Origin: Gemmatimonadaceae bacterium
Lineage (GTDB): Bacteria > Gemmatimonadota > Gemmatimonadetes > Gemmatimonadales > Gemmatimonadaceae
Assembly: GCA_035253645.1 (NCBI GenBank)
Contig: DATFBW010000257.1
Span: forward strand, 1-63,919
Length of the DNA: 63,919 nucleotides
Reading direction: 5' to 3'
In this document: positions 1 through 63,919 of the stretch, piece after piece
How positions within the stretch are numbered: the stretch's first letter is position 1
Layout of the letters: every line of letters begins with the position of its first letter
Made by a program: the position numbers and the translations under genes
The notes under the pieces: model-generated
The model's database searches: none
What the model was told of the DNA's origin: nothing
Seen by the model: the letters and a program-made list of their open reading frames with translations, nothing else

Positions 1-31
1 CAACTGGTCGTTCGACGTCGCATCAGGCGAA

Positions 32-844
32 GTGCCCTCGATGGCCCAGGCAGCCGTCGTGGGCCAGGATGAGATTTTCGACCAGATCCAGGCCACGTTT
101 TTCCGCGGCACGAATGCCCTGCGCCTGCAGTTCGATGACACCGGTACCTTCGATCTATGGGACGATGCCAGAGTGATCGTCTGGTACCCGAAAGATGGTT
201 GTCAGCCGGACGTGGCACGGGCTGACCTTGTAGGGCGAGTCCTTCCACTCGCGCAACACGAGCGCGGCCTCATCGCCTTGCACGCGAGTGCCGTTTGTCT
301 GCCAGCCGGCACGATCGCGTTCATGGCGCCCAAGAACTACGGCAAGAGCTCACTCGCCATGTCTCTCGTTACCGAGCATCAGGCGCAACTCCTCACAGAC
401 GATACGCTCATCGTTTCGCCCGGTCGAGGCGTTGCGGTTCCCGGCGTGCATAGCGTTAGGCTCTGGGGCGAAACGGCGCGGCGCTTCGAAGGACTTGGGA
501 GGGGACGTCCTGTTCTGAGCGAGAAGGAGATCTTCGAAGACTTGCCGCAGACGTCGCTCGCAATGCAGGAATCGCCACTCGTGGCGCTCTATACGATCGT
601 GCCTGAAGAGCCACAAATGACGCCCGTCGTGCGCCGCGAAGCACTGGACGGCGCTCACGCGACGATAGCGCTCATCCAATACCAGAAACTTGGTGCACTC
701 CTCGGCGGGCCGGACGCGGCTCAGGTTTTCGACCGCGCGGCGGCACTCGCGGCGCGTTGTCCGGTTTACGCGCTTCATATCGCTCGCGACTGGGCGCGCT
801 TGCCGGAAGCGGCACGCGTACTCGCGGACTGGCACGCTCGTTAG
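32..844 (+). CDS. HPr kinase/phosphorylase-like (HprK-related) P-loop kinase; the frame is open to the window start, so it may be 5' truncated
   Basis: 270-aa ORF. Walker-A-like APKNYGKS (nt 326-349) is followed by LLTDDTLIV, as in HprK C-terminal domains. The TAG stop lies inside a CGTTAGGC octamer. Located near a lasso-cyclase-like gene. Confidence 0.5.
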   Translation: MPSMAQAAVVGQDEIFDQIQATFFRGTNALRLQFDDTGTFDLWDDARVIVWYPKDGCQPDVARADLVGRVLPLAQHERGLIALHASAVCLPAGTIAFMAPKNYGKSSLAMSLVTEHQAQLLTDDTLIVSPGRGVAVPGVHSVRLWGETARRFEGLGRGRPVLSEKEIFEDLPQTSLAMQESPLVALYTIVPEEPQMTPVVRREALDGAHATIALIQYQKLGALLGGPDAAQVFDRAAALAARCPVYALHIARDWARLPEAARVLADWHAR

Positions 845-851
845 GCAGTGC

Positions 852-1925
852 TCAGGCGAGCAGCGCGGCGATGCGCCGGGCCGCTGTGCCGTCTCCAAAG
901 ATCTGCGGTGAGGTGCCTGGGGGTTTTCGTGCGGCACGGGCGGCCGCGACGATGGCCATCGGGTCCGAACCTGCCAGCACGTTCCACCCCGTGTTGACCG
1001 TCTCCACCCACTCGGTTTCCGGACGCAGCGTCACGCACGGCACCTGGAAGAAGAACGCTTCCTTCTGGACGCCGCCCGAGTCGGTCAGGATCACTCGCGC
1101 GTGCTTTTCGAGCGTCAGCATGTCGAGATATCCAACGGGATCCACGAGCCGCACGTGGCGCCGCGCGTTGTTGTGCGCGCCGAGGCGGGCACGTGTACGT
1201 GGGTGCAGCGGGAAGATGACGGGCTCGCCGATGGCGTCCAGCGCGTGGAGCAGCCGCTCCAGCACCGCGGGATCGTCGGTGTTGTATGCGCGGTGCACGG
1301 TCGCGAGCAGGTACGCGCCGGGGAGCACGCCTAACGAGTCGAGTACACGCGATCGCTGCTGCGCGCGTTGCGCGAAGTGCAAAACCGAATCGTACATCAC
1401 ATCGCCAACCAGATGCACGCCACGCGCAATCCCTTCACGCGCCAGGTTGTCGACGGCCGTCTGCGTAGGACAGAAGAGGAGGTCCGCACAGTGATCTGTC
1501 AGAACACGGTTGTGTTCCTCCGGCATCGTGCGGTTGAAGGAGCGCAATCCTGCCTCCACGTGCGCCAACGGAACGCCCAGCTTCACCGCCGCCAGCGCAG
1601 CCGCCAACGTCGTGTTGGTGTCACCGTACACCAGCGCGTAATCTGGCCGCTCGTCCACGAGTGTGCGCTCGACGGCGACCATCATGCGTCCCGTTTGCTC
1701 CGCGTGAGATCCCGAGCCGATCGCGAGGAAGTGGTCCGGCGGCGCAATCCCCATCTCGCTGAAGAACACATCGGACATTTGCGGGTCGTAGTGTTGGCCC
1801 GTGTGCACAATGACTTCGTTATGCCCCGCTTCTTTCAGCGCGACACTCACTGGAGCTGCTTTGATGAACTGCGGCCGAGCGCCGACGATCGAGGCGACCT
1901 TCAAACGCCCTCCTCTGTGGGGCAT
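852..1925 (-). CDS. wecB: UDP-N-acetylglucosamine 2-epimerase (non-hydrolysing)
   Basis: N-terminus KVASIVGARPQFIKAAP, plus HTGQHYD, GDTNTTLAAALAA and HVEAGLRSFN motifs typical of WecB/MnaA. ATG at 1925 chosen over the longer ORF start at 1955. Confidence 0.85.
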   Translation of the reverse strand: MPHRGGRLKVASIVGARPQFIKAAPVSVALKEAGHNEVIVHTGQHYDPQMSDVFFSEMGIAPPDHFLAIGSGSHAEQTGRMMVAVERTLVDERPDYALVYGDTNTTLAAALAAVKLGVPLAHVEAGLRSFNRTMPEEHNRVLTDHCADLLFCPTQTAVDNLAREGIARGVHLVGDVMYDSVLHFAQRAQQRSRVLDSLGVLPGAYLLATVHRAYNTDDPAVLERLLHALDAIGEPVIFPLHPRTRARLGAHNNARRHVRLVDPVGYLDMLTLEKHARVILTDSGGVQKEAFFFQVPCVTLRPETEWVETVNTGWNVLAGSDPMAIVAAARAARKPPGTSPQIFGDGTAARRIAALLA

Positions 1926-1982
1926 CAGTGCGTGAGGACGATGCCGCGTGCGCAAAGGGAACGCCAGAGATAGCCTTACGAC

Positions 1983-3881
1983 ATGACCGCCATCGTCGGC
2001 CTCTTTGGAATCGGCGCGCGCGAAAGCGCAACGCTCGTCCGAGCTGCCCTGACCGTCATGGGGCCGCGTGGAAGCGACCGCGTGGAGACCTGGGTAGAAG
2101 ACGATTTGGCGTTAGGCGCCGTGTCCGACCACTGGGAAGTCGGCGGCGCTACCGACGCCTCCGCCCGCGTCGCGTACAATGCAGCCGCGGCAGTCGCCTG
2201 CGACGCATCGCTCTACTACCTCAGCGACCTTCGGAGCGCGCTCCAGGCAACTGGCGCGACCCCAGCCACGGACTCTCCCGCTGGGCTCATCCTGGCGGCA
2301 TACAGCGTTTGGGGAGAGCGGTGTGTCGATCACATCGAAGGAGATTTTGCGTTCATCCTGTGGGACCGTCAGGCGCGGAAAGTAGTTGCGGCCCGCGACC
2401 ACGCCGGTACGCGGCCGCTGTTTTATAGCGTTTTCCCCAGCGGCCTCGTGGTGGCGTCGCGCCTGGACGCCCTAACGAGTATCCCGCAGTTCAACCGTGC
2501 GTTCAACCTCATGTCGATCGCCGACGACGCGCTTTTTCTGCGTGTCAACGCCCCCGAGGCGACGGCGTACCGCGATGCCGCACGATTGCCTGCGGCACAT
2601 TGCCTAACGTGGACTGCCGGTACCAGTCCACGCGTTTCGCGCTGGTGGGACGTGCCGATCTTTTTGCGCGGCGACGGGCCGCCATTCGCTGAGGCACTGG
2701 AAGAATTACGCCGGCTGCTGATTGCCGCAGTCGCCGAACGATCGAGGCATCCCGGCGGAACGGCTATCTGGCTGAGCGGCGGTTACGACTCTTCAGCCCT
2801 CTTTGCCGCATCGCATTTGGCCGCGGAAAGGGGCGTGCCGCCGGCGCAACCAATCTCGATATCGCATCCACCTGGCGATCCGGGTCGCGAAGATGAGTTG
2901 ATCGAAAGCTCGACCCGCTTTTGGCGCGTCACTCCCACGTGGCTGGACGTCGATGACGTGCCTTCGCTCGTTGCTCCCGTCGCAGCCGCGCGCGTGCGCG
3001 ACGAGCCGTTCTACCACATTTATGAATTGTCGAATCGTGCGCTTGCTCACACGACTCGTGAGGCAGGGCTGCGCGCCGCGATCGTCGGCAACGGCGGGGA
3101 CCAGTTCTTTTCCGCCGGTGTTGCGCGGCTAGCCGATCACTTTCGTCGCGGTCATTTCAACACTCTCGTCCGTGAGTGGCGCGAAGCAGGCGGCGGTAGA
3201 GATTGGCGCCTATTCGTGCGGACAGTCGTTATGCCCAACATGCCGACTCTCGTGCTCGCCGTTGCGAGCGGGCTACGACAAAAGCGCACGATGCAACAGA
3301 GGTTGACACGTCGATTACCGGCCTGGACAAACGGAAAATTCGGCGACCTCGACGCACTGCAGACCCTGAATAGGGCAGGCTTGAAGCGCAGGACTGGCGA
3401 GGGTCACGCGGCCGTCGAACAGAGTTGGTTCTTGCGCCACGTAACGGGGGAGCGGATAAACGCTGCCTATACCGCGACCGGCCTGCTCGACGGTATCGAA
3501 GTGAAATCCCCCTTCTTTGACTCACGCGTGCTTCGTTTTGCAGCTGGCAGGCCTCTTGATGAGAGCTACGCAAGACAGGAGAACAAGAGACTTCTGCGGG
3601 GCGCGTTTCGCGGTCACCTGCCGGATGAGGTAATAGGCCCACGGGCGGCGCGCACCGGGCTTCCTTACCGGTCGTTACGCCGAGCGGCTTCAGAGCATGC
3701 AGCGTGGGTAGTAGCCGAGGGGCAAGGGGGTATGATACTTGCTGACTTCGGCGTGATAGACGGAAGCAATTTCCTCAGTTCAGCCGGCCGTATAGCTGAG
3801 CAGGGGGTTGCTGACGTGGAAGAAGCTGCCGCTCTTGTGGCGTGTACGCAGGTGGAGTGTTGGTTGCGTGCCCGTTCGTAG
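1983..3881 (+). CDS. Asparagine synthetase B homologue lacking the N-terminal Cys nucleophile; candidate lasso peptide cyclase (C protein)
   Basis: 632 aa. It starts MTAIVGLFG rather than MCG. It has GDFAFILWD...ARDHAGTRPLFY and the PP-loop WLSGGYDSS. A precursor-like small ORF lies 105 nt downstream. Confidence 0.7.
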   Translation: MTAIVGLFGIGARESATLVRAALTVMGPRGSDRVETWVEDDLALGAVSDHWEVGGATDASARVAYNAAAAVACDASLYYLSDLRSALQATGATPATDSPAGLILAAYSVWGERCVDHIEGDFAFILWDRQARKVVAARDHAGTRPLFYSVFPSGLVVASRLDALTSIPQFNRAFNLMSIADDALFLRVNAPEATAYRDAARLPAAHCLTWTAGTSPRVSRWWDVPIFLRGDGPPFAEALEELRRLLIAAVAERSRHPGGTAIWLSGGYDSSALFAASHLAAERGVPPAQPISISHPPGDPGREDELIESSTRFWRVTPTWLDVDDVPSLVAPVAAARVRDEPFYHIYELSNRALAHTTREAGLRAAIVGNGGDQFFSAGVARLADHFRRGHFNTLVREWREAGGGRDWRLFVRTVVMPNMPTLVLAVASGLRQKRTMQQRLTRRLPAWTNGKFGDLDALQTLNRAGLKRRTGEGHAAVEQSWFLRHVTGERINAAYTATGLLDGIEVKSPFFDSRVLRFAAGRPLDESYARQENKRLLRGAFRGHLPDEVIGPRAARTGLPYRSLRRAASEHAAWVVAEGQGGMILADFGVIDGSNFLSSAGRIAEQGVADVEEAAALVACTQVECWLRARS

Positions 3882-3985
3882 GGGGCCGGACGCTTAAGAA
3901 AACTTTGAACCAAGGGGCGCTGGGTGCGCCTCACTTTCCGCCGGGCAACGGCTCGGCGTCATTTGACGAGGAGGCCGCAACCCAC

Positions 3986-4120
3986 ATGTATCAGAGCCCA
4001 GAGTTAAAGAAATTGGGAACGTTCCGCGAAATCACGAAGTCAGGCATCAGCGGACCGGCAGACCGCATCGGAATGCAGAATGACGGCTGCACGTTCACTC
4101 CTGGCGGCCGCTGCTCGTAA
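3986..4120 (+). CDS. Candidate lasso peptide precursor (44 aa): MYQSPELKKLGTFREITK / SGISGPADRIGMQNDGCTFTPGGRCS
   Basis: The leader fits YxxPxLx3Gx5Tx exactly (Y2, P5, L7, G11, T17). The predicted core has Ser1 and Asp8 (macrolactam position), two Cys and a C-terminal Ser. GAGGAGG lies about 12 nt upstream of the ATG, and a strong terminator follows. Confidence 0.6.
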   Translation: MYQSPELKKLGTFREITKSGISGPADRIGMQNDGCTFTPGGRCS

Positions 4121-4159
4121 TCTCACGATACGAGTAGTAGGATCGCGGAATGATCCGCA

Positions 4160-4189
4160 GGGCGGCGCTCAAGCGCCGCCCTTTCGTTT
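4160..4189. terminator. Rho-independent terminator between convergent genes
   Basis: GGGCGGCGC-tcaa-GCGCCGCCC perfect 9-bp GC stem followed by TTTCGTTT. Confidence 0.65.
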
Positions 4190-4196
4190 GCGCGTC

Positions 4197-5174
4197 CTAG
4201 ACGCCAGTGACCGCCGGCGTGGAACGTCCGCGCAGAAAATACCACAGGCCCAGAGGCGCGAGACCGAGCAAGAGCAGGCGCCACGAGAGCATAGCCTCCG
4301 CCCCTCCTTCAAGCCCCGCGATGCGGAACAGGGACTCGAACGCAGCCTCACCCACACCTAAACCCCCGGGCGTCACCGGGATGTTGTTGGCGACGAATCC
4401 CAAGGAAGCGAGGAACGGCACGGCCATTGTCGCCTCACCGGCATTTGGGTTGGTGATGACGACGAGCAACCAGACGATACCCATGCTGAGCGCATGGGCT
4501 ACCAGCGAGATCCCGACAGATCCTGCGAGGATTCGAAGATGCCGCCGGAAATTCTGCATCGTGTTGAGCATCAGCGCCGGGTAGCCGCGCAGCGGAAACG
4601 TGCGCAGAACCCATTGCACGCCACCGAGCGCGCGGGCGCGACGCGACGTTGATACGGCCACCGCGAAAATGATCAGCAACGAGCTCAACGCCGCGAGCAA
4701 CAGCAGCATGCGCAGCAGTGCGGACTCTCTGATCAAGGGCAAACACAGTGGCGCGGCGATAATCGGAAATAGCGTCAACGCGAGGAGACCCATCACGCGA
4801 TCGAGCAGAAGGAGGGTCCCTATCTCGGTCCGCCTCCCCGCGGCTCCCTGTGTCGTGTAGAACAAACGCACGATGTCGCCCCCTCCTCCGGGCAGCACGA
4901 GCGTAAACAGGTTCGCAATCAGCGAAAGCCCGAGCGAATCGCGCAGCGTCAGACGCATACCACTCGGCTGAAAGAGCAGGCACACGCGCTGCGAGATCAG
5001 AACGACGACGATGAAAAGGAGACAGAGAGCGAGAAGAGTCAGGCCCCAGTGGCTTGTCATCCCGCGTAACGAGCTCCAGTCGACTCGTCCAGTACGCGCG
5101 AGAAAACCGAGCACGGTGCCGGCGATGGCCAGCCTAACGATGCCGAGCCAAATACGCCTTTGGCGCGTCGTCAT
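4197..5174 (-). CDS. UPF0104 / LPG-synthase-TM family polytopic membrane protein (flippase-like domain)
   Basis: 325 aa, multi-TM, with the family signature region NNIPVTPGGLGVGEAAF near the C-terminus. Confidence 0.65.
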   Translation of the reverse strand: MTTRQRRIWLGIVRLAIAGTVLGFLARTGRVDWSSLRGMTSHWGLTLLALCLLFIVVVLISQRVCLLFQPSGMRLTLRDSLGLSLIANLFTLVLPGGGGDIVRLFYTTQGAAGRRTEIGTLLLLDRVMGLLALTLFPIIAAPLCLPLIRESALLRMLLLLAALSSLLIIFAVAVSTSRRARALGGVQWVLRTFPLRGYPALMLNTMQNFRRHLRILAGSVGISLVAHALSMGIVWLLVVITNPNAGEATMAVPFLASLGFVANNIPVTPGGLGVGEAAFESLFRIAGLEGGAEAMLSWRLLLLGLAPLGLWYFLRGRSTPAVTGV

Positions 5175-5821
5175 GCGGGTTGGACGCTCGCTGACTCTGT
5201 CAGATCGCGAACGTAGAGATTGGCGTGCAGTCCGTACCGTTCAATCGAATGCAGGAACTGAAAGCCATGTTTGCGATAGAACGCGTTGGCCAACGGATCC
5301 CCCGGCGTCACGCAGGCTTTAACAGAAGCCGCGCCGGACTCACGCAATGTAGAAAGTGCGTTTCGCAGGAGCAGACTTCCCACCGTCCCTCGCTCGGGCA
5401 ATTTGCGTCCGCGATACTCTGGCCTGACCGCGATCGACAGCAACTCCGCGGAGACATCGGGGGCCGGCTCGGACCGCGGCACCAATACGGACCGCGCGAT
5501 ACGCGCGGCTAGACGCCAGCGCTGCCGGCTGGGAAGGATCGACCAAAACAGCGTCGCGGCGAAGGCAAATGCGTGATGTCGCAAGGCGGAGCGTAACAGG
5601 CGGACAGTAGACGGCGTGTAAGACAGGTATCCGACGAGTACATCGTCTGCGAAGTATCCGTCGCACAGGTAGAGTGGCTCGCCGAACATCGTCCGATGGT
5701 ACAGAACATTGAACGAGGGACCGAGGCGCGCCGAGAGGGTGTCAGGGAGTGACTGGTGTTGCAGCTCCAGGAGAGCGTCAAGGTCAGCAAGTGAGAGGCG
5801 ATGTATGCCCGCTCGCCTCAT
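5171..5821 (-). CDS. GNAT family N-acetyltransferase
   Basis: C-terminal GNAT fold motifs (RGRKLPERGTVGSLLL...ANAFYRKHGFQF). ATG at 5821 forms an ATGA overlap with the upstream stop at 5818-5820, so the longer ORF to 5917 was rejected. Confidence 0.65.
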   Translation of the reverse strand: MRRAGIHRLSLADLDALLELQHQSLPDTLSARLGPSFNVLYHRTMFGEPLYLCDGYFADDVLVGYLSYTPSTVRLLRSALRHHAFAFAATLFWSILPSRQRWRLAARIARSVLVPRSEPAPDVSAELLSIAVRPEYRGRKLPERGTVGSLLLRNALSTLRESGAASVKACVTPGDPLANAFYRKHGFQFLHSIERYGLHANLYVRDLTESASVQPA

Positions 5822-6687
5822 CGCGCGGCGGTGGGGTTTCCGGTGAAGGGCGCCAGGAGCTCCGCGGTGCTCGTTATGCGGAATCGTTTCTGAACGAAAC
5901 GGACCATCCGCGAACACGCGTCGCGTTTCGCGGCCGCGCTCCGTATGGAGAGCGTGAACAGCTTCATGCGCGCGTCACGACAGTACTCAGACTCGAGCGG
6001 ATCGCTGAAGTCGATGAGGTGGAAGAGAAGCACCGTTGGAGTCCCGCGCCGGGCCGCGCGCGACATCGCCCAGTAAAAGGGGGGAAGTCCAAACGCCAGC
6101 GCGAACGACGGCCCGATCGGCGAGGATAGGGGGACAGGGCCGGGGAGCGGCAATTCCACGATGCCGCCGAAGGACGTTAGGCGTTGGGGTCGGATGAGCT
6201 CACGTCGTGGCCGTCCGAGTCGTTTCTCGAATGTAGCGGTAGGGAAGACCGATGAGTCGAACACATAACCGGCGGACGCGGCGATTGTGAGCGCTTCGCC
6301 GTCCATGGCGTATCCCGGTGCGCGAAAACCGATAACGCGCACGGCGAACGCGTTCTCGATGAGGGCCTTGCTCTCGGCGATCTCGCGCTCCTTCTCCTGC
6401 CGCGTTAGGCGCATGAGGTTCGGGTGGCTCACGGTATGCGACGCGAGCTCGTGACCCAACGACACCGCCTCTTGCAACAGGGCGTGCTTCGCCGGATCCC
6501 GGACATCTTCGGCGATGACGAACAGCGTCGCCGTGATTCCAAAGTCGGAAAACAGCTGCAGCATGTTGCGAACGCCGCTGGTGAAGATCGGGTCTCCCGG
6601 CCCGCCATATGTACGGCCGTGGGCGCGGAAGATCTGATGCGCACCGTCCAGGTCGACGTGCACAGCGAGCGGTTGTGGCGCGTTCAC
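5818..6687 (-). CDS. Polysaccharide deacetylase (NodB homology domain)
   Basis: HVDLDGAH, TLFVIAEDV and GHELASHTVSHPNL motifs. GTG at 6687 overlaps the upstream TGA (GTGA). Confidence 0.8.
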   Translation of the reverse strand: MNAPQPLAVHVDLDGAHQIFRAHGRTYGGPGDPIFTSGVRNMLQLFSDFGITATLFVIAEDVRDPAKHALLQEAVSLGHELASHTVSHPNLMRLTRQEKEREIAESKALIENAFAVRVIGFRAPGYAMDGEALTIAASAGYVFDSSVFPTATFEKRLGRPRRELIRPQRLTSFGGIVELPLPGPVPLSSPIGPSFALAFGLPPFYWAMSRAARRGTPTVLLFHLIDFSDPLESEYCRDARMKLFTLSIRSAAAKRDACSRMVRFVQKRFRITSTAELLAPFTGNPTAAR

Positions 6688-8378
6688 GGGCCCACCACGC
6701 GCTCGTATATACGAATCGGTGGATTCACGACGGGGTGGTCGAGCGCGGGCCGGCGTGCCCACGGCAGAAGCGGCCGAGTTTGGAAGAACGCCACGCGGCG
6801 ATAACCTAACGAGCCGTCCTCGAGAGCTCGATAAATAGCCGGAGGACACGTCGCCGCGTGAGGAGCGCCCGGGTAACTCGTATAGTCGGGAACGAGCGCG
6901 ACAAACCGCGGACGTCGCTCGCGCCAACCGTCAATGATCGTCTGTATCGCTGTTGCGCCTGTATCCGCCCGAAAGGTACTCCCGCGAAACGGGATGGCTT
7001 GACGAGAAGTCAGCGACGCCGGCATCGGCGGATGTTTGTGCTCGGACCCGAAGTATTCGAGGGCGTCGCCAGGCCGGGCGTTGCGGGCTATCCAGGCGCC
7101 GGCTGCATAACGCGAGTCCCGTACCATCCCATAGGTGAGGTCGGTGGCCCAGAGGGCAAGGATGATCACGGCGGCTCCCGCCACAGCCGCAGTGGCCCAC
7201 CTGATCGTCGGGATGCTGCGCCAGCCGGTTACGACCGCGTAGCCGGCGTACAAGGCCAGCACAAAGGTGATTGGCAATACGTAGCGCAATTGGATCACGC
7301 GCGCCGACACGAACAGGATGACGAGATACACGAGCGCGGAATAGGCGAGCAGCACACTGCGGCGGTTCCGCCTGGCTGCCAGGATAAGGCCGCCGATGCC
7401 TAACGCCAAACCGGGGAGGGACATGGCGTTCCCCAGCAGCGCGACAATCTGCGCAGCCAGGGAGACGTGGCCGCTCCAGGTGAACGGGTAATACGTCGTG
7501 AATATCACTCCACCCGAACGCGCCAACTGTGTGCGTTCACGGATGAACGTGAGATGCGCTTGCCAGCGCGCGAAGTCGATGACGAGTCCACTGCCGATGG
7601 CATAGGCACCCAGAGCTGCCGCCGTCGCAAGCGTGGCAGTGCGCCAGAACCCCGGCTGCATCCAGTACCGCTCTCTTTCGCCCGGATCGCGCATGAACGG
7701 CAGCACCAGCGGAACGAACGCGAACGACGCGAATGAGGGTTCTTTTGTTGCGACCGCACATCCGACCAGCGCCCCCAGGACCACGGCGCGCCGAGTCGTT
7801 AGGCCGCGTTTCGCGATGAGCGCAAAGGCCCACAACCCCGCCGCCGTGAAGAACAACACGGGAACGTCCACATTCGAATTCCGGGCATAATAAAACATCG
7901 GATACACCAGCATCGCGAAGATCGCGGCCACGACCCCCGTTGTCTCGTCCCACATCTCGCGCGCGATGCCGTACGCACAAATCACGATACCCACGCCCAA
8001 CAGCACAGATAAGAAATGCGCGATCCAGGTGAGGTGCTTGAGCGCGGCGACCGGATCGTCGAAGCCATGCGGGTACGCCACGGTCGGTTTTTCGAGTCCG
8101 CCCGTTGCCGCGAGGTAGCCTATGTATGGCGCGAAGGACCCCAGCACCATGAACGGATGCAACATGGGGTAACCGAGGTTCGGATTCATCTCGGCTTTCG
8201 GCGCGATAATGTCGTGCGCCTGAGCGAGCGGCCCTAACGGGGGTTCGTCATCCACCCCCCACGCATTGGTGCGATCTGCCGCGGTGGCGTGCGGAGCCCC
8301 CCACCAGAACGCCGGTGTGTAGAGCAGGAGCGCGACGATCCCCAGGAGCAACGCACTGCGCGGCCAGCCTGACCGCAC
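6684..8378 (-). CDS. GT-C fold membrane glycosyltransferase (ArnT/PMT family 39-like)
   Basis: About 12 TM segments. The first periplasmic loop WGVDDEPPLGPL carries acidic residues. It sits in an operon with a deacetylase and a GNAT. The start is uncertain (GTG 8378 chosen; the ORF extends to 8456). Confidence 0.55.
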   Translation of the reverse strand: MRSGWPRSALLLGIVALLLYTPAFWWGAPHATAADRTNAWGVDDEPPLGPLAQAHDIIAPKAEMNPNLGYPMLHPFMVLGSFAPYIGYLAATGGLEKPTVAYPHGFDDPVAALKHLTWIAHFLSVLLGVGIVICAYGIAREMWDETTGVVAAIFAMLVYPMFYYARNSNVDVPVLFFTAAGLWAFALIAKRGLTTRRAVVLGALVGCAVATKEPSFASFAFVPLVLPFMRDPGERERYWMQPGFWRTATLATAAALGAYAIGSGLVIDFARWQAHLTFIRERTQLARSGGVIFTTYYPFTWSGHVSLAAQIVALLGNAMSLPGLALGIGGLILAARRNRRSVLLAYSALVYLVILFVSARVIQLRYVLPITFVLALYAGYAVVTGWRSIPTIRWATAAVAGAAVIILALWATDLTYGMVRDSRYAAGAWIARNARPGDALEYFGSEHKHPPMPASLTSRQAIPFRGSTFRADTGATAIQTIIDGWRERRPRFVALVPDYTSYPGAPHAATCPPAIYRALEDGSLGYRRVAFFQTRPLLPWARRPALDHPVVNPPIRIYERVVGP

Positions 8379-10108
8379 TATGCGTCCCCCCTCGACGGAT
8401 CTGCTACGATGCTCACGGTGTCGGCGTCGAAGAGGATCGTGTACCGAAGCTCGCACTGTTGCTCGCGCGTGAGGCGCTGCGCGAGCCCCGCCGTTGATGG
8501 CGCGACAAGTGAGAGCGCATCGGACGGATGGAAGTACTTCGCGGATCCCATATGAATGCCGGTAAAGCTGCGCGCCAGCTCGAGCATGTCGATGCGCAAC
8601 GGTTCAGTGAGACGCAGCGCATCGTGGACGTCGATCCGCGAGTCCGAGAACCGTATGTGCCGCGTGAGCACGATTGGTCCTGGTACAGCGCTCGTAATGA
8701 GTCGCGCGATGAGCAGCCGGCGCACCAAATTGCCGAGCAACAGACTGCGAAAGACGGTGAGGTTGAGCAGGCGCAACAACACAAAGCGCCACGGCGTGAG
8801 CTGCTCCTGCCTAACGAGACCGAAGCGCGCGCGGATTGACACGGCGCCACCGGCCGCGGTCTGGAATTCGGAGAGGCCAAGGAGCTGCGACGCGTATGTG
8901 CGTCCTTCGCTGCGGGCGATCCACCCCGCGTCTTCGTAGACGAGCTGTTGGCGCGCGCGCTCGACAACGCGCATCAGGCCGCCCTTATGCAGGGCCGCCA
9001 CGGCGTAGTATTGATCTGTTCCCGACGCGTGCATGCCCTGCGAAAACGCGGTGTGGCCGCGCAGTGTCTCGCAGGGCAGCGGTTGGGGCGGGCGAGGCGT
9101 ATCATTTGCCTGACAGGCGGTGAGATAGCTCCCGAGCATCACGGGCAAGTTTTGCGCGTCGACCGTCTCCGGCGTCACAACCTCGGCGCGCTGCAAGCGC
9201 GCGCGCATGAACGCCGCGACGGCGGCTGCTTCCGGGATCACGCTCGCGAGCTGCTCGAAGCCGCCCGGGAACCAGAGCCGTGTATGGCGGCTACCAAGCG
9301 CCCCGCCTAACGAGCCATCCAGCTGCGGTGCGTACGCATAATACGCCACGGCCCGCCGCAGCGAGGCGAGGAGCGTTGCGTCACGCGTGCGGACCCAGAT
9401 GCGTGCGAGGAAGTCGATTCCCAGACTCTCGTAACCCGGATCATTGCCGCCATACTCCGCATAGAAGCCGTCCGGCGATTGGTGCGCGATGATGTCTGCG
9501 ACGATGCTGTCGGCCTGCGCGCGCCAACGTGGCTCGTCGCAATACTCCGATGCAGCGAGCACTCCCAGCGCGAAGAGGGCGTGATGGTTGGAGATGTACG
9601 CGTAGTCTTCGGTGGCGTTTGGCGCAAAAGCGATCGCGCGCGCCATCGCCGCTCGCACACGCGCCTGGTCATGCTCAGGGAGCGCGCTGCCTAACGTGCG
9701 AGCTGTCGCAGCCAGATAATAGCACGCGGCCAGCGACGCACCGTAGTCTTGCGTGTTCGGACCAACCGAATCGAAAGCACCGTTCCGGTGCTGGCGCCGC
9801 AGCAACTCGTCGAGTGCCGCGCGCGTCCACACGAGAAGCTCGTGCGAGTCGCGATAGCGGTTGTCCGGAAGGTCGAGGCGCCAGAGCCACGCGAGCGGCA
9901 GCATCCCTGCCCACTGCAAGACGCCAATCGGAAAATCCCTGAATTTCCACGCCCAGTTTTCGCGATCAAAACTCCCGTACGTCCGGGAAGCCGGCTCGCG
10001 GTCGATTTTTCCCAGGAAGCGTGGCACCTGCGCGAGGACGAAGGGCGCATAGATCGTCGCGCGCGCCGTATCGACCAGGACGGACTCCGTTCGCAGCACC
10101 TCAGTCAT
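8378..10108 (-). CDS. Conserved hypothetical protein, possibly an alpha/alpha-toroid (heparinase II/III or lyase-like) fold
   Basis: 576-aa soluble ORF, translationally coupled on both sides. It contains ISNHHALFALGV and several W/Y-rich helical repeats. No confident family assignment from sequence alone. Confidence 0.35.
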   Translation of the reverse strand: MTEVLRTESVLVDTARATIYAPFVLAQVPRFLGKIDREPASRTYGSFDRENWAWKFRDFPIGVLQWAGMLPLAWLWRLDLPDNRYRDSHELLVWTRAALDELLRRQHRNGAFDSVGPNTQDYGASLAACYYLAATARTLGSALPEHDQARVRAAMARAIAFAPNATEDYAYISNHHALFALGVLAASEYCDEPRWRAQADSIVADIIAHQSPDGFYAEYGGNDPGYESLGIDFLARIWVRTRDATLLASLRRAVAYYAYAPQLDGSLGGALGSRHTRLWFPGGFEQLASVIPEAAAVAAFMRARLQRAEVVTPETVDAQNLPVMLGSYLTACQANDTPRPPQPLPCETLRGHTAFSQGMHASGTDQYYAVAALHKGGLMRVVERARQQLVYEDAGWIARSEGRTYASQLLGLSEFQTAAGGAVSIRARFGLVRQEQLTPWRFVLLRLLNLTVFRSLLLGNLVRRLLIARLITSAVPGPIVLTRHIRFSDSRIDVHDALRLTEPLRIDMLELARSFTGIHMGSAKYFHPSDALSLVAPSTAGLAQRLTREQQCELRYTILFDADTVSIVADPSRGDA

Positions 10109-10782
10109 GCACGAGTGCGATACACCGCGAACTCATTCCCCCAGAACGAGTGACGCGAGACGCGCTGGAAGCGCGTGCGGGCATCGATGCAGGCGCCTTC
10201 GAGCGGATTGTGGTAGATGATCCATGCCGGACGCGGGACGCGATCGACGGACTGTTCGATGCGATCCAGGACGCCGTTGAGGACGACGTCGTCGAACGGA
10301 TTGAAGAGAAAAAAGACGGCGTCGTTAGGTGTGATCACGTAGTTCAGGACGTCGCCCTCCACGATTTGTATATCGCAGGGGGACGAAGTACGTGCCCGCC
10401 AGCGTGCCACGTTGCGCCGCGCATCGGCGACCAGCTCGGGGGCAAACTCGACGCCCACCACACGAGCGAACCCTGACTCGGCGGCCAACAACAGAACGCG
10501 CCCCTTGCCGCAGCCGAGGTCGACGAAGCCCACGCTGCGCGGAACATCGACTTCACGCATGAGGCGCCCGAACGCGAACGCAGACGTCGGTTGATACGCG
10601 CGTCCATGCTCGCGGTTGGGCCCCGCTATCGCGTATTCGTCCAGCGAGGACCAGCCTAACGTGCGGGTACCGTGCCGCACATCGTAGAAACGGTCCACAA
10701 CCGTTGTCGCCACGATACCGGCCGTGGCCACGACGCCGCGTTTGCGCACGCTGCCTAACGCCAGTTTCAGGTAGCGCAGCAA
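10105..10782 (-). CDS. Class I SAM-dependent methyltransferase
   Basis: Motif [13 protein letters not shown] followed by [10 protein letters not shown]. 225 aa. Confidence 0.8.
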
Positions 10783-11137
10783 CGGCAGCTCCTCATTGCA
10801 GCATGGTCATGCTGGGGGTAATTGTTCGGGTGTCCCGGAAGCGCGCCTGCCGGTCGCAAGATCAGGACCGGTCGACCCTTCACGCGCTCCCCGCCATCCG
10901 GCCCGAGGGGACGGCGAAACATCAAATGTGGTTGGCCGCGCACGCGCATTTTGCAAGGCTTGGAAATGCATACGCTCAGGGAAAACGGGACGGTGCGTCA
11001 GGTGTGCCACGCACATGTTCGGCACCGCCACAAAACCGCCCCCAAAGCCCAATCACAATAACCCGCTGCAGACGGTTCCAGGCAGATTCGTGGCGCGCGT
11101 TGTGCTCGCTGGTGCCGCGCCAAAAGGTCCCATAACA

Positions 11138-12223
11138 TTGCGGTCTCTAACGATAGGAGCGGTTACGCGGATCCTGGTGACGGGCGGAGCAGGTTTCATT
11201 GGATCGGCTGTCGTCCGGCTGGCGGTGGGGGACGGGCACCAGATCGTGGTGCTCGACAACCTAACGTATGCCGGCAACCTGGACTCGCTCCAGGCAGTGG
11301 CCGGTTCCGAAGGATTCATGTTCGAGCGCGGTGACGTGTGCGATGCCGCGCGAGTCCGTGCGATCTTCGAGCGGTATCGTCCGGATGCCGTGCTGCACCT
11401 GGCGGCAGAATCGCATGTCGACCGCTCGATAGACGGCCCGGACGTGTTCTTGCGAACGAATGTGGTGGGGTCGTACACGCTGCTGCAGGAAGCTCGCCGC
11501 TACTGGCAAGAATTGCCACGCGATGACCGCGCCCGATTCCGCGTCGTGCACGTATCCACGGACGAGGTCTTCGGCTCGTTAGGTGAAGGTGGCGCGTTCG
11601 AGGTCGACACGCCATACGCACCCAGCTCGCCGTACGCCGCGAGCAAGGCGTCCGCGGATCATTTCGCGCGGGCGTGGCAACGCACGTTCGGGTTGCCCGT
11701 GATCGTAACGAACTGCTCCAACAACTACGGCCCATATCAGTTCCCTGAAAAGCTGATCCCACTCATGATTCTGAATGCGCTCGAGGCCAAACCACTACCT
11801 GTATACGGCCAGGGAGCGAACGTGCGGGATTGGCTCTACGTGGACGACCATGCGCGTGCGTTACTCCTCGTGGCCCAACAGGGCGAGCCCGGCGAGACGT
11901 ATCTGATTGGCGGGCGCAGCGAACGCCGCAACATCGACGTCGTGACGGCCGTGTGCGATATGCTGGACGAGCGATGCGGGCTGCACGCCACCGGACCGCG
12001 CCGGAACCTGATCCAGTTTGTCCAGGATAGACCGGGACATGACTATCGTTATGCAATCGATCCCAGCCGACTGGAATCGAAGTTGGGCTGGTCGCCGCGT
12101 GAGTCCTTTGACACGGGCTTGGCCAAAACGGTCGATTGGTATCTCATGAATCGGTGGTGGTGGGAACGCGTCTTGTCCGGAACGTACCGGCGCGAGCGGT
12201 TAGGCCTCGAAGTGACATTATGA
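11138..12223 (+). CDS. rfbB: dTDP-glucose 4,6-dehydratase
   Basis: [35 protein letters not shown] and [17 protein letters not shown] are classic RmlB motifs. TTG at 11138 is the nearest start upstream of the Rossmann fold (uncertain). Confidence 0.9.
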
Positions 12224-13164
12224 AGGGAATCATCCTCGCCGGTGGTAGCGGCACGCGGCTCCATCCCATGACACGGGCAGTTAGCAAGCAATTGCTGCCC
12301 GTCTACGACAAGCCGCTCGTGTACTATCCGCTTTCCACGCTGCTCCTGGCTGGTATCCGCGAAATACTGGTCATAAGCACGCCGGCCGATCGTGAAATCT
12401 TCGAGCGCTTGTTAGGCACCGGCGCGCAATGGGGCATCGACCTCAGGTACGCTGAGCAGCCAGTGCCGAATGGGCTGGCCCAGGCCTTTGTCATAGGTCG
12501 CGACTTCGTTGATACAGATGCCGTTTGCCTGATCCTGGGGGACAACCTTTTCTACGGCAGCGGCCTCGAGGGAAGGCTGCGCCGCGCGGCGTCGCGCACG
12601 CACGGGGCGACGGTATTCGGCTACTACGTGAAGGATCCAGAGCGCTACGGTGTCGTGGAAGTCGACGCCGACGGACGTGTCACGTCGATCGAAGAAAAGC
12701 CACAGCACCCAAAATCGAACTACGCAGTCACAGGCGTTTATTTCTACGACAACGACGTGCTGGACATCGCGCGCGACACAAAACCGAGCGCGCGCGGCGA
12801 ACACGAAATAACTGATGTGAACCGAGCATACCTGCTACGCGGAGATCTGCACCTCGAGATTCTCGGCCGCGGGACGGCATGGCTCGATACGGGCACACCA
12901 GAGGCTTTGAACGACGCGTCGTCGTTCATCCGGCTCATCGAGGAGCGCCAGGGACTCAAGGTTTCGTGCGTCGAGGAGGTCGCCTATCGCTGCGGGTTCA
13001 TCGACGTCGAGCAGCTGCTGCGGCTCGCGCACGCCTTAAAAGGGACGTCGTATGGAAAATACCTGGCGGATGTAGCGCGTGAGGCACGAGCCCCTGGAGG
13101 CGCTGTCCGGCGCAATGTGGAGGCATTCGAAGGAACGCTCAGGCCGGGAGAGGAGCTCGAGTAG
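12220..13164 (+). CDS. rfbA: Glucose-1-phosphate thymidylyltransferase
   Basis: [18 protein letters not shown]...[19 protein letters not shown] and [23 protein letters not shown] overlap with rfbB. Confidence 0.9.
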
Positions 13165-13192
13165 CGTTCCTAACGAGGACGTCGTGACGCGC

Positions 13193-13921
13193 TCACAGCC
13201 ACACGTGGAAGGTCTGCACCGAGTCCACGAGCACGTATCCGAGGCGCTCGATGGCGCGAATCGTCCGATAGTTGTTCAGCTGCGTCGAATACAGGGCTCT
13301 ACGCATGTTGGCATGTTGGTACAGCCATGCGTTGGCGGCGGTAATGAGCTCCCGATAGAGACCTTTTCCCTGTGCCGACGGATCCACGGCGCCAAGCTCG
13401 AGATCGAAAGCGCGGTCCCCGGCTTCGCGGAATGCCGCGAAGCCGCTCACGGCACCCCGCTCTTCGATCACGAAGATGCGATGCGCAAAGGGGGTCCGCC
13501 CCCCGCAGATATCGCGAGCCCAGGCCGCGTAGAGCGCGTCGGCACGTTCGCGCGGAATGCGGTGGTCGACATGCCAGTGGCCCGCGTAGTCGTGGAACGC
13601 ACGCCCCGCGATCTCGACAATGCGCGCGGTGTCCCCGGCGGCATGTTGTCTAACTGCAGCGGAGCTCGTTAGGCTCTCTTCTCCGTAGACGCGCTCGAAG
13701 TAGAGCAGGGAGTCGCACAGGCGACCGCCGACCGCTTCCACGGCGTGAACGGTCGCGGCGGCGTTTGTAGAGATGCGGAATACGAGCAGCTCGACTGCGT
13801 CTGCACGAGCTACAGCCAGCGCAGCCGCCACCCCATCGGGCTCCGTGGGACGAGCCATCGCGATACGGAGCCCGAAATGCGCGGACTCCGGGGCGCGCTG
13901 CTCGATGACGTTAGGCGGCAT
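13193..13921 (-). CDS. GNAT family N-acetyltransferase (candidate amino-sugar N-acetyltransferase)
   Basis: 242 aa. Acetyl-CoA binding-like QGKGLYRELI. Adjacent to the dTDP-sugar genes. Starts M-P-P-N through an octamer copy. Confidence 0.6.
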   Translation of the reverse strand: MPPNVIEQRAPESAHFGLRIAMARPTEPDGVAAALAVARADAVELLVFRISTNAAATVHAVEAVGGRLCDSLLYFERVYGEESLTSSAAVRQHAAGDTARIVEIAGRAFHDYAGHWHVDHRIPRERADALYAAWARDICGGRTPFAHRIFVIEERGAVSGFAAFREAGDRAFDLELGAVDPSAQGKGLYRELITAANAWLYQHANMRRALYSTQLNNYRTIRAIERLGYVLVDSVQTFHVWL

Positions 13922-13973
13922 GTATCGTCAGGCCAGCTGTCTGCGCATCTGGCGCGACGGGGCGCGGCGTCGC

Positions 13974-15947
13974 CTAACCGGCGTGTGCTTCGGCGCCGGA
14001 ACTTAGTGGCCGCACATCGGCGCGAGAGGCGCCGCCGTTGCGCGTACGCGCGACACGCGATCCGTCGACAAAAGCCTGATACCAAAGTTCGAGCGACAGC
14101 AATCCCCAAAGCGAACGGCTGAAGGGCCGATCGCTCTGCAGCAATTCCTCCACGCCGCGCGGCTGATAAATCCCGCGCTCACGCGCGCTCTTCGACAACA
14201 GGGTGTCGCGCACGAAGTCGCGCACGGGGCCACGCATCCATTCGCTGAGAGGCACCGGAAAGCCCATCTTGTCACGGCGTTGCGCGACGACGTTAGGTAT
14301 GAACGGAGCCACCGCCTCGCGGAACACACGCTTGGAATCCCCACCCTGAAAGCGCACTGCCGGTGGCAGGGTCGTCACCAACTCGGCGATCCGATGGTCC
14401 AGCAGCGGCACGCGCGATTCGAGGGACACGCTCATGCTCGTGCGGTCTTCGACCTGGAGCAACGCAGGCAGCAGCGTCTTGAGGTCGAAGTTGGTCATCT
14501 TGTTGAAGTAGCTCTTGGTCGACGGGTTGTTGAAGATCTGCCTAAACGCCGCAAACATCCGATCACGGCTGTCGCGCGACCATGAGTCGCGTGTGAAGAG
14601 CGAGTCCGCGTCTTCGATGCGGCTGACCAGGCGGAAGTAACGCTGGTCCATATCGTCGAACAAACCTTCCTTGAAGAACGACTGGAGCAGTGGCCGATAT
14701 TCTCGCAGCATAGCCAGGCTTGGGGCGATGCTGTCCCACGTCACGACGTGCCGCGTGTCGTCTCCGGTGCCGTAGATCGCACCGCGCATTGCCTGCTCGA
14801 GATAGGCAACGAGATAGCGCGCGTAACCGCCGAACAACTCATCGCCGCCCTGACCGCCTAACACGACTTTGACGTGATCACGCGCGAGCCTGGACACGCA
14901 GTATTGTGGAAAGAGGCCCGGGCCCGCCGCCGGCTCATCCATCATGTAGATGAGGTGCGGCATGACGTCCACGAACTCGGCCGCGGTGGGCCAGATTTCG
15001 TGGTAGAGCGCGCCGATGCCGTCGGCGACGGCACGTGCATAACGAGTTTCGTCGTACTGGGGCCCTTCGCGGAACGCCCCGGTGAACGTCTGAAACCGGT
15101 GCGGGAACTGTTTCGCCGCGAGCGTGACGACCGTCGAGCTATCGAGACCACCCGAACAGTGCGCGCCGACAGGTACGTCGCTGCGCAGCTGCATGCGAAT
15201 GGAGTCATTCAGCAGCCACACCAGCTGCTCGCGGAAGTATTCGTCGGTGTGATGGAAGTCGAGCTCGTAACGATAGTCCCAATAGCAGACAACAGCCGGC
15301 TCCTGATCGCGTGCCGGGCGGAACGTCATGTAGTGGCCCGGCTCCAGCTTGCGGATATCGCGGAACAGCGTGCGATCGCCAAGGCAGAATTGGAACGTGA
15401 TGTACTCCTCGAGGCCGTGCCGATCGGGCTCCGAAGCAGCAAATCCGGCGGCCAGTAACGCCTTGGGTTCACTCGCGAACGCGAGCTGCTCGGCGTCCAG
15501 CGTGTAGTAGAACGGTTTAATGCCCACGCGATCGCGCGCGGCGAACAGCCGCTGCTGGCGGGCGTCCCATATCGCGAAGGCGAACATGCCGTTCAAGCGC
15601 TCGAGACAACGCTCGCCAAGCTCTTCGTACAGGTGGAGGATGACTTCCGTGTCGCTCTGCGTCCGGAACTGGTGATGCCTAACGAGCTCCCGGCGCAGCT
15701 CCACGTAATTGTAGATCTCACCGTTGAAGACGATCCAGATGCTGCCGTCTTCGTTCGACATCGGCTGCCGACCCGTTTCCAGATCGATGATCGCCAGGCG
15801 CTTGTGTCCCAGTGCGACTGGCCCATCGGCCCACTCGCCTTCGCCGTCGGGCCCGCGGTGCTCGAGCGTGTCCATCATGACGCGCAGCCGGTCGCCGTCC
15901 GGCGCGCGCTCCCGATTACGGGAGACGATACCGGCTATTCCACACAT
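13974..15947 (-). CDS. asnB: Asparagine synthase (glutamine-hydrolysing), EPS-locus type amidotransferase
   Basis: MCGIAGIV N-terminal Cys nucleophile, a full Ntn glutaminase domain, and the PP-loop CSGGLDSS. Confidence 0.9.
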   Translation of the reverse strand: MCGIAGIVSRNRERAPDGDRLRVMMDTLEHRGPDGEGEWADGPVALGHKRLAIIDLETGRQPMSNEDGSIWIVFNGEIYNYVELRRELVRHHQFRTQSDTEVILHLYEELGERCLERLNGMFAFAIWDARQQRLFAARDRVGIKPFYYTLDAEQLAFASEPKALLAAGFAASEPDRHGLEEYITFQFCLGDRTLFRDIRKLEPGHYMTFRPARDQEPAVVCYWDYRYELDFHHTDEYFREQLVWLLNDSIRMQLRSDVPVGAHCSGGLDSSTVVTLAAKQFPHRFQTFTGAFREGPQYDETRYARAVADGIGALYHEIWPTAAEFVDVMPHLIYMMDEPAAGPGLFPQYCVSRLARDHVKVVLGGQGGDELFGGYARYLVAYLEQAMRGAIYGTGDDTRHVVTWDSIAPSLAMLREYRPLLQSFFKEGLFDDMDQRYFRLVSRIEDADSLFTRDSWSRDSRDRMFAAFRQIFNNPSTKSYFNKMTNFDLKTLLPALLQVEDRTSMSVSLESRVPLLDHRIAELVTTLPPAVRFQGGDSKRVFREAVAPFIPNVVAQRRDKMGFPVPLSEWMRGPVRDFVRDTLLSKSARERGIYQPRGVEELLQSDRPFSRSLWGLLSLELWYQAFVDGSRVARTRNGGASRADVRPLSSGAEAHAG

Positions 15948-16016
15948 AGGCGCTCGAAGCGGCTGGCGAGACGGGAGAGGGGTGCGGGACGCATCCTAGA
16001 TTGGAAGACTGGGCCC

Positions 16017-17153
16017 TCACACAGTAACGGATGTTACCGCGTCGATGACCTGGCTTTGCTCAGCGTCGGTCAATTCGTTGAAAAAAGGCAGGCGCAGAAG
16101 GCCGTCCGAGACGCGTTCCGTGACCGGGCAATCACCACGCGCCTGACCAAAACGCTGGCCCATGGGTGACAGGTGCAGTGGCAGGTAGTGAAATACGGCC
16201 TGGACGCCACGGCCGCGCAATGCCTGGATCGCGCGCGTCCGGGAATCGAGGTCCGGAAAAATCATGTAGAACAAGTGGTAGGCTGGTGAGGCGTCGTTAG
16301 GCACACATGGAAGCTGCACGCCGTTTTGCGAAGCCCAACTGGAAAGCTCGCGCTGATACCGTTCGAAGATCTGCCGGCGCCGCTGCTGGATCTCCTCCCG
16401 TCGCTCGAGTTGCGCGAGGAGGAAAGCGGCAAGCAGCTCGCTCGGCAGATAACTGCTGCCCACATCGACCCACGTGTACTTGTCGACGAACCCGCGAAAG
16501 AACGCGGCGCGGTTCGTCCCCTTTTCCCGCAACACTTCGGCGCGGTCGAATAACGCGCGATCGTTGACGATGATCGCACCCCCTTCTCCGCAGCTGAAGT
16601 TCTTCGTTTCGTGAAAACTGAGCGCGGAGACTGTGCCGAACGTTCCGAGCGGTGCACCACGATATTTGCCGAACAGTCCGTGCGCGTTGTCCTCGACGAC
16701 CTCGAGGTCGTGTGCCTTCGCGATGCGGCCGATGCTCTCCATCTCCGCCGCCACGCCTGCATAGTGAATGAGGCAAATGGCGCGCGTACGCTCAGTTACG
16801 AGCTCTTCGATGCGCTTCTCGTCGAGGTTCAGCGTATCGGGGCGCACGTCGGCGAAAACCGGACGCGCGCCGCGCAAGACGAATGCGTTTACGGTGCTTG
16901 TGAACGCGAAGGACGGGACGATCACCTCGTCGTCGCGAACGAGATCCAAAAGCAACGCCGCGAGCTCGAGCGCGTGCGTGCAGCTCGTCGTGAGAAGCGC
17001 TCCAGCGCCGTTGTGTGCGGCGCTGAGGATCTCATGACACTGCTTCGTCGCTGGCCCATCGCCCGAAAAATGCCGCGCGTGCAGCGCTTGTTCGATGCGC
17101 GCGAGGGCGTCCGGCGCGACATACGGCCTATTGAATGGAATCGACCGCGTCAC
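16017..17153 (-). CDS. wecE: dTDP-4-amino-4,6-dideoxyhexose (WecE/DegT family) aminotransferase
   Basis: IPFNRP start, FHETKNFSCGEGGAI, EKGTNRAAFFRGFVDKYTWVDVGSSYL and FHYLPLH closely parallel E. coli WecE. Confidence 0.85.
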   Translation of the reverse strand: MTRSIPFNRPYVAPDALARIEQALHARHFSGDGPATKQCHEILSAAHNGAGALLTTSCTHALELAALLLDLVRDDEVIVPSFAFTSTVNAFVLRGARPVFADVRPDTLNLDEKRIEELVTERTRAICLIHYAGVAAEMESIGRIAKAHDLEVVEDNAHGLFGKYRGAPLGTFGTVSALSFHETKNFSCGEGGAIIVNDRALFDRAEVLREKGTNRAAFFRGFVDKYTWVDVGSSYLPSELLAAFLLAQLERREEIQQRRRQIFERYQRELSSWASQNGVQLPCVPNDASPAYHLFYMIFPDLDSRTRAIQALRGRGVQAVFHYLPLHLSPMGQRFGQARGDCPVTERVSDGLLRLPFFNELTDAEQSQVIDAVTSVTV

Positions 17154-17154
17154 G

Positions 17155-18186
17155 TTAGGCGTCCTGGGTCGCCCGCAAGCTCGCGCGCGAGTGGATGCTG
17201 CTATCGGCCTGCGTGGCGGATGCGATGACGTAGAGTGGCCGCCGCTTCACCTCGTCAAATACACGGCCGAGATAAACGCCCACGATCCCCAGCATGAACA
17301 GCATGACGCCGCCAAGGAAGTAGATCGAAACGATCAGGCTCGCCCAGCCGCTGACCGGAATGTCGTGTGTGAGCGCCCGCCAAAAGAGATACGCGGCCGC
17401 AGCCATCGCGCTGCCCGTTAGGAAAAAGCCCAGACGGATGGCGAGACGCAGCGGCTTGTCCGAATACGCGATGATAACGCGCGTGGCGAGCTGGAACAGC
17501 TTGCGGTAGCTGTAGCTGCTCTTTCCGGCAAAACGTGGGTGGTGGGTAACGTTGATGTTGCCGACGCGGAATCCTACCAGCATGCAAAGGCCGCCGAAGA
17601 AGCGCAGCTGCTCCGGGAACCGGCGCAACGTCTGCACGACTTGCGCGGTCACGACGCGAAAGTTGCCGATTTCCGCGTCGTAAGGCATGTCGCTCAGATA
17701 GCGGAAGCCGGCATAGAACACGCGCGACGTTAGGCGCTTGAGAAGCGGATCGTCCCGAAACGTGCGCCGCGCGATGACGATGTCGAAGCCCTCGGACGCC
17801 TTTGCCAGGAGCGCCGGAATGTCTTCGGGCGCATCCTGTAGGTCGCAATCCATGATGATGACGTGATCACCGCGGCACAGGTCCAGTCCGGCGGTGATGG
17901 CATGGTGCTGGCCATAGTTGCGGCTGAGACGGAACCCGCGCACCCTGCCGTCCGTGGCTGCGATATCTCTGATAGTGTCCCAGCCGCGATCGGGGCTCGC
18001 GTCGTCGACCATGATGATCTCGAATGAGACGCCGAGCGGTTCGAGTACGCGAATGAGCCGGGTGTACAGCTCATGCAAGCACTCTTCCGCTCCGTACACC
18101 GGTGTGACGACGGAAACCGCAACGGGGGGCCCAGTCAACCCGTCGCTCGGCGCCAAGTCCATATCGAGAAGAGTGCTGCGCGACAT
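17155..18186 (-). CDS. GT2 polyprenyl-phosphate glycosyltransferase (ArnC/GtrB-like) with C-terminal TM helices
   Basis: VSVVTPVYGAEECL, IIMVDDASPD, IIMDCDLQD and two C-terminal TM helices. Its TAA stop abuts the GTG start of wecE. Confidence 0.8.
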   Translation of the reverse strand: MSRSTLLDMDLAPSDGLTGPPVAVSVVTPVYGAEECLHELYTRLIRVLEPLGVSFEIIMVDDASPDRGWDTIRDIAATDGRVRGFRLSRNYGQHHAITAGLDLCRGDHVIIMDCDLQDAPEDIPALLAKASEGFDIVIARRTFRDDPLLKRLTSRVFYAGFRYLSDMPYDAEIGNFRVVTAQVVQTLRRFPEQLRFFGGLCMLVGFRVGNINVTHHPRFAGKSSYSYRKLFQLATRVIIAYSDKPLRLAIRLGFFLTGSAMAAAAYLFWRALTHDIPVSGWASLIVSIYFLGGVMLFMLGIVGVYLGRVFDEVKRRPLYVIASATQADSSIHSRASLRATQDA

Positions 18187-18188
18187 GC

Positions 18189-20114
18189 CTAACGGCTACG
18201 CATGGCTGAGAGTGAGTCGGGGCGGGCGCAATCGTAGATGGCGAAGGCGTTAGGTCCATCCCCCAGCCGCCGAAAGAGTTGGCATGCGGCAACGATGCGC
18301 TGGAATTCAGCCCGCATCCGCGCGTTATGCGGGGGATGCTCGAACGGCAATGACCAGCGAAAAACGTGCAGGCCGGGCTTTGGATACATCGAGACGTCGT
18401 AGAACGGATTGTCGATCACAATGGCCGGAGGCTGGCTGGCGAGAACCGCATTGACAGTGCTGTCCGGGCTGGACCGACTCGTGGCTCGAAATCCGATCGG
18501 TGTCGCACTGGGATATGGGCGCTTCGTAAAGTAGTTGTAGCCGTTCGTGTAGCCATAACCAAACAGCGGACGTCGTCCGGACGGATCGAGCGAATCGACC
18601 GTCGATTTGATTGTCCGAAAGAGGGCCCCAGCAATTGGCGCGGCGCGATACGATCCGCGCGGCGTTTCGATAGTCGGCTGCGTACCGCGCGCGGTGAGGG
18701 CGCCTCGCGCGAGCTCATGGTACGCGTACATCCCGACAAAGGCATACAACGCGCAAGTCGCCAACACCGCGACGCGGCGCGCGGGCACCTCTGCGATCCA
18801 TGCCGTGAGCAGCGCAGCGTACACCGGGATCTCGATCAACACCGTGAACCATTCCGTAAACTCGAACTGCCGGCGCGCACGCAGCGAGAGCGCGAAGCCG
18901 ATCAACAAGAGCAGCCATCCATTGTGATCCCGCGAGAACCCTTGCCGCGTGCCTCGCACAAGTAGCGTGACCGCCACCGCGAAAGGAAGCAGGAAGGGAA
19001 TGACGTGACGAAAGCCACGCTCAACAAGCGAATTGAAACTGAAACGGAGGAACGCTCGAACATTCCACGGAATGTTCGCGAAGCCGCTCTCGATCTGCGT
19101 GTTATCTCCCGAAAGCTGGCCAGCAGCTACTGCGGTACCCACGCTGTACGCCTTGCCTAACCACAGAAGCAGCCCCGCACAACACACAGCCAGAGCGAGC
19201 GTGGGGACGCGCCAGCGTCTTTGCGCAGGAGGACGAGCCCACTGCACAGCGCCGGACACTACTGCGACCAGGCCCGCGAGGATCACGATCTCGATCGTCA
19301 GAATCTCGAGCGTAGCTGCGCCACGGTTCGCTTGCTGGCCGACCAGGCCGAAACCTCGTACGATGTCGAATACCATCGTCGCGTCGGTCTGCGCGGCGAT
19401 CACCGCCGATCCAGCGAGGACAACGCATACAGCAGGCGTTATAGAGGCTGCGACCAGCTTCCAACTTCCCCAGTGGTTGCGGCGCGGTAAGGCGTGCCAT
19501 CCCACGACGGCCACCGAGTAGGCAGCGGCGATCCAGTAATCGTGTTTCGTGAGGACGGCGAGTCCGGCGGCAGCCGACGCGAGCACGGCGTAGCCGATGG
19601 CGGAACGCTGCATGAACGTCAGAGTAGCACACCACGACACGAGAATGAAAAGGAAGCCGAGTGGACCCGCCGGACTGTACGAGCCTAACGGTAACGGTGC
19701 GGAACCGAGGTTTGCGATGGCGACCGCTAGCAGGACGGTCACACCAGCGATCAGCCCCTGCAGTTTGGGCGGCGTAACGAGCCTAACGTACCACACAAAT
19801 GCGGCGACGATGCTCCCGTAGACGATGCTCGTCACCGCCCAAACACCTGCCAGGTCGACACCCGTGAGGCGGGTCGCACCCCCATATATCCAGATCGAAA
19901 GCGGAGGGTACGGCCAATGGAAATCACGGTACGGCACGAGCCCGTCGTGCGCGCGCGTGATCAGATCCATCATATACCCATAATCGCCCCAGAACACCGT
20001 GGTGTGTCCCCACGTGGCGATCGCGTGGAGCGCCGCGATAGTGCCTGCCACCACGAGCGCAACGAGCGTGTCGCGACGTTTCACCTCGGCGATGCCGGAT
20101 GCCTCACGCATCAC
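18189..20114 (-). CDS. Large polytopic membrane protein, function unknown (GT-C-like or polymerase-like candidate)
   Basis: 641 aa with at least 12 hydrophobic segments and a C-terminal soluble domain. Its stop TAG is followed 2 nt later by the next ATG. Confidence 0.45.
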   Translation of the reverse strand: MMREASGIAEVKRRDTLVALVVAGTIAALHAIATWGHTTVFWGDYGYMMDLITRAHDGLVPYRDFHWPYPPLSIWIYGGATRLTGVDLAGVWAVTSIVYGSIVAAFVWYVRLVTPPKLQGLIAGVTVLLAVAIANLGSAPLPLGSYSPAGPLGFLFILVSWCATLTFMQRSAIGYAVLASAAAGLAVLTKHDYWIAAAYSVAVVGWHALPRRNHWGSWKLVAASITPAVCVVLAGSAVIAAQTDATMVFDIVRGFGLVGQQANRGAATLEILTIEIVILAGLVAVVSGAVQWARPPAQRRWRVPTLALAVCCAGLLLWLGKAYSVGTAVAAGQLSGDNTQIESGFANIPWNVRAFLRFSFNSLVERGFRHVIPFLLPFAVAVTLLVRGTRQGFSRDHNGWLLLLIGFALSLRARRQFEFTEWFTVLIEIPVYAALLTAWIAEVPARRVAVLATCALYAFVGMYAYHELARGALTARGTQPTIETPRGSYRAAPIAGALFRTIKSTVDSLDPSGRRPLFGYGYTNGYNYFTKRPYPSATPIGFRATSRSSPDSTVNAVLASQPPAIVIDNPFYDVSMYPKPGLHVFRWSLPFEHPPHNARMRAEFQRIVAACQLFRRLGDGPNAFAIYDCARPDSLSAMRSR

Positions 20115-20265
20115 GCAACTCGCTCGTTAGGCGACCGCACAGCGTGTCGGCCGGTGGTACACCGCTTGCTTGACGAGTTACGACGGCCTCTGTTCGACCG
20201 TCCCAAGTTGACTCTGAGCCGACGCGCCCCCGTGGCCCTCCCGCGAACTTCAGCCGACTGACGCG

Positions 20266-21186
20266 ATGCATATCGTCTTGTTCTGCGCCACTAATCGCGG
20301 CCTCGAGTTCTTGCTCAAATTGCGAGCGTGCTGTCCGGACGACGAGCTGACAGTCGTCAGTTTTCGCGAAGAAACCTGGGAACCGCCGTTTCTTGACCGC
20401 ATACGCTGTGCAGCCACCGAGGCCGGCGCGACCTTCATCGAGAGGAGAAACGGATCCAGTCAAACGAGTGAGCTGTGGACGCGGCCTGTCGATCTCGCGT
20501 TCATGGTCAGCTGGCGCTACCTCATTCCGATGCATCTGCTCGATCGCGCGAAGTTAGGCGCCGTTGTCGTACACGATTCGTTGCTGCCTGCCTATCGCGG
20601 ATTTTCCCCCACCGTATGGGCGATGGTTAACGGCGAGCCCGAATGTGGGGCGACAATGATCCATGCCACCGCCGAAGTGGATGCTGGCGACATCATCGAC
20701 CAAGTGCGCATCGCAATCGCACCGGACGACGTTATTGCAACGGTGATGGACAGGGTTACGGCTGGGTATCTGACGATGCTCGAGCGCAACATCGACCTGC
20801 TCAAAAGCGGCCGCGCTCCACGGATGCGACAGGATCCCAAGCTGGCGACCTTCACTTGCAAACGCACACCGGGCGACAATCTGATTCAATGGCATCATCC
20901 CCTAACGCGCGTGCACAACTTGATTCGCGCAGTAGGTCGTCCGTATACCGGAGCGTTCACATTCCATAACGGGGCGAAACTGACCGTTTGGAAAGCTCGC
21001 ATCGACGCGTCCGCGCGCACGTTCGTCGGCGCGATACCTGGTCGTGTCGTCGAGATCAGACCGGGCCACGGCGTTGTGGTTCTCACAGGCGACGGGTCGC
21101 TTCTCGTCGAGACCGTGCAACCAGAAGGCGGTCCCGAAGTCTGCGCGGCAGACTTGATCACGAGCGTGTCGACTCAGTTGGGATGA
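20266..21186 (+). CDS. Formyltransferase (Fmt/ArnA-N family), candidate sugar N-formyltransferase
   Basis: HDSLLPAYRGFSPTVWAMVNGE..GATMIHATAEVDAGDII matches the formyl_trans_N catalytic region. A C-terminal OB-like domain is present. Confidence 0.8.
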   Translation: MHIVLFCATNRGLEFLLKLRACCPDDELTVVSFREETWEPPFLDRIRCAATEAGATFIERRNGSSQTSELWTRPVDLAFMVSWRYLIPMHLLDRAKLGAVVVHDSLLPAYRGFSPTVWAMVNGEPECGATMIHATAEVDAGDIIDQVRIAIAPDDVIATVMDRVTAGYLTMLERNIDLLKSGRAPRMRQDPKLATFTCKRTPGDNLIQWHHPLTRVHNLIRAVGRPYTGAFTFHNGAKLTVWKARIDASARTFVGAIPGRVVEIRPGHGVVVLTGDGSLLVETVQPEGGPEVCAADLITSVSTQLG

Positions 21187-21214
21187 CCTAACGCCACATC
21201 GCGGTCGCGCGCAT

Positions 21215-22075
21215 CTATACCGGCAATTCCGCGTACACGCGTTTGAGCTCGATTTTTTCGACCGGCATGCCTGCGGTATCGTACGCAGTGCGCTGGCGAT
21301 CCGCACAGCGCCGCTTCCAGATACGACCCAGATCGCCCCACGGGACGATGTATTTCGCGATCAGCGTGAGGTAGCCGAGCGTCGTTATGCTCGTCACGAC
21401 TTTGCTCTGGCTTCGCTTCTGATCGTAGCGCAGGACGAAACCCACCTCGCCAACGCGCGCACCCATCTGCCGGCACTTGATCAACTTCTCTACGGTGCCC
21501 GTGAACCCCATTCCCTTGAGGTCGATGAACTGGTTGCCGTAGATCCCGATCGCATCCTGGATCAGCGCGACACGATATGCCCGAAAACCGCTCGTGTATT
21601 CCCACACGTTGCGCATCGGGAAGACGAATTTCATCAACAGGTTCGCGCAACGGCTGATCGTTTTGCGATACCAATCCAGACCGATCTGGTCGCCGCCAGG
21701 TGCATAACGAGAGGCGATCACGACTTCGCATCCTTGGCGTAGCCGCTCCACCATCGCAATGATGTATCGCGGGTCGTGGGTGTCGTCGCAATCCATGCGC
21801 ACGACGACGTCACCGCGCTGCCCAACTTCGGCTATGTATTCGAATCCATCACGGGCCGTTTCTCCCAGGCCGCGATTGATCTTGTGCGTGATGACATGAA
21901 TAGGATACCGCGCACTGAGCTCCTCGAGGATGTCTGCAGTGCGGTCACGGCTCCCATCGTTTACGACGATGATCTCGTAATCCGCGTCCAGCTCACGCAT
22001 GACGCTCTCGATCTTCTCGGCGAGCGGCTGTAGCGCGTCCTCTTCGTTGTAAGCTGGCAGTAGTACGTAGATCAT
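21215..22075 (-). CDS. GT2 polyprenyl-phosphate hexose synthase (Dpm1/Ppm1-like)
   Basis: MIYVLLPAYNEEDAL, IIVVNDGSRDRT and VVRMDCDDTHDP. Strong GAGGAGAAGGA Shine-Dalgarno upstream of ATG 22075. Confidence 0.8.
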   Translation of the reverse strand: MIYVLLPAYNEEDALQPLAEKIESVMRELDADYEIIVVNDGSRDRTADILEELSARYPIHVITHKINRGLGETARDGFEYIAEVGQRGDVVVRMDCDDTHDPRYIIAMVERLRQGCEVVIASRYAPGGDQIGLDWYRKTISRCANLLMKFVFPMRNVWEYTSGFRAYRVALIQDAIGIYGNQFIDLKGMGFTGTVEKLIKCRQMGARVGEVGFVLRYDQKRSQSKVVTSITTLGYLTLIAKYIVPWGDLGRIWKRRCADRQRTAYDTAGMPVEKIELKRVYAELPV

Positions 22076-22654
22076 TCCTTCTCCTCTTGGTCCTGCCTCG
22101 CCTGGGCGAGTGAAAATACCGCGCCGACCGGATCGAACGATGTGCAATTGTCGCTGCTGAGAAACGAGCGATCGCTGGACTCACGCGGGACGTTGCCCGG
22201 TAGGATTTGCCGTGTATCAGCGGCCACTCGCGCCGCCGCCAGTTCGCGGCTCTGCCTCGCGCAATTATCGTGCGCTCCGCACGTCATCACCACGCCAGAG
22301 TCATCTCCGTAAGCATAAGTGGTACAATAGATTAGGCCTGCCGCCCCAGCGCGCAGAGTGGGCCCCTGCAATACCTTGCAGGGCACCGGGAGGGGCATGC
22401 ACAGATCCTGTAAACCTCAGTCAAAAGAGTGCCCTGGGGGGCGAGGTCGCGGTAATACTCCGCGGGGAGCCGACGTCGCTTCCGAGGCTGCGGTTGCTTT
22501 GCGTTCGAGAGGAATCCACCCTAGTGCTGCGCGGCTGCAACGCTTACGTAGGACTCGTCCGGCCGCTGCCACATATCATTGGAGCGCGCTAGGCTAGCGT
22601 CACCACATTAGCCCGTGGCTAGAGTGGCCGCATGATTGCGCTCCGCACCTGCCG

Positions 22655-25264
22655 ATGTCCCCCCAAGTATCTGTACTAAAGATCGGTCTTAGCCCCAGCT
22701 TAGTCGGGTCCGCACCAGAGGCGCACTACGCCCTGAGAACGCTGGCTCGGATCGCCGGTTACGCGACGGAATTCGCGTGGGCGGATGATCGCGAAGGGCT
22801 CTGGGACATCTACTGGGGACCAGCAACTGCCAGCGTACGCGCGCGCGTCCGCATCGATGCCCTCGCGGATGTCCGCCGAGTCGACGGTGCCGAGCCACGG
22901 ACATTCCATACGCAAGATGATATCGGCTTCATCGATTTCGACGGGGAACGTCGCGGGTTCACTCGAGAGAGCGACGGCAGCACACACTTCCGAGGCGATA
23001 TAGTCGCCACATGCTACTGGCTTCTGACGGGGACCCGCGAGCCACACTATCGACGCGACCGACACGGAAGCGCGTATCTCGACGACACCTTCCTCCAACG
23101 TCACGGGCTGCTCGCGCGGCCGCTCGTTTCGGAATACGCATCATTCCTTCGGGCGGTATTCCGCGATCTCGGTTTGGAACCTCGCCCCCTTCCGTGGACG
23201 GAGGACAAGAGAGCCGCCTTTCTGTTCACGCACGACGTCGATTATCCGCAGATGATCCGCTGGGTCGAGTGTCTGCGCCTAACGCGCCAACGCGGATTCC
23301 GTGCGCTGCCGTTGATCCGGGATGTCCTGGGAGGGAGGAGTCATTTCTGGAAGTTCGCCGACTGGATCGGCTTCGAAGACCGGTTTGGCGTTAGGCCTGC
23401 GTTTTTCTTTTCTGCACGACAGGGCTCGTTATGGGAATACGCGACCGGGACGCCGGATTGTTTTTACGATGTGCGGTCACCGGGCTACCGCGCCCTGTTC
23501 GATATGCTGCGTGAGAACGGCTGCGAGATCGGCCTTCACGCGTCGTACAATGCCTATCGTAGTGCGGAGCAGCTGGCTGGCGAGCGCACAGCGCTGCAGC
23601 AAGCGTCGGGCACCGCGATCGAGGGAAACCGGCATCACTACTTCCATCTGAATCCGGATGCGCCGCACGAGACGCTCGCGATGCACGAGGCCGCGGGACT
23701 CGCGTACGACAGTTCACTGGCGTTCGCATACTACCCGGGGTTCCGCCGAGGTACTTGCCATCCATTTCACGTCTATCTCCCCGATCAGCGCCGAGAGCTG
23801 CGCATGTTGCAGCTTCCCGTCGCGTGGATGGACGACCACTTCCATCGCTGCCTGCAAAGAAACCGCATTGCCGATCCCGAGCTGGCCGCGACGGAATTGC
23901 TCGCTGCAGTGAAGCGCGTTGGCGGGATCGCCACTGTCGATTATCACGTGCGTGGGATGAACGCGGACTTCTTCCCGCAATATGGTCCGTGGCTGGCTGC
24001 GTTCGCCGAGCGGCACCTCGATTCGCGCCTGCGCTACCTAACGCCTCGTGAGGTCGCGAAGCAGTACGCGGCTTACGAGCAGCTCCTCGAGGCGAGGTCG
24101 CGCGACTTCCTGCAACGCGAAGCTGTCGCGTTAGGCACGGCGCACGGTGCCGCTGTCACGGCGGACGGGGTCCAGCAGCGCAGGGATAGTGCAGCTGCCA
24201 CGTGCACAGTCGGTCTCTTGCAGCCCCACGAGCACGCCGCATGGGATGCCTTCGTCGAAGCGCACCGCCACTCGACGATCTACCACACGATCGCGTGGAA
24301 ACAGGTTACCGAAGAAGGTCTGGGGCATCGCAGCACGTACCTTCGCGCGTTGAATAGCGCCGGGGAGATTGTCGGCGTGCTCCCGTTGTTCACGGTGCGC
24401 GCGATCGACGGGCGATCACTCGTTTCTGTTCCGCTGCGCGACAAGGGTGGCCCGCTGGTTACGTCGAGCGAGGTCGCGTACTCGCTCGCCGCCGCGGCTG
24501 GACAGTTGGCACGCACGATTGGCGCGAAGCGAGTAGCCCTCAAGTATCCCCCGGACGGTCATGAAGCGGCGCTGACGTCGGCGGGCTTTGCTGAAGAACG
24601 ACATTGGGTCACGACCGTGGTGCCAGTGGCGATGGGTGAAAAGAAGCTGTGGAACGATGTCTTTCGATCGCCGACGCGGCGGGCGGTGAACAAGGCTCGG
24701 AATTCAGGGCTGGTTCCGCGCTGGAGCACCGACGAGAACGATTTGCAGGCCTTCTATCGCGCGTTCTTGATGACGCGCAAAAAGTTGGGCGTCCCGGCAT
24801 ATCCGTATGCGTTCTTTCGCGCAGCCTGGCGGTACTTGTTCGCGAAGGGCCAGCTCCGCCTGCTGTTGGTGGAAAAGGACGGTGTAGCCCAGGGTGCGTT
24901 GCTCGTGATGCCTTACAAGCGCGAGGTCGTCTCCGCCTATATGGGATCGAACCCCGATGCGAAGGATGCACGAGTCAACGATCTGCTCTTCTGGGAAGCC
25001 ATCCGCTGGTCGTCCGAGGCGGGATACGAGTCCTTTTACTTCGGCGCGGACTCGCCGCTACAGGAAGGCCTGCTTGCCTATAAGCGGAAATGGGGCGGCG
25101 AGCAGTTTGCGATTCCCAACTACTTTTACTCGACCAACGGAGTCGTGCAGCGCTCCGCGGATAGCAGCAGCCCGCGCTACGCACTGACTCGTAAGGCAAT
25201 TTCCTTGATGCCAACGCCTATTTTTCGCGCGTTCAGCTCATGGGCCGCGCGTAAGCTCTGGTAG
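22655..25264 (+). CDS. Fusion protein: N-terminal polysaccharide deacetylase-like domain plus C-terminal FemAB/CelD-like acyl(aminoacyl)transferase domain
   Basis: 869 aa. FLFTHDVDYP and GLHASYNAY lie in the N-terminal half. HSTIYHTIAWKQV, YMGSNPDAKDARVNDLLFWEAI and YKRKWGG lie in the C-terminal half (FemAB/GNAT Acetyltransf_6-like). Confidence 0.6.
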   Translation: MSPQVSVLKIGLSPSLVGSAPEAHYALRTLARIAGYATEFAWADDREGLWDIYWGPATASVRARVRIDALADVRRVDGAEPRTFHTQDDIGFIDFDGERRGFTRESDGSTHFRGDIVATCYWLLTGTREPHYRRDRHGSAYLDDTFLQRHGLLARPLVSEYASFLRAVFRDLGLEPRPLPWTEDKRAAFLFTHDVDYPQMIRWVECLRLTRQRGFRALPLIRDVLGGRSHFWKFADWIGFEDRFGVRPAFFFSARQGSLWEYATGTPDCFYDVRSPGYRALFDMLRENGCEIGLHASYNAYRSAEQLAGERTALQQASGTAIEGNRHHYFHLNPDAPHETLAMHEAAGLAYDSSLAFAYYPGFRRGTCHPFHVYLPDQRRELRMLQLPVAWMDDHFHRCLQRNRIADPELAATELLAAVKRVGGIATVDYHVRGMNADFFPQYGPWLAAFAERHLDSRLRYLTPREVAKQYAAYEQLLEARSRDFLQREAVALGTAHGAAVTADGVQQRRDSAAATCTVGLLQPHEHAAWDAFVEAHRHSTIYHTIAWKQVTEEGLGHRSTYLRALNSAGEIVGVLPLFTVRAIDGRSLVSVPLRDKGGPLVTSSEVAYSLAAAAGQLARTIGAKRVALKYPPDGHEAALTSAGFAEERHWVTTVVPVAMGEKKLWNDVFRSPTRRAVNKARNSGLVPRWSTDENDLQAFYRAFLMTRKKLGVPAYPYAFFRAAWRYLFAKGQLRLLLVEKDGVAQGALLVMPYKREVVSAYMGSNPDAKDARVNDLLFWEAIRWSSEAGYESFYFGADSPLQEGLLAYKRKWGGEQFAIPNYFYSTNGVVQRSADSSSPRYALTRKAISLMPTPIFRAFSSWAARKLW

Positions 25265-25292
25265 GCGCTCCTCACTGAGAACCCGAATCGAC

Positions 25293-25949
25293 ATGGTAGC
25301 CGCGAAACAACACACGTTTTTCAGCCCGCAGCTCATCGTCTGGACAGTTGTCTGCCTGGTGGTCGCGTTAGGCCCCTTGGCGATGGGCGTGACAACGGAA
25401 TGGTTGCGACCGATGGTCTGGCTCGCCGTCGTCCTGGGGTACCGCTGGTTCGAGCAGCGGGTGTTCACGCCGCGAGAAATTCACGGAGCGCGCAGATCCG
25501 AGTGGCTGTTCTACTCCATCTGGGCAAGCCTTGCAGGTAGCATCATCCTGCCGCCTATCGAGTTCGCGATCGTCCAGCGCCCGCTCTCGGTCCCGTGGAT
25601 GGTGTTTGGCGTAGCGCTCGCATTGCTGGGGACATGGTTACGCTACCAAAGCGTGAAGACAATCGGCGAGCATTTCTCGACGCACATCGAAGTCCGCCCG
25701 GGTCATGAGCTCGTGGACACGGGTATCATGCGTGTGATCCGCCATCCTGGTTATGCCGGCGTGATGACGTTTACGGTGGGCGCTGCGCTCATCCTGCAGA
25801 GTTTCTGGAGCCTGCTCTTCATCTGTCTTGTGTTCTGGACGACGCAGTTCATCCGGATCGTGCACGAAGAGGAAGAGCTCGGGAATAACCTTGCGGGGTA
25901 TCGCGAATACATGAAACGGACGAAGCGCCTGATTCCCTACGTCTTTTGA
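25293..25949 (+). CDS. Isoprenylcysteine carboxyl methyltransferase (ICMT/PEMT) family membrane methyltransferase
   Basis: 218 aa, 4-5 TM. GIMRVIRHPGYAGVM and the C-terminal EEEEL...YREYMKRTKRLIP signature. Confidence 0.75.
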   Translation: MVAAKQHTFFSPQLIVWTVVCLVVALGPLAMGVTTEWLRPMVWLAVVLGYRWFEQRVFTPREIHGARRSEWLFYSIWASLAGSIILPPIEFAIVQRPLSVPWMVFGVALALLGTWLRYQSVKTIGEHFSTHIEVRPGHELVDTGIMRVIRHPGYAGVMTFTVGAALILQSFWSLLFICLVFWTTQFIRIVHEEEELGNNLAGYREYMKRTKRLIPYVF

Positions 25950-25969
25950 GTCACTCGGGCGCAGAGCTC

Positions 25970-26641
25970 ATGCCTAACGCTGGTGCGCCGACGCCGACGC
26001 AGCCGGTTCTATTCACCCGGCAGCTGCTGCTGTTTACGGCGGTTTGCGCCGCGGTCGCACTCCTCCCCCTGTTGCTGGGTCCGCGCCGCGAGATGCTCCG
26101 TCCGGCGATCTGGTTAGGCGCCGTTCTGACTTATCGCTGGCTCGAGCAATCGGTCTTTCGTCCGAGTCCCGTGCGGGGCGATCGTGTGGCCGAATGGATG
26201 TTTCCCTTCATCTACCTCGGCGTGACAGGCAGCTTCCTCCTCCCGGCGCTGGAATTCGCTCTGCTTCCGCGTCCGTTGTCAGGCTCGGTGCTGACCGCGG
26301 GCCTGGTGCTCGCCGCTTTCGGAACGTTGCTGCGCTATCGCGCGATCGATGCGTTAGGCGAGCAGTTGTCGACCCACGTGGAAGTGCGTCCCGATCACCG
26401 ATTGGTCGATCACGGCGTCTACCGTCACGTGAGGCACCCGGGGACCACGGGGGCCATGATCTTCCTGCTCGGCGCCGCGCTCATCCTGCATGCGTATTAT
26501 AGCCTCATCTACATCATCGGCTTTCTGTGGGTCGTGCTCATCGTGCGCATGTTCGTAGAAGAACGCCACTCCGCCGCGCGTATGCCGGGATACCGGGAGT
26601 ACATGCTGCGGACCAAACGTGTGATCCCGTTCATCTTTTAG
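25970..26641 (+). CDS. ICMT/PEMT family membrane methyltransferase, tandem paralogue
   Basis: Same architecture: GVYRHVRHPGTTGAMIF and YREYMLRTKRVIP. ATG 25970 (ATGCCTAACG) preferred over the TTG at 25946. Confidence 0.7.
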   Translation: MPNAGAPTPTQPVLFTRQLLLFTAVCAAVALLPLLLGPRREMLRPAIWLGAVLTYRWLEQSVFRPSPVRGDRVAEWMFPFIYLGVTGSFLLPALEFALLPRPLSGSVLTAGLVLAAFGTLLRYRAIDALGEQLSTHVEVRPDHRLVDHGVYRHVRHPGTTGAMIFLLGAALILHAYYSLIYIIGFLWVVLIVRMFVEERHSAARMPGYREYMLRTKRVIPFIF

Positions 26642-26672
26642 GACGAGCCATACCTAACGAGCGCGGAGTCTG

Positions 26673-28145
26673 ATGTTACGCTGGATGCGCGCTGTTCTGC
26701 TTTCGGCGTTCGCCCTGTCGCAAGTCCGCGCGCAGGCTGGGCAACCGCGTCAGATCGCTCTCACGCGAGTTACGATCATCGATCCGGCGCGGGACTCACT
26801 GTTGCGCGACGCCACGGTGCTTCTGTCGGGGGAGCGCGTGGTCGCGGTGGGACCGCGGCGCAGCGTGGCAATTCCGCGGGGCGCGCAGGTGATCGACGGC
26901 AACGGAAAGTTTCTCATCCCCGGACTGTGGGACATGCATGTGCACATGGCCCAACCATTGTCCCCGGGCCTCGAGTTAGCGACGAACGCCGGGTATTTCT
27001 TCCCGTTGTTCATCGCATATGGGGTCACGGGCGTTCGGGACATGGCCGGCGACCTGGCGACATTGCGCGCGTGGCGCGACGAAATCGCAAAGGGCACGCG
27101 CGTTGGGCCGCATCTGTTTTTCACCGGTGAGAAGTTAGGCAAGGGCCCGGTCGTCGCCGGCGCGCCTTTCCCGCTCAGGACACGGCGCGATATCGAGCTC
27201 TCGGTGAAGGCGCTCTGGGATTCGGGAGCGTCTTTCGTCAAGCTGCACGACATCGCACCCGATCGTTTCAGCACCCTAACGCGGGATGCATGGCTTTACA
27301 ATCTGCCCGTGGTCGGGCACGTTGAGACGCACCATTCGCTGCGCGAGCTCGCGCGTGCGGGGATGCGGAGCGTGGAGCACCTCGACGGCGTCCTGCTCGC
27401 GAGCAGTCGCGGCGAAGATTCGCTGCGGCGGGCGCTGTTGCAGCAAGAACGCGCGAGCCTTTGGCATCGCGCGCTCATCAAGGCGCGTGTGCGCAAGCCG
27501 ATCCCGTATCCTGCCGCTACGATGGCGCAGGCGTACGATGGCGCGCGCGCGGACTCGTTGTTCGACCTGTTGCGCCAGACGGCAACGTGGCAATGTCCCA
27601 CTCTGCACTTGTTAGGCAGGCTTTATCGCCAGACAGATCCGGCTTTACGGCTCCCTCCCGACTCGTTGCTGGTGCGCGATGTGCCCAACCGGGCGCATGG
27701 ATTTGCGGATCCTCCGTTTCCGGCGACACATCCGCTATCGACCGTGTATGCTCGTCTGGCGGAGGTCGTGCGCACGATGTCGCGCCGAGGCGTTGGGTTG
27801 CTTGCGGGGACTGATACGCCTGGTCTGTATGCGGTGCCCGGCTTGTCGCTCCATCAGGAGCTCGCCTTGCTCGTGTCTGCTGGGTTGACGCCCCGTGAGG
27901 CATTGCGCGCAGCAACGACAGGCCCCGCGGATTTCTTCGAAGTCCGTGACTCGTTAGGCACCATCCGCGAGGGTGTGTTTGCAGATCTGATACTCCTGGA
28001 TGCCGATCCGCTGGTGGACATCGCCAACACGCGACGCATCCATGCCGTGTTCGCGCGTGGCCGATTCCTGGACCGCGCCGCGCTGGATCGCATGATCGCC
28101 GGAGCCGCGCAGGTCGCCCGGCGGATCCGCGCCGCGGCCCCATGA
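26673..28145 (+). CDS. Secreted amidohydrolase family metallo-hydrolase
   Basis: Signal peptide MLRWMRAVLLSAFALSQVRAQA. WDMHVHM metal motif, GTDTPG, and ADLILLDADPL near the C-terminus. Confidence 0.8.
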   Translation: MLRWMRAVLLSAFALSQVRAQAGQPRQIALTRVTIIDPARDSLLRDATVLLSGERVVAVGPRRSVAIPRGAQVIDGNGKFLIPGLWDMHVHMAQPLSPGLELATNAGYFFPLFIAYGVTGVRDMAGDLATLRAWRDEIAKGTRVGPHLFFTGEKLGKGPVVAGAPFPLRTRRDIELSVKALWDSGASFVKLHDIAPDRFSTLTRDAWLYNLPVVGHVETHHSLRELARAGMRSVEHLDGVLLASSRGEDSLRRALLQQERASLWHRALIKARVRKPIPYPAATMAQAYDGARADSLFDLLRQTATWQCPTLHLLGRLYRQTDPALRLPPDSLLVRDVPNRAHGFADPPFPATHPLSTVYARLAEVVRTMSRRGVGLLAGTDTPGLYAVPGLSLHQELALLVSAGLTPREALRAATTGPADFFEVRDSLGTIREGVFADLILLDADPLVDIANTRRIHAVFARGRFLDRAALDRMIAGAAQVARRIRAAAP

Positions 28146-30193
28146 TGCCCCAAGCGCCTAACGGCAGTTTGCCCGCGCTGTTGGGCTGGTTCTTCCTGCT
28201 GCTGGCCGGGCAGGTCGCCGCGCTCACCCTCGTCCGAGCGGGGCGCATTGTCTCGTATCAGCATTACGTAGTGGACTCGCTATGGAGCGGCACGCGCGGC
28301 GTAGCAGTCGGGGTGTTGCTCGTCCAGCTGCTCCTAGTGCTATGGGGAGTTCGCCGGCATTTGTCGGCGATCACTGGGTGGCTGCGCAGTACGTTTGCTA
28401 CGCCTATGCTCGTCGCTGCCGTCCTCGTCCTCGTTGCGGTCAGCGCGGCACCGTCTTTCTCGCCTGGGACATATGCAGGCGAGCTCGCCTTCGCGATCGC
28501 GATTCAACTGGTGGCGTTAGGCAACGTCGTCTGTCTCGCCCGGAGTGCGCCGGCGCCCCTCGTCGGGCGGTGGCAAGCCCTCGGCGATCGCTGGCTGGGC
28601 GGCGAGCGTACCGGTGGTCCCGTTCCTGGCAGACTCTTCGATCGCACGGCCCTCTGCGGCGCTGCCTGGACGACGCTGGTCGCGCTATTCCTTGCCATCT
28701 GTGTTTACCAGCGCATCCCGCACGTGCCTGACGAGATCGTGTACACGCTGCAGGCGCGCTACTTCGCCGCGGGTCAGCTGGCTATGGCCCCGCCGCCGGT
28801 GCCTGAGGCGTTTGACGTCGACTTGATGTATCTCGACTCCGAGCGGTGGTTCTCGCCCGTTCCCCCGGGTTGGCCAGCGTTGCTTGCCATTGGCGCTTTC
28901 ACGCGTGTCGCATGGCTTGTAAACCCGCTCCTCGCGGGGCTCGCGATCCTTCTCACCCACCTAGTCCTGCGTGAAGTGTACCCGCCGCGAACTGCGCGCG
29001 GCGCGACTCTTCTCCTTGCCTTCTCGCCGTGGTTGCTGTTCCTCGGCATGAGTTTCATGACGCATGTGGCGACGCTCGTGTTCGCGCTGATGGCCGCGTT
29101 AGGTGTCGCGCGTGCGCGCCGGCAGGGCGCGGCTTGGCCAGCGCTCCTCGGCGGTCTCGCTGTGGGCGTTGTGAGCCTGATCCGCCCGCTCGAAGGCTTG
29201 ATCATTGCCATCCTTCTGGGCATTTGGTCACTGGGGGCACGGCACGCCCGCTGGCGGTTCGCGCCGAGTGCCGCGCTCGTGCTAGGCACCGTGATCGCAG
29301 GAGCGCTGGTGCGGCCTTACAATGCCGCGCTTACAGGGTCGGCTTCACGTTTTCCTATCATGATGTACGTGAACCGCTACTACGCACCCGGCGCGAACGA
29401 TCTCGGGTTTGGAGCGAATCGCGGGCTTGGTTGGGGGACGCTGGATCCCTTTCCAGGGCACGGCGCGAAGGACGTTGTCGTGAATGCGGTGCTCAATACC
29501 TTCACGATCAATGTGGAGCTGTTTGGGTGGATCACGGGCTCGTTATGCATCCTGCTGGCCTTCATCGCCTCCCGCCGCCTCGCGCGGGCTGATTGGTGGA
29601 TGCTCGCCGTGATACTGGTGGTCGCCGGGATGCATTCGTTTTACTGGTTCAGCGGAGGCCCCGACTTCGCGGGACGTTACTGGTTCCTGGTGATCGTGCC
29701 GCTTGCCGCGCTGACCGCGGCGGGAACGCAGGTGCTCTTCAGTCAGAGTGCGCGCCCGAGAGCAACGTTAGGCATCGCGGCCCTTGTCGTCTGCGCAATG
29801 GTTGCATTCGTGCCATGGCGCGCGCGCGACAAGTACTGGCACTTCCGGCGTATGGAACCAGGGATCGCGGACCTTGCGCGGGCTCACGATATGGAAGGTG
29901 ACATCGTACTCGTGCGCGGGCTGCGGCATCCGGATTACCACGCGGCGGCCATCTTCAACCCTCTCGATCTCAGGAGCAAACAAACACTATTTGCCTGGGA
30001 CCGGAGTCGTGCCGTTCGGCAGAGAGTCGTCACGGAATATCCTGATCGCGAAGTGTGGATCGTCGACGGCCCAACGGTCACACGTGGCGGCTACGAAGTG
30101 CGCGCCGGGCCACTCCCCCCGGGCTCGGTCGCGGCGGAGCTGCCTCCATCCGACGAGCTGGAGAGCCTAACGAACCGTGAGCGCCGGCGCTGA
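28142..30193 (+). CDS. GT-C fold membrane glycosyltransferase (ArnT/PMT-like)
   Basis: 683 aa with many TM helices. First-loop PDEIVYTLQARYF contains the DE-type motif. ATGA overlap with the upstream gene. Confidence 0.6.
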   Translation: MMPQAPNGSLPALLGWFFLLLAGQVAALTLVRAGRIVSYQHYVVDSLWSGTRGVAVGVLLVQLLLVLWGVRRHLSAITGWLRSTFATPMLVAAVLVLVAVSAAPSFSPGTYAGELAFAIAIQLVALGNVVCLARSAPAPLVGRWQALGDRWLGGERTGGPVPGRLFDRTALCGAAWTTLVALFLAICVYQRIPHVPDEIVYTLQARYFAAGQLAMAPPPVPEAFDVDLMYLDSERWFSPVPPGWPALLAIGAFTRVAWLVNPLLAGLAILLTHLVLREVYPPRTARGATLLLAFSPWLLFLGMSFMTHVATLVFALMAALGVARARRQGAAWPALLGGLAVGVVSLIRPLEGLIIAILLGIWSLGARHARWRFAPSAALVLGTVIAGALVRPYNAALTGSASRFPIMMYVNRYYAPGANDLGFGANRGLGWGTLDPFPGHGAKDVVVNAVLNTFTINVELFGWITGSLCILLAFIASRRLARADWWMLAVILVVAGMHSFYWFSGGPDFAGRYWFLVIVPLAALTAAGTQVLFSQSARPRATLGIAALVVCAMVAFVPWRARDKYWHFRRMEPGIADLARAHDMEGDIVLVRGLRHPDYHAAAIFNPLDLRSKQTLFAWDRSRAVRQRVVTEYPDREVWIVDGPTVTRGGYEVRAGPLPPGSVAAELPPSDELESLTNRERRR

Positions 30194-31085
30194 GCCACGA
30201 GCGGAGGCCGCGCTCTCTGTCGTAATCGTCGTCTTCGCGGGCGGCCGGTCGGTGTTGGCGCCGCTGGAGTCGCTGCAGCAGCAGACGATAGGCACGAGCG
30301 CCGAAGTGATTGTCGTGGCCGCGAGTGACAAGCTCGCTGATGACGTCAGGCATGACATCGGCGAGTTCGCAAAGGTAGTGGTCGGTCCCGCCGGCGCGCA
30401 TCCGGCTCACCTTCGTTCGTTAGGCGTGCGCGCGGCACGTGGGCGGATCATCGCCTGCACGGAAGACCACTGCGTTCCGGCGAGCGATTGGTGCGCGAAG
30501 ATCATTGCGGCGCACGAGGCCGACGCCCAGGTCATCGGCGGGGCGATACAAAAGCTCACGCCAGACCACGCCATCGCCTGGGCGGCGTATTTGCTGGAAT
30601 ATGGGAGGTACATGCCGCCTATCTCGAGCGGAACGGTCGCGTACCTCTCCGATTGCAATGTGAGCTACAAACGGCGCGCCCTTGAAGAGATCTCCGGGGT
30701 GTGGCAGGACGCCTTTCACGAGACGGAGGTGCATGACAGCATCCGATCACGCTGGGGACAAGACGCGTTGTTGCAGGATCCCTCCATTCTCGTGCTACAG
30801 TCCCGCCGCCCCGCCCTCGCCTCATTCCTTGGCGAACGGTTTGCCCATGGTCGGCTATTCGCACGGCTGCGGGTTGCGCGCTATGGCCTGCCGGCGCGTC
30901 TCATGTACAGCGCGATCGCGTTAGGCTTGACTCCGCTGCTCGTTATACGTGCCGTGGCTCGCGCGCTGGGACGGAACGAGGCACGCACGAGTGCGCTGCG
31001 TGCGCTGCCGTATCTAACGCTGGCAGCTGCTTCGTGGAGTGTGGGCGAAAGTGTCGGTGCGCTCACACCCGGCCATAAGGAGTGA
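30177..31085 (+). CDS. GT2 family glycosyltransferase (paralogue of 48543-49439)
   Basis: LSVVIVVFAGG, TEDHCVP, LLEYGRY and DCNVSYKRR are shared with the 48543 gene. Confidence 0.65.
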   Translation: MSAGAEPRAEAALSVVIVVFAGGRSVLAPLESLQQQTIGTSAEVIVVAASDKLADDVRHDIGEFAKVVVGPAGAHPAHLRSLGVRAARGRIIACTEDHCVPASDWCAKIIAAHEADAQVIGGAIQKLTPDHAIAWAAYLLEYGRYMPPISSGTVAYLSDCNVSYKRRALEEISGVWQDAFHETEVHDSIRSRWGQDALLQDPSILVLQSRRPALASFLGERFAHGRLFARLRVARYGLPARLMYSAIALGLTPLLVIRAVARALGRNEARTSALRALPYLTLAAASWSVGESVGALTPGHKE

Positions 31086-32113
31086 GCGTGGGCGCCGACT
31101 GGTCCTCGTTAGGTATACGTTGTCCGCGCTGTCTGGAAGAGTTGGATACCGGGGACGCGAGCGCGCTCAAGTGCGTCAAGTGCAGCGCGACATACCCGAT
31201 CCACCATGGCATCCCCGATCTGCGCACGGGCGACGATCCGTACCTCAGCAAGGACAAGGATCTGGAAGCGGCGAACGCTCTTGCCGCGCGCGCCGCGACG
31301 ATGAATTTCCGTGAGCTGTTGACGTCATATTATGCCACGAACGACAAAGTCCCTGCGGCTCAAGTTGCGCTCTTCTCCCAAGGGACGCTTGCCGCAGCGG
31401 AACGCGCCGAGACAACGCTAACGGCATGGGAGCGGCGGGACGCTCGGGTCTCGGGCATCCCCCCGTCGACGGCGACCTTTCTCGACGTTGGCTGCGGCAC
31501 GGGCCCTCTGGCCATCGCGGCCGCTCGGCGCGGTTGGCGCGTCATCGGCGTGGATGTCGGCCTGCGCTGGCTGGTCCTGGCCCAAAAGCGGGCTCGCGAG
31601 GCCGAGCTGGACATACCATTCATCTGCGCGAACGCGGAGGTGCTGCCGTTCTGTGATGGAGTGATGACGCGCGTGGGCGGCGAGTCGATTTTGGAGAACA
31701 CCGCCGACCCGGGTCAGGCGTTGCATGAGTTCAGCCGCGTCCTGATGCGAGGCGGAAGGCTGTGGCTAACGACGCCTAACAAGCGCTCGCTCGGGCCGGA
31801 TCCGCACCTTGGCGTCATCGCGGGGGGCTGGTGGCCCGAGGGTCTACTCAAGCGACACGCGACGCGCGCCGGCAAAGTGTACCCCAAACGGAAGCTGTTC
31901 ACGCGCGGCGAGCTGCGGCAGCTCCTCGAGGCGGCGGATTTTGGGGGGATCGAGATAGCGCTCCCCGACATCGCGCAGGCGCAGCGCGATACGCAAACAC
32001 TCGTTATGCAGAGTGCGATCGCAGGATATCAAGCCATCAAGCGACTGCCGATCGCGGGGTCGCTCATGGGCACCGTGGCACCCACCTTTCTCGTCACCGC
32101 GACGCGCGTATGA
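31082..32113 (+). CDS. Class I SAM methyltransferase with N-terminal Trm112-like zinc ribbon
   Basis: CPRC...CVKCSATYPIHHGIPDL followed by LDVGCGTGPLAIAAARRG. Confidence 0.75.
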   Translation: MSVGADWSSLGIRCPRCLEELDTGDASALKCVKCSATYPIHHGIPDLRTGDDPYLSKDKDLEAANALAARAATMNFRELLTSYYATNDKVPAAQVALFSQGTLAAAERAETTLTAWERRDARVSGIPPSTATFLDVGCGTGPLAIAAARRGWRVIGVDVGLRWLVLAQKRAREAELDIPFICANAEVLPFCDGVMTRVGGESILENTADPGQALHEFSRVLMRGGRLWLTTPNKRSLGPDPHLGVIAGGWWPEGLLKRHATRAGKVYPKRKLFTRGELRQLLEAADFGGIEIALPDIAQAQRDTQTLVMQSAIAGYQAIKRLPIAGSLMGTVAPTFLVTATRV

Positions 32114-33072
32114 CGGATCCGAGCGGTGCATTCGACGGGCGCCGCGCGGTGGTGACGGGAGCGTCGGGGTTCATCGGACGCTGGGTCGTGCGCGCGTTGG
32201 CGGAGCGGGGCGCGCATGTTCTCGCTGTCGGGCGCGATCGCGTCGCAGTGGAAACTGCATTACGAGATGCGCGCGGGCAGATAGAAATCATTGAATCGGA
32301 CCTGGAGCTCATGACACCAGGGTGGATCACCCCGCTGGCGCCGGACGTCGTCTTCAATCTGGCGGGTTACGGCGTGGATCGCACCGAGCGGGACGAGACG
32401 ACGGCCTGGCGCATCAATCACTACGTCGTTCAGGCACTCGCCATCGAAACCTCCACGTTAGGCGGCGACTGGCCGCATGCGCGGCTCGTGCACACAGGGT
32501 CCGCGCTCGAGTACGGAATGACCGCGGGTGACTTGCGTGAAGATTCACCGGCGTCGCCAACGACGCTCTATGGCAAGACGAAGCTGGGCGCGACGCGTGA
32601 GCTCGCGCGGCTGGGACAGACGAGTGGTCTCCGCGCGATCGTTGCGCGCCTTTTTACTGTCTATGGGCCCGGGGAACACGCGGGAAGGCTGCTGCCGACA
32701 ATCCTTGCAGCCGCGCGGCATAACGAGCCGATCCCGCTCACCGACGGGACGCAGCGGCGAGATTTTGCCTATGTAGAAGATGTGGTCGAAGGACTGTTAC
32801 GACTCGCTGTGTCCGATGCGGCACCAGGTGAGGTGGTGAACCTCGCGAGCGGCGTTATGCAGTCGGTGCGCACGTTCGTCGAGCGCGCGGCGGATGCGGC
32901 GGGCATCGATCGGGACCGCCTCCAATTCGGAGCGCTGCCCACGCGACCCGAAGAAATGGAGCACAGCGGCGTCAGCGTCGCTAAGCTCCAGCGCCTAACG
33001 GGATGGACGCCATCGGCCGACATCGTGGCCGGGGTCCGTCGGACAATCTACCACCTAGGGGTTAGGGGTTAG
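32110..33072 (+). CDS. NAD-dependent sugar epimerase/dehydratase (SDR)
   Basis: AVVTGASGFIGRWVV and the YGKTK catalytic YxxxK. ATGA overlap with the upstream gene. The last codons (LGVRG) are encoded by the GGGGTTA repeat. Confidence 0.8.
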   Translation: MTDPSGAFDGRRAVVTGASGFIGRWVVRALAERGAHVLAVGRDRVAVETALRDARGQIEIIESDLELMTPGWITPLAPDVVFNLAGYGVDRTERDETTAWRINHYVVQALAIETSTLGGDWPHARLVHTGSALEYGMTAGDLREDSPASPTTLYGKTKLGATRELARLGQTSGLRAIVARLFTVYGPGEHAGRLLPTILAAARHNEPIPLTDGTQRRDFAYVEDVVEGLLRLAVSDAAPGEVVNLASGVMQSVRTFVERAADAAGIDRDRLQFGALPTRPEEMEHSGVSVAKLQRLTGWTPSADIVAGVRRTIYHLGVRG

Positions 33073-33140
33073 GGGTTAGCCCAGCGCGACGTTTCGGTGA
33101 CGCCGGGCTAACCCCTAACCCCCAACCCCTAACCCCTAGG
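33054..33140. repeat. Imperfect palindrome of telomere-like heptamers: (GGGGTTA)3 - 23-nt spacer - (TAACCCC)4; probable bidirectional terminator hairpin
   Basis: CCTAGGGGTTAGGGGTTAGGGGTTAGCCC ... GGGCTAACCCCTAACCCCCAACCCCTAACCCCTAGG. The inner 18 bp pair perfectly. It lies at the junction of two convergent ORFs that both terminate inside it. Confidence 0.8.
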
Positions 33141-34078
33141 AGGTAGGCTATCGCCCCTCCGATCAGACCACCGATGATAATGATGGCCTCGAAGACGAGG
33201 CCCACAGCGAGCGCCATTGCTGCCGCGACGCCGAATGGAGCGAAGAGGACGACCTGCGCCGCCTCGCGGACACCGATCCCACCCTGCGTGACGGGCGCGA
33301 GCCCCGAGATCTTGGCCAGCGGCCAGACGAAGAGCCACACGTACAGCGGGATGGCGATGCCAATCGTTAGGCCCAGCGCATAGTTCAGTACGACGAGCAA
33401 CGCCTGCAACAACATCCCGAGGCCGATCGCTGCCACGATTGCCTGCGGGCGCTGAGCGGTGGCGCGCAGTGCGCGACGCGCGTGCACCAGTTTTCGGCGC
33501 ACCTTGTAGGGGAGCCGACGCACGGGAAACCGCGTGAGCACAACAACGCCGACGATAGCCGCGACGAGAAGGACGGCACCTAACGAGAGGAACACGGCGC
33601 GGCTGCGGGGATCCAGCGCACGGGGCAGTAATAGCGCCCCGATCCCCGCGACGGCCCCAAGGCTGATGATGTCCCCGACGCGATCGACAAGGCTGCCGAG
33701 CAGAAGGCCGCTCTTCGAACGCGTCACACTCAGCGCGACCCCCGCGCGCACCACGTCGCCACCGACGATCGAGGGCAGAAACGTATTTCCAAATAGACCG
33801 GCATAATACGCGCGTGCAGCGTTACGAAAGGACAATCCGGCGCCTGCGGTATTCGTGACGAGCCGCCATTTGACGATGCCGATGAGATGCAGCGAGAGGT
33901 ACGCGACGAGGGCGAGAGGCAATACCCAGATCGGCATGCGCCGCAGCGCGTCCACGAGCTCATTGAATGGGATTGCAACGATGAGCAATGCCAGGACAAC
34001 GGCGCTGCCGGCCAATCTGAAAATCGGCCGGCGCCAGACGGGGATCTGACCCCCTTCGGTCTGTCCCGCCGGACTCAC
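33062..34078 (-). CDS. UPF0104 / LPG-synthase-TM family membrane protein (flippase-like), second copy
   Basis: 338 aa, polytopic. [15 protein letters not shown] signature. The C-terminal tail runs into the palindrome, so the true stop and usable tail are uncertain. Confidence 0.65.
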
Positions 34079-35076
34079 CAGCCTTGCTCGCCCTCGCCCG
34101 GACGCGCCCCTATCAAAGGAGTCTGACCCCTTTGGTCATCCAGCTCCTGTTTACGCAAGCGATACAGCGTCTCCTCCAACATCTTCCGGTTGTTCGCGAT
34201 GAGGTCGGCCACGAGACCGATCAAGAGCACCTGGAATCCCACGATGATGAGGATCGCGGCCAGGATCAGAGACTGTATGTGACCAACGCGCTGGCCGATC
34301 GCGTAGAAGTACAGGAAGCGGATGCCGGGGATCGTGCCTAACGCAATCAGAAGCGCTCCCAGGACGGAGAACACGCGTAGCGGCTGATACATCGCATACG
34401 CGCGCACGATCGTGATTCCCGATTTCCTGATGTAATGCGGGATGCTCTTCATCAAACGCGATGGACGCGTCTGCGGATTGATCCCGATCGGAACGAACGT
34501 CACCGCCGCGCGCCGCGCGCCGGCCTGGATCAACGTTTCGAGAGTGTACGAGTAGTTGCTCAATACCAGTGTGCGCAGGGCCGCATCCCGCGACAGCGCG
34601 CGGAAGCCGCTCGTCGCATCGGGCGTGTCGAGATCCGCTGCACGTCCAATCACCCAACTCCCAAACGTCTGCAGCCGGCGCTTGAGCCACGAGAAATGCG
34701 CCAAAGCGCCCACGCCGCGATCGCCGACCACAACCTCGGCGCGCCGCGCAAGAATTGGCTCGATGAGTCGCTCGATGTCGGCGGCTTGATACTGATTGTC
34801 CGCGTCCGTGTTGACGATGATGTCAGCACCGGCGCGCAGCGACGCTTCGAGCCCCGCAACGAACGCAGCGGCGAGCCCGCGATTCCGCTCGAAGTGCACG
34901 ACATGCTGCACGCCGTTGGCACGCGCAACCGCAGCCGTGTCGTCGCGGCTCCCGTCATCGATCACGACGTATTCGATCGTGTCGATCCCCGGCAGAGAGC
35001 GGGGAAGGTCCCGCAGCGTCGCCGGGAGTGTCAACGCTTCGTTGAAGCAGGGGATCTGAATGACGAGCTTCGTCAC
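34075..35076 (-). CDS. GT2 polyprenyl-phosphate glycosyltransferase (GtrB/Dpm1-like) with C-terminal TM helices
   Basis: [26 protein letters not shown] and [14 protein letters not shown] overlap with the upstream stop at 35073-35075 (alternative ATG at 35094). Confidence 0.8.
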
Positions 35077-36563
35077 GCTCTCTCCAGCGTACACACGACG
35101 ATATCACCACCACCTACCGTTCCGCGGAACACACGCTCCGGCCTGCACTCGCGGCGGATCACGTCAGCGATACCGGGTGAACGGCTTTCAAGGTAGCGAG
35201 GAAACGTGTAAAGCACCCATGTGCGCGGCGCGTTATTCCGGGCTTCAGCGAGTTGTTGCGGTGTTTCGATATTGGGCCAGGGCAGCTGCCAGAGCTGCGT
35301 GTAGGGATCCGCAGGGACGCCGCTCGATACCACCGCGTCTGCCGGGCCCTTTGCCTGCAGGACGAAGCGCATCGCGCCTTCGAAATCCTGCTTGGGATAC
35401 CTGTAGTTCGGGATGAGCGACAAAGCCGACACGACGATGAGCGCGCTCGAGCCCACGGTCGCGACCCGGAGAGGGTTGGCGAAGAGAGGCAGCCGTATCC
35501 TTTCCGCGAGCCACTCAGCGATCGCAAAAGCGCCCCGCATAACGACGATCACCACGGGACCAATCGCGAAGAAGAAGAAACGCGGGTACATCGTCCCGCG
35601 GGCCATCAGCGCACCGCCGATCGTGGCGAGAACAGGCATGATCAAGAGGAGGACGAACGCCGGGGCGCGGCGCCACAGACTTACCAGCCCGCTGCCCACG
35701 CACGACGCGCCTAACGCTACAGCCACGACGCCGGCAGCGAGCATCCCGCCGCTCAACCCGAGCACGAGCACGCGGATCCCCTCGAGGACTGCCCAGCGCG
35801 TAGTCGACACGCCGAGGAGGTTCGAGGGGCGGTTGACGAAGTAGTCGTACACCTGGGGGAGCATGGCGCCGTAGAACGCCACGGTCAGTCCCGCAGCCAG
35901 GGCGAAACCTAACGCCGCCCGACGAACCGTCTCCGCACGGGCTGTGGAGCGGTCACGCAGCACGAGATACGCAACGACCGCCACGGCGTGGCCTACGACG
36001 ATGAAAATCGCCGTGAGGTGGGTGAACGCGGCCAGTGCTGCGACGACGCCATACCAGGCCCACGGACGCCATGCAGGCTCCGACAGACCACGGAGCGCCA
36101 GCCAGGTAAGCACCACCGCGAAGAACGCCATCGCGCTGTACCCGCGTGCGTTCTGCGAGAACCAGACGTGATGATACGATACGGACAAGAAGGCACATGC
36201 GAGTAGCGCCTCACGTGTCGAGACGAGCCGCCGCGCGAGCGCGAACAACGCGGGGATCGTCGCGACCCCAAAGAGCACGGCCGGCAGCCTAACGCTCCAT
36301 GGTGCCTCGCCGAACAGCGCGCGCGAGGCGTGCGCGAGGAGCGCGTACAGCGGATGGTGGTTGTCGCCCCAGTACTCCGTCAGGATGCTTCCTACGGGCG
36401 ACCTGAACGACCGCACCAGCGAATAGATCTCGTCGATCCAGAGCCCGCCGTTGAGCCCAATCCCGCGCGCGACGGCAGCAACGACAATGAGCGCGCCTAA
36501 CGCGATCCAGGGTGTCGCGTACGGCTGCGCCGCCTGTCCCTCGTCCGTCGCACGCGAAGCGAT
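35073..36563 (-). CDS. GT-C fold membrane glycosyltransferase; the N-terminal 49 codons have no canonical start codon
   Basis: The ORF-finder start GTG 36416 removes TM1 ([21 protein letters not shown]) and the LWIDEIY loop. Both are encoded in frame at 36417-36563, directly after the TAG of the upstream gene. Confidence 0.55.
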
Positions 36564-37973
36564 CTAGTCCTCCACGACGTGGGTCGCGAAGATCTTCCGA
36601 TATTCGGCCCACTTTCCGTGATCGAACGTGCCCTTTCCGTTGAGGCAATTCGTCGCGGCATAGGCCATAAAGAGCGCGTGATGCGTGTTATCGTGCGCAA
36701 ACAGGCCCTGACGTCCGTACACGAGCAGGTTTGGCGCAGACGCGGCCCAATCGTCCAGCGTGCCGAAGGGGACCTCGTACCCCTTGAGATAAACTGGGTA
36801 CGCTTGTTTGAGGCGACGCACATGCACGTCGATGGGCGGCCGAGCGAGCGGGAGGCCTGCGCGCGCCATGTCGGCGGCAACGTATTTCCCGAGCTCTTTG
36901 TCATCCATCGACCACAAGTCGTCGCCAGTCGAACACGGCAGCTCGGCGCACAACACGGTCGTGCCGCGCGGTTCGCTGAGACCGAAGTAATTCTTCGGTT
37001 CCGACAGGCGCGTAACGCGCACGTTGGATTCCGGGAAGTAGTGCGCGTCCGTCGAGGTGAAGCGATCCACGTCGAGCTGCAGATACACGAGGACCATCTG
37101 GCGATAGCTGATGTTGCTGGCCGCCGCGAGCACCTGGGGTTGCGGAGCGGGGTTCATGCATCGCGCGAGCAACGTGATGGGGATCGTCGACCAGATATGA
37201 TCCGCGTGGATGCGCCGGGTATGGCCGTTGCGTTGCGCGGTGATCGTCCAGGTGTAGCCGGGCTCCTCCGACCGCTCGATACGCGCAGCTGCCCAGCCCA
37301 GCGCCAGCTCGGCGCCTAACGAGGTTGCTCCGCGAGCGTAGGCCTCGGAGATCTGTCCATAGCCGCGGCGCATGTAATAGAAGTTGCCCCCGCCGGGCGG
37401 TTTGATGAGACGCTTGATCAGTTTGCCGAAGGAGCCGGCGGACACACGTTTGCGCGCCTGGATGCCGGAGAGCTCTTCGGGCTCGTACCCCCACAACTTC
37501 CGTGCGTACGGGAAGTAGAAGTGGTTGCACATCGTGGGGCCCAGGTTCGCCAGCAACACCGACGCGAAGGTCTCGCCCTCGGCGGGTTTGCGCAGCTTCC
37601 GCATAACGAGGTCGCGCAGCATGCCGGCGGCAAAGCCTTTGTCCAGACGCCGTAACAGATCCATCGTCTGAATAGGGAAGTGCAGCCACTTCCCGCGAAG
37701 CCGGATACGGCCGTGCCGAACGCGATCGCGCAGGTCGTCGCCTAACAACTCCTTGATGTCACGCAGGACGTCCGGATCGACCGCATGGTGCAGCCGGTGG
37801 CTTCCGTAGTCCAGCCATTGATCTCCCCAGAAGAAGCTGCCGGCGTTTCCGCCGACTACGTCCTGGCGCTCCAGCAAGGTGACCGTCGCCTTGCCTGTGC
37901 GGCGCAGCTGATAGGCCGCGCCACAGCCGGCCGGCCCGCCGCCTAACACTACAACGTGAGGCAGTCGGCTCAT
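36564..37973 (-). CDS. FAD/NAD(P)-binding oxidoreductase (amine-oxidase / UDP-galactopyranose-mutase-like superfamily)
   Basis: VVVLGGGPAGCGAAYQL dinucleotide-binding motif and LERQDVVGGN. Paralogue of 49439-51067. Confidence 0.7.
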   Translation of the reverse strand: MSRLPHVVVLGGGPAGCGAAYQLRRTGKATVTLLERQDVVGGNAGSFFWGDQWLDYGSHRLHHAVDPDVLRDIKELLGDDLRDRVRHGRIRLRGKWLHFPIQTMDLLRRLDKGFAAGMLRDLVMRKLRKPAEGETFASVLLANLGPTMCNHFYFPYARKLWGYEPEELSGIQARKRVSAGSFGKLIKRLIKPPGGGNFYYMRRGYGQISEAYARGATSLGAELALGWAAARIERSEEPGYTWTITAQRNGHTRRIHADHIWSTIPITLLARCMNPAPQPQVLAAASNISYRQMVLVYLQLDVDRFTSTDAHYFPESNVRVTRLSEPKNYFGLSEPRGTTVLCAELPCSTGDDLWSMDDKELGKYVAADMARAGLPLARPPIDVHVRRLKQAYPVYLKGYEVPFGTLDDWAASAPNLLVYGRQGLFAHDNTHHALFMAYAATNCLNGKGTFDHGKWAEYRKIFATHVVED

Positions 37974-38992
37974 TGCGCCTGGACGTCGGCTGGAGCCGGC
38001 ACCGCAGCGTCACCAGCGCTCCGCGCCAGCCACGCCCGGTACCACTGGGCGGTGTCGCGCAGGGAGTCTTCCAGGGTGTATTTGGGCTCCCAGTGCATCA
38101 TGCGTCGTGCCTTCGTGCAATCGAGGTATTGACGCGGAATCTCGTTGGTCGCCTGGTTGAGAATCGTAAGCGGCAGATGCGACTTGCCTAACACCTCCAG
38201 GATTTTCTGCGCCATCGCCGTCACGGACATCGGTGTTTCGGTGCCAAAGTTGAAGGCCTGCCCGATAAAAGCCTCGTCAGGCATGCGCTCGGCGAGCGCG
38301 AGGTACGCATCGACCGCATCTTTCACGTAGAAGTAGTCACGCACGAACGTGCCGTCGCTGCGAATGACCGGCGATTCGTCGCGGAGGGCCGAGCGGATGG
38401 TGCCGGGAACAAGGCGGTTGAAGTTGAGGTCGCCGGCGCCATAGAGGTTGCCGCAGCGGGTTACCGCGACAGGCAGCTGGAATGATGCCGCGTACGCCAG
38501 GGAGATGAGGTCCGCGCAGGACTTCGAAACGTCGTAGGGGAAACGTCCCACGAGCGGCGTCTCCTCGGTGTACGGCAGCTGCGCGTGCTCGCCGTACGCC
38601 TTGTCGCTGGAGGCTACCATGATGCGCTGGATGCGCCTGCCTAACGCGCGGGCCGCTTCGAGCAGGACCCACGTCCCCTTGATGTTGGATTCGAATGTGG
38701 AGAGCGGCGATCGGGAGGCCGTCCCGACGATCGTTTGGGCGCCGAGATGGAAGATCGTGTCGACCTCGTATTCATTGAGCGCGCGGAGGACCACTTCGTA
38801 ATCCTCCAACTCACCGCGCACGATGCGGCAGCGCGCCAATGTCCCTGAGGTGACGGCCTCGCTATCCGGCATCCAATCACGCACGAGACAAATGACGGTG
38901 GCGCCGCGCCGCACCAGCTCGGCGGTGAGGTGCGAGCCTAACAAGCCCGTGGCGCCGCTCACGAAGACGTTCGCGTTAGTCCAGGTGCTCAT
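37970..38992 (-). CDS. NDP-hexose 4,6-dehydratase-like SDR (CDP-glucose 4,6-dehydratase-like)
   Basis: VFVSGATGLLGSHL, SSDKAYG, PYDVSK and RCGNLYGAGDLNFNRLVP resemble RfbG. ATGA overlap with rfbF upstream. Confidence 0.65.
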   Translation of the reverse strand: MSTWTNANVFVSGATGLLGSHLTAELVRRGATVICLVRDWMPDSEAVTSGTLARCRIVRGELEDYEVVLRALNEYEVDTIFHLGAQTIVGTASRSPLSTFESNIKGTWVLLEAARALGRRIQRIMVASSDKAYGEHAQLPYTEETPLVGRFPYDVSKSCADLISLAYAASFQLPVAVTRCGNLYGAGDLNFNRLVPGTIRSALRDESPVIRSDGTFVRDYFYVKDAVDAYLALAERMPDEAFIGQAFNFGTETPMSVTAMAQKILEVLGKSHLPLTILNQATNEIPRQYLDCTKARRMMHWEPKYTLEDSLRDTAQWYRAWLARSAGDAAVPAPADVQAQ

Positions 38993-39759
38993 GTCCAGTT
39001 CTTCCACGGCGCGCGTCCCTGCGCCCAAAGAGAGTCGAGGAGATCGCGTTCGCGGATGGTGTCCATCGGCTGAAAGAAGCCGGGATGCCGGAATGCCATG
39101 AGCTGCCCGTCGCTCGCGAGGCGCTCCAGCGGCTCGCGCTCGAGTATCGTCTGATCCCCGGTCAGGTAATCGAAGATGCCGGGTTCGAAGACGAAAAAGC
39201 CGCCGTTGATCCATCCCGCCTCGGCTTGCGGCTTCTCCGTGAACTGCGCCACCCTCTCGCCGTCCAGCGTTAGGCCGCCGAATCGCGCGGGCGGACGCAC
39301 CGCCGTAACCGTGGCGAGTTTGCCATGCGCGCGATGGAACCTAACGAGATCCCCGATGTTCACGTCGGACAGACCGTCGCCGTAGGTGACCATGAACGCA
39401 TCGCCGTCGAGGAAGCGCTGGAGGCGGCGCACGCGTCCCCCTGTCATCGTCTCCAGTCCGGTATCGACGAGGCCGACCTTCCAGTCCAGACGACTGCCTT
39501 GCACGACTTCGACAGCTCCCGATTTGAGATCGACAAAGAAGTCGCTGTCGTGCAACGCGTAATCGTTGAAGTACGCCTTGATCTGCTCGCCCAGGTAACC
39601 GCACGCGATCAGAAAATCGCGATATCCATGTGCCGCGTAGAACTGCATGAGGTGCCACAAAATGGGCCGACCGCCGATTTCGACCATCGGCTTGGGGCGC
39701 GAGACCGTTTCTTCGGACAGACGCGTACCGCGCCCTCCCGCGAGGATTACAACGCGCAT
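38989..39759 (-). CDS. rfbF: Glucose-1-phosphate cytidylyltransferase
   Basis: MRVVILAGGRGTRLSEET..RPKPMVEIGGRPILWH and GGFFVFEP. 256 aa. Confidence 0.9.
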   Translation of the reverse strand: MRVVILAGGRGTRLSEETVSRPKPMVEIGGRPILWHLMQFYAAHGYRDFLIACGYLGEQIKAYFNDYALHDSDFFVDLKSGAVEVVQGSRLDWKVGLVDTGLETMTGGRVRRLQRFLDGDAFMVTYGDGLSDVNIGDLVRFHRAHGKLATVTAVRPPARFGGLTLDGERVAQFTEKPQAEAGWINGGFFVFEPGIFDYLTGDQTILEREPLERLASDGQLMAFRHPGFFQPMDTIRERDLLDSLWAQGRAPWKNWT

Positions 39760-39763
39760 AAGC

Positions 39764-41059
39764 TCAGACGACGACGGGAGCGGGGACGGGGATGATGAAA
39801 CGCCCTCCCTGTTCGCGATAGGCGGACTGCTGTTCCATGATCTCGTCCGCGAAGTTCCACGCCAGAATCAGGAGATAGTCAGGACGCTCGTGCGTCAGGG
39901 TGTCGACCGATTTCACGGGGATGTGCATCCCGGGCGTTAGGCGGCCCACTTTGAGGGGATTCTTGTCGACCGTGTAGGGGAGGAGGCTCGGGTCGATCCC
40001 GCAGTAATTGAGCAGCGTGTTTCCTTTCGCCGGTGCGCCGTATCCCGCGACGGTCTTCTTCTTCGCGCGCAGATCTTCCAGGAGGAGTCTGAGCTCGTGG
40101 CGGTTCCGTGCCACCATGCTCGCAAAGGCGTGCCACGTGCCGAAGTCGGACAAGCCTAACGTGTCCTCTTCATGCATCATGGCGCGCGGCTGCTCCCCGT
40201 GCTCTTTTTCCTTGTTCAGGAACACACGGACCGAGCCGCCGTGCACAGCGACGCGTTCGACGTGCGCGATGCGCAGCCCGGCCGCTTCAGCGAGTCGCGC
40301 GAGACTGGTCACCGTGAAGTAGCACAAGTGCTCGTGGTAGATCGTGTCGTATTCGAGCCGTTCGAGCATCTCACGCGCGTACGGCACTTCGACGATCCCG
40401 AAGCCGTCTGGCGCCAGCAGCTCGGCGAAGCCGCGCAGGAAGCCGCGCGCGTCGTCGACGTGCGCGAGGACGTTGTTGCCGATGACGGCGCGCGCAGGAC
40501 CATGGGTCGCGCGCAGCTCCACAGCCACGGCATGATTGAAGAAGCGGTTGTCGGTCGGCACGCCGCGGGCGAGTGCCATAGCGGCAATGTTTCGGGCCGG
40601 CTCGACGCCTAACACGCGAGCCCCTTCTTTCTGAAAACACGCGAGCAGCGACCCGTCGTTGCTGGCGACTTCGACGACCAGATCATCGGCCTTGAGCGCC
40701 AGCCGTTCGGTGACGGCCTTTGCGTAATGCACGTTGTGCGCTGCGATCGTCGTGGATGTTCCCGTCACGTAGATGTAATCGGAAAACAGGACGATCGGGT
40801 CGATGACATCGACGAGCTGTACCAGCGAGCACGTCTCGCAGAAGTAAACGTCCAGCGGGAAGAACTGTTCGGCCGAGGTTTCCGTTTGGTTGCGCGGAAA
40901 CGCATTGGCGAGCGGCTGTGGACCTAACGCGAGAAACCGCCGCAGCGAATCGGTGCCGCACGCGCGGCACGTCGTCCGCACGTGGTGCAGCGGCGTCGGG
41001 ATTTGCGCCGGCGAGACGATTGGCGTCGGTTGCGCATTACGAGTCGTTGCCGGCGTCAT
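39764..41059 (-). CDS. NDP-hexose C-methyltransferase (TylCIII-like: zinc-binding N-domain plus SAM domain plus C-methyltransferase C-domain)
   Basis: CRACGTDSL...YFCETCSLVQL zinc ribbon, and VVEVASNDGSLL SAM motif. ATGA overlap at 41056-41059. Confidence 0.8.
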   Translation of the reverse strand: MTPATTRNAQPTPIVSPAQIPTPLHHVRTTCRACGTDSLRRFLALGPQPLANAFPRNQTETSAEQFFPLDVYFCETCSLVQLVDVIDPIVLFSDYIYVTGTSTTIAAHNVHYAKAVTERLALKADDLVVEVASNDGSLLACFQKEGARVLGVEPARNIAAMALARGVPTDNRFFNHAVAVELRATHGPARAVIGNNVLAHVDDARGFLRGFAELLAPDGFGIVEVPYAREMLERLEYDTIYHEHLCYFTVTSLARLAEAAGLRIAHVERVAVHGGSVRVFLNKEKEHGEQPRAMMHEEDTLGLSDFGTWHAFASMVARNRHELRLLLEDLRAKKKTVAGYGAPAKGNTLLNYCGIDPSLLPYTVDKNPLKVGRLTPGMHIPVKSVDTLTHERPDYLLILAWNFADEIMEQQSAYREQGGRFIIPVPAPVVV

Positions 41060-41892
41060 GCAGCTCCCACGGCGGATCCCACGTCGCTCGCCGCACGACG
41101 TGAGGCGCGCCGCCAATCACGCAACTCACCCGAGAAGCGGAACTTGAGCAGCTTCCTAAAGAACTCCCAGCATGTGGAAGCACGCACGTGCGAAAGGCCG
41201 TTGCCCCTGGCCCGCGCGAAGACGTTGTACTCCAGGACGCGCACACCCATGTAGTGCGCCTTGATCATCATCTCGGGATCCAGCAGCCACTGACGGGACC
41301 TGAGGTCCATGCGCAAGAGCACGTCGCGCGGCAGCAGCTTGGGCAGGCCATTGATGTCCAAGGAGGCAACGCCCGGGAACAGCAGCCGGAAGAAGGCGTT
41401 GTACGCGATCGACACGAGCTTTCTCGTTAGGCCGTCCATCCGGAAGCGACGGCGCGCTTTCGCGAGAACGGGTTGTCCGCACGCGACGGCGTCTTCGTAG
41501 AGCCGCACGGCATCTTCCGCATCCACCTGACCATCAGCCGGAACGATTCCAACCCACGGCGCTTGCGTGTGAGGAATGCCGGTCAGGATTCCGTTGCCGT
41601 ACCCGGTATTCACCTCCACGCGTACGGGACGCACACCACGTAGCTCGTTCGCGAGCGAGCGCAGAATTTCGCCCGTGCGGTCGCGCGATCCATTGTCGAC
41701 GGCGACCAGCTCGAGGCGATGGCCGGCGCGATCGAAAGCCGCCACGAAGCGCCGCACCGTTTGACCGACGACAGCTTCTTCGTTGTAGCATGGCATGATA
41801 AACGAGACTTCGGGGCCATCCCCCCGAGGCTCGTTTTCCTCCCTGCCGATGTTCGTCGTATTGCCCAGATCAGAGTGGGTCATTGCGAGCAT
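41056..41892 (-). CDS. GT2 family glycosyltransferase
   Basis: VSFIMPCYNEEAVV, LVAVDNGSRDRT and VPADGQVDAED. Confidence 0.75.
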   Translation of the reverse strand: MLAMTHSDLGNTTNIGREENEPRGDGPEVSFIMPCYNEEAVVGQTVRRFVAAFDRAGHRLELVAVDNGSRDRTGEILRSLANELRGVRPVRVEVNTGYGNGILTGIPHTQAPWVGIVPADGQVDAEDAVRLYEDAVACGQPVLAKARRRFRMDGLTRKLVSIAYNAFFRLLFPGVASLDINGLPKLLPRDVLLRMDLRSRQWLLDPEMMIKAHYMGVRVLEYNVFARARGNGLSHVRASTCWEFFRKLLKFRFSGELRDWRRASRRAASDVGSAVGAA

Positions 41893-42285
41893 TCGTGCGC
41901 ACGCGTGAGGGCAAGCCGGGTGCCCGGTGTGAACGCCCCGCGCCGACAGCGCTTAAGAGTAAGCGAACGAACCACTTGCCGCGTTTCTCTGGACGCCGAG
42001 CGCCCGTTCCTCGCGCACCAAGGACTGAAAATGCATGTCGTCTGCCCGCTACATGCCATGTGAAGCCAGTACCGCGCAAGCGGGGTCAGGAGCATTTGAG
42101 CCTCGTCTCTGGAGGCGGTGGATCTCTCCTCCGGGCAACACTTTGCGCGTTCTTCGTCTCGCCGCCGGCACCGGCGTAACATTGTCGGAAGCCGCACCCC
42201 TTTGCTGGGCATCGCGATTGCGCTTGCCGCGCGTCCAAACGCTAGCCAAGCGCACTATCGTTCGCATCCCCATAACTCACCGGAC

Positions 42286-43800
42286 GTGCGATTACGGCTC
42301 TTCCTGACGGCCTGGATCGTCTTCTCGCTACACTACGCCACGGACTTCGTGCGCGAACACTTCCTCGTCATGAGCATCGTCGAGGACAGGACGTTCGATC
42401 TGGGGAAGTACTACCGGCTTCACGAAGACATCTTCGTCAATCCGCCTAACGCGCCAGTGCAAGGCGTGCATCACGGTGCCAACCCGGGCATCTCGATGCT
42501 GGCGGCCATTCCTTATGCCGTCGTACGCCCTGTAGTCGACCGCATCGTGGCGCGCCAACTCGCCGTGCGCCAGGCACGCGGCGATACGAGCGCGGTATAC
42601 GACGACCCGCGCACCGCACGTGTGCGCTTCTACCGTGAAGCGGTCACGCGCGGCCTGGACGTGCGCTTCGGGCTCGTGGGCATCGTGACAATGGTGCTCT
42701 GCATGGCTCCGCTCTCCGCGTTAGGCGTGGTCGCCATGTTCATGCTCCTGCGCGGGGCCGGACTGACCGAGAAGACGAGTGCGGGTCTGTCGCTGCTCTA
42801 TGCATTCGCCACACCGGTGCTTTTTCGCACGGCCTATCTCAATCAGAACCTCGCGATCGGCACCGTCTCGCTCATTGCATTCCTGCTGCTCTGGAACCCC
42901 GGCAACCGCGTGACATGGCGTCCGCGTACGCGACTCTTCCTCGCGGGTCTAGCCGGCGGGTTCGCATTCCTGTGTGATTACTCCGGAGCGCTCGCCACGG
43001 GCCTGCTTGGCCTCTACGCCATGCTGCGAGGGCGCGAGGCCGACTCCGGATTCGGCGGACCGTGGCGTGCCGCGTTAGGCTACGGCCTCGGCGCCGCCGG
43101 TCCTGTCTTGCTGCTTTGGTTCTACCAGTGGGCGGCATTCGGCAACTTCCTCTACCCGCCGCAGCACTGGATGCCGGCCGTGGTGCATAGCGAACAGGGC
43201 TACCAGGGAGTAACGGGCCCCAACCTGGAGCTGTTCAGCATGCTCCTCTTTCATCCGGCGTTCGGACTCTTCGTTTCGGCACCGCTGCTCATCCTCGCGT
43301 TAGGCGCTCCCGTAGTGGCCTGGCGCAGAAAGAGCTTCGTTCCACCCCGCGAGTTGATCCTCTGCGGACTCATTGCCGCGGCGTTCATCCTGTTCTTCTC
43401 GGCGGTGCACTACACGCGCCTGCAGTGGAGCACGGGAATCCGCTACCTGATGCCAGTGATTCCGTTCGTCTTCCTGGCCGCCGCCGTGACTCTCGTGCGA
43501 CTCCCCAAGTGGCTCGGCTGGCCGATGGTCTTGCTCGCGATCACCGTGAGCTGGTCGATCGCTATGGTCCGGAATCAATACGGCGTTCATACGAACGTGG
43601 TGCGCGTCTTCGTCGAGGGGTTGCAACTCCCGTGGCTCTCGACACTAGGCCGTATGGCCAGGCAGTACGCTCCCTGGTTGGAGGGCAGGCCGTCCGCTCT
43701 TCCCGTCATGTTGCTTACAGCCACGGTGATCGCCGGGATCTGGCTCATAAAGCGGCCCAGCGAATCGATGGCTTCCGCCAACCCACGCACTGATTCATGA
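42286..43800 (+). CDS. Large polytopic membrane protein of unknown function (polymerase or GT-C-like candidate)
   Basis: About 12 TM segments. The start is uncertain (GTG 42286 just before the first TM; the ORF is open from 42118). Confidence 0.45.
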   Translation: MRLRLFLTAWIVFSLHYATDFVREHFLVMSIVEDRTFDLGKYYRLHEDIFVNPPNAPVQGVHHGANPGISMLAAIPYAVVRPVVDRIVARQLAVRQARGDTSAVYDDPRTARVRFYREAVTRGLDVRFGLVGIVTMVLCMAPLSALGVVAMFMLLRGAGLTEKTSAGLSLLYAFATPVLFRTAYLNQNLAIGTVSLIAFLLLWNPGNRVTWRPRTRLFLAGLAGGFAFLCDYSGALATGLLGLYAMLRGREADSGFGGPWRAALGYGLGAAGPVLLLWFYQWAAFGNFLYPPQHWMPAVVHSEQGYQGVTGPNLELFSMLLFHPAFGLFVSAPLLILALGAPVVAWRRKSFVPPRELILCGLIAAAFILFFSAVHYTRLQWSTGIRYLMPVIPFVFLAAAVTLVRLPKWLGWPMVLLAITVSWSIAMVRNQYGVHTNVVRVFVEGLQLPWLSTLGRMARQYAPWLEGRPSALPVMLLTATVIAGIWLIKRPSESMASANPRTDS

Positions 43801-43896
43801 TGCAGGAGCGCGGTGCGGTAGCGAAAAGCCGCCGTTCCGTCGTCCGGCACGCCCCGTGCGAGACCCACCTGACCGTCGCTTAACCAAATCCCCCTC

Positions 43897-44703
43897 ATGG
43901 CGCTTTATCAGCCCCAAACACTAAAGGCATTGAATCGCGATACGCTCGTGGATGTCGTGATTCCCGTGCTGAACGAGGCCCATGTCCTCGCCAGGAGCGT
44001 GGAAATGGTGCGCGCCTTCCTCACGGAACACCTGGGCTGCCGGTGGCGCGTCGTCGTCGTTGACAATGGATCGACGGATGGAACTGACACCATAGCGCGG
44101 CAACTGTCGCGCGAATACAGCGATGTGCAGTTCATTCAGCTCCCGCAGCGGGGGCGTGGCCGGGCGCTCAGACAGGCTTGGACGCAGAGTGACGCCGATA
44201 TCATGTGTTACACGGACGTCGACCTGTCCACCGAGTTGGTCGCGCTTCCCAAGATGGTGCAAGCGATTGCCGTCGACGGTTTTGACCTCGCGACAGGTTC
44301 ACGCCTTCTGCCTCAGTCGCGGACGACACGGTCGGCCAAGCGCGAATTTATCTCTCGCTGCTATAACATGTTCGTGAAGGCGGTGCTTTGGACGTCGTTC
44401 AGCGACGCGCAGTGTGGCTTCAAGGCGATCAGCCGCAACGCGTGCGCGGCGCTCGTTCCGGAGGTCCACGATCAGGGCTGGTTCTTCGACACCGAGCTTC
44501 TCACGCTCGCCGAGAAACGCGGCTATTTGATCGCGGACATCCCGGTGCGCTGGGTCGAAGATGACGACAGCCGCGTCAAGATCGTGAAGACGGCGTGGGA
44601 TGACATCAAAGGTGTGTTCCGCGTGCGTTGGAAACTGTGGCGGGAATCGATTGCACCACGCCCGGCGCCAGAAGGAGTATTGAGCCGCCGCTCCACGCCG
44701 TAG
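43897..44703 (+). CDS. GT2 polyprenyl-phosphate hexose synthase-like glycosyltransferase
   Basis: VDVVIPVLNEAHVL, VVVVDNGSTDGT, YTDVDLST and QCGFKA. Confidence 0.8.
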   Translation: MALYQPQTLKALNRDTLVDVVIPVLNEAHVLARSVEMVRAFLTEHLGCRWRVVVVDNGSTDGTDTIARQLSREYSDVQFIQLPQRGRGRALRQAWTQSDADIMCYTDVDLSTELVALPKMVQAIAVDGFDLATGSRLLPQSRTTRSAKREFISRCYNMFVKAVLWTSFSDAQCGFKAISRNACAALVPEVHDQGWFFDTELLTLAEKRGYLIADIPVRWVEDDDSRVKIVKTAWDDIKGVFRVRWKLWRESIAPRPAPEGVLSRRSTP

Positions 44704-44724
44704 CGGGCTAAACATCGCGTTCTC

Positions 44725-45645
44725 GTGAGCCTCTCCCCGCTGGCGCCGCTCTGCCTAACGGGAGCCAGCGGTTTCATCGGACAGCGCGTGCTCGAGCGGC
44801 TGAAGACGATCCGCGCTCAGGACGTGACCTTGTTACTACGCGAGCCGGCGCGTCTCACCGAGCGCTCAACGCTCCCTTCCTGGCGGCTCGTGCGCGTCGA
44901 TCTCGCCAAGGACGCGATCCCGCAAGGGACGATTCCTTCGGGTGCCGTGATCCTTCACCTCGCGGCGGCGACGGGAAGTGCCCCTCCACGCCTCATGCGC
45001 CGGCTCAACGTCGACGCGACGAAACGCCTCCTCGAAGCAGCAACAACCGCGGGCGCGCCGCACTTCATCTTCGTCAGCTCCATCGCAGCCGGGTACCCGG
45101 ACAAGCGGTGGGCCCCGTACGCGGCGAGCAAGCTGGCCGCCGAGCGTGTGGTGGCGAGCGGGCCGATTCCCCATACAATCGTTAGGCCCACCATCATTTT
45201 CGGTCCGGGGAGCCCGAACCAACAGGCGCTGGAGCGCCTCGCGACACTTGCGGTTCCGCTGCTACCCGGTCAGGGTGATGTGCGCGTACAGCCGATTCAC
45301 GTGGACGACGTGGCAGACGTGTTGATCCATCTCGTGAGTGTAGAGCCTCTCCAAAGCATCGTGGCGGTAGGAGGCCCCACGGTTCTCTCGATGCACGACC
45401 TCCTGGGAGCAATCCGGCGGGCGCACGCACTTCCACCGCGCGAACCGGTCCGCTTGCCATTGGAGCCGCTGCGGCGGGCCCTGGCGATCGCCGGCGGCTT
45501 GACGGCTTCACGGCTTCCTCTGAGCGCGGGTCAGTTCGTGGCCTTCGCCAACGACTCCGTAGCTCCCGGGAGCGGGCAGTGGCGGCTGCCCGCGCCGCAC
45601 ACCTCGCTGGAAGCGATGCTGGCATCCCGGCGGCCGGATGCCTAA
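44725..45645 (+). CDS. NAD-dependent epimerase/dehydratase family SDR
   Basis: CLTGASGFIGQRVLERL Rossmann motif and the YAASK catalytic pair. Confidence 0.7.
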   Translation: MSLSPLAPLCLTGASGFIGQRVLERLKTIRAQDVTLLLREPARLTERSTLPSWRLVRVDLAKDAIPQGTIPSGAVILHLAAATGSAPPRLMRRLNVDATKRLLEAATTAGAPHFIFVSSIAAGYPDKRWAPYAASKLAAERVVASGPIPHTIVRPTIIFGPGSPNQQALERLATLAVPLLPGQGDVRVQPIHVDDVADVLIHLVSVEPLQSIVAVGGPTVLSMHDLLGAIRRAHALPPREPVRLPLEPLRRALAIAGGLTASRLPLSAGQFVAFANDSVAPGSGQWRLPAPHTSLEAMLASRRPDA

Positions 45646-46078
45646 CGACGCATCCTGGCACACGGAAGCCGCGACATTCGGCGCGTACCTGGGCGCACGC
45701 GAGCTTCCTGCGGAAGTCGCGGAGCGTTATCAAATGGCGGTCCAGGATTGGCGGTCGGTTGGTTTCGATCGGTTCGACGATTGGCTGCTGCACTTCGCCG
45801 CCGGCCATCGCTTTCAGACGTCGCTGGCCGATGCCTACAGCCGGCTGGCGCGGCCCTACGGAGATCTGCGGCGCCGCCTAACGCTGATGCTCGCGCTGCT
45901 CGAGAACCACGGCACGACTCACGCGCCGTATGATCGCGCCGAGCCCTCGGGTGCCGCGCGCGCCTGGCTGGCGCTGGCGCTGAGCGCAGCCGGGTGGGGG
46001 CTCCGGACGCTCCTGGCCACGGCGATCTGCATGCCCGCCCACGTATTACTCAGCCGCGGGCGGCCGCGGCGCGCCTAA
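45638..46078 (+). CDS. Hypothetical protein (146 aa)
   Basis: The ORF is bounded by octamer copies: it starts ATGCCTAACG and its stop TAA lies inside GCCTAACG. It has a C-terminal hydrophobic segment. No family recognised. Confidence 0.4.
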   Translation: MPNDASWHTEAATFGAYLGARELPAEVAERYQMAVQDWRSVGFDRFDDWLLHFAAGHRFQTSLADAYSRLARPYGDLRRRLTLMLALLENHGTTHAPYDRAEPSGAARAWLALALSAAGWGLRTLLATAICMPAHVLLSRGRPRRA

Positions 46079-46083
46079 CGAGA

Positions 46084-47688
46084 ATGGCGCGGCACCTCGT
46101 GATCGGGTCAGGGGCGAGCGGGGTACACTACGCGCTGACAGTTTTGCAGCGCGGCGAAGAGGTCACGCTGCTCGACGTCGGCTTCGAACGCCCAGTGGCG
46201 CCGCTACCTGACGCGACATACCCACAACTGAAGGAGCAGCTGGACGATCCGCTCACGCACTTCCTGGGTCCGCGTGCCGAATACGTCGTGTACCCCGCGC
46301 CGGGCTCCAAGCCGTACGGGTTTCCGCCGAACAAGGAATATGTCTTCCGCCGCGCCGCGCCCTGGTCGCTCCGCCAGCAGGGCTTCGACCCGCTGGTTTC
46401 TTTCGCTCGCGGCGGACTCGCGGAGGCGTGGACCGGAGGCTCGTACGAGCTGGACGACCGCGATCTGGCTGCCTTCCCATTCACGTTAGGCGACTTGCAG
46501 CCGCATTACGCTACTGTCGCCAAGCGCGTCGGCATTACCGGTGAGCGCGATGATCTGGAGCGCTTCTCGCCGATGAGCGCGCCCTACGACACACCACTGC
46601 CGCTGGATCCCCACTCGGCCCACCTCCTGGCATTGTATCACAAGCGGCGCCGCCGCGTGAACGCGTTAGGCGTCTACTTCGGCCGCTCGCGCGTAGCGGT
46701 GCTCACACGGCCCCAGGGCGAACGCCAGTCCTGCACCGCGCTCGGCCGCTGTCTGATGGGCTGTCCGCGCGAATCGCTGTACGCGCCGAGCTACACGCTG
46801 CGGGAGCTGCATGAATTCCCGGGCTTCACCTACGTGCCGAGCGTCTTTGTCGATCGTGTGCTTGTCGATGGGAACGGCGCCGCAATCGGCGCCTTCGGAC
46901 GGCACGTGCGAACGGGCGAAGAGCTACGCTTCAGCGGTGACCGCGTGGTCCTCGCTGCAGGCGCGCTCGCGACAACCCGGATCTATCTGGCAACGATGCT
47001 GCACGAGCAAGGGACGGCGCCGGAGCTTTCCGGGCTGATGGACAACCGGCATGTCTCGATGCCCTTCGTCACGCCCGTATTCGTCGGGCGCGATGTCGCG
47101 CTGGCCAGCTACCAATTCCATCACGTAGCGTTAGGCATGCGCGGCGCGTCACCCGCGGGCGACGTGCATGGCCAGCTGACCGCGCTCAAAGCGGCGCAGA
47201 TTCATCCCATCGTTTCCTCACTACCATTCGACTTTCACACCTCGCTCCAAGTCTTTCGGCGCGTGCGTGCCGCGCTTGGGGTTGCAAACTTTTGGCTGGC
47301 TGACACGCGCCGCACGCGCAACGTCGCGCGCCTCGTGAGCGAGCATGGAGTACCGCCCCACCTCCAGTTGCATTACGCCGACGATGACGTCGATCTCGAG
47401 CACACACGCGCGGCCATCACAACGATCAGGCGCGCGCTGCGCGCGCTCGACGCGTTCGCTCCGAAGTCGCAAACCACGATCCTCCCACGCGGATCGAGCG
47501 TGCACTACGGAGGTACACTTCCCATGACGCGCGAAGAAGCACCACACACGTGTCGCCCTGATGGAAGCGTGCGTGGTTTTGAAAGACTGCTCGTTGCAGA
47601 TGGGGCCGCCTTCGCGGCGCTGCCCGCGAAGAATCTCACCTTCACGTTGATGGCGAACGCGGTGCGCATCGCAAGCGCTGTGACGTAA
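46084..47688 (+). CDS. GMC family FAD-dependent oxidoreductase
   Basis: LVIGSGASGVHYA dinucleotide motif, plus C-terminal GSSVHYGGTLPM and LLVADGAAF typical of GMC enzymes. Confidence 0.75.
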   Translation: MARHLVIGSGASGVHYALTVLQRGEEVTLLDVGFERPVAPLPDATYPQLKEQLDDPLTHFLGPRAEYVVYPAPGSKPYGFPPNKEYVFRRAAPWSLRQQGFDPLVSFARGGLAEAWTGGSYELDDRDLAAFPFTLGDLQPHYATVAKRVGITGERDDLERFSPMSAPYDTPLPLDPHSAHLLALYHKRRRRVNALGVYFGRSRVAVLTRPQGERQSCTALGRCLMGCPRESLYAPSYTLRELHEFPGFTYVPSVFVDRVLVDGNGAAIGAFGRHVRTGEELRFSGDRVVLAAGALATTRIYLATMLHEQGTAPELSGLMDNRHVSMPFVTPVFVGRDVALASYQFHHVALGMRGASPAGDVHGQLTALKAAQIHPIVSSLPFDFHTSLQVFRRVRAALGVANFWLADTRRTRNVARLVSEHGVPPHLQLHYADDDVDLEHTRAAITTIRRALRALDAFAPKSQTTILPRGSSVHYGGTLPMTREEAPHTCRPDGSVRGFERLLVADGAAFAALPAKNLTFTLMANAVRIASAVT

Positions 47689-47779
47689 GAATTGTGTCCT
47701 ACATCACAGGATCAACGCGTCGGTTGCGCTGCCACAGAACACGTTGTGTGTTGCGATGTTCCGACAGCACACAAGCACA

Positions 47780-47836
47780 ACGCACCACCATTTACACGTC
47801 AAACTGTTAGCGCACCGTTCGGTGTAAATGGTGCGT
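47780..47836. promoter_or_regulatory. 15-bp inverted repeat (ACGCACCaCCATTTACAC / GTGTAAATGGTGCGT) with a 24-nt spacer in an AT-richer intergenic region
   Basis: Read directly from the sequence. It lies between the GMC oxidoreductase stop (47688) and the next ATG (47988). There is no T-tract, so it is an operator or RNA hairpin rather than a classic terminator. Confidence 0.35.
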
Positions 47837-47987
47837 CATCAAGAGGTTGTGGCATTCGCGCGGACGCCACCGCATCTGTCGTCGCGTGGCGCCTCCCTTG
47901 CACACTCTACCGCAACTATTTCACGCCTGTTCGGCAAGATTTTCCGCAGCGCGTTTTCAGTCGTTTGTACGTCGGTTCAGCGAGCAC

Positions 47988-48536
47988 ATGACACCTTCTC
48001 TGCAGAACGTCGAAGAACGCAAATCGAGCCGACCCGCTGGCCGAGCAAAGGGACGCCCCGAGATCTCTGTCGTGCTCGTTTCTGACGGGAATTGGGAGAC
48101 GATGGATTGCTCGCTCACGCGCGTCGCTCCCCGCTGTCGCAAAATGCTCGCGGAAGTGATCGCGATCAGTGCCGGGGATGACGGCGTTCCTTCGAGCCTG
48201 CAATTGTCGCATCCAGAAGTGCGGTTTTGCTCTGCGCCGTCCGGCAGCACCGAGCTACAGGTTCGTTCGATCGCGATGATGGAAGCGACGGGCGACATCG
48301 TTGCGCTACGGCGTGCGTCCGAGTGTCGCGACGTGTTATGGCTCGATGCGCACTTCCGCATTGCAACAGGGCTGGATCCGCAAATCTTCGATGCGACGTA
48401 CAATGGGGACGACGATGTAGCCGACGACGACGGCTTGGGTGTGGAGCTGCCGCCCGGCGCCGCACGACGCGTTGCCGCCCCCGCGCGCCACACGCTCGAT
48501 TCCACAGCAGCGAGTAGCGCGTCGAGCGCTGCCTAA
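47988..48536 (+). CDS. GT2-like N-terminal half-domain protein (truncated paralogue of the downstream GT2)
   Basis: ISVVLVSDGNWE...AEVIAISAGDD...DIVALRRASEC aligns with the first half of the 30177 and 48543 GT2 proteins. The TAA stop lies inside an octamer copy. Confidence 0.35.
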   Translation: MTPSLQNVEERKSSRPAGRAKGRPEISVVLVSDGNWETMDCSLTRVAPRCRKMLAEVIAISAGDDGVPSSLQLSHPEVRFCSAPSGSTELQVRSIAMMEATGDIVALRRASECRDVLWLDAHFRIATGLDPQIFDATYNGDDDVADDDGLGVELPPGAARRVAAPARHTLDSTAASSASSAA

Positions 48537-48542
48537 CGGCGC

Positions 48543-49439
48543 GTGAGTCGGGCCGCGCTGTCGGTAGTTGTTCCCTCCGTCAACGGCTCCCAGGATCTCG
48601 ACGGCACTTTAGCAGCGCTCGAAGCTCAAGGCGCCGCTGATCAGCTCGAGATCGTCGTGGTCGATCGTGTTGGGGAAGAGCTTCGAGCCCACGTTCATTC
48701 GCGGTTTCCACGCGCCCGGATAATTCCGGTACCGCCTGCGACCACGATCCCACAAATGCGCGCGGTCGCGTTCGCTGCATGTAGCGCCGATGCGGTCGCC
48801 GTGATTGAAGATCACGTCATCGTGCCGAAAGGCTGGGCCGACAAGCTGCTCACCGCGATGAACGGCAGTCGGCGCGTCGTCGGTGGGAGCGTGGAGAATG
48901 CCGCGACCGACCGGCTCTCCGACTGGGCTGCGTTCCTCTGCGAGTACAGCCACTGCATCAATCCACTTCCCAGTGGTCCCGCGACTTGGCTAACAGGCAA
49001 CAATGTGGTATACCCACGTGTGCTGCTGGAGCAATTCGTCGATGTAATTGCGGAAGGCGCATGGGAAAACCGGCTGCACGATGCCATGCGGGAAGCGGGA
49101 GTTGCATTGGTCTGTCACCCTGAAATCGTCGTCGGTCACAAGAAGCACTTCTCGGTGACAGAGTACCTCGGCCAGCGCTATCTGTACGCGCGGTCATATG
49201 CAGGCGCGCGAGTCCGCGGCAAATCAGTTGGCGCGCGACTAGCATATACCACAGCGGCATTTGCACTTCCCCCACTGCTTCTGTGGCGTACCGTTTCGCG
49301 AGTCGTCTCAAAACGACGGCACACGGGAGAGCTTGTACGCTCCCTGCCACTGCTCGCCCTGTACGTATGCGCTTGGGCAGCGGGTGAAGTGGTCGGCTAC
49401 GCTCGTGGAGCCGGCGATTCCTTGTCCAGAGTGCGCTAG
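48543..49439 (+). CDS. GT2 family glycosyltransferase (paralogue of 30177-31085)
   Basis: LSVVVPSVNGS, IEDHVIVP, LCEYSHC and GNNVVYPR. Confidence 0.65.
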   Translation: MSRAALSVVVPSVNGSQDLDGTLAALEAQGAADQLEIVVVDRVGEELRAHVHSRFPRARIIPVPPATTIPQMRAVAFAACSADAVAVIEDHVIVPKGWADKLLTAMNGSRRVVGGSVENAATDRLSDWAAFLCEYSHCINPLPSGPATWLTGNNVVYPRVLLEQFVDVIAEGAWENRLHDAMREAGVALVCHPEIVVGHKKHFSVTEYLGQRYLYARSYAGARVRGKSVGARLAYTTAAFALPPLLLWRTVSRVVSKRRHTGELVRSLPLLALYVCAWAAGEVVGYARGAGDSLSRVR

Positions 49440-51067
49440 TGACTGACTCGCGATCCGCGACGGCTACGCCGCGTAATGTGTCACGGTTACAGCCGAACGA
49501 TCATGTCGTGATCGTCGGGGCTGGACCCGCTGGCCTAACGGCAGCCTATCAACTCGCGAAGGGCGGCGTGCATGTGACTGTGCTCGAAGCCGACAACATC
49601 GTCGGTGGGATATCGCGCACCGCGCAATACAAAGGCTACCGCTTCGACATCGGCGGCCATCGTTTCTTTACCAAAGTCACACCGGTCGAAGAGTTGTGGC
49701 ACGAAGTCCTTGGGCCCGAGTTTATCAAGGTTCCGCGGCTCTCCCGGATCCATTACGGCGGCAAGTATTTCGATTACCCACTCAAAGCCGCGAACGCGCT
49801 GAAAGGACTTGGCATCTGGAAGGCGATCCTGATGGTGGTGAGCTACCTCTGGTCGCACATCCGCCCATATCCGGTTGAAGAAAACCTCGAGCAATGGGTT
49901 TCCAACCGTTTTGGCAAGCGTTTGTATCGCACGTTCTTCAAGACGTATACGGAGAAAGTGTGGGGCATTCCGTGCACCGAAATCCGCGCGGAATGGGCGG
50001 CGCAGCGCATCCAGGGGCTCTCGCTGGCGAAGGCGATACTGAACGCCGCCTCGCTGCAGAAGCGCGGCGACGCGATCAAGACTCTGATCAACGAGTTTCA
50101 ATACCCGCGTCTCGGCCCGGGGCAGATGTGGGAAACGGCAACGGAGCGGGTACGCCAGTTAGGCGGCAAGGTTCTCCTGCAACACAACGTCTCGCGGATC
50201 GAAACTCACGAAGGGCAGGTAACGGCGGTCTATGCGTCCACGCCTAACGGGACCGAAGAGCGTTTCGCCACGCAGCACGTGATCTCGACGATGCCGGTGC
50301 GGCATCTCGTGCGCGCGCTGGACCCTGCAGTGCCTCCTAACATTCGCGCGGCAGGCGAAGGCTTGAATTATCGCGACTTCCTTACCGTCGCATTGATAAT
50401 CGATCAGGAGCATCTGTTCCCCGATAACTGGATTTACATCCACACTCCCGGCGTGCAGGTCGGGCGGATTCAGAACTTCAATAACTGGAGTCGGGCGATG
50501 GTGCCGGAGGCCGGGAAGACGTGTTTGGGCCTCGAGTACTTCTGCTTCGAGGGCGATGGGATGTGGAACAAGGCGGATGGGGATCTCGTCGCGCTCGCTA
50601 CGCGTGAGATCGGTGAGCTTGGCCTCGCCGATCCCACGAAGGTCGTCGATGGCACCGTGGTGCGCATGCCCAAGGCGTACCCGGTTTACGACGCCGATTA
50701 TCGGGCGCACCTCGATCTCGTTAGGTCGTATATCGACCGCATTCCGAACTTGCACACGGTGGGACGCAACGGGATGCACAAGTACAACAATCAGGATCAC
50801 TCCATGCTGACGGCCATGATGACGGTCGCCAACATGCGCGGTGCGTCTCACGACGTGTGGTCCGTGAACACGGATTACGAGTATCACGAGGAGCAACGCA
50901 TCGATCCGACCGAGTCGGCGAACGGCATCCGCAACACGGGCACCGCGGGGGGCGGAGGGGGACCGGGAAGCAACGGCGGCGGTGGCGGCGGCGGCGGCGC
51001 TGGAAACCTTCCCGCACCGGCTCGCCGAGCGTCAGGACCGAGCATGCGCGCCAGCGTGGGTGCGTGA
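49439..51067 (+). CDS. FAD/NAD(P)-binding oxidoreductase with a Gly-rich C-terminal tail
   Basis: VVIVGAGPAGLTAAYQL and LEADNIVGGISR. Paralogue of 36564-37973. The tail is GTAGGGGGPGSNGGGGGGGGAG. Confidence 0.7.
   Translation: MTDSRSATATPRNVSRLQPNDHVVIVGAGPAGLTAAYQLAKGGVHVTVLEADNIVGGISRTAQYKGYRFDIGGHRFFTKVTPVEELWHEVLGPEFIKVPRLSRIHYGGKYFDYPLKAANALKGLGIWKAILMVVSYLWSHIRPYPVEENLEQWVSNRFGKRLYRTFFKTYTEKVWGIPCTEIRAEWAAQRIQGLSLAKAILNAASLQKRGDAIKTLINEFQYPRLGPGQMWETATERVRQLGGKVLLQHNVSRIETHEGQVTAVYASTPNGTEERFATQHVISTMPVRHLVRALDPAVPPNIRAAGEGLNYRDFLTVALIIDQEHLFPDNWIYIHTPGVQVGRIQNFNNWSRAMVPEAGKTCLGLEYFCFEGDGMWNKADGDLVALATREIGELGLADPTKVVDGTVVRMPKAYPVYDADYRAHLDLVRSYIDRIPNLHTVGRNGMHKYNNQDHSMLTAMMTVANMRGASHDVWSVNTDYEYHEEQRIDPTESANGIRNTGTAGGGGGPGSNGGGGGGGGAGNLPAPARRASGPSMRASVGA
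50975..50998 (+). repeat. Trinucleotide tract (GGC)2GGT(GGC)5 encoding poly-Gly
   Basis: ggcggcggtggcggcggcggcggc, read directly from the sequence, inside the 3' end of the oxidoreductase gene. Confidence 0.8.
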
Positions 51068-52250
51068 GGCGTGCTTGCGGATAGGAGTCGACGCAACGTG
51101 TTGGGCGAACCCGCGGGGGTACGGACGATTTGCGCGCGAGTTGTTGCGCGCCGTCGTGCGCGAGGCGCCGCAACACGAGTTCCTCTGCTTCGCAGACGTC
51201 CAGGCGCTCGATAGCTTCGACCTCGCCGCCGACAACGTCCGTCGCATCGAGGTCCCTCTCAAGGTGTCTCCCGTAGCCGCCGCCACGGCGACGAGCAACC
51301 GTTCGCCTATCGACATGTTGCGCCTAACGCGCGCAGTCTATCGCGAGCGCCCGCAGCTCTTCTTTTCGCCGTCGGTGTACACGTATTTCCCGCTGCCGTT
51401 CGGCCAGCGCGCCGTCGTCACGGTGCACGACGCCATCGCCGAGCGCTTCCCCGAGCTGACGCTGCCAACCGCGCGCGCCCGCTTGCTGTGGAAGCTCAAG
51501 GTGGGCCTGGCGATCCGGCAAGCACGCCTGGTCCTGACGGTTTCCGAGTACGCCGCGCGTGATATCGCAACCGTTTTGCGCGTCCCCCGGGAACGGATCC
51601 GCGTCGCTGTGGAAGCTCCCGCCGAAGCGTACCGCCCGAGCGCCGCGGGGGACGTTGCCGCCGCCGCCGCACGGGCCGGGCTACCGGCAGGAGTCACCTG
51701 GTTTACCTATGTGGGCGGATTCAATCCGCACAAACGCGTGCGGTCCATCATCGAGAGCATCGCCGAGTTGGCCAGCTCGTTAGGTGATGCTGCGCCCCAT
51801 GTATTGCTGGTCGGGCCCCTGACCCAGGACGTATTCCATAACGAGCTCACGGAGATCCGGGCGCTCGTCCATGAGCGCAAGCTGGAGCATCTCGTCCACT
51901 GGCTGGGTTACGTGCCTGACGAAGAGTTACGCCACTTGCACAGTGGCGCGCTCGCGATCCTCCTGCCTTCTTCGTGTGAAGGGTTTGGTCTTCCGGCTGT
52001 GGAAGCGGCGGCTTGCGGAGCGCCAGTCATCGCGACGACAGAAAGTCCGCTTCCCGAGCTCCTCGAGGGAGGAGGGATCTTCGTGCGGCCTGGCGACGAC
52101 GCAACGCTGTATACCGCGATGCTCTTGCTGGTGCGCGATCCGGAACGGCGCCGCACGTTAGGCGCTCGCGCCCGGGAGCGCGCCGGACGCCTCAGCTGGC
52201 GTGCGGCAGCGCGAAGCGCGCTCGCGGCCATGGAGGAAGCGGCGGCATGA
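51060..52250 (+). CDS. GT4 (GT-B fold) glycosyltransferase
   Basis: LRIGVDATCW N-terminus and the EGFGLPAVEAAACGAPVIAT E-x7-E region. Start uncertain (GTG 51060 or TTG 51075). Confidence 0.8.
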   Translation: MREACLRIGVDATCWANPRGYGRFARELLRAVVREAPQHEFLCFADVQALDSFDLAADNVRRIEVPLKVSPVAAATATSNRSPIDMLRLTRAVYRERPQLFFSPSVYTYFPLPFGQRAVVTVHDAIAERFPELTLPTARARLLWKLKVGLAIRQARLVLTVSEYAARDIATVLRVPRERIRVAVEAPAEAYRPSAAGDVAAAAARAGLPAGVTWFTYVGGFNPHKRVRSIIESIAELASSLGDAAPHVLLVGPLTQDVFHNELTEIRALVHERKLEHLVHWLGYVPDEELRHLHSGALAILLPSSCEGFGLPAVEAAACGAPVIATTESPLPELLEGGGIFVRPGDDATLYTAMLLLVRDPERRRTLGARARERAGRLSWRAAARSALAAMEEAAA

Positions 52251-53521
52251 CGGCGCTGCGCTTCTGCATGCTGACGACGTTTTATCCGCCGTACGCATTT
52301 GGCGGTGACGCGATCGGCATCCAGCGCCTCTCGCGCGCGCTCGTCAAGCGCGGACACCACGTCACCGTTGTCCATGACGCCGATGCGTACAACGCGCTGC
52401 ACAAGGGCGCCGAGCCTAACGCGCCCGCGCAGGACGACGATCAGGGCGTTGAGGTGATCCGCCTCAAGAGCGGCTACGGGATTCTGTCGCCCTTGCTCAC
52501 GCAACAATTCGGGAGACCCGTTCTCACGGCCGCGCGGATCCGCAACATCGTCGATCGCGGACATTACGATGTCGTCAACTTCCACAACGTGTCGCTGATA
52601 GGCGGGCCGGGTCTCTTCACGCTCGCGCCACAGGCCATCCGTCTGTACATGGCTCACGAGCATTGGCTGGTCTGCCCGACACACGTCCTGTGGCGCTATC
52701 GCAAGGAGCGCTGTGACGGGCGCGAATGTTTTCGCTGCACGCTGTCGTACATGCGTCCGCCGCAACTCTGGCGCTGGACCGGCTACCTCGGCCGGCAACT
52801 GCGCAACGTCGACACCGTCATTGCGATGAGCGAGTTCAGCCGCCAGAAACACCTGGAGTTCGGCCTGCCCTGCGATCCGGAGGTATTGCCGTATTTCCTT
52901 CCGGATCCCGAACCGGATGCCCGCACGGTGAGCGGGCCGTCGCCTAACGAGCGCCCTTACTTTTTCTTCGCGGGACGCCTGGAGCGCATCAAGGGTCTGG
53001 ACGACGTCATCCCGCTGATGCGGCAATTCGATGCAGCCGATTTGATCATCGCCGGCGATGGCGAGCACGCCGCGCACCTGCGCCAACTCGCAGCAGGAAT
53101 CCCGCACGTCAAGTTCGTCGGCCGTCTCACCCCAGAGGACTTGCGAAGGTATTACGCGCACGCCATCGCGCTGCTCGTGCCGTCGGTGTGCTTTGAAACC
53201 TTCGGGATCGTGCTCATCGAAAGCTTCCGGCAGGGAACTCCGGTGATTGCCCGCCGCCTCGGTCCGTTCCCGGAGATCGTCGCTGAAGCCGGCGGCGGGG
53301 AACTGTTCGAAACCCCCGAAGAGCTGCTCGCGGCCATGCGGCGTCTGCAGGGCGATCCCGATTACCGCCAGCGGCTAAGTGACTCAGGCTACCAGGCGTA
53401 CGTCGACCGGTGGTCCGAAAGCGCCGTGGTGCCGCGATACCTCGATATCGTGCATCGCGCCGCGCAGCGCCGCGGACACACGCGGCTGGCGGAGCAACTT
53501 GCCGTGCAGGAGGTAGCGTGA
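52247..53521 (+). CDS. GT4 (GT-B fold) glycosyltransferase
   Basis: LRFCMLTTFYPPYAFGG and ETFGIVLIESFRQGTPVIA. ATGA overlap with the upstream gene. Confidence 0.8.
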   Translation: MTALRFCMLTTFYPPYAFGGDAIGIQRLSRALVKRGHHVTVVHDADAYNALHKGAEPNAPAQDDDQGVEVIRLKSGYGILSPLLTQQFGRPVLTAARIRNIVDRGHYDVVNFHNVSLIGGPGLFTLAPQAIRLYMAHEHWLVCPTHVLWRYRKERCDGRECFRCTLSYMRPPQLWRWTGYLGRQLRNVDTVIAMSEFSRQKHLEFGLPCDPEVLPYFLPDPEPDARTVSGPSPNERPYFFFAGRLERIKGLDDVIPLMRQFDAADLIIAGDGEHAAHLRQLAAGIPHVKFVGRLTPEDLRRYYAHAIALLVPSVCFETFGIVLIESFRQGTPVIARRLGPFPEIVAEAGGGELFETPEELLAAMRRLQGDPDYRQRLSDSGYQAYVDRWSESAVVPRYLDIVHRAAQRRGHTRLAEQLAVQEVA

Positions 53522-54513
53522 ACGTCTTCATAACGGGCGGCGCTGGATTCATCGGATCGCACCTCGCCGAGCGATTGCTCGAGCGCGGCGATCGCGTGTC
53601 GATTCTCGATGACCTCTCGACGGGTGCGATGGAGAACATCACGCACCTCATTGGGCGGCCCGGTTTCACCTATCGCATCGGCAGTGCGCTGGACGCGCCA
53701 CTCGTGAGCGAGATGGTCGATCAGGCAGATATCACTGTGCACCTCGCCGCCGCGGTTGGCGTGATGTTGATCGTCGATCGTCCCGTGCACACGATCGAGA
53801 CAAACGTTCGCGCCACGGAAGTCGTTCTCAATGCGGCCGCGAAAAAGAAAAAGCTCGTCGTTATCGCATCCACGTCAGAGGTCTACGGCAAGTCGACGCG
53901 CGTTCCTTTCCGCGAAGATCACGACCTGCAACTGGGTCCGACGTCGCACTCGCGCTGGGCGTATGCATGCTCCAAAGCGTTGGATGAGTGGCTCGCGCTG
54001 GCATACTCTCGCGAGAAGGGCGTCCCCGTCATCATCACGCGATTCTTCAACACCGTGGGTCCGCGACAGACGGGCCAGTACGGAATGGTGGTGCCTAACT
54101 TCGCTCGTCAGGCACTTCGCGGTGAACAGATCCGTGTGTACGGCACCGGCGATCAGTCTCGCTGTTTCGGTCACGTGCGCGATGCAGTCGAAGCACTCCT
54201 GCGACTGATAGCGACGCCGGCTGCCGTGAATGAAGTCTTCAACATCGGATCGACGGAGGAGGTAACGATCCGCCACCTCGCAGAGCTGGTGCGCGATGCC
54301 GCTTCAAGCAGTTCCGAGATCGTGCACATTCCATATTCGGAAGCGTACGCGGCCGGTTTTGAAGACATGATGCGGCGAGTCCCGGATGTTTCCAAGCTCG
54401 AGCGGGTGACGGGCTTCCGGCCAAGCACGCCGCTAACCCAGATCGTCGCGGACGTCGTAGCGGATCAGCGGACGCGGCTCGAAAACATGACCGGCGCCGT
54501 CGCGCGCCGTTAG
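53518..54513 (+). CDS. NAD-dependent sugar dehydratase/decarboxylase/epimerase (UXS / ArnA-C-terminal-like SDR)
   Basis: [26 protein letters not shown] and RFFNTVGPRQ. GTGA overlap with the upstream gene. Confidence 0.75.
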   Translation: MNVFITGGAGFIGSHLAERLLERGDRVSILDDLSTGAMENITHLIGRPGFTYRIGSALDAPLVSEMVDQADITVHLAAAVGVMLIVDRPVHTIETNVRATEVVLNAAAKKKKLVVIASTSEVYGKSTRVPFREDHDLQLGPTSHSRWAYACSKALDEWLALAYSREKGVPVIITRFFNTVGPRQTGQYGMVVPNFARQALRGEQIRVYGTGDQSRCFGHVRDAVEALLRLIATPAAVNEVFNIGSTEEVTIRHLAELVRDAASSSSEIVHIPYSEAYAAGFEDMMRRVPDVSKLERVTGFRPSTPLTQIVADVVADQRTRLENMTGAVARR

Positions 54514-54525
54514 CATTCGAGCGTC

Positions 54526-55281
54526 ATGCGCGGGATTCTGACGTACCATTCACTCGACGAGAGCGGCTCTCCAATCTCGATCGAACCGCGCGTATTTCGC
54601 AGCCAGATGGAATTCCTGGCGCGGGGCAAGCCGCGCGTCGTTCCTCTCGCTGACGTTGTACGTCCGGACGCGCCTGACGAGACAGTAGCACTCACCTTCG
54701 ACGATGCCTTTGCGAACTTTCATGAGCTTGCAGCACCGCTTCTCGCGGACTTGGGGCTTCCAGCCACGTTGTTTGTCGTGACCGATCATGTGGGCAGAGA
54801 CAACAACTGGGCGAGCGCGCACCAGGCACACGTTACGGTGCCATCGCTCGCGCTCATGTCCTGGGACGATCTTGAAGACGTTACGCGGCGTGGTGTCGAG
54901 ATCGGTGCGCACTCGCGGCGGCATCCACACCTAACGACTCTTCGCCCCGCGGCGCTCGCGGACGAAGTGCACGGCTCCGCGGAACGCATCCGCGCAATGC
55001 TTGGCGCGCGGCCGACGTCGTTTGCCTATCCGTACGGTGACGTGAATGATACCGTGGCGAGCGCCGTTCGCTCCGCCTATCAACGCGCGTGCACAACGCA
55101 ATTGCGAGCCTTGGCAATCGGCGACGATCCGGCGCGCTTGCCACGTCTCGATGCGTATTATTTCCGCGCGGAAGGCCAGCTCGAACAATGGGGGACGCCG
55201 GCCTTTCAACGCCGGCTTTGGCTGCGAGCGCAGGCGCGCCGCGTCAGAGGTCTCGTTTCGGCGGCCGCGCAGCGCGTATGA
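54526..55281 (+). CDS. Polysaccharide deacetylase (NodB domain; ArnD-like position)
   Basis: ALTFDDAFANF, TLFVVTDHV and GAHSRRHPHL. Confidence 0.8.
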   Translation: MRGILTYHSLDESGSPISIEPRVFRSQMEFLARGKPRVVPLADVVRPDAPDETVALTFDDAFANFHELAAPLLADLGLPATLFVVTDHVGRDNNWASAHQAHVTVPSLALMSWDDLEDVTRRGVEIGAHSRRHPHLTTLRPAALADEVHGSAERIRAMLGARPTSFAYPYGDVNDTVASAVRSAYQRACTTQLRALAIGDDPARLPRLDAYYFRAEGQLEQWGTPAFQRRLWLRAQARRVRGLVSAAAQRV

Positions 55282-56402
55282 CGACGCCGCTGACCACGCC
55301 AGTGTGCTCGGTGGTGATGCCGGCCCACGGAGCGGGCCGGTACCTCCCGGAAACGTTAGGTGCGCTCGTCGCGAGTGACCTTCCGCGCGAGTCGTGGGAG
55401 CTCATTGTCGTTGATGACGGCTCCCTTGACGAAACCGCGGCGGTGGCTGGGCGCTTTGCCGATACGGTGATCCGCCTTCCGGGCCGGCCGCACGGCCCGG
55501 CCTACGCTCGTAACCGTGGCTTCGAGGTGGCGCGCGGTCCGGTGGTTGTGTTTTTCGACGCGGACGTCGTGGTGCATCGGGATACGCTCCGCCGCCTGCT
55601 CGACGCGCTCGCGGCCAATCCGGATGCCGGGGCGATTTTTGGCGCGTATGACACGACACCGCGCGCCCCGGGGTTGGTATCGCAGTATCGGAATCTCATC
55701 CATCACTACGTGCATATGCGCGGGGCGGGCGAGGTAGACACGTTCTGGGCAGGAGCGGGTGCCGTACGGCGCGACGTCTTCGAGGAAGCCGGAATGTATG
55801 ACGAGTGGCACTACGCCCGGCCGCAGATCGAGGACATCGAGCTCGGGGCGCGGATTCGCGCGTTAGGCAAGCGCATCCTGCTCATGCCGCACATTCAGGT
55901 GACCCACCTCAAGAAATGGTCGCTTGGAAACGTCGTGCGCACGGATTTGCGGGATCGAGGGATACCCTGGGCGCGTTTGCTCGCGCAGCGCGGCGCGGCT
56001 CTCAGCGCCAAATCCCTGAACCTCAGGTGGACCGAACGGCTCTTCACAGCACTTGTTTGGTTAGCCAGCTTGCTCATCATTCTGGCCGTCATCACAACCA
56101 CGCCGTGGCTGATCGCCCTCGCTGTGGTGTTGGTGATACCTGTCATCGCGCTCAATTGGTCGCTGTGGAGTTATATGGCGCGCTTGCGCGGCATCTTCTT
56201 CGCCATCGCGATTATCCCGCTCCACTTGATGTACTATGCGCTCAACGGCATTTCGTTTTTGCTCGGTCTGCTGCTCCAGCAAACCGTGGGTGCTCCCGTT
56301 CCAGACCCGACGACCGCGGCGTATGCCGAGGTCGGCGTGCAGCGCTGGCCACCTATTCCCCGGCGCCATCGACGCAGCACGTGGGTCGAATCGGATGACT
56401 AG
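55278..56402 (+). CDS. GT2 glycosyltransferase with C-terminal TM helices
   Basis: CSVVMPAHGAGRYL, LIVVDDGSLDET and FFDADVVVH, with three or more C-terminal TM segments. ATGA overlap with the upstream gene. Confidence 0.8.
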   Translation: MTTPLTTPVCSVVMPAHGAGRYLPETLGALVASDLPRESWELIVVDDGSLDETAAVAGRFADTVIRLPGRPHGPAYARNRGFEVARGPVVVFFDADVVVHRDTLRRLLDALAANPDAGAIFGAYDTTPRAPGLVSQYRNLIHHYVHMRGAGEVDTFWAGAGAVRRDVFEEAGMYDEWHYARPQIEDIELGARIRALGKRILLMPHIQVTHLKKWSLGNVVRTDLRDRGIPWARLLAQRGAALSAKSLNLRWTERLFTALVWLASLLIILAVITTTPWLIALAVVLVIPVIALNWSLWSYMARLRGIFFAIAIIPLHLMYYALNGISFLLGLLLQQTVGAPVPDPTTAAYAEVGVQRWPPIPRRHRRSTWVESDD

Positions 56403-56420
56403 TCGGTCTCGGAGGTCGCT

Positions 56421-56822
56421 ATGACTATGCCGAAGCTCGTCGAGCCCGGCGAGAAGATTCAGGAAGTGGACGAAGCGAGCCTGACGGAAGCCCTCGAACT
56501 GGCGTTCGCTCCGCTCAACAAACTCGCTTTCGGCGTCGCGCTGGGTTGCGCGGGTGCGCTCTCGATGGTGCTTGTCACTGTCGCCGTCCTCGTTACAGAC
56601 CGGGCGCAGGAGTTCCCGTTAGGCCTGCTTGGCCAATACCTGGCCGGTTATACAGTATCCTGGCCTGGCGTCCTCATCGGGGCCGGTTGGGGCTTCGCGG
56701 TGGCATTTGTCGCGGGTTGGTTTTTCGCGTTTTGCCGCAACGCCGCGCTCGCAATCACTGCATTCGCCATTCGGACCCGGGCGGAGCTGCTGCAAACGCG
56801 CGACTTTCTCGATCACATTTAG
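56421..56822 (+). CDS. Small two-TM membrane protein (133 aa), paralogue of the next gene
   Basis: GGAGG 6 nt upstream of the ATG. TM1 is LAFGVALGCAGALSMVLVTVAVLV and TM2 is GVLIGAGWGFAVAFVAGWFFAF. Confidence 0.45.
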   Translation: MTMPKLVEPGEKIQEVDEASLTEALELAFAPLNKLAFGVALGCAGALSMVLVTVAVLVTDRAQEFPLGLLGQYLAGYTVSWPGVLIGAGWGFAVAFVAGWFFAFCRNAALAITAFAIRTRAELLQTRDFLDHI

Positions 56823-56834
56823 CGACCGACTGCC

Positions 56835-57140
56835 ATGACCAACGGACTTACCGGCCGCGACGTCAATGTGCGTCGTGCATTGCTTCGCCTGAATGCGCGC
56901 GCGTGGGGGATCGCCTGCGGGTTGTTGTTAGGCGGCGGTCTCTTTCTCGCCACGAACTGGCTGGTGGTCAAGAGCGGGCCCAATCCAGGTCAGCACCTGC
57001 AGCTCCTCAAAGCATTCTTCCCCGGGTATCGTGTCACGTTCGTCGGAAGCTTGATCGGGTTCGTGTACGCGTTCGTGATCGGTTACGCCTTAGGCCGGCT
57101 CATCGGCGAGGTCTACAACCGCCTGACGCCCGACCACTGA
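56835..57140 (+). CDS. Small two-TM membrane protein (101 aa), paralogue of the previous gene
   Basis: Same layout. The loop and TM2 region LLKAFFPGYRVTFVGSLIGFVYAFVIGYALGR aligns with LLGQYLAGYTVSWPGVLIGAGWGFAVAFVAGW. Confidence 0.45.
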   Translation: MTNGLTGRDVNVRRALLRLNARAWGIACGLLLGGGLFLATNWLVVKSGPNPGQHLQLLKAFFPGYRVTFVGSLIGFVYAFVIGYALGRLIGEVYNRLTPDH

Positions 57141-57144
57141 TCCG

Positions 57145-58248
57145 GTGGGAGACACGTTTCGCGTTGGAATCGTCGGTCTCGGAAACGCGGCGCAATCGCT
57201 GCACCTGCCGGCACTCAAAGGCATCCCGAACGTAACAATCGTCGGCGGAGTGGACTCCGACCCGCAGCGGAGGCACGACGCGTCGGCGCGCTGGCGCCTA
57301 ACGAGCTACGAGGACGTCAGCCAGCTCATGACGTCCGCGAGTCCCGACGTCGTGATCGTGTGCACACCGCCCGAAACACACGTCACTGTAGGCAGCGCCG
57401 CGCTCGAGCTGGGTGCCCATCTGATTTGCGAGAAGCCTATCGCCCCGTCTGTCGCCGAGGCGGAGCGCCTGCTCGACGCCGCACGACGTTCAGGACGCCG
57501 CATCGCGATGAATCACGAGTTCCGCGAGATGCCCGCCTTTCGCGCGGTGCGTGATGCGATCGGCGCCGATGCCAGCGGTCTGGTGTTCGCCCAAGCCTGG
57601 CAGCTCATGAACCTTCCGCCGTGGGCGGAGCCCGGGTGGCGCGGCCAGCTCATGAAGGGCGTGTTATACGAAGCCGGCATCCACCTCGTGGATTATCTCG
57701 TCGCGCTGTTCGGGGCGCAGCCGCGCAGCGTGAACGCAACCATGTCAACGTGCGGCGTTAGGGATGACGACACGGATGCCGTTGCCGTCGTGACGCTCGA
57801 GTTTCCGTCCGGGGCGCTCGGGCAGATCGTGCAGCATCGACTTTGTCCCGGGGAGACGCAGTACTTCGAGGTGCGCGCCGATACTCGTAAGGCATCGTAC
57901 CGTGTCTCGTACGGTGGCCGTGCGCGCGTGAGCGCGGGGTTGTTGCGGAGCACCGCGCCTCATGTACGGTTCGAGCTTGGCGCGAGCGGTCTGGCGTGGC
58001 GCGAAACGGGCCCCAAGCGCACGATCATCGGCCGCAACCCCAAGGACGCGCCGATGGTCGCGACGCGGCTCTTGTTGGAGCGCACATTCGAAGCCTTCCG
58101 GCGCGGGTCGCCGGCTCCTGCGTCGGGCGAAGATGGTCGCGATGCCGTGCGCGTGGTTGCCGCGAGTTATGTCTCGGCCCGAGAAGGAAGGCGCGTTGAT
58201 ATGGCCGGGCACAAGGAAATAGAGCGCCTAACGATGGTGGCGTCCTGA
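57145..58248 (+). CDS. Gfo/Idh/MocA family NAD(P)-dependent oxidoreductase
   Basis: FRVGIVGLGNAAQSLHLPAL N-terminal Rossmann motif and EKPIA. Confidence 0.85.
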   Translation: MGDTFRVGIVGLGNAAQSLHLPALKGIPNVTIVGGVDSDPQRRHDASARWRLTSYEDVSQLMTSASPDVVIVCTPPETHVTVGSAALELGAHLICEKPIAPSVAEAERLLDAARRSGRRIAMNHEFREMPAFRAVRDAIGADASGLVFAQAWQLMNLPPWAEPGWRGQLMKGVLYEAGIHLVDYLVALFGAQPRSVNATMSTCGVRDDDTDAVAVVTLEFPSGALGQIVQHRLCPGETQYFEVRADTRKASYRVSYGGRARVSAGLLRSTAPHVRFELGASGLAWRETGPKRTIIGRNPKDAPMVATRLLLERTFEAFRRGSPAPASGEDGRDAVRVVAASYVSAREGRRVDMAGHKEIERLTMVAS

Positions 58249-58257
58249 CATAAACGT

Positions 58258-58319
58258 AGCTGTCAGCTGCTGCCAGCTTTAGCTGGCGTCGGATAGCTGA
58301 CAGCTTCTGTTTGTCTTTT
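58258..58319. terminator. Rho-independent (bidirectional) terminator
   Basis: AGCTGTCAGC ... GCTGACAGCT outer stem with an inner CCAGCT-tt-AGCTGG hairpin, followed by TTCTGTTTGTCTTTTTTT. Confidence 0.65.
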
Positions 58320-59138
58320 TTACCAGCCGCGATATTTGAGAAGGACGGCGGGTACCGTTCGCACCATGATCCGCAGATCGAGCAGAAGACTCTGTCTCCG
58401 CAGATAATCCAGATCGAAGCTTACCTTGCTGCGCACGTCATCGAGACACGCGTCATACTGCTGGTTGATCTGCGCGAGACCCGTTAGGCCGGGGCGCACG
58501 CGATGACGCGATCCGTAGTCCGGGATATCGCGCTGGAGTCGCGCGACGATGCTGGGACGCTCGGGCCGCGGCCCCACGATGTTCATGTCGCCGCGCAGGA
58601 TATTCCACAGCTGCGGCAGCTCGTCGAGGCGCAGCACGCGCAGGTACCTGCCTAACGGCGTCACGCGCGGGTCATTTTCCTTGGCCCATACGGCGCCGGA
58701 TTTGGCTTCGGCGTCGACGCGCATCGTGCGGAACTTGTAGATCGTGAAGACGGCGCCACCGAGGTCGCGCACGCGCCGATCGTGCATTGCCAACGTTTGG
58801 CGCCAGCGACGGTCGAGGCCGACGCGCGTTTGTGCATAAAGGATCGGACCGCGCGAGGTGAGCTTGATGATGATGCCGATAACGAGCAGCAACGGCGCCG
58901 TGATCAACAGGCCCAGCGCGGCGAGCACAACGTTAAGCGTGCGATTCAACGCCTCAGCCCGTACGCGCGGAACAACGCCCTGAGGAACTGGTTCTTTGGA
59001 CGCGTCGTACGTGACAATGCGCTCGAACGGTATAGTCGCGTCAGGCGTTGTGCGGCGCGCCCGGCGTGGCAAAACAGGACCGTTCAACGCGGACGTCAGC
59101 GCGCGCTCTTCGGCCGGCGTCAAGCTAAGACCTGACAT
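58320..59138 (-). CDS. Polyprenyl-phosphate sugar-1-phosphate transferase (bacterial sugar transferase, WbaP/EpsB type), initiating enzyme
   Basis: LYAQTRVG, YKFRTM, DELPQLWNILRGDMNIVGPRPERP and GLTGLAQI. Confidence 0.9.
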   Translation of the reverse strand: MSGLSLTPAEERALTSALNGPVLPRRARRTTPDATIPFERIVTYDASKEPVPQGVVPRVRAEALNRTLNVVLAALGLLITAPLLLVIGIIIKLTSRGPILYAQTRVGLDRRWRQTLAMHDRRVRDLGGAVFTIYKFRTMRVDAEAKSGAVWAKENDPRVTPLGRYLRVLRLDELPQLWNILRGDMNIVGPRPERPSIVARLQRDIPDYGSRHRVRPGLTGLAQINQQYDACLDDVRSKVSFDLDYLRRQSLLLDLRIMVRTVPAVLLKYRGW

Positions 59139-59162
59139 AATTGACGATCACGACGTACGCTC

Positions 59163-59951
59163 TCAATTGCGTACTGCGATCCACCGAACGGTGAACAACA
59201 ACGTTGTAACGATGGGCAAGATGGTCCAAAATCGGTTTGTCTGTGCTGTGAATTTCTCGGCAATACGCAATTCGTCGCCGTCCCGAAGCCCCAGATCGCC
59301 TATTGTTTTGCCTGTGCGCAATGCGCGTGCCGTAGCACCCCGATCGACAAGTACGCGCGTGCCACGTCGAATCTCTGCTTTGTTCATTTCGGAATTCTGC
59401 CCAGGTCCACCGACAGACATGATTGCATCGGACAACGTCTGGTCGGTTTCAAATTGATACCAGCCGGGCTGGGCTATTCCACCACTCAGTTGAAGCCTAA
59501 CGAGTGGTGTCGCGCTCACATCGGGATCGCGGATGTACTTCGCGATGTGGGTCTTGAGATGGCCGAGCAGCTCCGAATCGAGGACGCCCGCAAGCGAGAG
59601 CTGGGGAAGCGTTCCGAAATCGATCATGCGTCCCTGTTTGACCGTGAACGTGTCGCTGACGGTCGTGTCGTTGAGCACGCGAATCACAATCCGATCGCCG
59701 GGATAGAAGTCGCCGGTTCGCAGGCGCTCACGAACTGCCGCCGCGTCGCTCATCGCCTGTTCCTTGACACGTTTGTCCGTCGTGCTCGCCGCCAGCCTTT
59801 CATAGCTCGTGAGCGTCGATTCGAGTTCGGCTCGCGTCATCTGACGCCGAAGCTCGCCATAACTAGGCTGGGCGCCGACGGGCCCCACTGCCAGAGCAGT
59901 TAGCAGCAGCCCGGTCACATACCGGGCGATCAGATTCGTACGCATAGACAT
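59163..59951 (-). CDS. Polysaccharide export protein (Wza/Poly_export plus SLBB domains)
   Basis: Signal peptide, YPGDRIVIRV...DTFTVKQGRMIDFGTLPQLSLAGV, and a second SLBB-like GDELRI. Confidence 0.8.
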   Translation of the reverse strand: MSMRTNLIARYVTGLLLTALAVGPVGAQPSYGELRRQMTRAELESTLTSYERLAASTTDKRVKEQAMSDAAAVRERLRTGDFYPGDRIVIRVLNDTTVSDTFTVKQGRMIDFGTLPQLSLAGVLDSELLGHLKTHIAKYIRDPDVSATPLVRLQLSGGIAQPGWYQFETDQTLSDAIMSVGGPGQNSEMNKAEIRRGTRVLVDRGATARALRTGKTIGDLGLRDGDELRIAEKFTAQTNRFWTILPIVTTLLFTVRWIAVRN

Positions 59952-60473
59952 AACTGGCTCTGAGAGTTTCGTGCCGCTCCGGTGCGTATGCTGATTACAG
60001 AGCAGGAGCGGCGGAAGGTGTGAAAAAGCAAATCTTTAGGGCGGTGTCGCCCGTCACGCAAGCGAAATTCGTACACCACATTAGCCCCATGGTCTGTTGC
60101 ACCTAACCAACAAAAACGGCGCCAAGTCATCTGTCACTTTGCGGCAGATCAGCAGTCAAGGACTTTGTGCGTCATGCCATCGTCACCAAAGACACACACC
60201 TGGGTTTAGCCCCTTGTGAATGCCTCCGCTGTGCGACACAGGCTCCACGGCTGCAACGTGTTACAGATCTCATGCACAACTGTAGGTCATCCGTTGCTGC
60301 GCGACCTTTTCGCGATCTGCCGTTCAGCGAGCTCGTGAGAACAGTCACAATAGCGGGCCTAACGCGAACTGTCACCTCGACGCTGGGCTGTAGGCCATGG
60401 CCCCAGCATGACTTGTGCGTCGTCCGATGGTCCCTGGGTGCCGTGGGGTGCGCCTGGGATTGCAGACCTTAGA

Positions 60474-61451
60474 ATGACCATAGACAGCTCGTTGGCGTCT
60501 GCGGGGACGCCGGCGCCTCCGCCTCCGTTAGTGCTTGTCGCGAACGACCAGGAGTGGTCGGCGCGGACGCTGGAAAGCGTCCTGGGCCAGGCCGGCTTCG
60601 CGGTCGTACGGGCGTATACCGGTCGTCAGGCGGTGGATGTGGCCCGCAGGACGCATCCCGACGCGGTGATCCTCGATATTGGGATGCCCGACATCGGCGG
60701 AATCGAGGTCTGTCAGCTACTGCGCTCCGAAGTGGGTCTCTCGCAGAGCACTCCCATCGTTATGACAACGTCAGGCCCTGCCTCTCGCGCGCTGCGGCTC
60801 GACGCGCTCCGCGCTGGTGCCTGGGAGCTGCTCAGTGAGCCTATCGACAGCGAAGCACTTCTGCTCAAGATGGGCGCTTTTGTTCAGAGCAAACGCGAGA
60901 TCGATCGCGTGCGCGACAGCGCCGTTATCGATCCTGTTACTGGCCTTTATAACGTCCGGGGTCTGGCGCGTCGGGCGAAAGAGATTGGCGCTGACGCCGC
61001 GCGTCGCCATGCTGCGCTCGCGTGCGTTGTCGTGTCACCATCAAACGAGATCCCCGAATCGACGCTGACCGATCATGAGAACGTGTCGCGCGTCGTTGCG
61101 TATCTCAGCGAGATCTGCCGGGAAGCAACGCGCACGTCCGACGCGGTGGGCCATCTCGGGCACCTCGAGTTCGCGATCATTGCTCCCGCGAGCGACATGG
61201 CGGGCGCGCTGAGAATCGTAGAGCGGATTCAGGCAGCCGTGAACACGCGCCCGCTGATGATCGCCGGAGAGTACCGTCAGCTGCGCGTCCGCGCGGGTTA
61301 TAGCGCTGTCGCCGATTTCGCCGAAGCGACTGTGGATGCGGTGGAGATGATGTTGCGCGCGGCAACGGCGCTGAAACACGCGCGCCCGGCCGAAGGGAAA
61401 GAACTGACAGTCGCCGCTTTTGAAGATGTTGCGGTAAGGACCGTCAAATAA
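60474..61451 (+). CDS. Response regulator: REC domain plus degenerate GGDEF domain
   Basis: LVLVANDQ...AVILDIGMPDIGG (phospho-acceptor Asp context). DPVTGLYNVRGL begins the GGDEF fold, but the active-site GGDEF is replaced by GHLEF. An alternative ATG lies at 60408. Confidence 0.7.
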   Translation: MTIDSSLASAGTPAPPPPLVLVANDQEWSARTLESVLGQAGFAVVRAYTGRQAVDVARRTHPDAVILDIGMPDIGGIEVCQLLRSEVGLSQSTPIVMTTSGPASRALRLDALRAGAWELLSEPIDSEALLLKMGAFVQSKREIDRVRDSAVIDPVTGLYNVRGLARRAKEIGADAARRHAALACVVVSPSNEIPESTLTDHENVSRVVAYLSEICREATRTSDAVGHLGHLEFAIIAPASDMAGALRIVERIQAAVNTRPLMIAGEYRQLRVRAGYSAVADFAEATVDAVEMMLRAATALKHARPAEGKELTVAAFEDVAVRTVK

Positions 61452-61525
61452 AGGAGCGAGGGGCAGGGAGCGAGGAGCAGGGGAAGCGTTAGGTTCGCTC
61501 CCCAATCCCCGCTCCTATTCTTTTG
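61452..61525. terminator. GC-rich hairpin between convergent genes (probable bidirectional terminator)
   Basis: GGAGCGAGGGG...GGGGAAGCG-ttaggtt-CGCTCCCC...CCCCGCTCC followed by TATTCTTTT. The loop carries a CGTTAGGT motif variant. Confidence 0.5.
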
Positions 61526-63830
61526 CAGCTCCGATCAACCCTGTTCCCTCTTCCTCGACAGGGGCGTACTCGTACCCGAGGTACGAGTAGTACCGATACG
61601 TCGCATCGTTGCCGACGTCGTTGAGCACGGTGCCGATGAGACGCACCGGGAGTCGATCGATCGTTCCGAGCTTCGCCTGCGCGAGTTTCGTGTCGGTTTC
61701 GCCGGCACGGAGCACGATGAGCATCGCACCAGATGCCGCGCCTAACGCGTACGGATCGATCCCGGCGGCCAGCGGCGCGGAATCGATGATGACGGCGTCG
61801 AACTGCGTGCGCAGCTCCGCGACGAGGCGCTGCATGGCCTCCGAGGCGAGCAGCTCGGGACCTTGCCGGCGGCGCGAACCGCACGGAATGACGCACAGGT
61901 TCGCATGTGTGGTCTCACGCACGACCTCGGCCAGCGTCGCCTCACCGGCGAGGTGCTCGACGAGCCCCGGCGTCTGACTGCACTCGACAAGCGGCTTCGT
62001 CTCGTGCAGCCGCCCTCGCCGGATGTCGCCGTCGACGAGGATCGTGCGGAAGCCCGCCTCCGCCATCACCATCGACAGGTTGAGCGAGATGAAGGACTTG
62101 CCATCCCCAGGCCCGGGGCTCGAGATCGTGAACGCGACGGGCTCGTTCGGCGGGAAGGCGCTGCGGACGCTCAGGCCTAACGAACGAAACGCCTCCATGA
62201 GCTGCGACCACTCTTCGAGCCGCGCCGCCGAATTCTTGGGATTCCGGAATGACGGGATCGCACCGAGGATATCCAAACCGAGCTCGCCGACCGCCTGCTC
62301 GGGATAGCGGAAGCGCTTGTCCAGGCGGTCGAGCACCAACGCCAGGAAGATGCCCGCGCCTAACGAGGCCGCGACGGCGATCAGAAAGAGCGCCTGCGCC
62401 GTATCGGTCTGCGGCCGCCCCGGCGGTACGGCGCGCTCGAGCACCGAGACGTCGGGTTGCACGCTGGCCTCCGCCAACTTCGCGGCGATCGTGCGGCTGT
62501 GGAGCTCGTTATAAACCTGCACCGCAACCTGGTAGTTGCGGTTCAGGCGATCTTCTTCGATCGACCGCGTGGGGATCTGTTCCAGCTCCTTCCCCGCGGA
62601 GCGGACGCGCAGCGACAGGTCCCGTTCACGCGACCGCAGCTGATTGAGCGAAATCGTCGCGAGTGTGGGAATGTCCTGCGTTTCCAGCTGCCGGATAGTC
62701 TTGCGCAGGTTGATGATGACGCTATGGGAATCGGTCTTGGTTTGCTGCTCGACGCGCAGCTTATTGCGGTACGTGTCAAGATCGGTGATCGCAACCGTGA
62801 GATTAGGGTTGCTGGCCACGAGGCTCGGAATGAGACGCAGTTTCTCGATCCAGCCGGTGCCGCCAGCACGTCGCTCGGCGAGCACTTCCTCGACAAGCTC
62901 ACGGTCCTGCTTGATGCCGCCTAACGTCATCCGGTCGCCGAAATACGACGCGAACACAGGGTTTTGCGCGATCTGCACGCCCGGCGCGACCGGAATGTTG
63001 TCGGACGGCAGAGTGATCGTGCGGATGCGATAGCCTTCGAGCAACTTGGCCGTCGTCGCGAGGTCGCGGGCAGCCGACTGACGCTGTTCCTCCAAGGTCT
63101 TGTAGCTCTGCGTGAGATCGGCCTTCTTGAGTCTTGTCGCGGCTTCCAGGAATACGTCCAGAATTGTGTTCATCGTGCTCGCGAGGAACACGGGCTCGGT
63201 CCCTTGCAGCATCAACCGCATCAAGTTGCTGGTCTCGGGCAAGATGACCGTGAGTTGGCGCAGGATGCGCCCCGACGCCTCGCGCGGGACAACGAGGTTG
63301 AAGTTCAGCGGCCGGTCGCTGGGCATGGCCGTCCAGTTAGGCACCCACGCAACCCCGATCGTGCGTCCGACGGAATCACCCACGATTCCTTGCTCGATGA
63401 CTCTGTTCACACCTTCGCCCCGCGGCCCCTCGATACGCGTGAGCACGTACTTCATGTTCTCCCTGCTCAGCTGATAGGCACCAGGGATCAGCGTGTCGGT
63501 CGGCTGCATCCCCCGCAGCACAACCGTGTCGCGCACGTGCTCGGGTGTGGCGAACAATGCGAGCCTAACGACAACCGAATCCAGCACGGCCTGACTCATA
63601 ACGAGGTCGGCCCAGCTCAGATTCGTCGATACCAGACCCGGTGGCTGAATCGGCCCCGACTGGCTGCCCGTCTTCTCGCGGATCCAAACACTCGAGTTCA
63701 CCTGGAACTTGGGCGGGATCATTTGCGTGAGCCCGAAACCACCTGCGCTCCCGAATAACGTCGTCGCGAGAATCAGCCACTTGTATCGCTTGAGCGCCGC
63801 GATGGACCGCTGTAGTGCGTTGCCCAGCAT
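61515..63830 (-). CDS. Polysaccharide co-polymerase / tyrosine autokinase (Wzc/GumC type)
   Basis: N-terminal Wzz chain-length domain with 2 TM helices. Walker A SSPGPGDGKS. C-terminal Tyr-rich tail YRYYSYLGYEY. Confidence 0.9.
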   Translation of the reverse strand: MLGNALQRSIAALKRYKWLILATTLFGSAGGFGLTQMIPPKFQVNSSVWIREKTGSQSGPIQPPGLVSTNLSWADLVMSQAVLDSVVVRLALFATPEHVRDTVVLRGMQPTDTLIPGAYQLSRENMKYVLTRIEGPRGEGVNRVIEQGIVGDSVGRTIGVAWVPNWTAMPSDRPLNFNLVVPREASGRILRQLTVILPETSNLMRLMLQGTEPVFLASTMNTILDVFLEAATRLKKADLTQSYKTLEEQRQSAARDLATTAKLLEGYRIRTITLPSDNIPVAPGVQIAQNPVFASYFGDRMTLGGIKQDRELVEEVLAERRAGGTGWIEKLRLIPSLVASNPNLTVAITDLDTYRNKLRVEQQTKTDSHSVIINLRKTIRQLETQDIPTLATISLNQLRSRERDLSLRVRSAGKELEQIPTRSIEEDRLNRNYQVAVQVYNELHSRTIAAKLAEASVQPDVSVLERAVPPGRPQTDTAQALFLIAVAASLGAGIFLALVLDRLDKRFRYPEQAVGELGLDILGAIPSFRNPKNSAARLEEWSQLMEAFRSLGLSVRSAFPPNEPVAFTISSPGPGDGKSFISLNLSMVMAEAGFRTILVDGDIRRGRLHETKPLVECSQTPGLVEHLAGEATLAEVVRETTHANLCVIPCGSRRRQGPELLASEAMQRLVAELRTQFDAVIIDSAPLAAGIDPYALGAASGAMLIVLRAGETDTKLAQAKLGTIDRLPVRLIGTVLNDVGNDATYRYYSYLGYEYAPVEEEGTGLIGAAKE

Positions 63831-63919
63831 TGAAGACTCGGCCGGCCCGCTTGGAGGCGTAGGCGGTTGCCATGCGGTGACCGCGCTGTTCCCGTAAGGC
63901 TGAACTCCGCCTCCGGATG

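Follow-up and report, generated by a model that had tools for sequence, protein, structure and literature searches.

A probable lasso peptide module of kinase, cyclase and precursor genes without B1 and B2 beside them in Gemmatimonadota

Introduction

Lasso peptides are prized as ultra-stable scaffolds, and the rules of RODEO and antiSMASH generally expect a B or RRE gene beside the cyclase. The stretch of DNA analyzed here (63,919 nt of contig DATFBW010000257.1 from a Gemmatimonadaceae bacterium; hereafter the window) raises the question of how to read a locus where no such gene is found. Positions 1-4190 carry genes for a kinase homologue (K), a homologue of asparagine synthetase (AsnB) that we identify as the cyclase (C), and a short precursor (A), in the order K-(wecB)-C-A. 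The initial annotation, made from the sequence alone, proposed a kinase-associated lasso peptide and presumed that the B and RRE genes lie upstream of position 1. We ask here whether K-C-A is a lasso module, and what could remove the leader of its precursor.

Gene content and surroundings of the locus

The features described by the initial annotation were all found where it had placed them, except for the boundaries of the kinase ORF. The locus contains:

1-844, plus strand: K, HPr-kinase-related peptide kinase homologue, 5'-truncated at the window edge, in frame from position 2
852-1955, minus strand: wecB (UDP-GlcNAc 2-epimerase)
1983-3881, plus strand: C, lasso macrolactam synthetase by homology (AsnB homologue), 632 aa, Thr2 in place of Cys2, PP-loop SGGYDS
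3968-3974, plus strand: Shine-Dalgarno sequence GAGGAGG, 11 nt 5' of the precursor ATG
3986-4120, plus strand: A, 44-aa lasso precursor matching NF033521, conserved 3' of the cyclase
3986-4039, plus strand: leader of A, MYQSPELKKLGTFREITK, 18 residues
4040-4117, plus strand: predicted core of A, SGISGPADRIGMQNDGCTFTPGGRCS, with the stop codon at 4118-4120
4159-4190, plus strand: intrinsic terminator (10-bp G+C stem with TCAA loop, and a U-tract) behind a smaller hairpin
4197-5174, minus strand: flippase-like membrane protein (PF03706), a convergent neighbor that opens the downstream glycan block

The ORF 32-844 had been described as HprK-like; it is indeed a kinase homologue, but it is the 3' part of a gene of 312 aa. 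The full gene occupies 7924-8862 of L001, a metagenome contig that is 99.9% identical to the window; the gene begins 95 nt 5' of window position 1 and has the GTG at 32 in its interior. The wecB gene annotated on the opposite strand between kinase and cyclase is confirmed by TIGR00236 (311 bits, cutoff 210); its true start is likely the TTG at 1904, which gives 350 aa, the length of the gene call in L001.

The module was thought to lie at the edge of a glycan cluster. Upstream of K, on L001, there are sulfatase-family, GDSL and carbamoyltransferase genes, and wecB, GT2 and PMT_2 genes are adjacent to K-C-A in the window, so that the module sits inside a conserved glycan-type cluster and not at its edge. 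Within the subclade of related loci described below, wecB always adjoins K-C-A, either between K and C or after A, and the PF03706 flippase-like gene is present in 10 of the 13 loci; we regard the flippase-like protein as a context gene with a putative role, at most, in the peptide pathway. An obligatory linkage between glycan cluster and K-C-A is rejected, as locus L085 has a related glycan cluster, including the flippase-like gene, without K-C-A. A more distant flippase homologue occurs in an unrelated context in L086. A search of positions 1-5200 for sigma-70-like promoters found none, which is uninformative for this phylum, and a scan of positions 1-6000 against Rfam gave only a sub-threshold match of a eukaryotic snoRNA to the terminator hairpins that we judge to be spurious.

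A family of lasso clusters in Gemmatimonadota and its cyclases

The comparison set consisted of 80 related Gemmatimonadota loci out of 176 matches, with flanks of up to 10 kb. Complete clusters among these relatives have the order B1-B2-C-A-K-ABC-ABC2-nucleotidyltransferase, and thus carry B1, B2, an ABC transporter and an NTP_transf_5 gene ('N'). This comparison places the window module in a large family of kinase-associated lasso clusters within the Gemmatimonadota. Its own branch, which we call the K-C-A branch, is monophyletic and comprises 13 loci with cyclase identity down to about 40%; K is present in cis, whereas B1, B2, ABC and N never are, and the local absence of B1, B2, transporter and nucleotidyltransferase extends over the whole branch. 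In 12 to 13 loci, whose cyclases cover a range of 40-68% identity, K, C and A are full-length with the catalytic residues intact. Relatives outside the branch that have no B2 keep B1 in cis, and 4 of 13 B2-less loci share a genome with a complete cluster (L022/L074, L027/L068, L067/L062 and L079/L054). The 11 K-C-A MAGs have no second lasso locus among the 80 loci, which is weak evidence against B1 and B2 acting in trans because only 80 of the 176 matches were kept.

C begins with MTAIVG, without the Cys2 nucleophile, and has an intact PP-loop (SGGYDSS), in which S265, G266, G267, D269 and S270 do not vary across the family alignment; together with the Pfam matches to Asn_synthase and GATase_6/7 this bears out the annotated AsnB homologue. 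The best NCBIfam match of C is the lasso cyclase model NF033535, yet at 189 bits it does not reach the cutoff of 525, and an EPS-type AsnB paralogue encoded 10 kb away in the window (13974-15947) scores 286 bits on the same model. As the EPS-type protein outscores C, this narrow model alone does not discriminate here. The paralogue passes TIGR01536 (529 bits, cutoff 267), which C fails (154 bits), as it fails TIGR03108 (146 bits, cutoff 817), and the EPS-type AsnB paralogues begin with MCGIAG. In the tree, C clusters with the cyclases of complete B1-B2-C-A-K clusters, and a long branch leads to the EPS-type AsnB proteins; the cyclases in the same clade are flanked by PqqD (PF05402) and B2 (PF13471, NF033537) genes. 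By this phylogenetic placement C is a lasso cyclase by descent and not an EPS amidotransferase. We also considered Thr2 as an Ntn-type nucleophile specific to loci without B genes, and rejected this since every cyclase of the clade has Ser or Thr at position 2. The B-less cyclases are some 20 aa shorter than those of complete clusters, and no extra domain was found in B-less K or C compared with their complete-cluster counterparts.

The precursor

The 44-codon ORF translates as MYQSPELKKLGTFREITKSGISGPADRIGMQNDGCTFTPGGRCS and, with 23.1 bits, exceeds the cutoff of 19 of the curated NCBIfam model for lasso leaders, NF033521. Its leader fits the pattern YxxPxLx3Gx5Tx, with Y2, P5, L7, G11 and T17 all present, a motif shared by 84 precursors from 77 loci. 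Used alone, a relaxed regular expression for the leader gives occasional spurious matches in six-frame translations. A precursor with the leader motif was found 3' of the cyclase in 81 of 83 sequences, where the motif begins at residue 2 of the small ORF directly after the cyclase, and the leaders of the window and L003 differ by eight synonymous codon changes and one non-synonymous one. This recurrence and the 8:1 ratio indicate that A is not a chance ORF, and the codon comparison indicates that its leader is under purifying selection. Two of the comparisons that the initial annotation had proposed for the locus, namely the grouping of the AsnB homologue and the conservation of the small ORF, thus came out on the side of a lasso peptide.

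GAGGAG, read in frame as 'EE', recurs 5' of the precursor in most subclade loci. The annotated hairpin terminator is present, with 9 G-C pairs in the 10-bp stem of the stem-loop at 4159-4182, which is followed by TTTCGTTT; the terminator region folds with -33.9 kcal/mol (z = -2.9 versus shuffles). The AT-rich codons that had been noted as an oddity correspond to a real lowering of the G+C content, from 63.2% in the window to 55.6% in the precursor gene; the same lowering is seen in all 14 subclade precursors, and therefore reflects the composition of the peptide.

The register of leader and core is canonical (Tyr-17, Pro-14, Leu-12, Thr-2), and the 8-residue ring between Ser1 and Asp8 that had been predicted for the window fits it. 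The acceptor is Asp8 in the window; of 84 precursors, 75 have Asp or Glu at position 8 and 7 have it at position 9. All 14 peptides of the K-C-A branch end in Ser, as do 52 of 70 from other loci, and no other hydroxyl residue is invariant in the subclade cores; at position 3 these cores carry Ile, Asn, Phe, Val, Arg or Lys, and never Ser or Thr. All 14 subclade leaders retain YxxPxL and Thr(-2), a conservation as strict as in complete clusters. Two Cys are found in the tail, at core positions 17 and 25, and probably form a disulfide.

The kinase

Homologues of K adjoin the cyclase or the precursor on the same strand in 67 loci. BsfK, a validated lasso kinase, is matched by an HMM of the family at E 7e-21, with 40% identity across the catalytic core, and the top four PDB profile matches of K are HPr kinase/phosphorylase. 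H126, K147, S148, D165 and D166 are invariant in 28 K sequences and are present in K of the window; His-Lys-Asp-Asp is the catalytic motif of lasso kinases (PMC9266682, PMC10368454). The P-loop reads APKNYGKS, and the first two Gly of GxxGxGKS are replaced across the whole clade. With TIGR04352 (HprK_rel_A) K scores 21-22 bits, below the cutoff of 200, and the match covers the P-loop core only. The family of K is settled by its HMM-level homology to BsfK and HprK. Its substrate is most likely the precursor, at the invariant C-terminal Ser, the residue that carries the phosphate in paeninodin and pseudomycoidin (PMC9266682, PMC6993621). The target of BsfK, by contrast, is core Ser3 (PMC10368454).

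Searches for B1 and B2

No B or RRE gene was found in the 8 kb upstream of the window on L001, where the initial annotation would have placed them. Six-frame searches with clade HMMs found no B1 or B2 across the 64-kb window, nor in 12 further loci of the K-C-A branch with their 10-kb flanks: in the window, L001 and the subclade loci, the B2 HMM gave nothing better than E 0.2, and the B1 HMM (PqqD-like RRE) nothing better than E 1. As positive controls across phyla, the same HMMs detect BsfB1 (5e-14) and BsfB2 (4e-7). A Pfam scan of the small ORFs gave no B1 or B2 matches. These six-frame searches and individual scans of all small ORFs replaced an alignment-mode Pfam scan of 50 window genes, which lists the 25 commonest families and which a single PqqD or transglutaminase match could escape. 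A substitute protease or RRE was also looked for among the unassigned ORFs beside sister K-C-A loci, where there are only a PepSY_TM protein and proteins without a Pfam match, and no exporter gene is encoded locally.

Discussion

We suggest, with a probability of about 0.7, that positions 1-4190 of the window hold a functional, pared-down lasso module, with the missing step leaning to B1 and B2 encoded elsewhere. In the mechanism that we propose, the 44-aa precursor would be translated from its own ribosome-binding site, and K would phosphorylate the linear precursor, most likely on the C-terminal Ser. A protease from outside the locus would cleave off the 18-residue leader behind Thr(-2)-Lys(-1), and the ATP-dependent C would join the amine of Ser1 to the side chain of Asp8, giving the 8-residue macrolactam expected from the register. 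The tail Cys at core positions 17 and 25 would probably pair as a disulfide, and the product is predicted to have a threaded topology. The initial annotation had treated the absence of B and RRE genes near the locus as an argument against a lasso peptide; there are indeed none near it, but the comparative evidence supports the lasso reading, and that test was too strict.

For the removal of the leader, we slightly favor a B1/B2 pair from another place in the genome, because the leader elements YxxPxL and Thr(-2) are kept as strictly as in complete clusters. Against this counts that B1/B2 pairs can be highly precursor-specific (PMC6993621). Nearly as likely, though held tentatively, is a self-sufficient system in which K, C and A are enough, a housekeeping protease clips the leader, and C, perhaps with K, folds and cyclises the core without RRE or B2. 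That a monophyletic branch of 13 loci, diverged to about 40% cyclase identity, keeps K and never B1, B2, ABC or N would fit such independence, and since B1 stays in cis in the B2-less relatives, its absence from K-C-A suggests that it is dispensable and not merely displaced. None of the K-C-A MAGs appears with another lasso locus among the 80. Pseudomycoidin, whose cluster is of the kinase type, has been produced without B1/B2 in both E. coli and B. subtilis, and a Stanieria cluster has C, A, K and a glycosyltransferase without B (PMC6993621). On the other hand, the elements conserved in 14 of 14 subclade leaders are those read by B1 and B2, K is not known to read the motif, as phosphorylation was unaffected in a YxxPxL triple mutant of Bsf (PMC10368454), and K and C have no extra domain compared with complete clusters, the cyclases being if anything about 20 aa shorter. 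It is possible, with a similar degree of doubt, that K-C-A is a natural minimal lasso system that has long been without RRE and leader peptidase, in which K and/or C read the leader, a housekeeping protease cuts it, and the glycan machinery (wecB, flippase-like, PMT_2 and sulfatase-family proteins) may decorate or export the phospho-Ser product in place of N and ABC.

Rather unlikely, in our view, is that K acts at a site other than the C-terminus, polyphosphorylates the peptide, or installs phosphate as a handle for, e.g., glycosylation by neighboring gene products. There is precedent in BsfK, which targets core Ser3 (PMC10368454), in the polyphosphorylating kinases ThcoK, SyanK and PsmK, and in PsmN, which adds hexoses to the phosphate (PMC9266682, PMC6993621), and the window, without N, surrounds K with glycosyltransferases and wecB. 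The subclade cores, which offer no Ser or Thr at position 3 and only one invariant hydroxyl, at the C-terminus, argue otherwise, as does the occurrence of the glycan cluster without K-C-A. We consider it very improbable that the locus is the decaying remnant of a complete cluster that has lost B1, B2, transporter and N and whose product is no longer made: four or five ancestral cluster genes are missing locally, and in the sub-branch of the window the opposite-strand wecB splits K from C-A, but K, C and A are intact with their catalytic residues across the branch, nearly all codon changes in the leader are synonymous, the ribosome-binding site and terminator are retained, and the precursor is even duplicated in L051. 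Least credible of all is a reading in which the AsnB homologue serves the glycan pathway as an amidotransferase, beside an incidental small ORF. The embedding of the module in a conserved glycan cluster and the failure of the generic lasso-cyclase model to separate C from EPS-type AsnB could be read that way, but C is without the Cys2 nucleophile where the EPS paralogues have MCGIAG, it nests with complete-cluster cyclases at a long distance from the EPS type, precursor and K co-occur in nearly all loci, and a related glycan cluster exists without K-C-A.

The window thus probably holds a genuine lasso peptide gene set of an uncultured soil member of the Gemmatimonadota, with a product that is probably phosphate-tagged. 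It is unusual in that the two helper genes that trimming of such a peptide normally requires are absent from the neighborhood throughout this branch. The kinase-associated lasso clusters of this largely uncultured soil phylum form a large, coherent family, one whole branch of which, including the window, keeps only kinase, cyclase and precursor under apparent purifying selection. The branch offers a natural test of the claim that not every lasso system requires dedicated B proteins; so far, that claim rests on one heterologous experiment and one anecdotal cluster (PMC6993621). If independence of B is true, minimal lasso systems of two or three genes would ease engineering, and mining rules would need revising; if B1 and B2 act in trans, these would be modular 'satellite' lasso loci with shared processing enzymes.

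Comparison with known systems

The paeninodin (pade) and pseudomycoidin (psm) clusters of Firmicutes resemble the window in three genes: the cyclase is AsnB-like, the precursor has a C-terminal Ser, and the kinase, which in their case acts on the linear precursor, is related to HPr kinase and has His-Lys-Asp-Asp (PMC9266682, PMC6993621). With the complete Gemmatimonadota relatives the likeness extends to B1, B2, the ABC transporter and N. The window branch belongs to a different phylum and is without B1, B2, D and N in cis; the window precursor lies 3' of the cyclase, and the P-loop of K is APKxxGKS, PadeK and PsmK being compared by description only. Paeninodin is a class II lasso peptide without a disulfide, whereas the window core has two tail Cys. 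Class IV lasso peptides such as LP2006 have both Cys in the tail and a tail-internal disulfide, and LP2006 is not known to have an associated kinase; the window resembles it in having both Cys in the tail, with a disulfide that is only predicted. EPS-type amidotransferases (TIGR03108/TIGR01536) share the two-domain AsnB fold and PP-loop with C, but begin with MCGIAG and pass TIGR01536, while C begins with MTAIVG and is phylogenetically remote.

The bsf cluster of Bradymonas sediminis (BsfA/B1/B2/C/D/K/N) has in common with the window the YxxPxL leader and the register of a Gly/Ser1-Asp8 ring; it has the K and N gene set and, like many complete Gemmatimonadota clusters, is bordered by ribosomal protein genes (PMC10368454). 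BsfA has a C-terminal Asp, phospho-Ser3 and Ile(-2) in the leader, where the window precursor ends in Ser, has neither Ser nor Thr at core position 3, and carries Thr(-2), and BsfB1 strongly stimulates BsfK, while the window is without B1. A cluster noted in Stanieria cyanosphaera PCC 7437 has the same minimal set of macrolactam synthetase, precursor and PsmK-type kinase, no B, and a glycosyltransferase nearby, and was put forward as a sign that lasso clusters without B genes escape notice (PMC6993621). The window has this B-less set of C, A and K with sugar-related genes adjacent. The likeness is one of gene content only, and Stanieria is a single uncharacterized cyanobacterial case mentioned in passing, whereas the window stands in a monophyletic branch of 13 loci, apparently maintained by selection, inside a conserved glycan cluster.

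A conserved unit of kinase, cyclase and precursor

At the start of the window, a lasso-type HPr-kinase-like protein (K), an AsnB-like cyclase of lasso descent (C) and a constrained 44-aa precursor (A) form a conserved unit. Related loci that hold K, C and A and have no local genes for the PqqD-like RRE protein (B1) and the transglutaminase-like leader peptidase (B2) are here called the K-C-A branch. The features of the window referred to below are:

3968-3974, + strand, Shine-Dalgarno-type GAGGAGG upstream of the precursor ORF
3986-4120, + strand, precursor A, MYQSPELKKLGTFREITKSGISGPADRIGMQNDGCTFTPGGRCS (ORF translation)
4159-4190, + strand, 10-bp G+C hairpin and U-tract downstream of the precursor ORF
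13974-15947, - strand, EPS-type AsnB, MCGIAG start (TIGR01536, 529 bits)

The initial annotation described a HprK-like ORF at 32-844. A HprK-like gene is present there, but its boundaries were misplaced: the window begins inside this gene and holds only its 3′ portion. In L001, a metagenome contig 99.9% identical to the window over 13.9 kb (window position 1 is L001 position 8019), the gene starts 95 nt upstream of window position 1 and encodes a full-length K of 312 aa. The K-family HMM matches BsfK (E 7e-21), the experimentally validated lasso-precursor kinase of Bradymonas sediminis, whose sequence was taken from the methods section of PMC10368454; pairwise, K and BsfK are 40% identical across the catalytic core. 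The K profile has HPr kinase/phosphorylase as each of its four best PDB matches, and H126, K147, D165 and D166 of the His-Lys-Asp-Asp motif, by which lasso kinases are defined, do not vary (nor does S148). The P-loop reads A-P-K-x-x-G-K-S clade-wide in place of GxxGxGKS, and K falls below the curated score of TIGR04352.

The cyclase ORF (1983-3881) encodes 632 aa with GATase_6/7 and Asn_synthase domains (Pfam), and both the MTAIVG start and the SGGYDSS PP-loop first read from the sequence are present. It has more than 200 homologues, and all those with a labelled source come from Gemmatimonadota. In a neighbour-joining tree it is nested in the lasso clade and stands apart, across a long branch, from the EPS-type AsnB paralogues, whose genes lie a few kb from the cyclase genes of these loci and whose products start with MCGIAG and have the Cys nucleophile; the placement of the window's cyclase with lasso cyclases rather than EPS amidotransferases is thus upheld. 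The NCBIfam lasso-cyclase model NF033535 gives the EPS-type AsnB of the window 286 bits versus 189 for the true cyclase, both below cutoff, and this ranking is a trap for automated annotation and mining. It is because of context and phylogeny, not the NF033535 score, that we assign 1983-3881 as a cyclase of lasso descent.

When position 2 was surveyed in all 81 cyclases of the tree alignment, codon 2 (window 1986-1988) was found to specify Ser (59) or Thr (21) in every clade lasso cyclase; in the EPS-type paralogues this residue is the Ntn nucleophile Cys. The conserved hydroxyl is a hint that the N-terminal domain of the cyclase still has a role.

The precursor passes NF033521, the curated NCBIfam lasso-leader model (23.1 bits, cutoff 19), in line with the lasso-type leader proposed for it, and the GAGGAGG and GC hairpin terminator reported on its two sides were both found. 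Compared with the related locus L003, the leader codons differ by eight synonymous changes and one non-synonymous change, an excess which shows that the ORF is translated and under constraint. Its G+C content is 55.6% (window, 63.2%) and is lower than that of its locus in all 14 branch members; the low value therefore belongs to the composition of the peptide. Gene callers give an 86-aa protein begun inside the cyclase 3′ end (window 3842-4120, +; L001:11878-12138); the true precursor is 44 aa, as the conserved ribosome-binding site together with the leader's M-Y start shows. Rfam places the eukaryotic snoRNA SNORA64 over the two terminator hairpins (4111-4202, +), but at 27.5 bits, below the gathering score of 35, and this match was judged spurious.

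With Tyr -17, Pro -14, Leu -12 and Thr -2 setting the register, as used in PMC10368454, the core is SGISGPADRIGMQNDGCTFTPGGRCS. Asp/Glu occupies core position 8 in 75 of the 84 complete precursors and position 9 in seven, and position 2 is Gly in 75/84 (position 1 is variable), so that an 8-residue ring is the best reading; a 7-residue Gly-to-Asp ring, with cleavage one residue later, is a conceivable alternative. The two conserved cysteines both lie in the tail. Ser is the C-terminal residue in 14/14 peptides of the branch and in 52/70 others, and as no core of the branch has Ser or Thr at position 3, this is the only invariant hydroxyl residue there.

Complete clusters and a branch without B proteins

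The comparison covered 80 of 176 matching genomic loci with flanks of at most 10 kb, 83 sequences in all, and architectures were derived by clustering all neighbouring ORFs together with Pfam and NCBIfam scans. Directly downstream of the cyclase, 81/83 sequences have a small ORF with the leader pattern Y-x-x-P-x-(L/V)-x-x-(F/L)-G-(T/S)-(F/L)-R-(E/D)-(L/I)-T right after the ATG/GTG, so the small ORF is conserved beside homologous cyclases. A K homologue abuts the cyclase or precursor on the same strand in 67 loci. The usual order is B1 (PqqD, PF05402), B2 (Transglut_core3, NF033537), C, A, K, ABC ATPase, ABC-2 permease and NTP_transf_5 nucleotidyltransferase (N).

In many Gemmatimonadaceae this complete cluster sits between rpsG (S7) and fusA (EF-G), in the str operon region (also L031, L035, L037, L045, L053, L056, L068 and L077):

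L060:1340-1810, rpsG, border of a complete lasso cluster
L070:7817-10072, fusA, border of a complete lasso cluster

For the bsf cluster of Bradymonas, ribosomal protein genes have likewise been reported at the borders (PMC10368454). Divergent precursor copies occur in L024 (three) and in L036, L040, L050 and L051 (two each), and L040 has two tandem cyclase-precursor pairs.

In thirteen loci B2 and N are missing and the order is B1-C-A-K-ABC (L012, L014-L016, L021, L022, L025, L027, L033, L040, L057, L067 and L079), four of them from a MAG that also has a complete cluster, and within flanks of 7.6-10 kb L071 and L081 have C-A only. The K-C-A loci (L001/window, L003-L010, L013, L017, L051 and L083) form one monophyletic group with cyclases 37-68% identical to that of the window, and K and C are both free of extra domains. 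Among the assemblies with such a locus are GCA_973788995.1 (L083, on a 187-kb contig), the JADJAD01 MAG (L010, 764-kb contig), the JBGAKW01 MAG (L051, 324-kb contig), DASYRX01, JBQTIF01 and JBQTJS01. Clade HMMs for B1, B2, ABC and N have no match in the 64-kb window, L001 or the other branch loci, and the K HMM, as internal positive control, matches the window and all branch loci but L007, whose sequence is cut ~500 bp upstream of its cyclase. As the clade HMMs detect BsfB1 (5e-14) and BsfB2 (4e-7) of the bsf cluster across phyla, those for B1 and B2 are sensitive enough. Pfam found no PqqD, transglutaminase or protease domain in any small ORF of the window or in the ORFs without assignment that adjoin K-C-A in the sister loci. 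The B and RRE genes had been presumed to lie upstream of position 1, but there are none in the 8 kb upstream in L001, which encode a sulfatase-family protein, Big_2 proteins, a GDSL lipase, a carbamoyltransferase, SxtJ and DUF5989.

L043 (1999-3911), which the cyclase tree puts in the branch, still has genes for an ABC-2 permease and an NTP_transf_5 protein; they follow the precursor and are read from the other strand, and the contig is cut inside the cyclase. It may be an intermediate architecture.

The glycan-cluster neighbourhood

The locus had been placed at the edge of a glycan cluster, but its neighbourhood is conserved on both sides, and the glycan genes around K-C-A therefore place the module inside. 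The wecB gene described on the minus strand between kinase and cyclase passes TIGR00236; wecB always adjoins K-C-A, between K and C in the sub-branch of the window and after A in others. Directly upstream of K, the whole branch has one to four paralogous PF00884 genes (sulfatase/alkaline-phosphatase superfamily), for example:

L001:5912-7630
L010:1011-8906
L013:2033-7885
L083:16040-19262

Downstream are a flippase-like PF03706 gene, GNAT, polysaccharide deacetylase, PMT_2, a 576-aa protein without Pfam or NCBIfam match that is conserved in six branch loci, and the EPS-type AsnB; elsewhere the window has many GT2, epimerase/dehydratase and methyltransferase genes. Since a related glycan cluster without K-C-A exists (L085), the peptide module is accessory to the cluster.

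The glycan cluster also contains two ICMT/PEMT-type membrane methyltransferase paralogues side by side (25293-26641, +). Its sizeable ORFs 8378-10108 (-), 18189-20114 (-), 22212-22592 (+), 47847-48536 (+) and 56546-57235 (+), among them that of the 576-aa protein, have no Pfam or NCBIfam match.

Proposed maturation and leader removal

By analogy with characterised relatives, from which all four steps are drawn, K would act first, adding phosphate to the precursor while it is still linear; the likeliest site is the C-terminal Ser, the one used in paeninodin and pseudomycoidin (PMC9266682, PMC6993621). The leader would then be removed, C would make the Ser1-Asp8 isopeptide, and the tail cysteines would be oxidised to a disulfide. 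The monoisotopic masses calculated for this route are 2583.126 Da for the linear core, 2565.116 Da for the macrolactam, 2563.100 Da once the disulfide is added and 2643.067 Da with one phosphate as well ([M+2H]2+ 1322.54).

For leader removal, we lean slightly towards B1/B2 acting in trans (probability about 0.4). The leader elements read by B1/B2 are as conserved in the K-C-A branch as in complete clusters, and Gemmatimonadota genomes often hold several lasso loci. On the other hand, among the 80 of 176 matches none is a second lasso locus from the 11 MAGs of the branch, a weak point for removal independent of B proteins. The branch also keeps K but not B1 in cis, pseudomycoidin was made without B1/B2 in two hosts, and Stanieria has been reported to carry a cluster of C, A, K and a glycosyltransferase in which no B is present (PMC6993621). 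We consider B-independent removal nearly as likely as removal in trans; a relic, tailoring at another site and a non-lasso system are less likely readings of K-C-A.

Comparison with known systems

Gemmatimonadota lasso clusters have so far only been counted by genome mining (PMC11316326), and we found no characterised one in the literature searched. Kinase-tailored lasso clusters are already known, and a B-less C-A-K cluster has been mentioned once before; the novelty lies in a whole coherent branch that lacks B genes, is maintained by selection and sits within a glycan cluster, and this branch offers a natural system for testing the dispensability of dedicated B proteins. The complete Gemmatimonadota clusters have the same gene set as the paeninodin, pseudomycoidin and bsf clusters (PMC9266682, PMC6993621, PMC10368454).

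Follow-up and report, generated by a model that had tools for sequence, protein, structure and literature searches.

The DNA uptake sequences of Neisseria and Haemophilus (DUS and USS) are family-restricted. They are present in thousands of copies, occur as dialects and show graded importance of their individual positions (PMC3630211, PMC3458573), and the HIP1 word of cyanobacteria has been found to enhance natural transformation (10.1101/2024.09.10.611283). The 63,919-nucleotide stretch analysed here (the window) is a polysaccharide-biosynthesis cluster from an uncultured soil Gemmatimonadaceae bacterium, and carries a non-palindromic octamer, CGTTAGGC, at a density of approximately one copy per 770 bases. 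An exact search and an independent script both gave 37 starts on the plus strand and 46 of the reverse complement, GCCTAACG, or 83 in total, exactly reproducing every start coordinate in a preliminary description of this DNA. By count, CGTTAGGC is the top-ranking 8-mer of the window. Between 1.5 and 2.5 copies would be expected: 2.5, 1.7 and 1.7 under Markov models of order 0, 1 and 2, 1.53 (standard deviation 1.18, maximum 6) in 100 dinucleotide-preserving shuffles of the window, and 2.0 in a codon-aware background that retains the encoded proteins and the codon usage of the window. The excess is thus about 35- to 55-fold, in agreement with the more than 30-fold initially estimated, and the ratio is nowhere near 1 on the codon-aware background. 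Near matches with one flank changed do exist as described, but their exact number is 46 rather than about 48 (27 of CGTTAGG followed by a base other than C, and 19 of GTTAGGC preceded by a base other than C). The octamer copies are listed below with their strand, the amino-acid pair that names the reading frame, and the gene or open reading frame (ORF) concerned.

454..461, plus, xxC-GTT-AGG-Cxx (Val-Arg), ORF 2..844(+)
839..846, plus, TAG is stop codon of ORF 2..844(+)
1329..1336, minus, xCG-TTA-GGC (Leu-Gly), UDP-GlcNAc 2-epimerase gene 852..1955(-)
2110..2117, plus, xCG-TTA-GGC, ORF 1983..3881(+)
2602..2609, minus, xGC-CTA-ACG (Leu-Thr), ORF 1983..3881(+)
5132..5139, minus, Val-Arg, ORF 4197..5174(-)
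6175..6182, plus, Leu-Thr, ORF 5818..6927(-)
6403..6410, plus, Leu-Thr, ORF 5818..6927(-)
7398..7405, minus, Leu-Gly, ORF 6684..8456(-)
7797..7804, plus, Leu-Thr, ORF 6684..8456(-)
8809..8816, minus, Val-Arg, ORF 8378..10108(-)
9305..9312, minus, Leu-Gly, ORF 8378..10108(-)
9689..9696, minus, Leu-Gly, ORF 8378..10108(-)
10654..10661, minus, Leu-Gly, ORF 10105..10782(-)
10753..10760, minus, Leu-Gly, ORF 10105..10782(-)
13667..13674, plus, Leu-Thr, ORF 13193..13921(-)
13909..13916, plus, Pro-Asn, ORF 13193..13921(-)
15677..15684, minus, Val-Arg, asparagine synthase gene 13974..15947(-)
16295..16302, plus, Pro-Asn, ORF 16017..17153(-)
17153..17160, plus, TAA (minus strand) is stop codon of ORF 17155..18186(-)
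17728..17735, plus, Leu-Thr, ORF 17155..18186(-)
18187..18194, minus, TAG is stop codon of ORF 18189..20114(-)
19683..19690, minus, Leu-Gly, ORF 18189..20114(-)
19781..19788, minus, Val-Arg, ORF 18189..20114(-)
20125..20132, plus, intergenic, divergent spacer
23277..23284, minus, Leu-Thr, ORF 22655..25264(+)
23389..23396, plus, Val-Arg, ORF 22655..25264(+)
24129..24136, plus, Leu-Gly, ORF 22655..25264(+)
25366..25373, plus, Leu-Gly, ORF 25293..25949(+)
25972..25979, minus, Pro-Asn, ORF 25946..26641(+)
26352..26359, plus, Leu-Gly, ORF 25946..26641(+)
27952..27959, plus, Leu-Gly, ORF 26673..28145(+)
28156..28163, minus, Pro-Asn, ORF 28142..30193(+)
28515..28522, plus, Leu-Gly, ORF 28142..30193(+)
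29766..29773, plus, Leu-Gly, ORF 28142..30193(+)
30165..30172, minus, Leu-Thr, ORF 28142..30193(+)
30418..30425, plus, Leu-Gly, ORF 30177..31085(+)
30919..30926, plus, Leu-Gly, ORF 30177..31085(+)
32456..32463, plus, Leu-Gly, ORF 32110..33072(+)
32993..33000, minus, Leu-Thr, ORF 32110..33072(+)
33365..33372, plus, Leu-Thr, ORF 33062..34078(-)
34336..34343, minus, Leu-Gly, ORF 34075..35094(-)
35709..35716, minus, Leu-Gly, ORF 35073..36416(-)
36287..36294, minus, Val-Arg, ORF 35073..36416(-)
36495..36502, minus, intergenic
37314..37321, minus, Leu-Gly, ORF 36564..37973(-)
38639..38646, minus, Leu-Gly, ORF 37970..39214(-)
39268..39275, plus, Leu-Thr, ORF 38989..39759(-)
39935..39942, plus, Leu-Thr, ORF 39764..41116(-)
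40154..40161, minus, Leu-Gly, ORF 39764..41116(-)
41425..41432, plus, Leu-Thr, ORF 41056..41892(-)
42444..42451, minus, Pro-Asn, ORF 42118..43800(+)
42719..42726, plus, Leu-Gly, ORF 42118..43800(+)
43073..43080, plus, Leu-Gly, ORF 42118..43800(+)
43298..43305, plus, Leu-Gly, ORF 42118..43800(+)
44753..44760, minus, Leu-Thr, ORF 44725..45645(+)
45180..45187, plus, Val-Arg, ORF 44725..45645(+)
45640..45647, minus, TAA is stop codon of ORF 44725..45645(+); loop of hairpin GGATGC/GCATCC
45876..45883, minus, intergenic
46073..46080, minus, Leu-Thr, ORF 45994..47688(+)
46484..46491, plus, Leu-Gly, ORF 45994..47688(+)
46664..46671, plus, Leu-Gly, ORF 45994..47688(+)
47129..47136, plus, Leu-Gly, ORF 45994..47688(+)
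48531..48538, minus, TAA is stop codon of ORF 47847..48536(+)
49533..49540, minus, Leu-Thr, ORF 49439..51067(+)
50242..50249, minus, Pro-Asn, ORF 49439..51067(+)
51322..51329, minus, Leu-Thr, GT4 gene 50982..52250(+)
52156..52163, plus, Leu-Gly, GT4 gene 50982..52250(+); conserved in L121 and L123
52414..52421, minus, Pro-Asn, GT4 gene 52013..53521(+); window only
52942..52949, minus, Pro-Asn, GT4 gene 52013..53521(+); conserved in L121 and L123
55861..55868, plus, Leu-Gly, GT2 gene 55089..56402(+); also in L123
56617..56624, plus, Leu-Gly, ORF 56421..56822(+); conserved in L121 and L123
57296..57303, minus, Leu-Thr, GFO/IDH gene 57145..58248(+); also in L121
58226..58233, minus, Leu-Thr, GFO/IDH gene 57145..58248(+); also in L123
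58482..58489, plus, Leu-Thr, sugar transferase gene 58320..59138(-); window only
58650..58657, minus, Leu-Gly, sugar transferase gene 58320..59138(-); conserved in L121 and L123
59495..59502, minus, Val-Arg, polysaccharide export gene 59163..59951(-); conserved in L121 and L123
60357..60364, minus, intergenic, divergent spacer
61740..61747, minus, Leu-Gly, wzc 61515..63830(-); CGTTAGGT in relatives
62175..62182, minus, Leu-Gly, wzc 61515..63830(-); conserved in L121 and L123
62358..62365, minus, Leu-Gly, wzc 61515..63830(-); GGTTAGGC in L123
62919..62926, minus, Leu-Gly, wzc 61515..63830(-); window only
63563..63570, minus, Val-Arg, wzc 61515..63830(-); conserved in L121 and L123

Within genes the word is written mostly through rare synonymous codons, and each of the four open frames that had been described occurs, with 36 copies read as x-Leu-Gly, 20 as x-Leu-Thr, 11 as Val-Arg and 8 as Pro-Asn. 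The stop-creating frame, which had been thought to be avoided, is used as well, and the word supplies the terminating TAG or TAA of five genes (copies at 839, 17153, 18187, 45640 and 48531). Four copies in spacers bear out the reported intergenic occurrence. Among 193 positions at which the encoded peptide is compatible with the word, it is present at 75 (39%), where codon usage predicts 2.0, and occupancy is alike for either coding strand (47/134 and 28/59). Hamming distances to the word at these sites are bimodal: 75 sites match it exactly and 42 differ from it at three bases. The response is graded, with 37-fold enrichment where a perfect match is reachable, 2.5-fold where only seven of eight bases can match and 1.0-fold at six of eight. 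Specificity is steep, and changes at the two ends of the word are slightly tolerated. A word-poor relative (L124) encodes the same peptides by ordinary codons. Because the word occupies all four open frames, stop codons, spacers and both strands, and because this relative encodes the same residues in the ordinary way, the signal acts at the level of DNA, consistent with the original proposal that it is the DNA word and not a peptide that is selected.

The enrichment extends to other loci. In relatives with 74-81% identical Wzc, CGTTAGGC occurs about once per kb, including within housekeeping genes, among them citrate synthase and thiF, while four more distant Gemmatimonadaceae (40-53% identical Wzc) are word-poor, with 0-0.04 copies per kb in three and 0.18 per kb in the fourth. 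The word is genome-wide in the relatives and absent from more distant members of the family. In alignments of orthologues, 53-82% of its positions are kept between genomes, whereas other 8-mers in the same codon phase are kept in 8-10% of cases (p from 1e-5 to 1e-9). If compatible sites were saturated independently, conservation would already reach a level only some 1.5-2 times lower, and so this result does not separate drive from selection. IS110 copies and islands of hypothetical genes in L148 and L149 are without the word, and three scans of low sensitivity found no viral contigs with host-like word density.

The likeness to DUS, USS and HIP1 noted in the preliminary description holds in part. 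CGTTAGGC behaves like DUS/USS or HIP1 in that it is dense, occurs equally in both orientations, is conserved between orthologues, is restricted to certain lineages and has dialects. Unlike HIP1, it is not palindromic. Each unbiased locus contains both orientations, with ratios of 37:46, 15:8, 9:6, 6:5, 3:8 and 11:10, and no strand polarity was found in the loci examined. As first described, there is no conservation beyond the 8 bp in the window, where flanks show only weak preferences at -2, -1 and +1. Spacing in the window is indeed not periodic, but the smallest distance between two copies is 98 bp, a minimum matched by none of 5000 random placements, and close pairs are avoided across the Gemmatimonadaceae loci (2 as against about 13 expected; coefficient of variation, CV, 0.63-0.82). 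The copy at 45640 lies in the loop of a hairpin just 3' of a gene, but this hairpin is not a canonical terminator because no T-run follows it. The inverted terminator pairs and extended flanks of DUS and USS are lacking, and neither inverted pairs nor terminator association was found for CGTTAGGC; these absences, together with a clustering of copies in the Chthoniobacterales loci (CV above 1), count against an uptake tag. A full-text literature search with CGTTAGGC and its sub-words matched only primers and telomere papers, with no description of the word in the library searched, in line with the earlier view that the word belongs to no described system.

Metagenome-assembled genomes of Chthoniobacterales (Verrucomicrobiota), with the phylum of the loci checked through GpsA homologues, carry a near-identical 9-mer, TCGTTAGGC, about 170-fold over expectation. 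T precedes 87% of the Verrucomicrobial copies and approximately 30% of those in Gemmatimonadaceae, and on these sequences TCGTTAGGC would be a dialect of CGTTAGGC. To our knowledge, nearly the same word in two phyla is unprecedented among uptake sequences. A mobile methyltransferase or nuclease would be a simpler explanation of such sharing than an uptake sequence. Tentatively, and with slightly less than even confidence, we regard CGTTAGGC as a recognition tag in DNA, specific to its lineage, spread over the whole genome and similar in kind to uptake sequences or HIP1. We infer that its reader takes part in a pathway of DNA uptake or transformation; molecular drive, and not selection in cis, probably built the copies. 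Under this uptake-tag reading, a putative sequence-specific protein of the DNA-acquisition pathway would bind duplex DNA carrying CGTTAGGC, with recognition either at uptake itself or at an immediately following step favouring 'self' DNA in recombination. Fragments with a perfect match, and slightly also those with seven of eight bases, would be preferentially taken up and recombined, so that over time the word would be written wherever proteins tolerate it, mostly in synonymous TTA, CTA, AGG and CCT codons, stops and spacers, and the same process would protect existing copies from decay. The Chthoniobacterales dialect TCGTTAGGC may then be read by a related protein, which would mean that the recognition determinant has moved between phyla.

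Exact searching of the window found 83 copies of the octamer CGTTAGGC in 63.9 kb, 37 on the plus strand and 46 on the minus strand, and all of the start positions listed in the preliminary description coincided with a copy in this search. Dinucleotide-preserving shuffles of the window gave a chance expectation of 1.5 copies with a maximum of 6, and Markov models of order 0-2 predicted 1.7-2.5 copies, such that the excess originally claimed by eye is sustained against both kinds of background. The excess is ~50-fold, with one copy per 0.77 kb, and the octamer is the top-ranked 8-mer of the window (63.2% G+C), in which nothing besides its own sub-words and extensions showed comparable enrichment. 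The word is non-palindromic, its reverse complement GCCTAACG being a different word. The 12 bases on each side of it are almost informationless, with weak preferences for C at -2, G or T at -1 and G or A at +1, in agreement with the earlier remark that conservation does not extend beyond the 8 bp. The inner GTTAGG is strict in both Gemmatimonadota and Verrucomicrobiota, and the excess of one-base variants lies at the two ends of the word.

We note that a second word, CGTTATGC, is enriched both in the window (15 copies, 2 expected) and in pooled sequence (29 copies, 5.2 expected), and that as (T)CGTTATGC it forms a minor Gemmatimonadaceae word enriched about five-fold. T precedes it in 69% of cases, and its unit is therefore TCGTTATGC; it may be a tolerated variant of the octamer or the trace of another dialect. 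T at position -1 as compensation in imperfect copies was significant for CGTTATGC and TGTTAGGC, although confounded by codon phase. Examples of copies of this second word in the window are:

1817, 3227, 5872, 12047, 18323, 21383, 29541, 32002, 32853, plus strand, copies of CGTTATGC
7105, 15037, 21702, 32718, 35537, 37601, minus strand, copies of CGTTATGC

The window is ~94% coding, and 79 of the 83 octamer copies are in or overlap ORFs, with only 4 fully intergenic. Coding copies are read as xCG-TTA-GGC (36), xGC-CTA-ACG (20), xxC-GTT-AGG-Cxx (11) and xxG-CCT-AAC-Gxx (8); the remaining frame on each strand puts TAG or TAA inside the word, and exactly this provides the stop codon of 5 genes. 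The word accounts for about one-third of the TTA codons and one-fifth of the CTA codons of the window. When proteins were held fixed and synonymous spellings of the octamer sought, with the window's own codon usage as background, 193 peptide-compatible sites were found, 75 (39%) of which are filled against 2.0 expected; a codon-aware count, proposed earlier as a check on the excess, thus left it standing. The distances of these sites from the word are bimodal (75 at 0 and 42 at 3), which indicates that compatible sites are either converted or untouched. Perfect-match sites are filled 37-fold over expectation, while at sites where 7/8 is the best reachable match it is realised 89 times against 35.8 expected (2.5-fold), and sites where 6/8 is the best reachable show no excess of the best match. 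Occupancy by coding strand (47/134 versus 28/59) did not differ significantly. The longest octamer-free stretches, 10796-13164 and 20266-22398, comprise rmlB/rmlA-like genes and a formyltransferase/GT2 region of lower G+C, and need no special explanation since they hold few word-compatible peptides (3, 3, 0 and 1).

The signal sits in the DNA, and in neither peptide nor RNA: the proposal that selection acts on a DNA word rather than a peptide is borne out by its presence in four frames, on both strands, in stop codons and in spacers, and by the synonymous filling of compatible sites. The probability that the word is an artefact, the product of peptide selection or the remnant of a mobile repeat (MITE, REP or CRISPR) is negligible. 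It does appear in CRISPR repeats of many unrelated genomes, but its copies here are scattered in frame over the two strands with no flanks in common, they specify four different peptides as well as stop codons and spacers, and they recur at the same orthologous positions in independent NCBI, JGI and ENA assemblies. Multi-frame, two-strand and cross-assembly occurrence excludes peptide selection, TTA-codon regulation, RfaH ops/JUMPstart, REP/MITE and assembly artefact alike. A dispersed repeat element (REP, MITE, CRISPR) was separately rejected on the basis of the unconserved flanks, the location of nearly all copies in or overlapping ORFs, and the irregular spacing.

The window forms one long polysaccharide-biosynthesis cluster encoding glycosyltransferases, sugar epimerases, dehydratases, RmlA/B-like enzymes, two asparagine-synthase-like proteins, PMT_2 and LPG-synthase membrane proteins, deacetylases and a Wzc/GumC tyrosine kinase. 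Gemmatimonadaceae bacterium is the label carried by the closest homologues of this kinase (74-86% identity), and over 22.6 kb the window matches an ENA metagenome contig at 99.86% identity, which points to an uncultured Gemmatimonadaceae of soil as its source. The 31 SNPs that separate the window from the compared locus L001, 0 of them in octamers, carry no weight either way. Syntenic loci fetched via Wzc homologues differ sharply in their content of the word:

Octamer content of loci syntenic with the window, by identity of their Wzc to that of the window
L121 and L122: Wzc identity 81%, word density 1.0-1.1/kb
L123: Wzc identity 74%, word density 0.93/kb
L151: Wzc identity 53%, 0 copies in 11.7 kb
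L124: Wzc identity 49%, 1 copy in 22 kb
L152: Wzc identity 44%, 4 copies in 22 kb
L153: Wzc identity 40%, 0 copies in 22 kb

In L121 the word also lies outside the polysaccharide cluster, in citrate synthase, thiF/thiS and two-component system genes, and pooled Gemmatimonadaceae-type sequence contains 282 copies in 236 kb against 5.7 expected. The enrichment is as such not local to the window, an eventuality that had been considered at the outset, as it recurs at ~1/kb in relatives, including in housekeeping genes. The word is genome-wide in one clade and essentially absent from that clade's relatives, and no replacement word was found in the word-poor loci L151, L124, L152 and L153. Such lineage restriction, with relatives at 74-81% Wzc identity carrying the word and those at 40-53% lacking it or carrying it rarely, together with the existence of dialects, is as expected of DNA uptake sequences of the DUS and USS type. 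The L152 locus (L152:1-22394, Gemmatimonadaceae-like, 67.5% G+C) has a density between those of word-rich and word-poor genomes, and its lineage may therefore be gaining or losing the word.

The word extends to a second phylum. A genome scan of one genome per species for three same-orientation word copies, which is not a census, found dispersed two-orientation enrichment in at least 8 Gemmatimonadaceae MAGs and in at least 9 Chthoniobacterales/Spartobacteria/Verrucomicrobiae MAGs among the matches listed, which also included many CRISPR arrays with the word in the repeat. Of the Verrucomicrobial copies, 87% have a T immediately in front of the word, so that the unit there is the 9-mer TCGTTAGGC, present in 166 copies in 158 kb of Verrucomicrobial loci against ~1 expected. 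The homologues that best match the GpsA of one of these loci belong to Spartobacteria, Chthoniobacterales and Verrucomicrobiota, and three Chthoniobacterales-group loci, on contigs of 1.45, 3.58 and 4.02 Mb, carry 0.5-1.0 copies/kb in housekeeping genes. The determinant of the word is present in one Gemmatimonadaceae clade and in Chthoniobacterales. Scanning of soil metagenomes added 22 loci representing both dialects, one with 5.4 copies/kb and one from 75% G+C DNA. The former, a soil contig of 65% G+C with few long ORFs (L126:1-2960), is the densest stretch, with 16 copies in 3 kb; the latter (L139:1-3911, 74.8% G+C), with 9 copies over 3.9 kb, possibly represents a third lineage rich in the word. 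We also observed CGTTAGGC in the repeats of CRISPR-like arrays (L010, L016, L027, L045, L066, L077, L081, L098, L108 and others), the hosts of which include cyanobacteria and Haliangium, Nitrosopumilaceae and Gemmataceae MAGs; in one contig such repeats extend for tens of kb at a density well above 100 per 8 kb.

The word is nearly missing from Chthoniobacterales stretches that carry IS110 transposases and hypothetical genes. Three scans of 2.9 million viral contigs, with a pattern of low sensitivity, gave chance-level matches only and no word-rich contig at host-like density. The process that writes the word operates on the DNA of the resident chromosome, and neither the IS copies nor the viral contigs found bear any trace of it.

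Orientation is mixed at every locus not selected by the search pattern (37:46, 15:8, 9:6, 6:5, 3:8 and 11:10), so that it does not behave as a polar signal of the Chi or KOPS type, and no co-orientation of the kind that defines Chi and KOPS was seen within the loci examined (64 kb for the window, at most 22 kb for the others). Spacing in the window is irregular and without arrays, and the closest pair of octamers is 98 bp apart, a minimum as wide as which occurred in 0 of 5000 simulations. Gemmatimonadaceae loci have 2 close pairs against ~13 expected, with CV of 0.63-0.82, and their copies avoid one another at short range, unlike those of Chthoniobacterales loci, which are clustered. Inverted octamer pairs are absent from the window, and the inverted pairs that act as terminators and the extended flanking consensus associated with DUS and USS were not found there. 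The copy previously assigned to a terminator loop, the single one so placed, does lie in the loop of a hairpin, but no T-run follows this hairpin. Separately, a heptamer-built inverted repeat at 33055-33140 (CTAGGGG-TTAGGGG-TTAGGGG-TTAG ... CTAA-CCCCTAA-CCCCCAA-CCCCTAA-CCCCTAG; arms ~25 bp, spacer ~30 nt) is situated between two convergent ORFs, 32110..33072(+) and 33062..34078(-). Several of the GTTAGG cores outside the octamer belong to this repeat, which might terminate transcription in both directions or be prone to G-quadruplex formation.

These observations bear on the idea of a Chi-like or self signal, in which the word would attenuate or redirect a RecBCD/AddAB-type or defence nuclease, with the result that word-rich DNA would be spared or recombined and foreign DNA degraded. 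Like the octamer, Chi (GCTGGTGG) and KOPS/AIMS are non-palindromic over-represented 8-mers, and they are read by DNA-processing machines; IS copies without the word and the lack of a word-rich viral contig among those scanned would also fit, and the action of the cyanobacterial word HIP1 has itself been suggested to be "reminiscent of Chi" (10.1101/2024.09.10.611283). Such a signal is nonetheless improbable here, since no locus shows strand polarity, since a density of one copy/0.77 kb and an excess of ~50-fold are high for this class, and since phages under such pressure should have picked up the word but no example was found, which is a weak test. Chi and KOPS are strongly co-oriented with replication, Chi and KOPS/AIMS are enriched only a few-fold, and the density and excess of Chi in E. 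coli are several times lower than those of this octamer.

Codon alignments of 12 syntenic genes (nucleotide identity 66-84%) contained 21 aligned positions with the octamer in at least one genome: 7 are common to all three word-rich genomes, 7 are found in the window only, and the others occur either in two of the genomes or in a single relative. An octamer is kept as the identical octamer in another genome in 53-82% of cases, whereas other 8-mers of matching codon phase are kept in 8-10% (p 3e-5 to 9e-9); in the alignment of orthologues recommended in the preliminary description, the word is thus kept more often than other 8-mers. At octamer positions an identical or similar peptide is usually spelled with ordinary codons in the word-poor L124, for example CCG-CTC-GGG for Pro-Leu-Gly. 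Word-compatible peptides number 30, 32 and 23 in the word-rich genomes and 25 in this relative, with no clear excess that would indicate a shift of the proteome; the word was therefore installed for the most part by synonymous substitution. Some one-base variants represent third-codon-position decay, such as GGC to GGT giving CGTTAGGT, while others, such as GTG-TTA-GGC, come as close to the word as the protein permits at sites where a perfect copy is forbidden. Between L121 and L122, assemblies that are 99.96% identical, 2 of 8 SNPs fall in motif or near-motif sites, at positions 2269 and 6174 (ACCTAACG/GCCTAACG and CGCTAGGC/CGCTCGGC), which hints at ongoing turnover of the word.

A sequence-specific repair or gene-conversion bias that makes a functionless word would account for the mostly synonymous nature of converted positions and for the share of SNPs between near-identical strains that lies in motif or near-motif sites. 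There is little likelihood of such a purely mutational origin, however, as a local mismatch bias would hardly yield an 8-9 bp specificity with 37-fold filling of perfect sites beside only 2.5-fold filling at 7/8 sites, copies are retained over ~25% nucleotide divergence, close pairs are avoided and resident IS copies are unconverted. Conserved positions would also suit a word that organises the chromosome by binding an architectural or nucleoid-associated protein of high abundance, a function that Xu et al. reportedly proposed for HIP1, as would the genome-wide, orientation-independent and fairly even distribution of copies and a graded tolerance typical of protein-DNA binding energies. Known nucleoid proteins, however, prefer degenerate AT-rich DNA to a sharp 8-9 bp word, and the sharing of the word by two phyla and the word-free IS copies would be left unexplained, making this role improbable.

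Taken together, the facts call for a sequence-specific reader of duplex DNA with a sharp 8-9 bp specificity, and for a process by which the word is both generated and kept at every place where proteins tolerate it. One candidate reader is a conserved Chthoniobacterales N6_N4 DNA methyltransferase with an SPPY motif, next to which no restriction gene was seen:

L149:19550-20380, N6_N4 methyltransferase
L150:15304-16100, N6_N4 methyltransferase, split by an apparent frameshift
L035:6082-6900, N6_N4 methyltransferase, split by an apparent frameshift
L100:6347-7123, N6_N4 methyltransferase
L049:4168-4944, N6_N4 methyltransferase
L030:3491-4267, N6_N4 methyltransferase

The gene is flanked by thiG and an HD-domain gene in L149 and L150. 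A TreZ gene at L035:3356-5156 is likewise split by an apparent frameshift, and, taking L035 and L150 to be long-read MAGs, the frameshifts in both genes are probably assembly errors and not pseudogenes. The methyltransferase gene, which the three-copy genome scan matched time and again in Chthoniobacterales, contains 4-5 motif copies, all in one orientation; these were selected by the search pattern and as such are not independent evidence. Homologue searching returned Chthoniobacterales orthologues among the matches listed, while a representative search and cluster look-up gave no Gemmatimonadaceae homologue, only Bacillota and Thermoplasmata at ~55% identity, and comparison with the PDB identified only a generic beta-class N4C/N6A methyltransferase. 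As the cognate enzyme of the word it is an unsupported candidate.

In more general form, a mobile orphan methyltransferase may recognise (T)CGTTAGGC or the GTTAGG core, perhaps with a repair or nicking partner, as in HIP1 (GCGATCGC); the methylated word would serve strand discrimination, repair, chromosome organisation or post-uptake self-recognition, and selection or biased repair would raise and maintain its density. We regard this as possible, if on the unlikely side, and as the chief competitor of an uptake-sequence model. One-base deviations are concentrated at the ends of the word, as they reportedly are in HIP1 according to Elhai 2015. Octamer length, an excess of 50-170-fold and conservation in orthologues are all as reported for HIP1 (PMC5861425). 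The cross-phylum distribution favours a methyltransferase because these enzymes move easily between lineages, even spacing would suit a repair signal, and the Chthoniobacterales enzyme is conserved and apparently orphan in word-rich genomes. Against this, a single ordinary methyltransferase would mark only one strand of a non-palindromic word, the motif cluster in the candidate gene owes its selection to the search pattern and no homologue is tied to Gemmatimonadaceae. Further, very-short-patch-type repair should deplete one-base neighbours of the word, and none shows clear depletion, albeit at low counts; 7/8 matches are also favoured, which is unexpected of an all-or-none enzyme site.

Most of the facts would be covered by an uptake-sequence model of biased uptake or post-uptake preference followed by recombination, which we consider plausible and the likeliest of the readings weighed here, though still short of probable. 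Word-bearing DNA would be preferred at uptake or just after and then recombined, and the resulting molecular drive would fill compatible sites, perfect over imperfect and blind to strand and frame, while leaving foreign DNA untouched and yielding dialects. Uptake bias with recombination is the model of molecular drive described for DUS and USS, which likewise form dialects (PMC3630211, PMC3458573). No ComP-type pilin, ComEA/ComEC or type IV pilus genes were present within the ~20-kb pieces of word-rich genomes fetched. HIP1, the function of which was long unknown, is now linked to transformation (PMC5861425; 10.1101/2024.09.10.611283; 10.64898/2026.06.24.733823) and is reported to enhance it when methylated (10.1101/2024.09.10.611283; 10.64898/2026.06.24.733823), and the uptake and methyltransferase models may therefore converge.

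The octamer belongs to the known class of hyperabundant genomic words formed by DUS, USS and HIP1. It resembles the DUS of Neisseriaceae as a short non-palindromic word at about one per kb, in both orientations, within and between genes, restricted to a lineage, missing from foreign or mobile DNA, and with positions of unequal importance and dialects whose differences lie at the margin of a conserved core. The DUS is a 10-12-mer with a CTG core that is read by the minor pilin ComP. In contrast, the octamer unit is 8-9 bp, occurs in two phyla and not one family, and forms no inverted pairs as terminators; the location of ~90% of its copies in coding sequence, unlike DUS, reflects a window that is 94% coding. 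With the Pasteurellaceae USS (9-bp core AAGTGCGGT / ACAAGCGGT) it shares density, mixed orientations, use of several frames, two dialects, an accumulation explicable by uptake bias and recombination, and a spacing more even than random, but it lacks flanks where the USS has AT-rich flanking segments, and word-encoded peptides are not clearly enriched in the proteome. HIP1 is likewise an octamer, in 15-300-fold excess (here ~50-fold), with orthologous sites conserved in and between genes, favoured single-mismatch variants and lineage variant words; it differs as a palindrome of one phylum with known cognate methyltransferases, whereas the present word is asymmetric, has no known methyltransferase and spans Gemmatimonadota and Verrucomicrobiota. 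It is unlike the replication-co-oriented Chi and KOPS/AIMS in its lack of polarity and its 50-fold enrichment. The original comparison with DUS/USS and HIP1 thus holds for density, both orientations, orthologue conservation and dialects, and fails for inverted pairs, flanks and the palindrome. Nothing relevant emerged from full-text literature searches with the word and with sub-words of 6 to 9 bases, or from searches on competence and uptake sequences in Gemmatimonadetes, in keeping with the initial impression that it belongs to no described system. What is new is a word that is non-palindromic yet flankless, in phyla without a described case, with dialects across two phyla.

To our knowledge, hyperabundant specific short words are otherwise confined to Neisseriaceae, Pasteurellaceae and cyanobacteria, in all three of which the word is a handle on how cells tell their own from foreign DNA. 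A fourth case, in two abundant and barely cultured soil phyla, with sharp specificity, measurable turnover and word-rich and word-poor sister lineages, makes testable the identity of the reader protein, sequence-biased DNA acquisition in uncultured soil bacteria and jumps of such systems between phyla. The word is also a strong marker for taxonomy and binning, and a candidate additive for transforming the recalcitrant Gemmatimonadaceae and Chthoniobacterales groups. Two unrelated soil phyla, in a Gemmatimonadaceae clade and many Chthoniobacterales, might even share one DNA "password" via a horizontally transferred recognition module, either an uptake receptor or a methyltransferase-linked self-marker, although we judge this unlikely. 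If true, uptake-sequence-type systems would for the first time extend beyond Proteobacteria and Cyanobacteria and for the first time be common to different phyla, and the shared word could channel inter-phylum gene exchange in soil.
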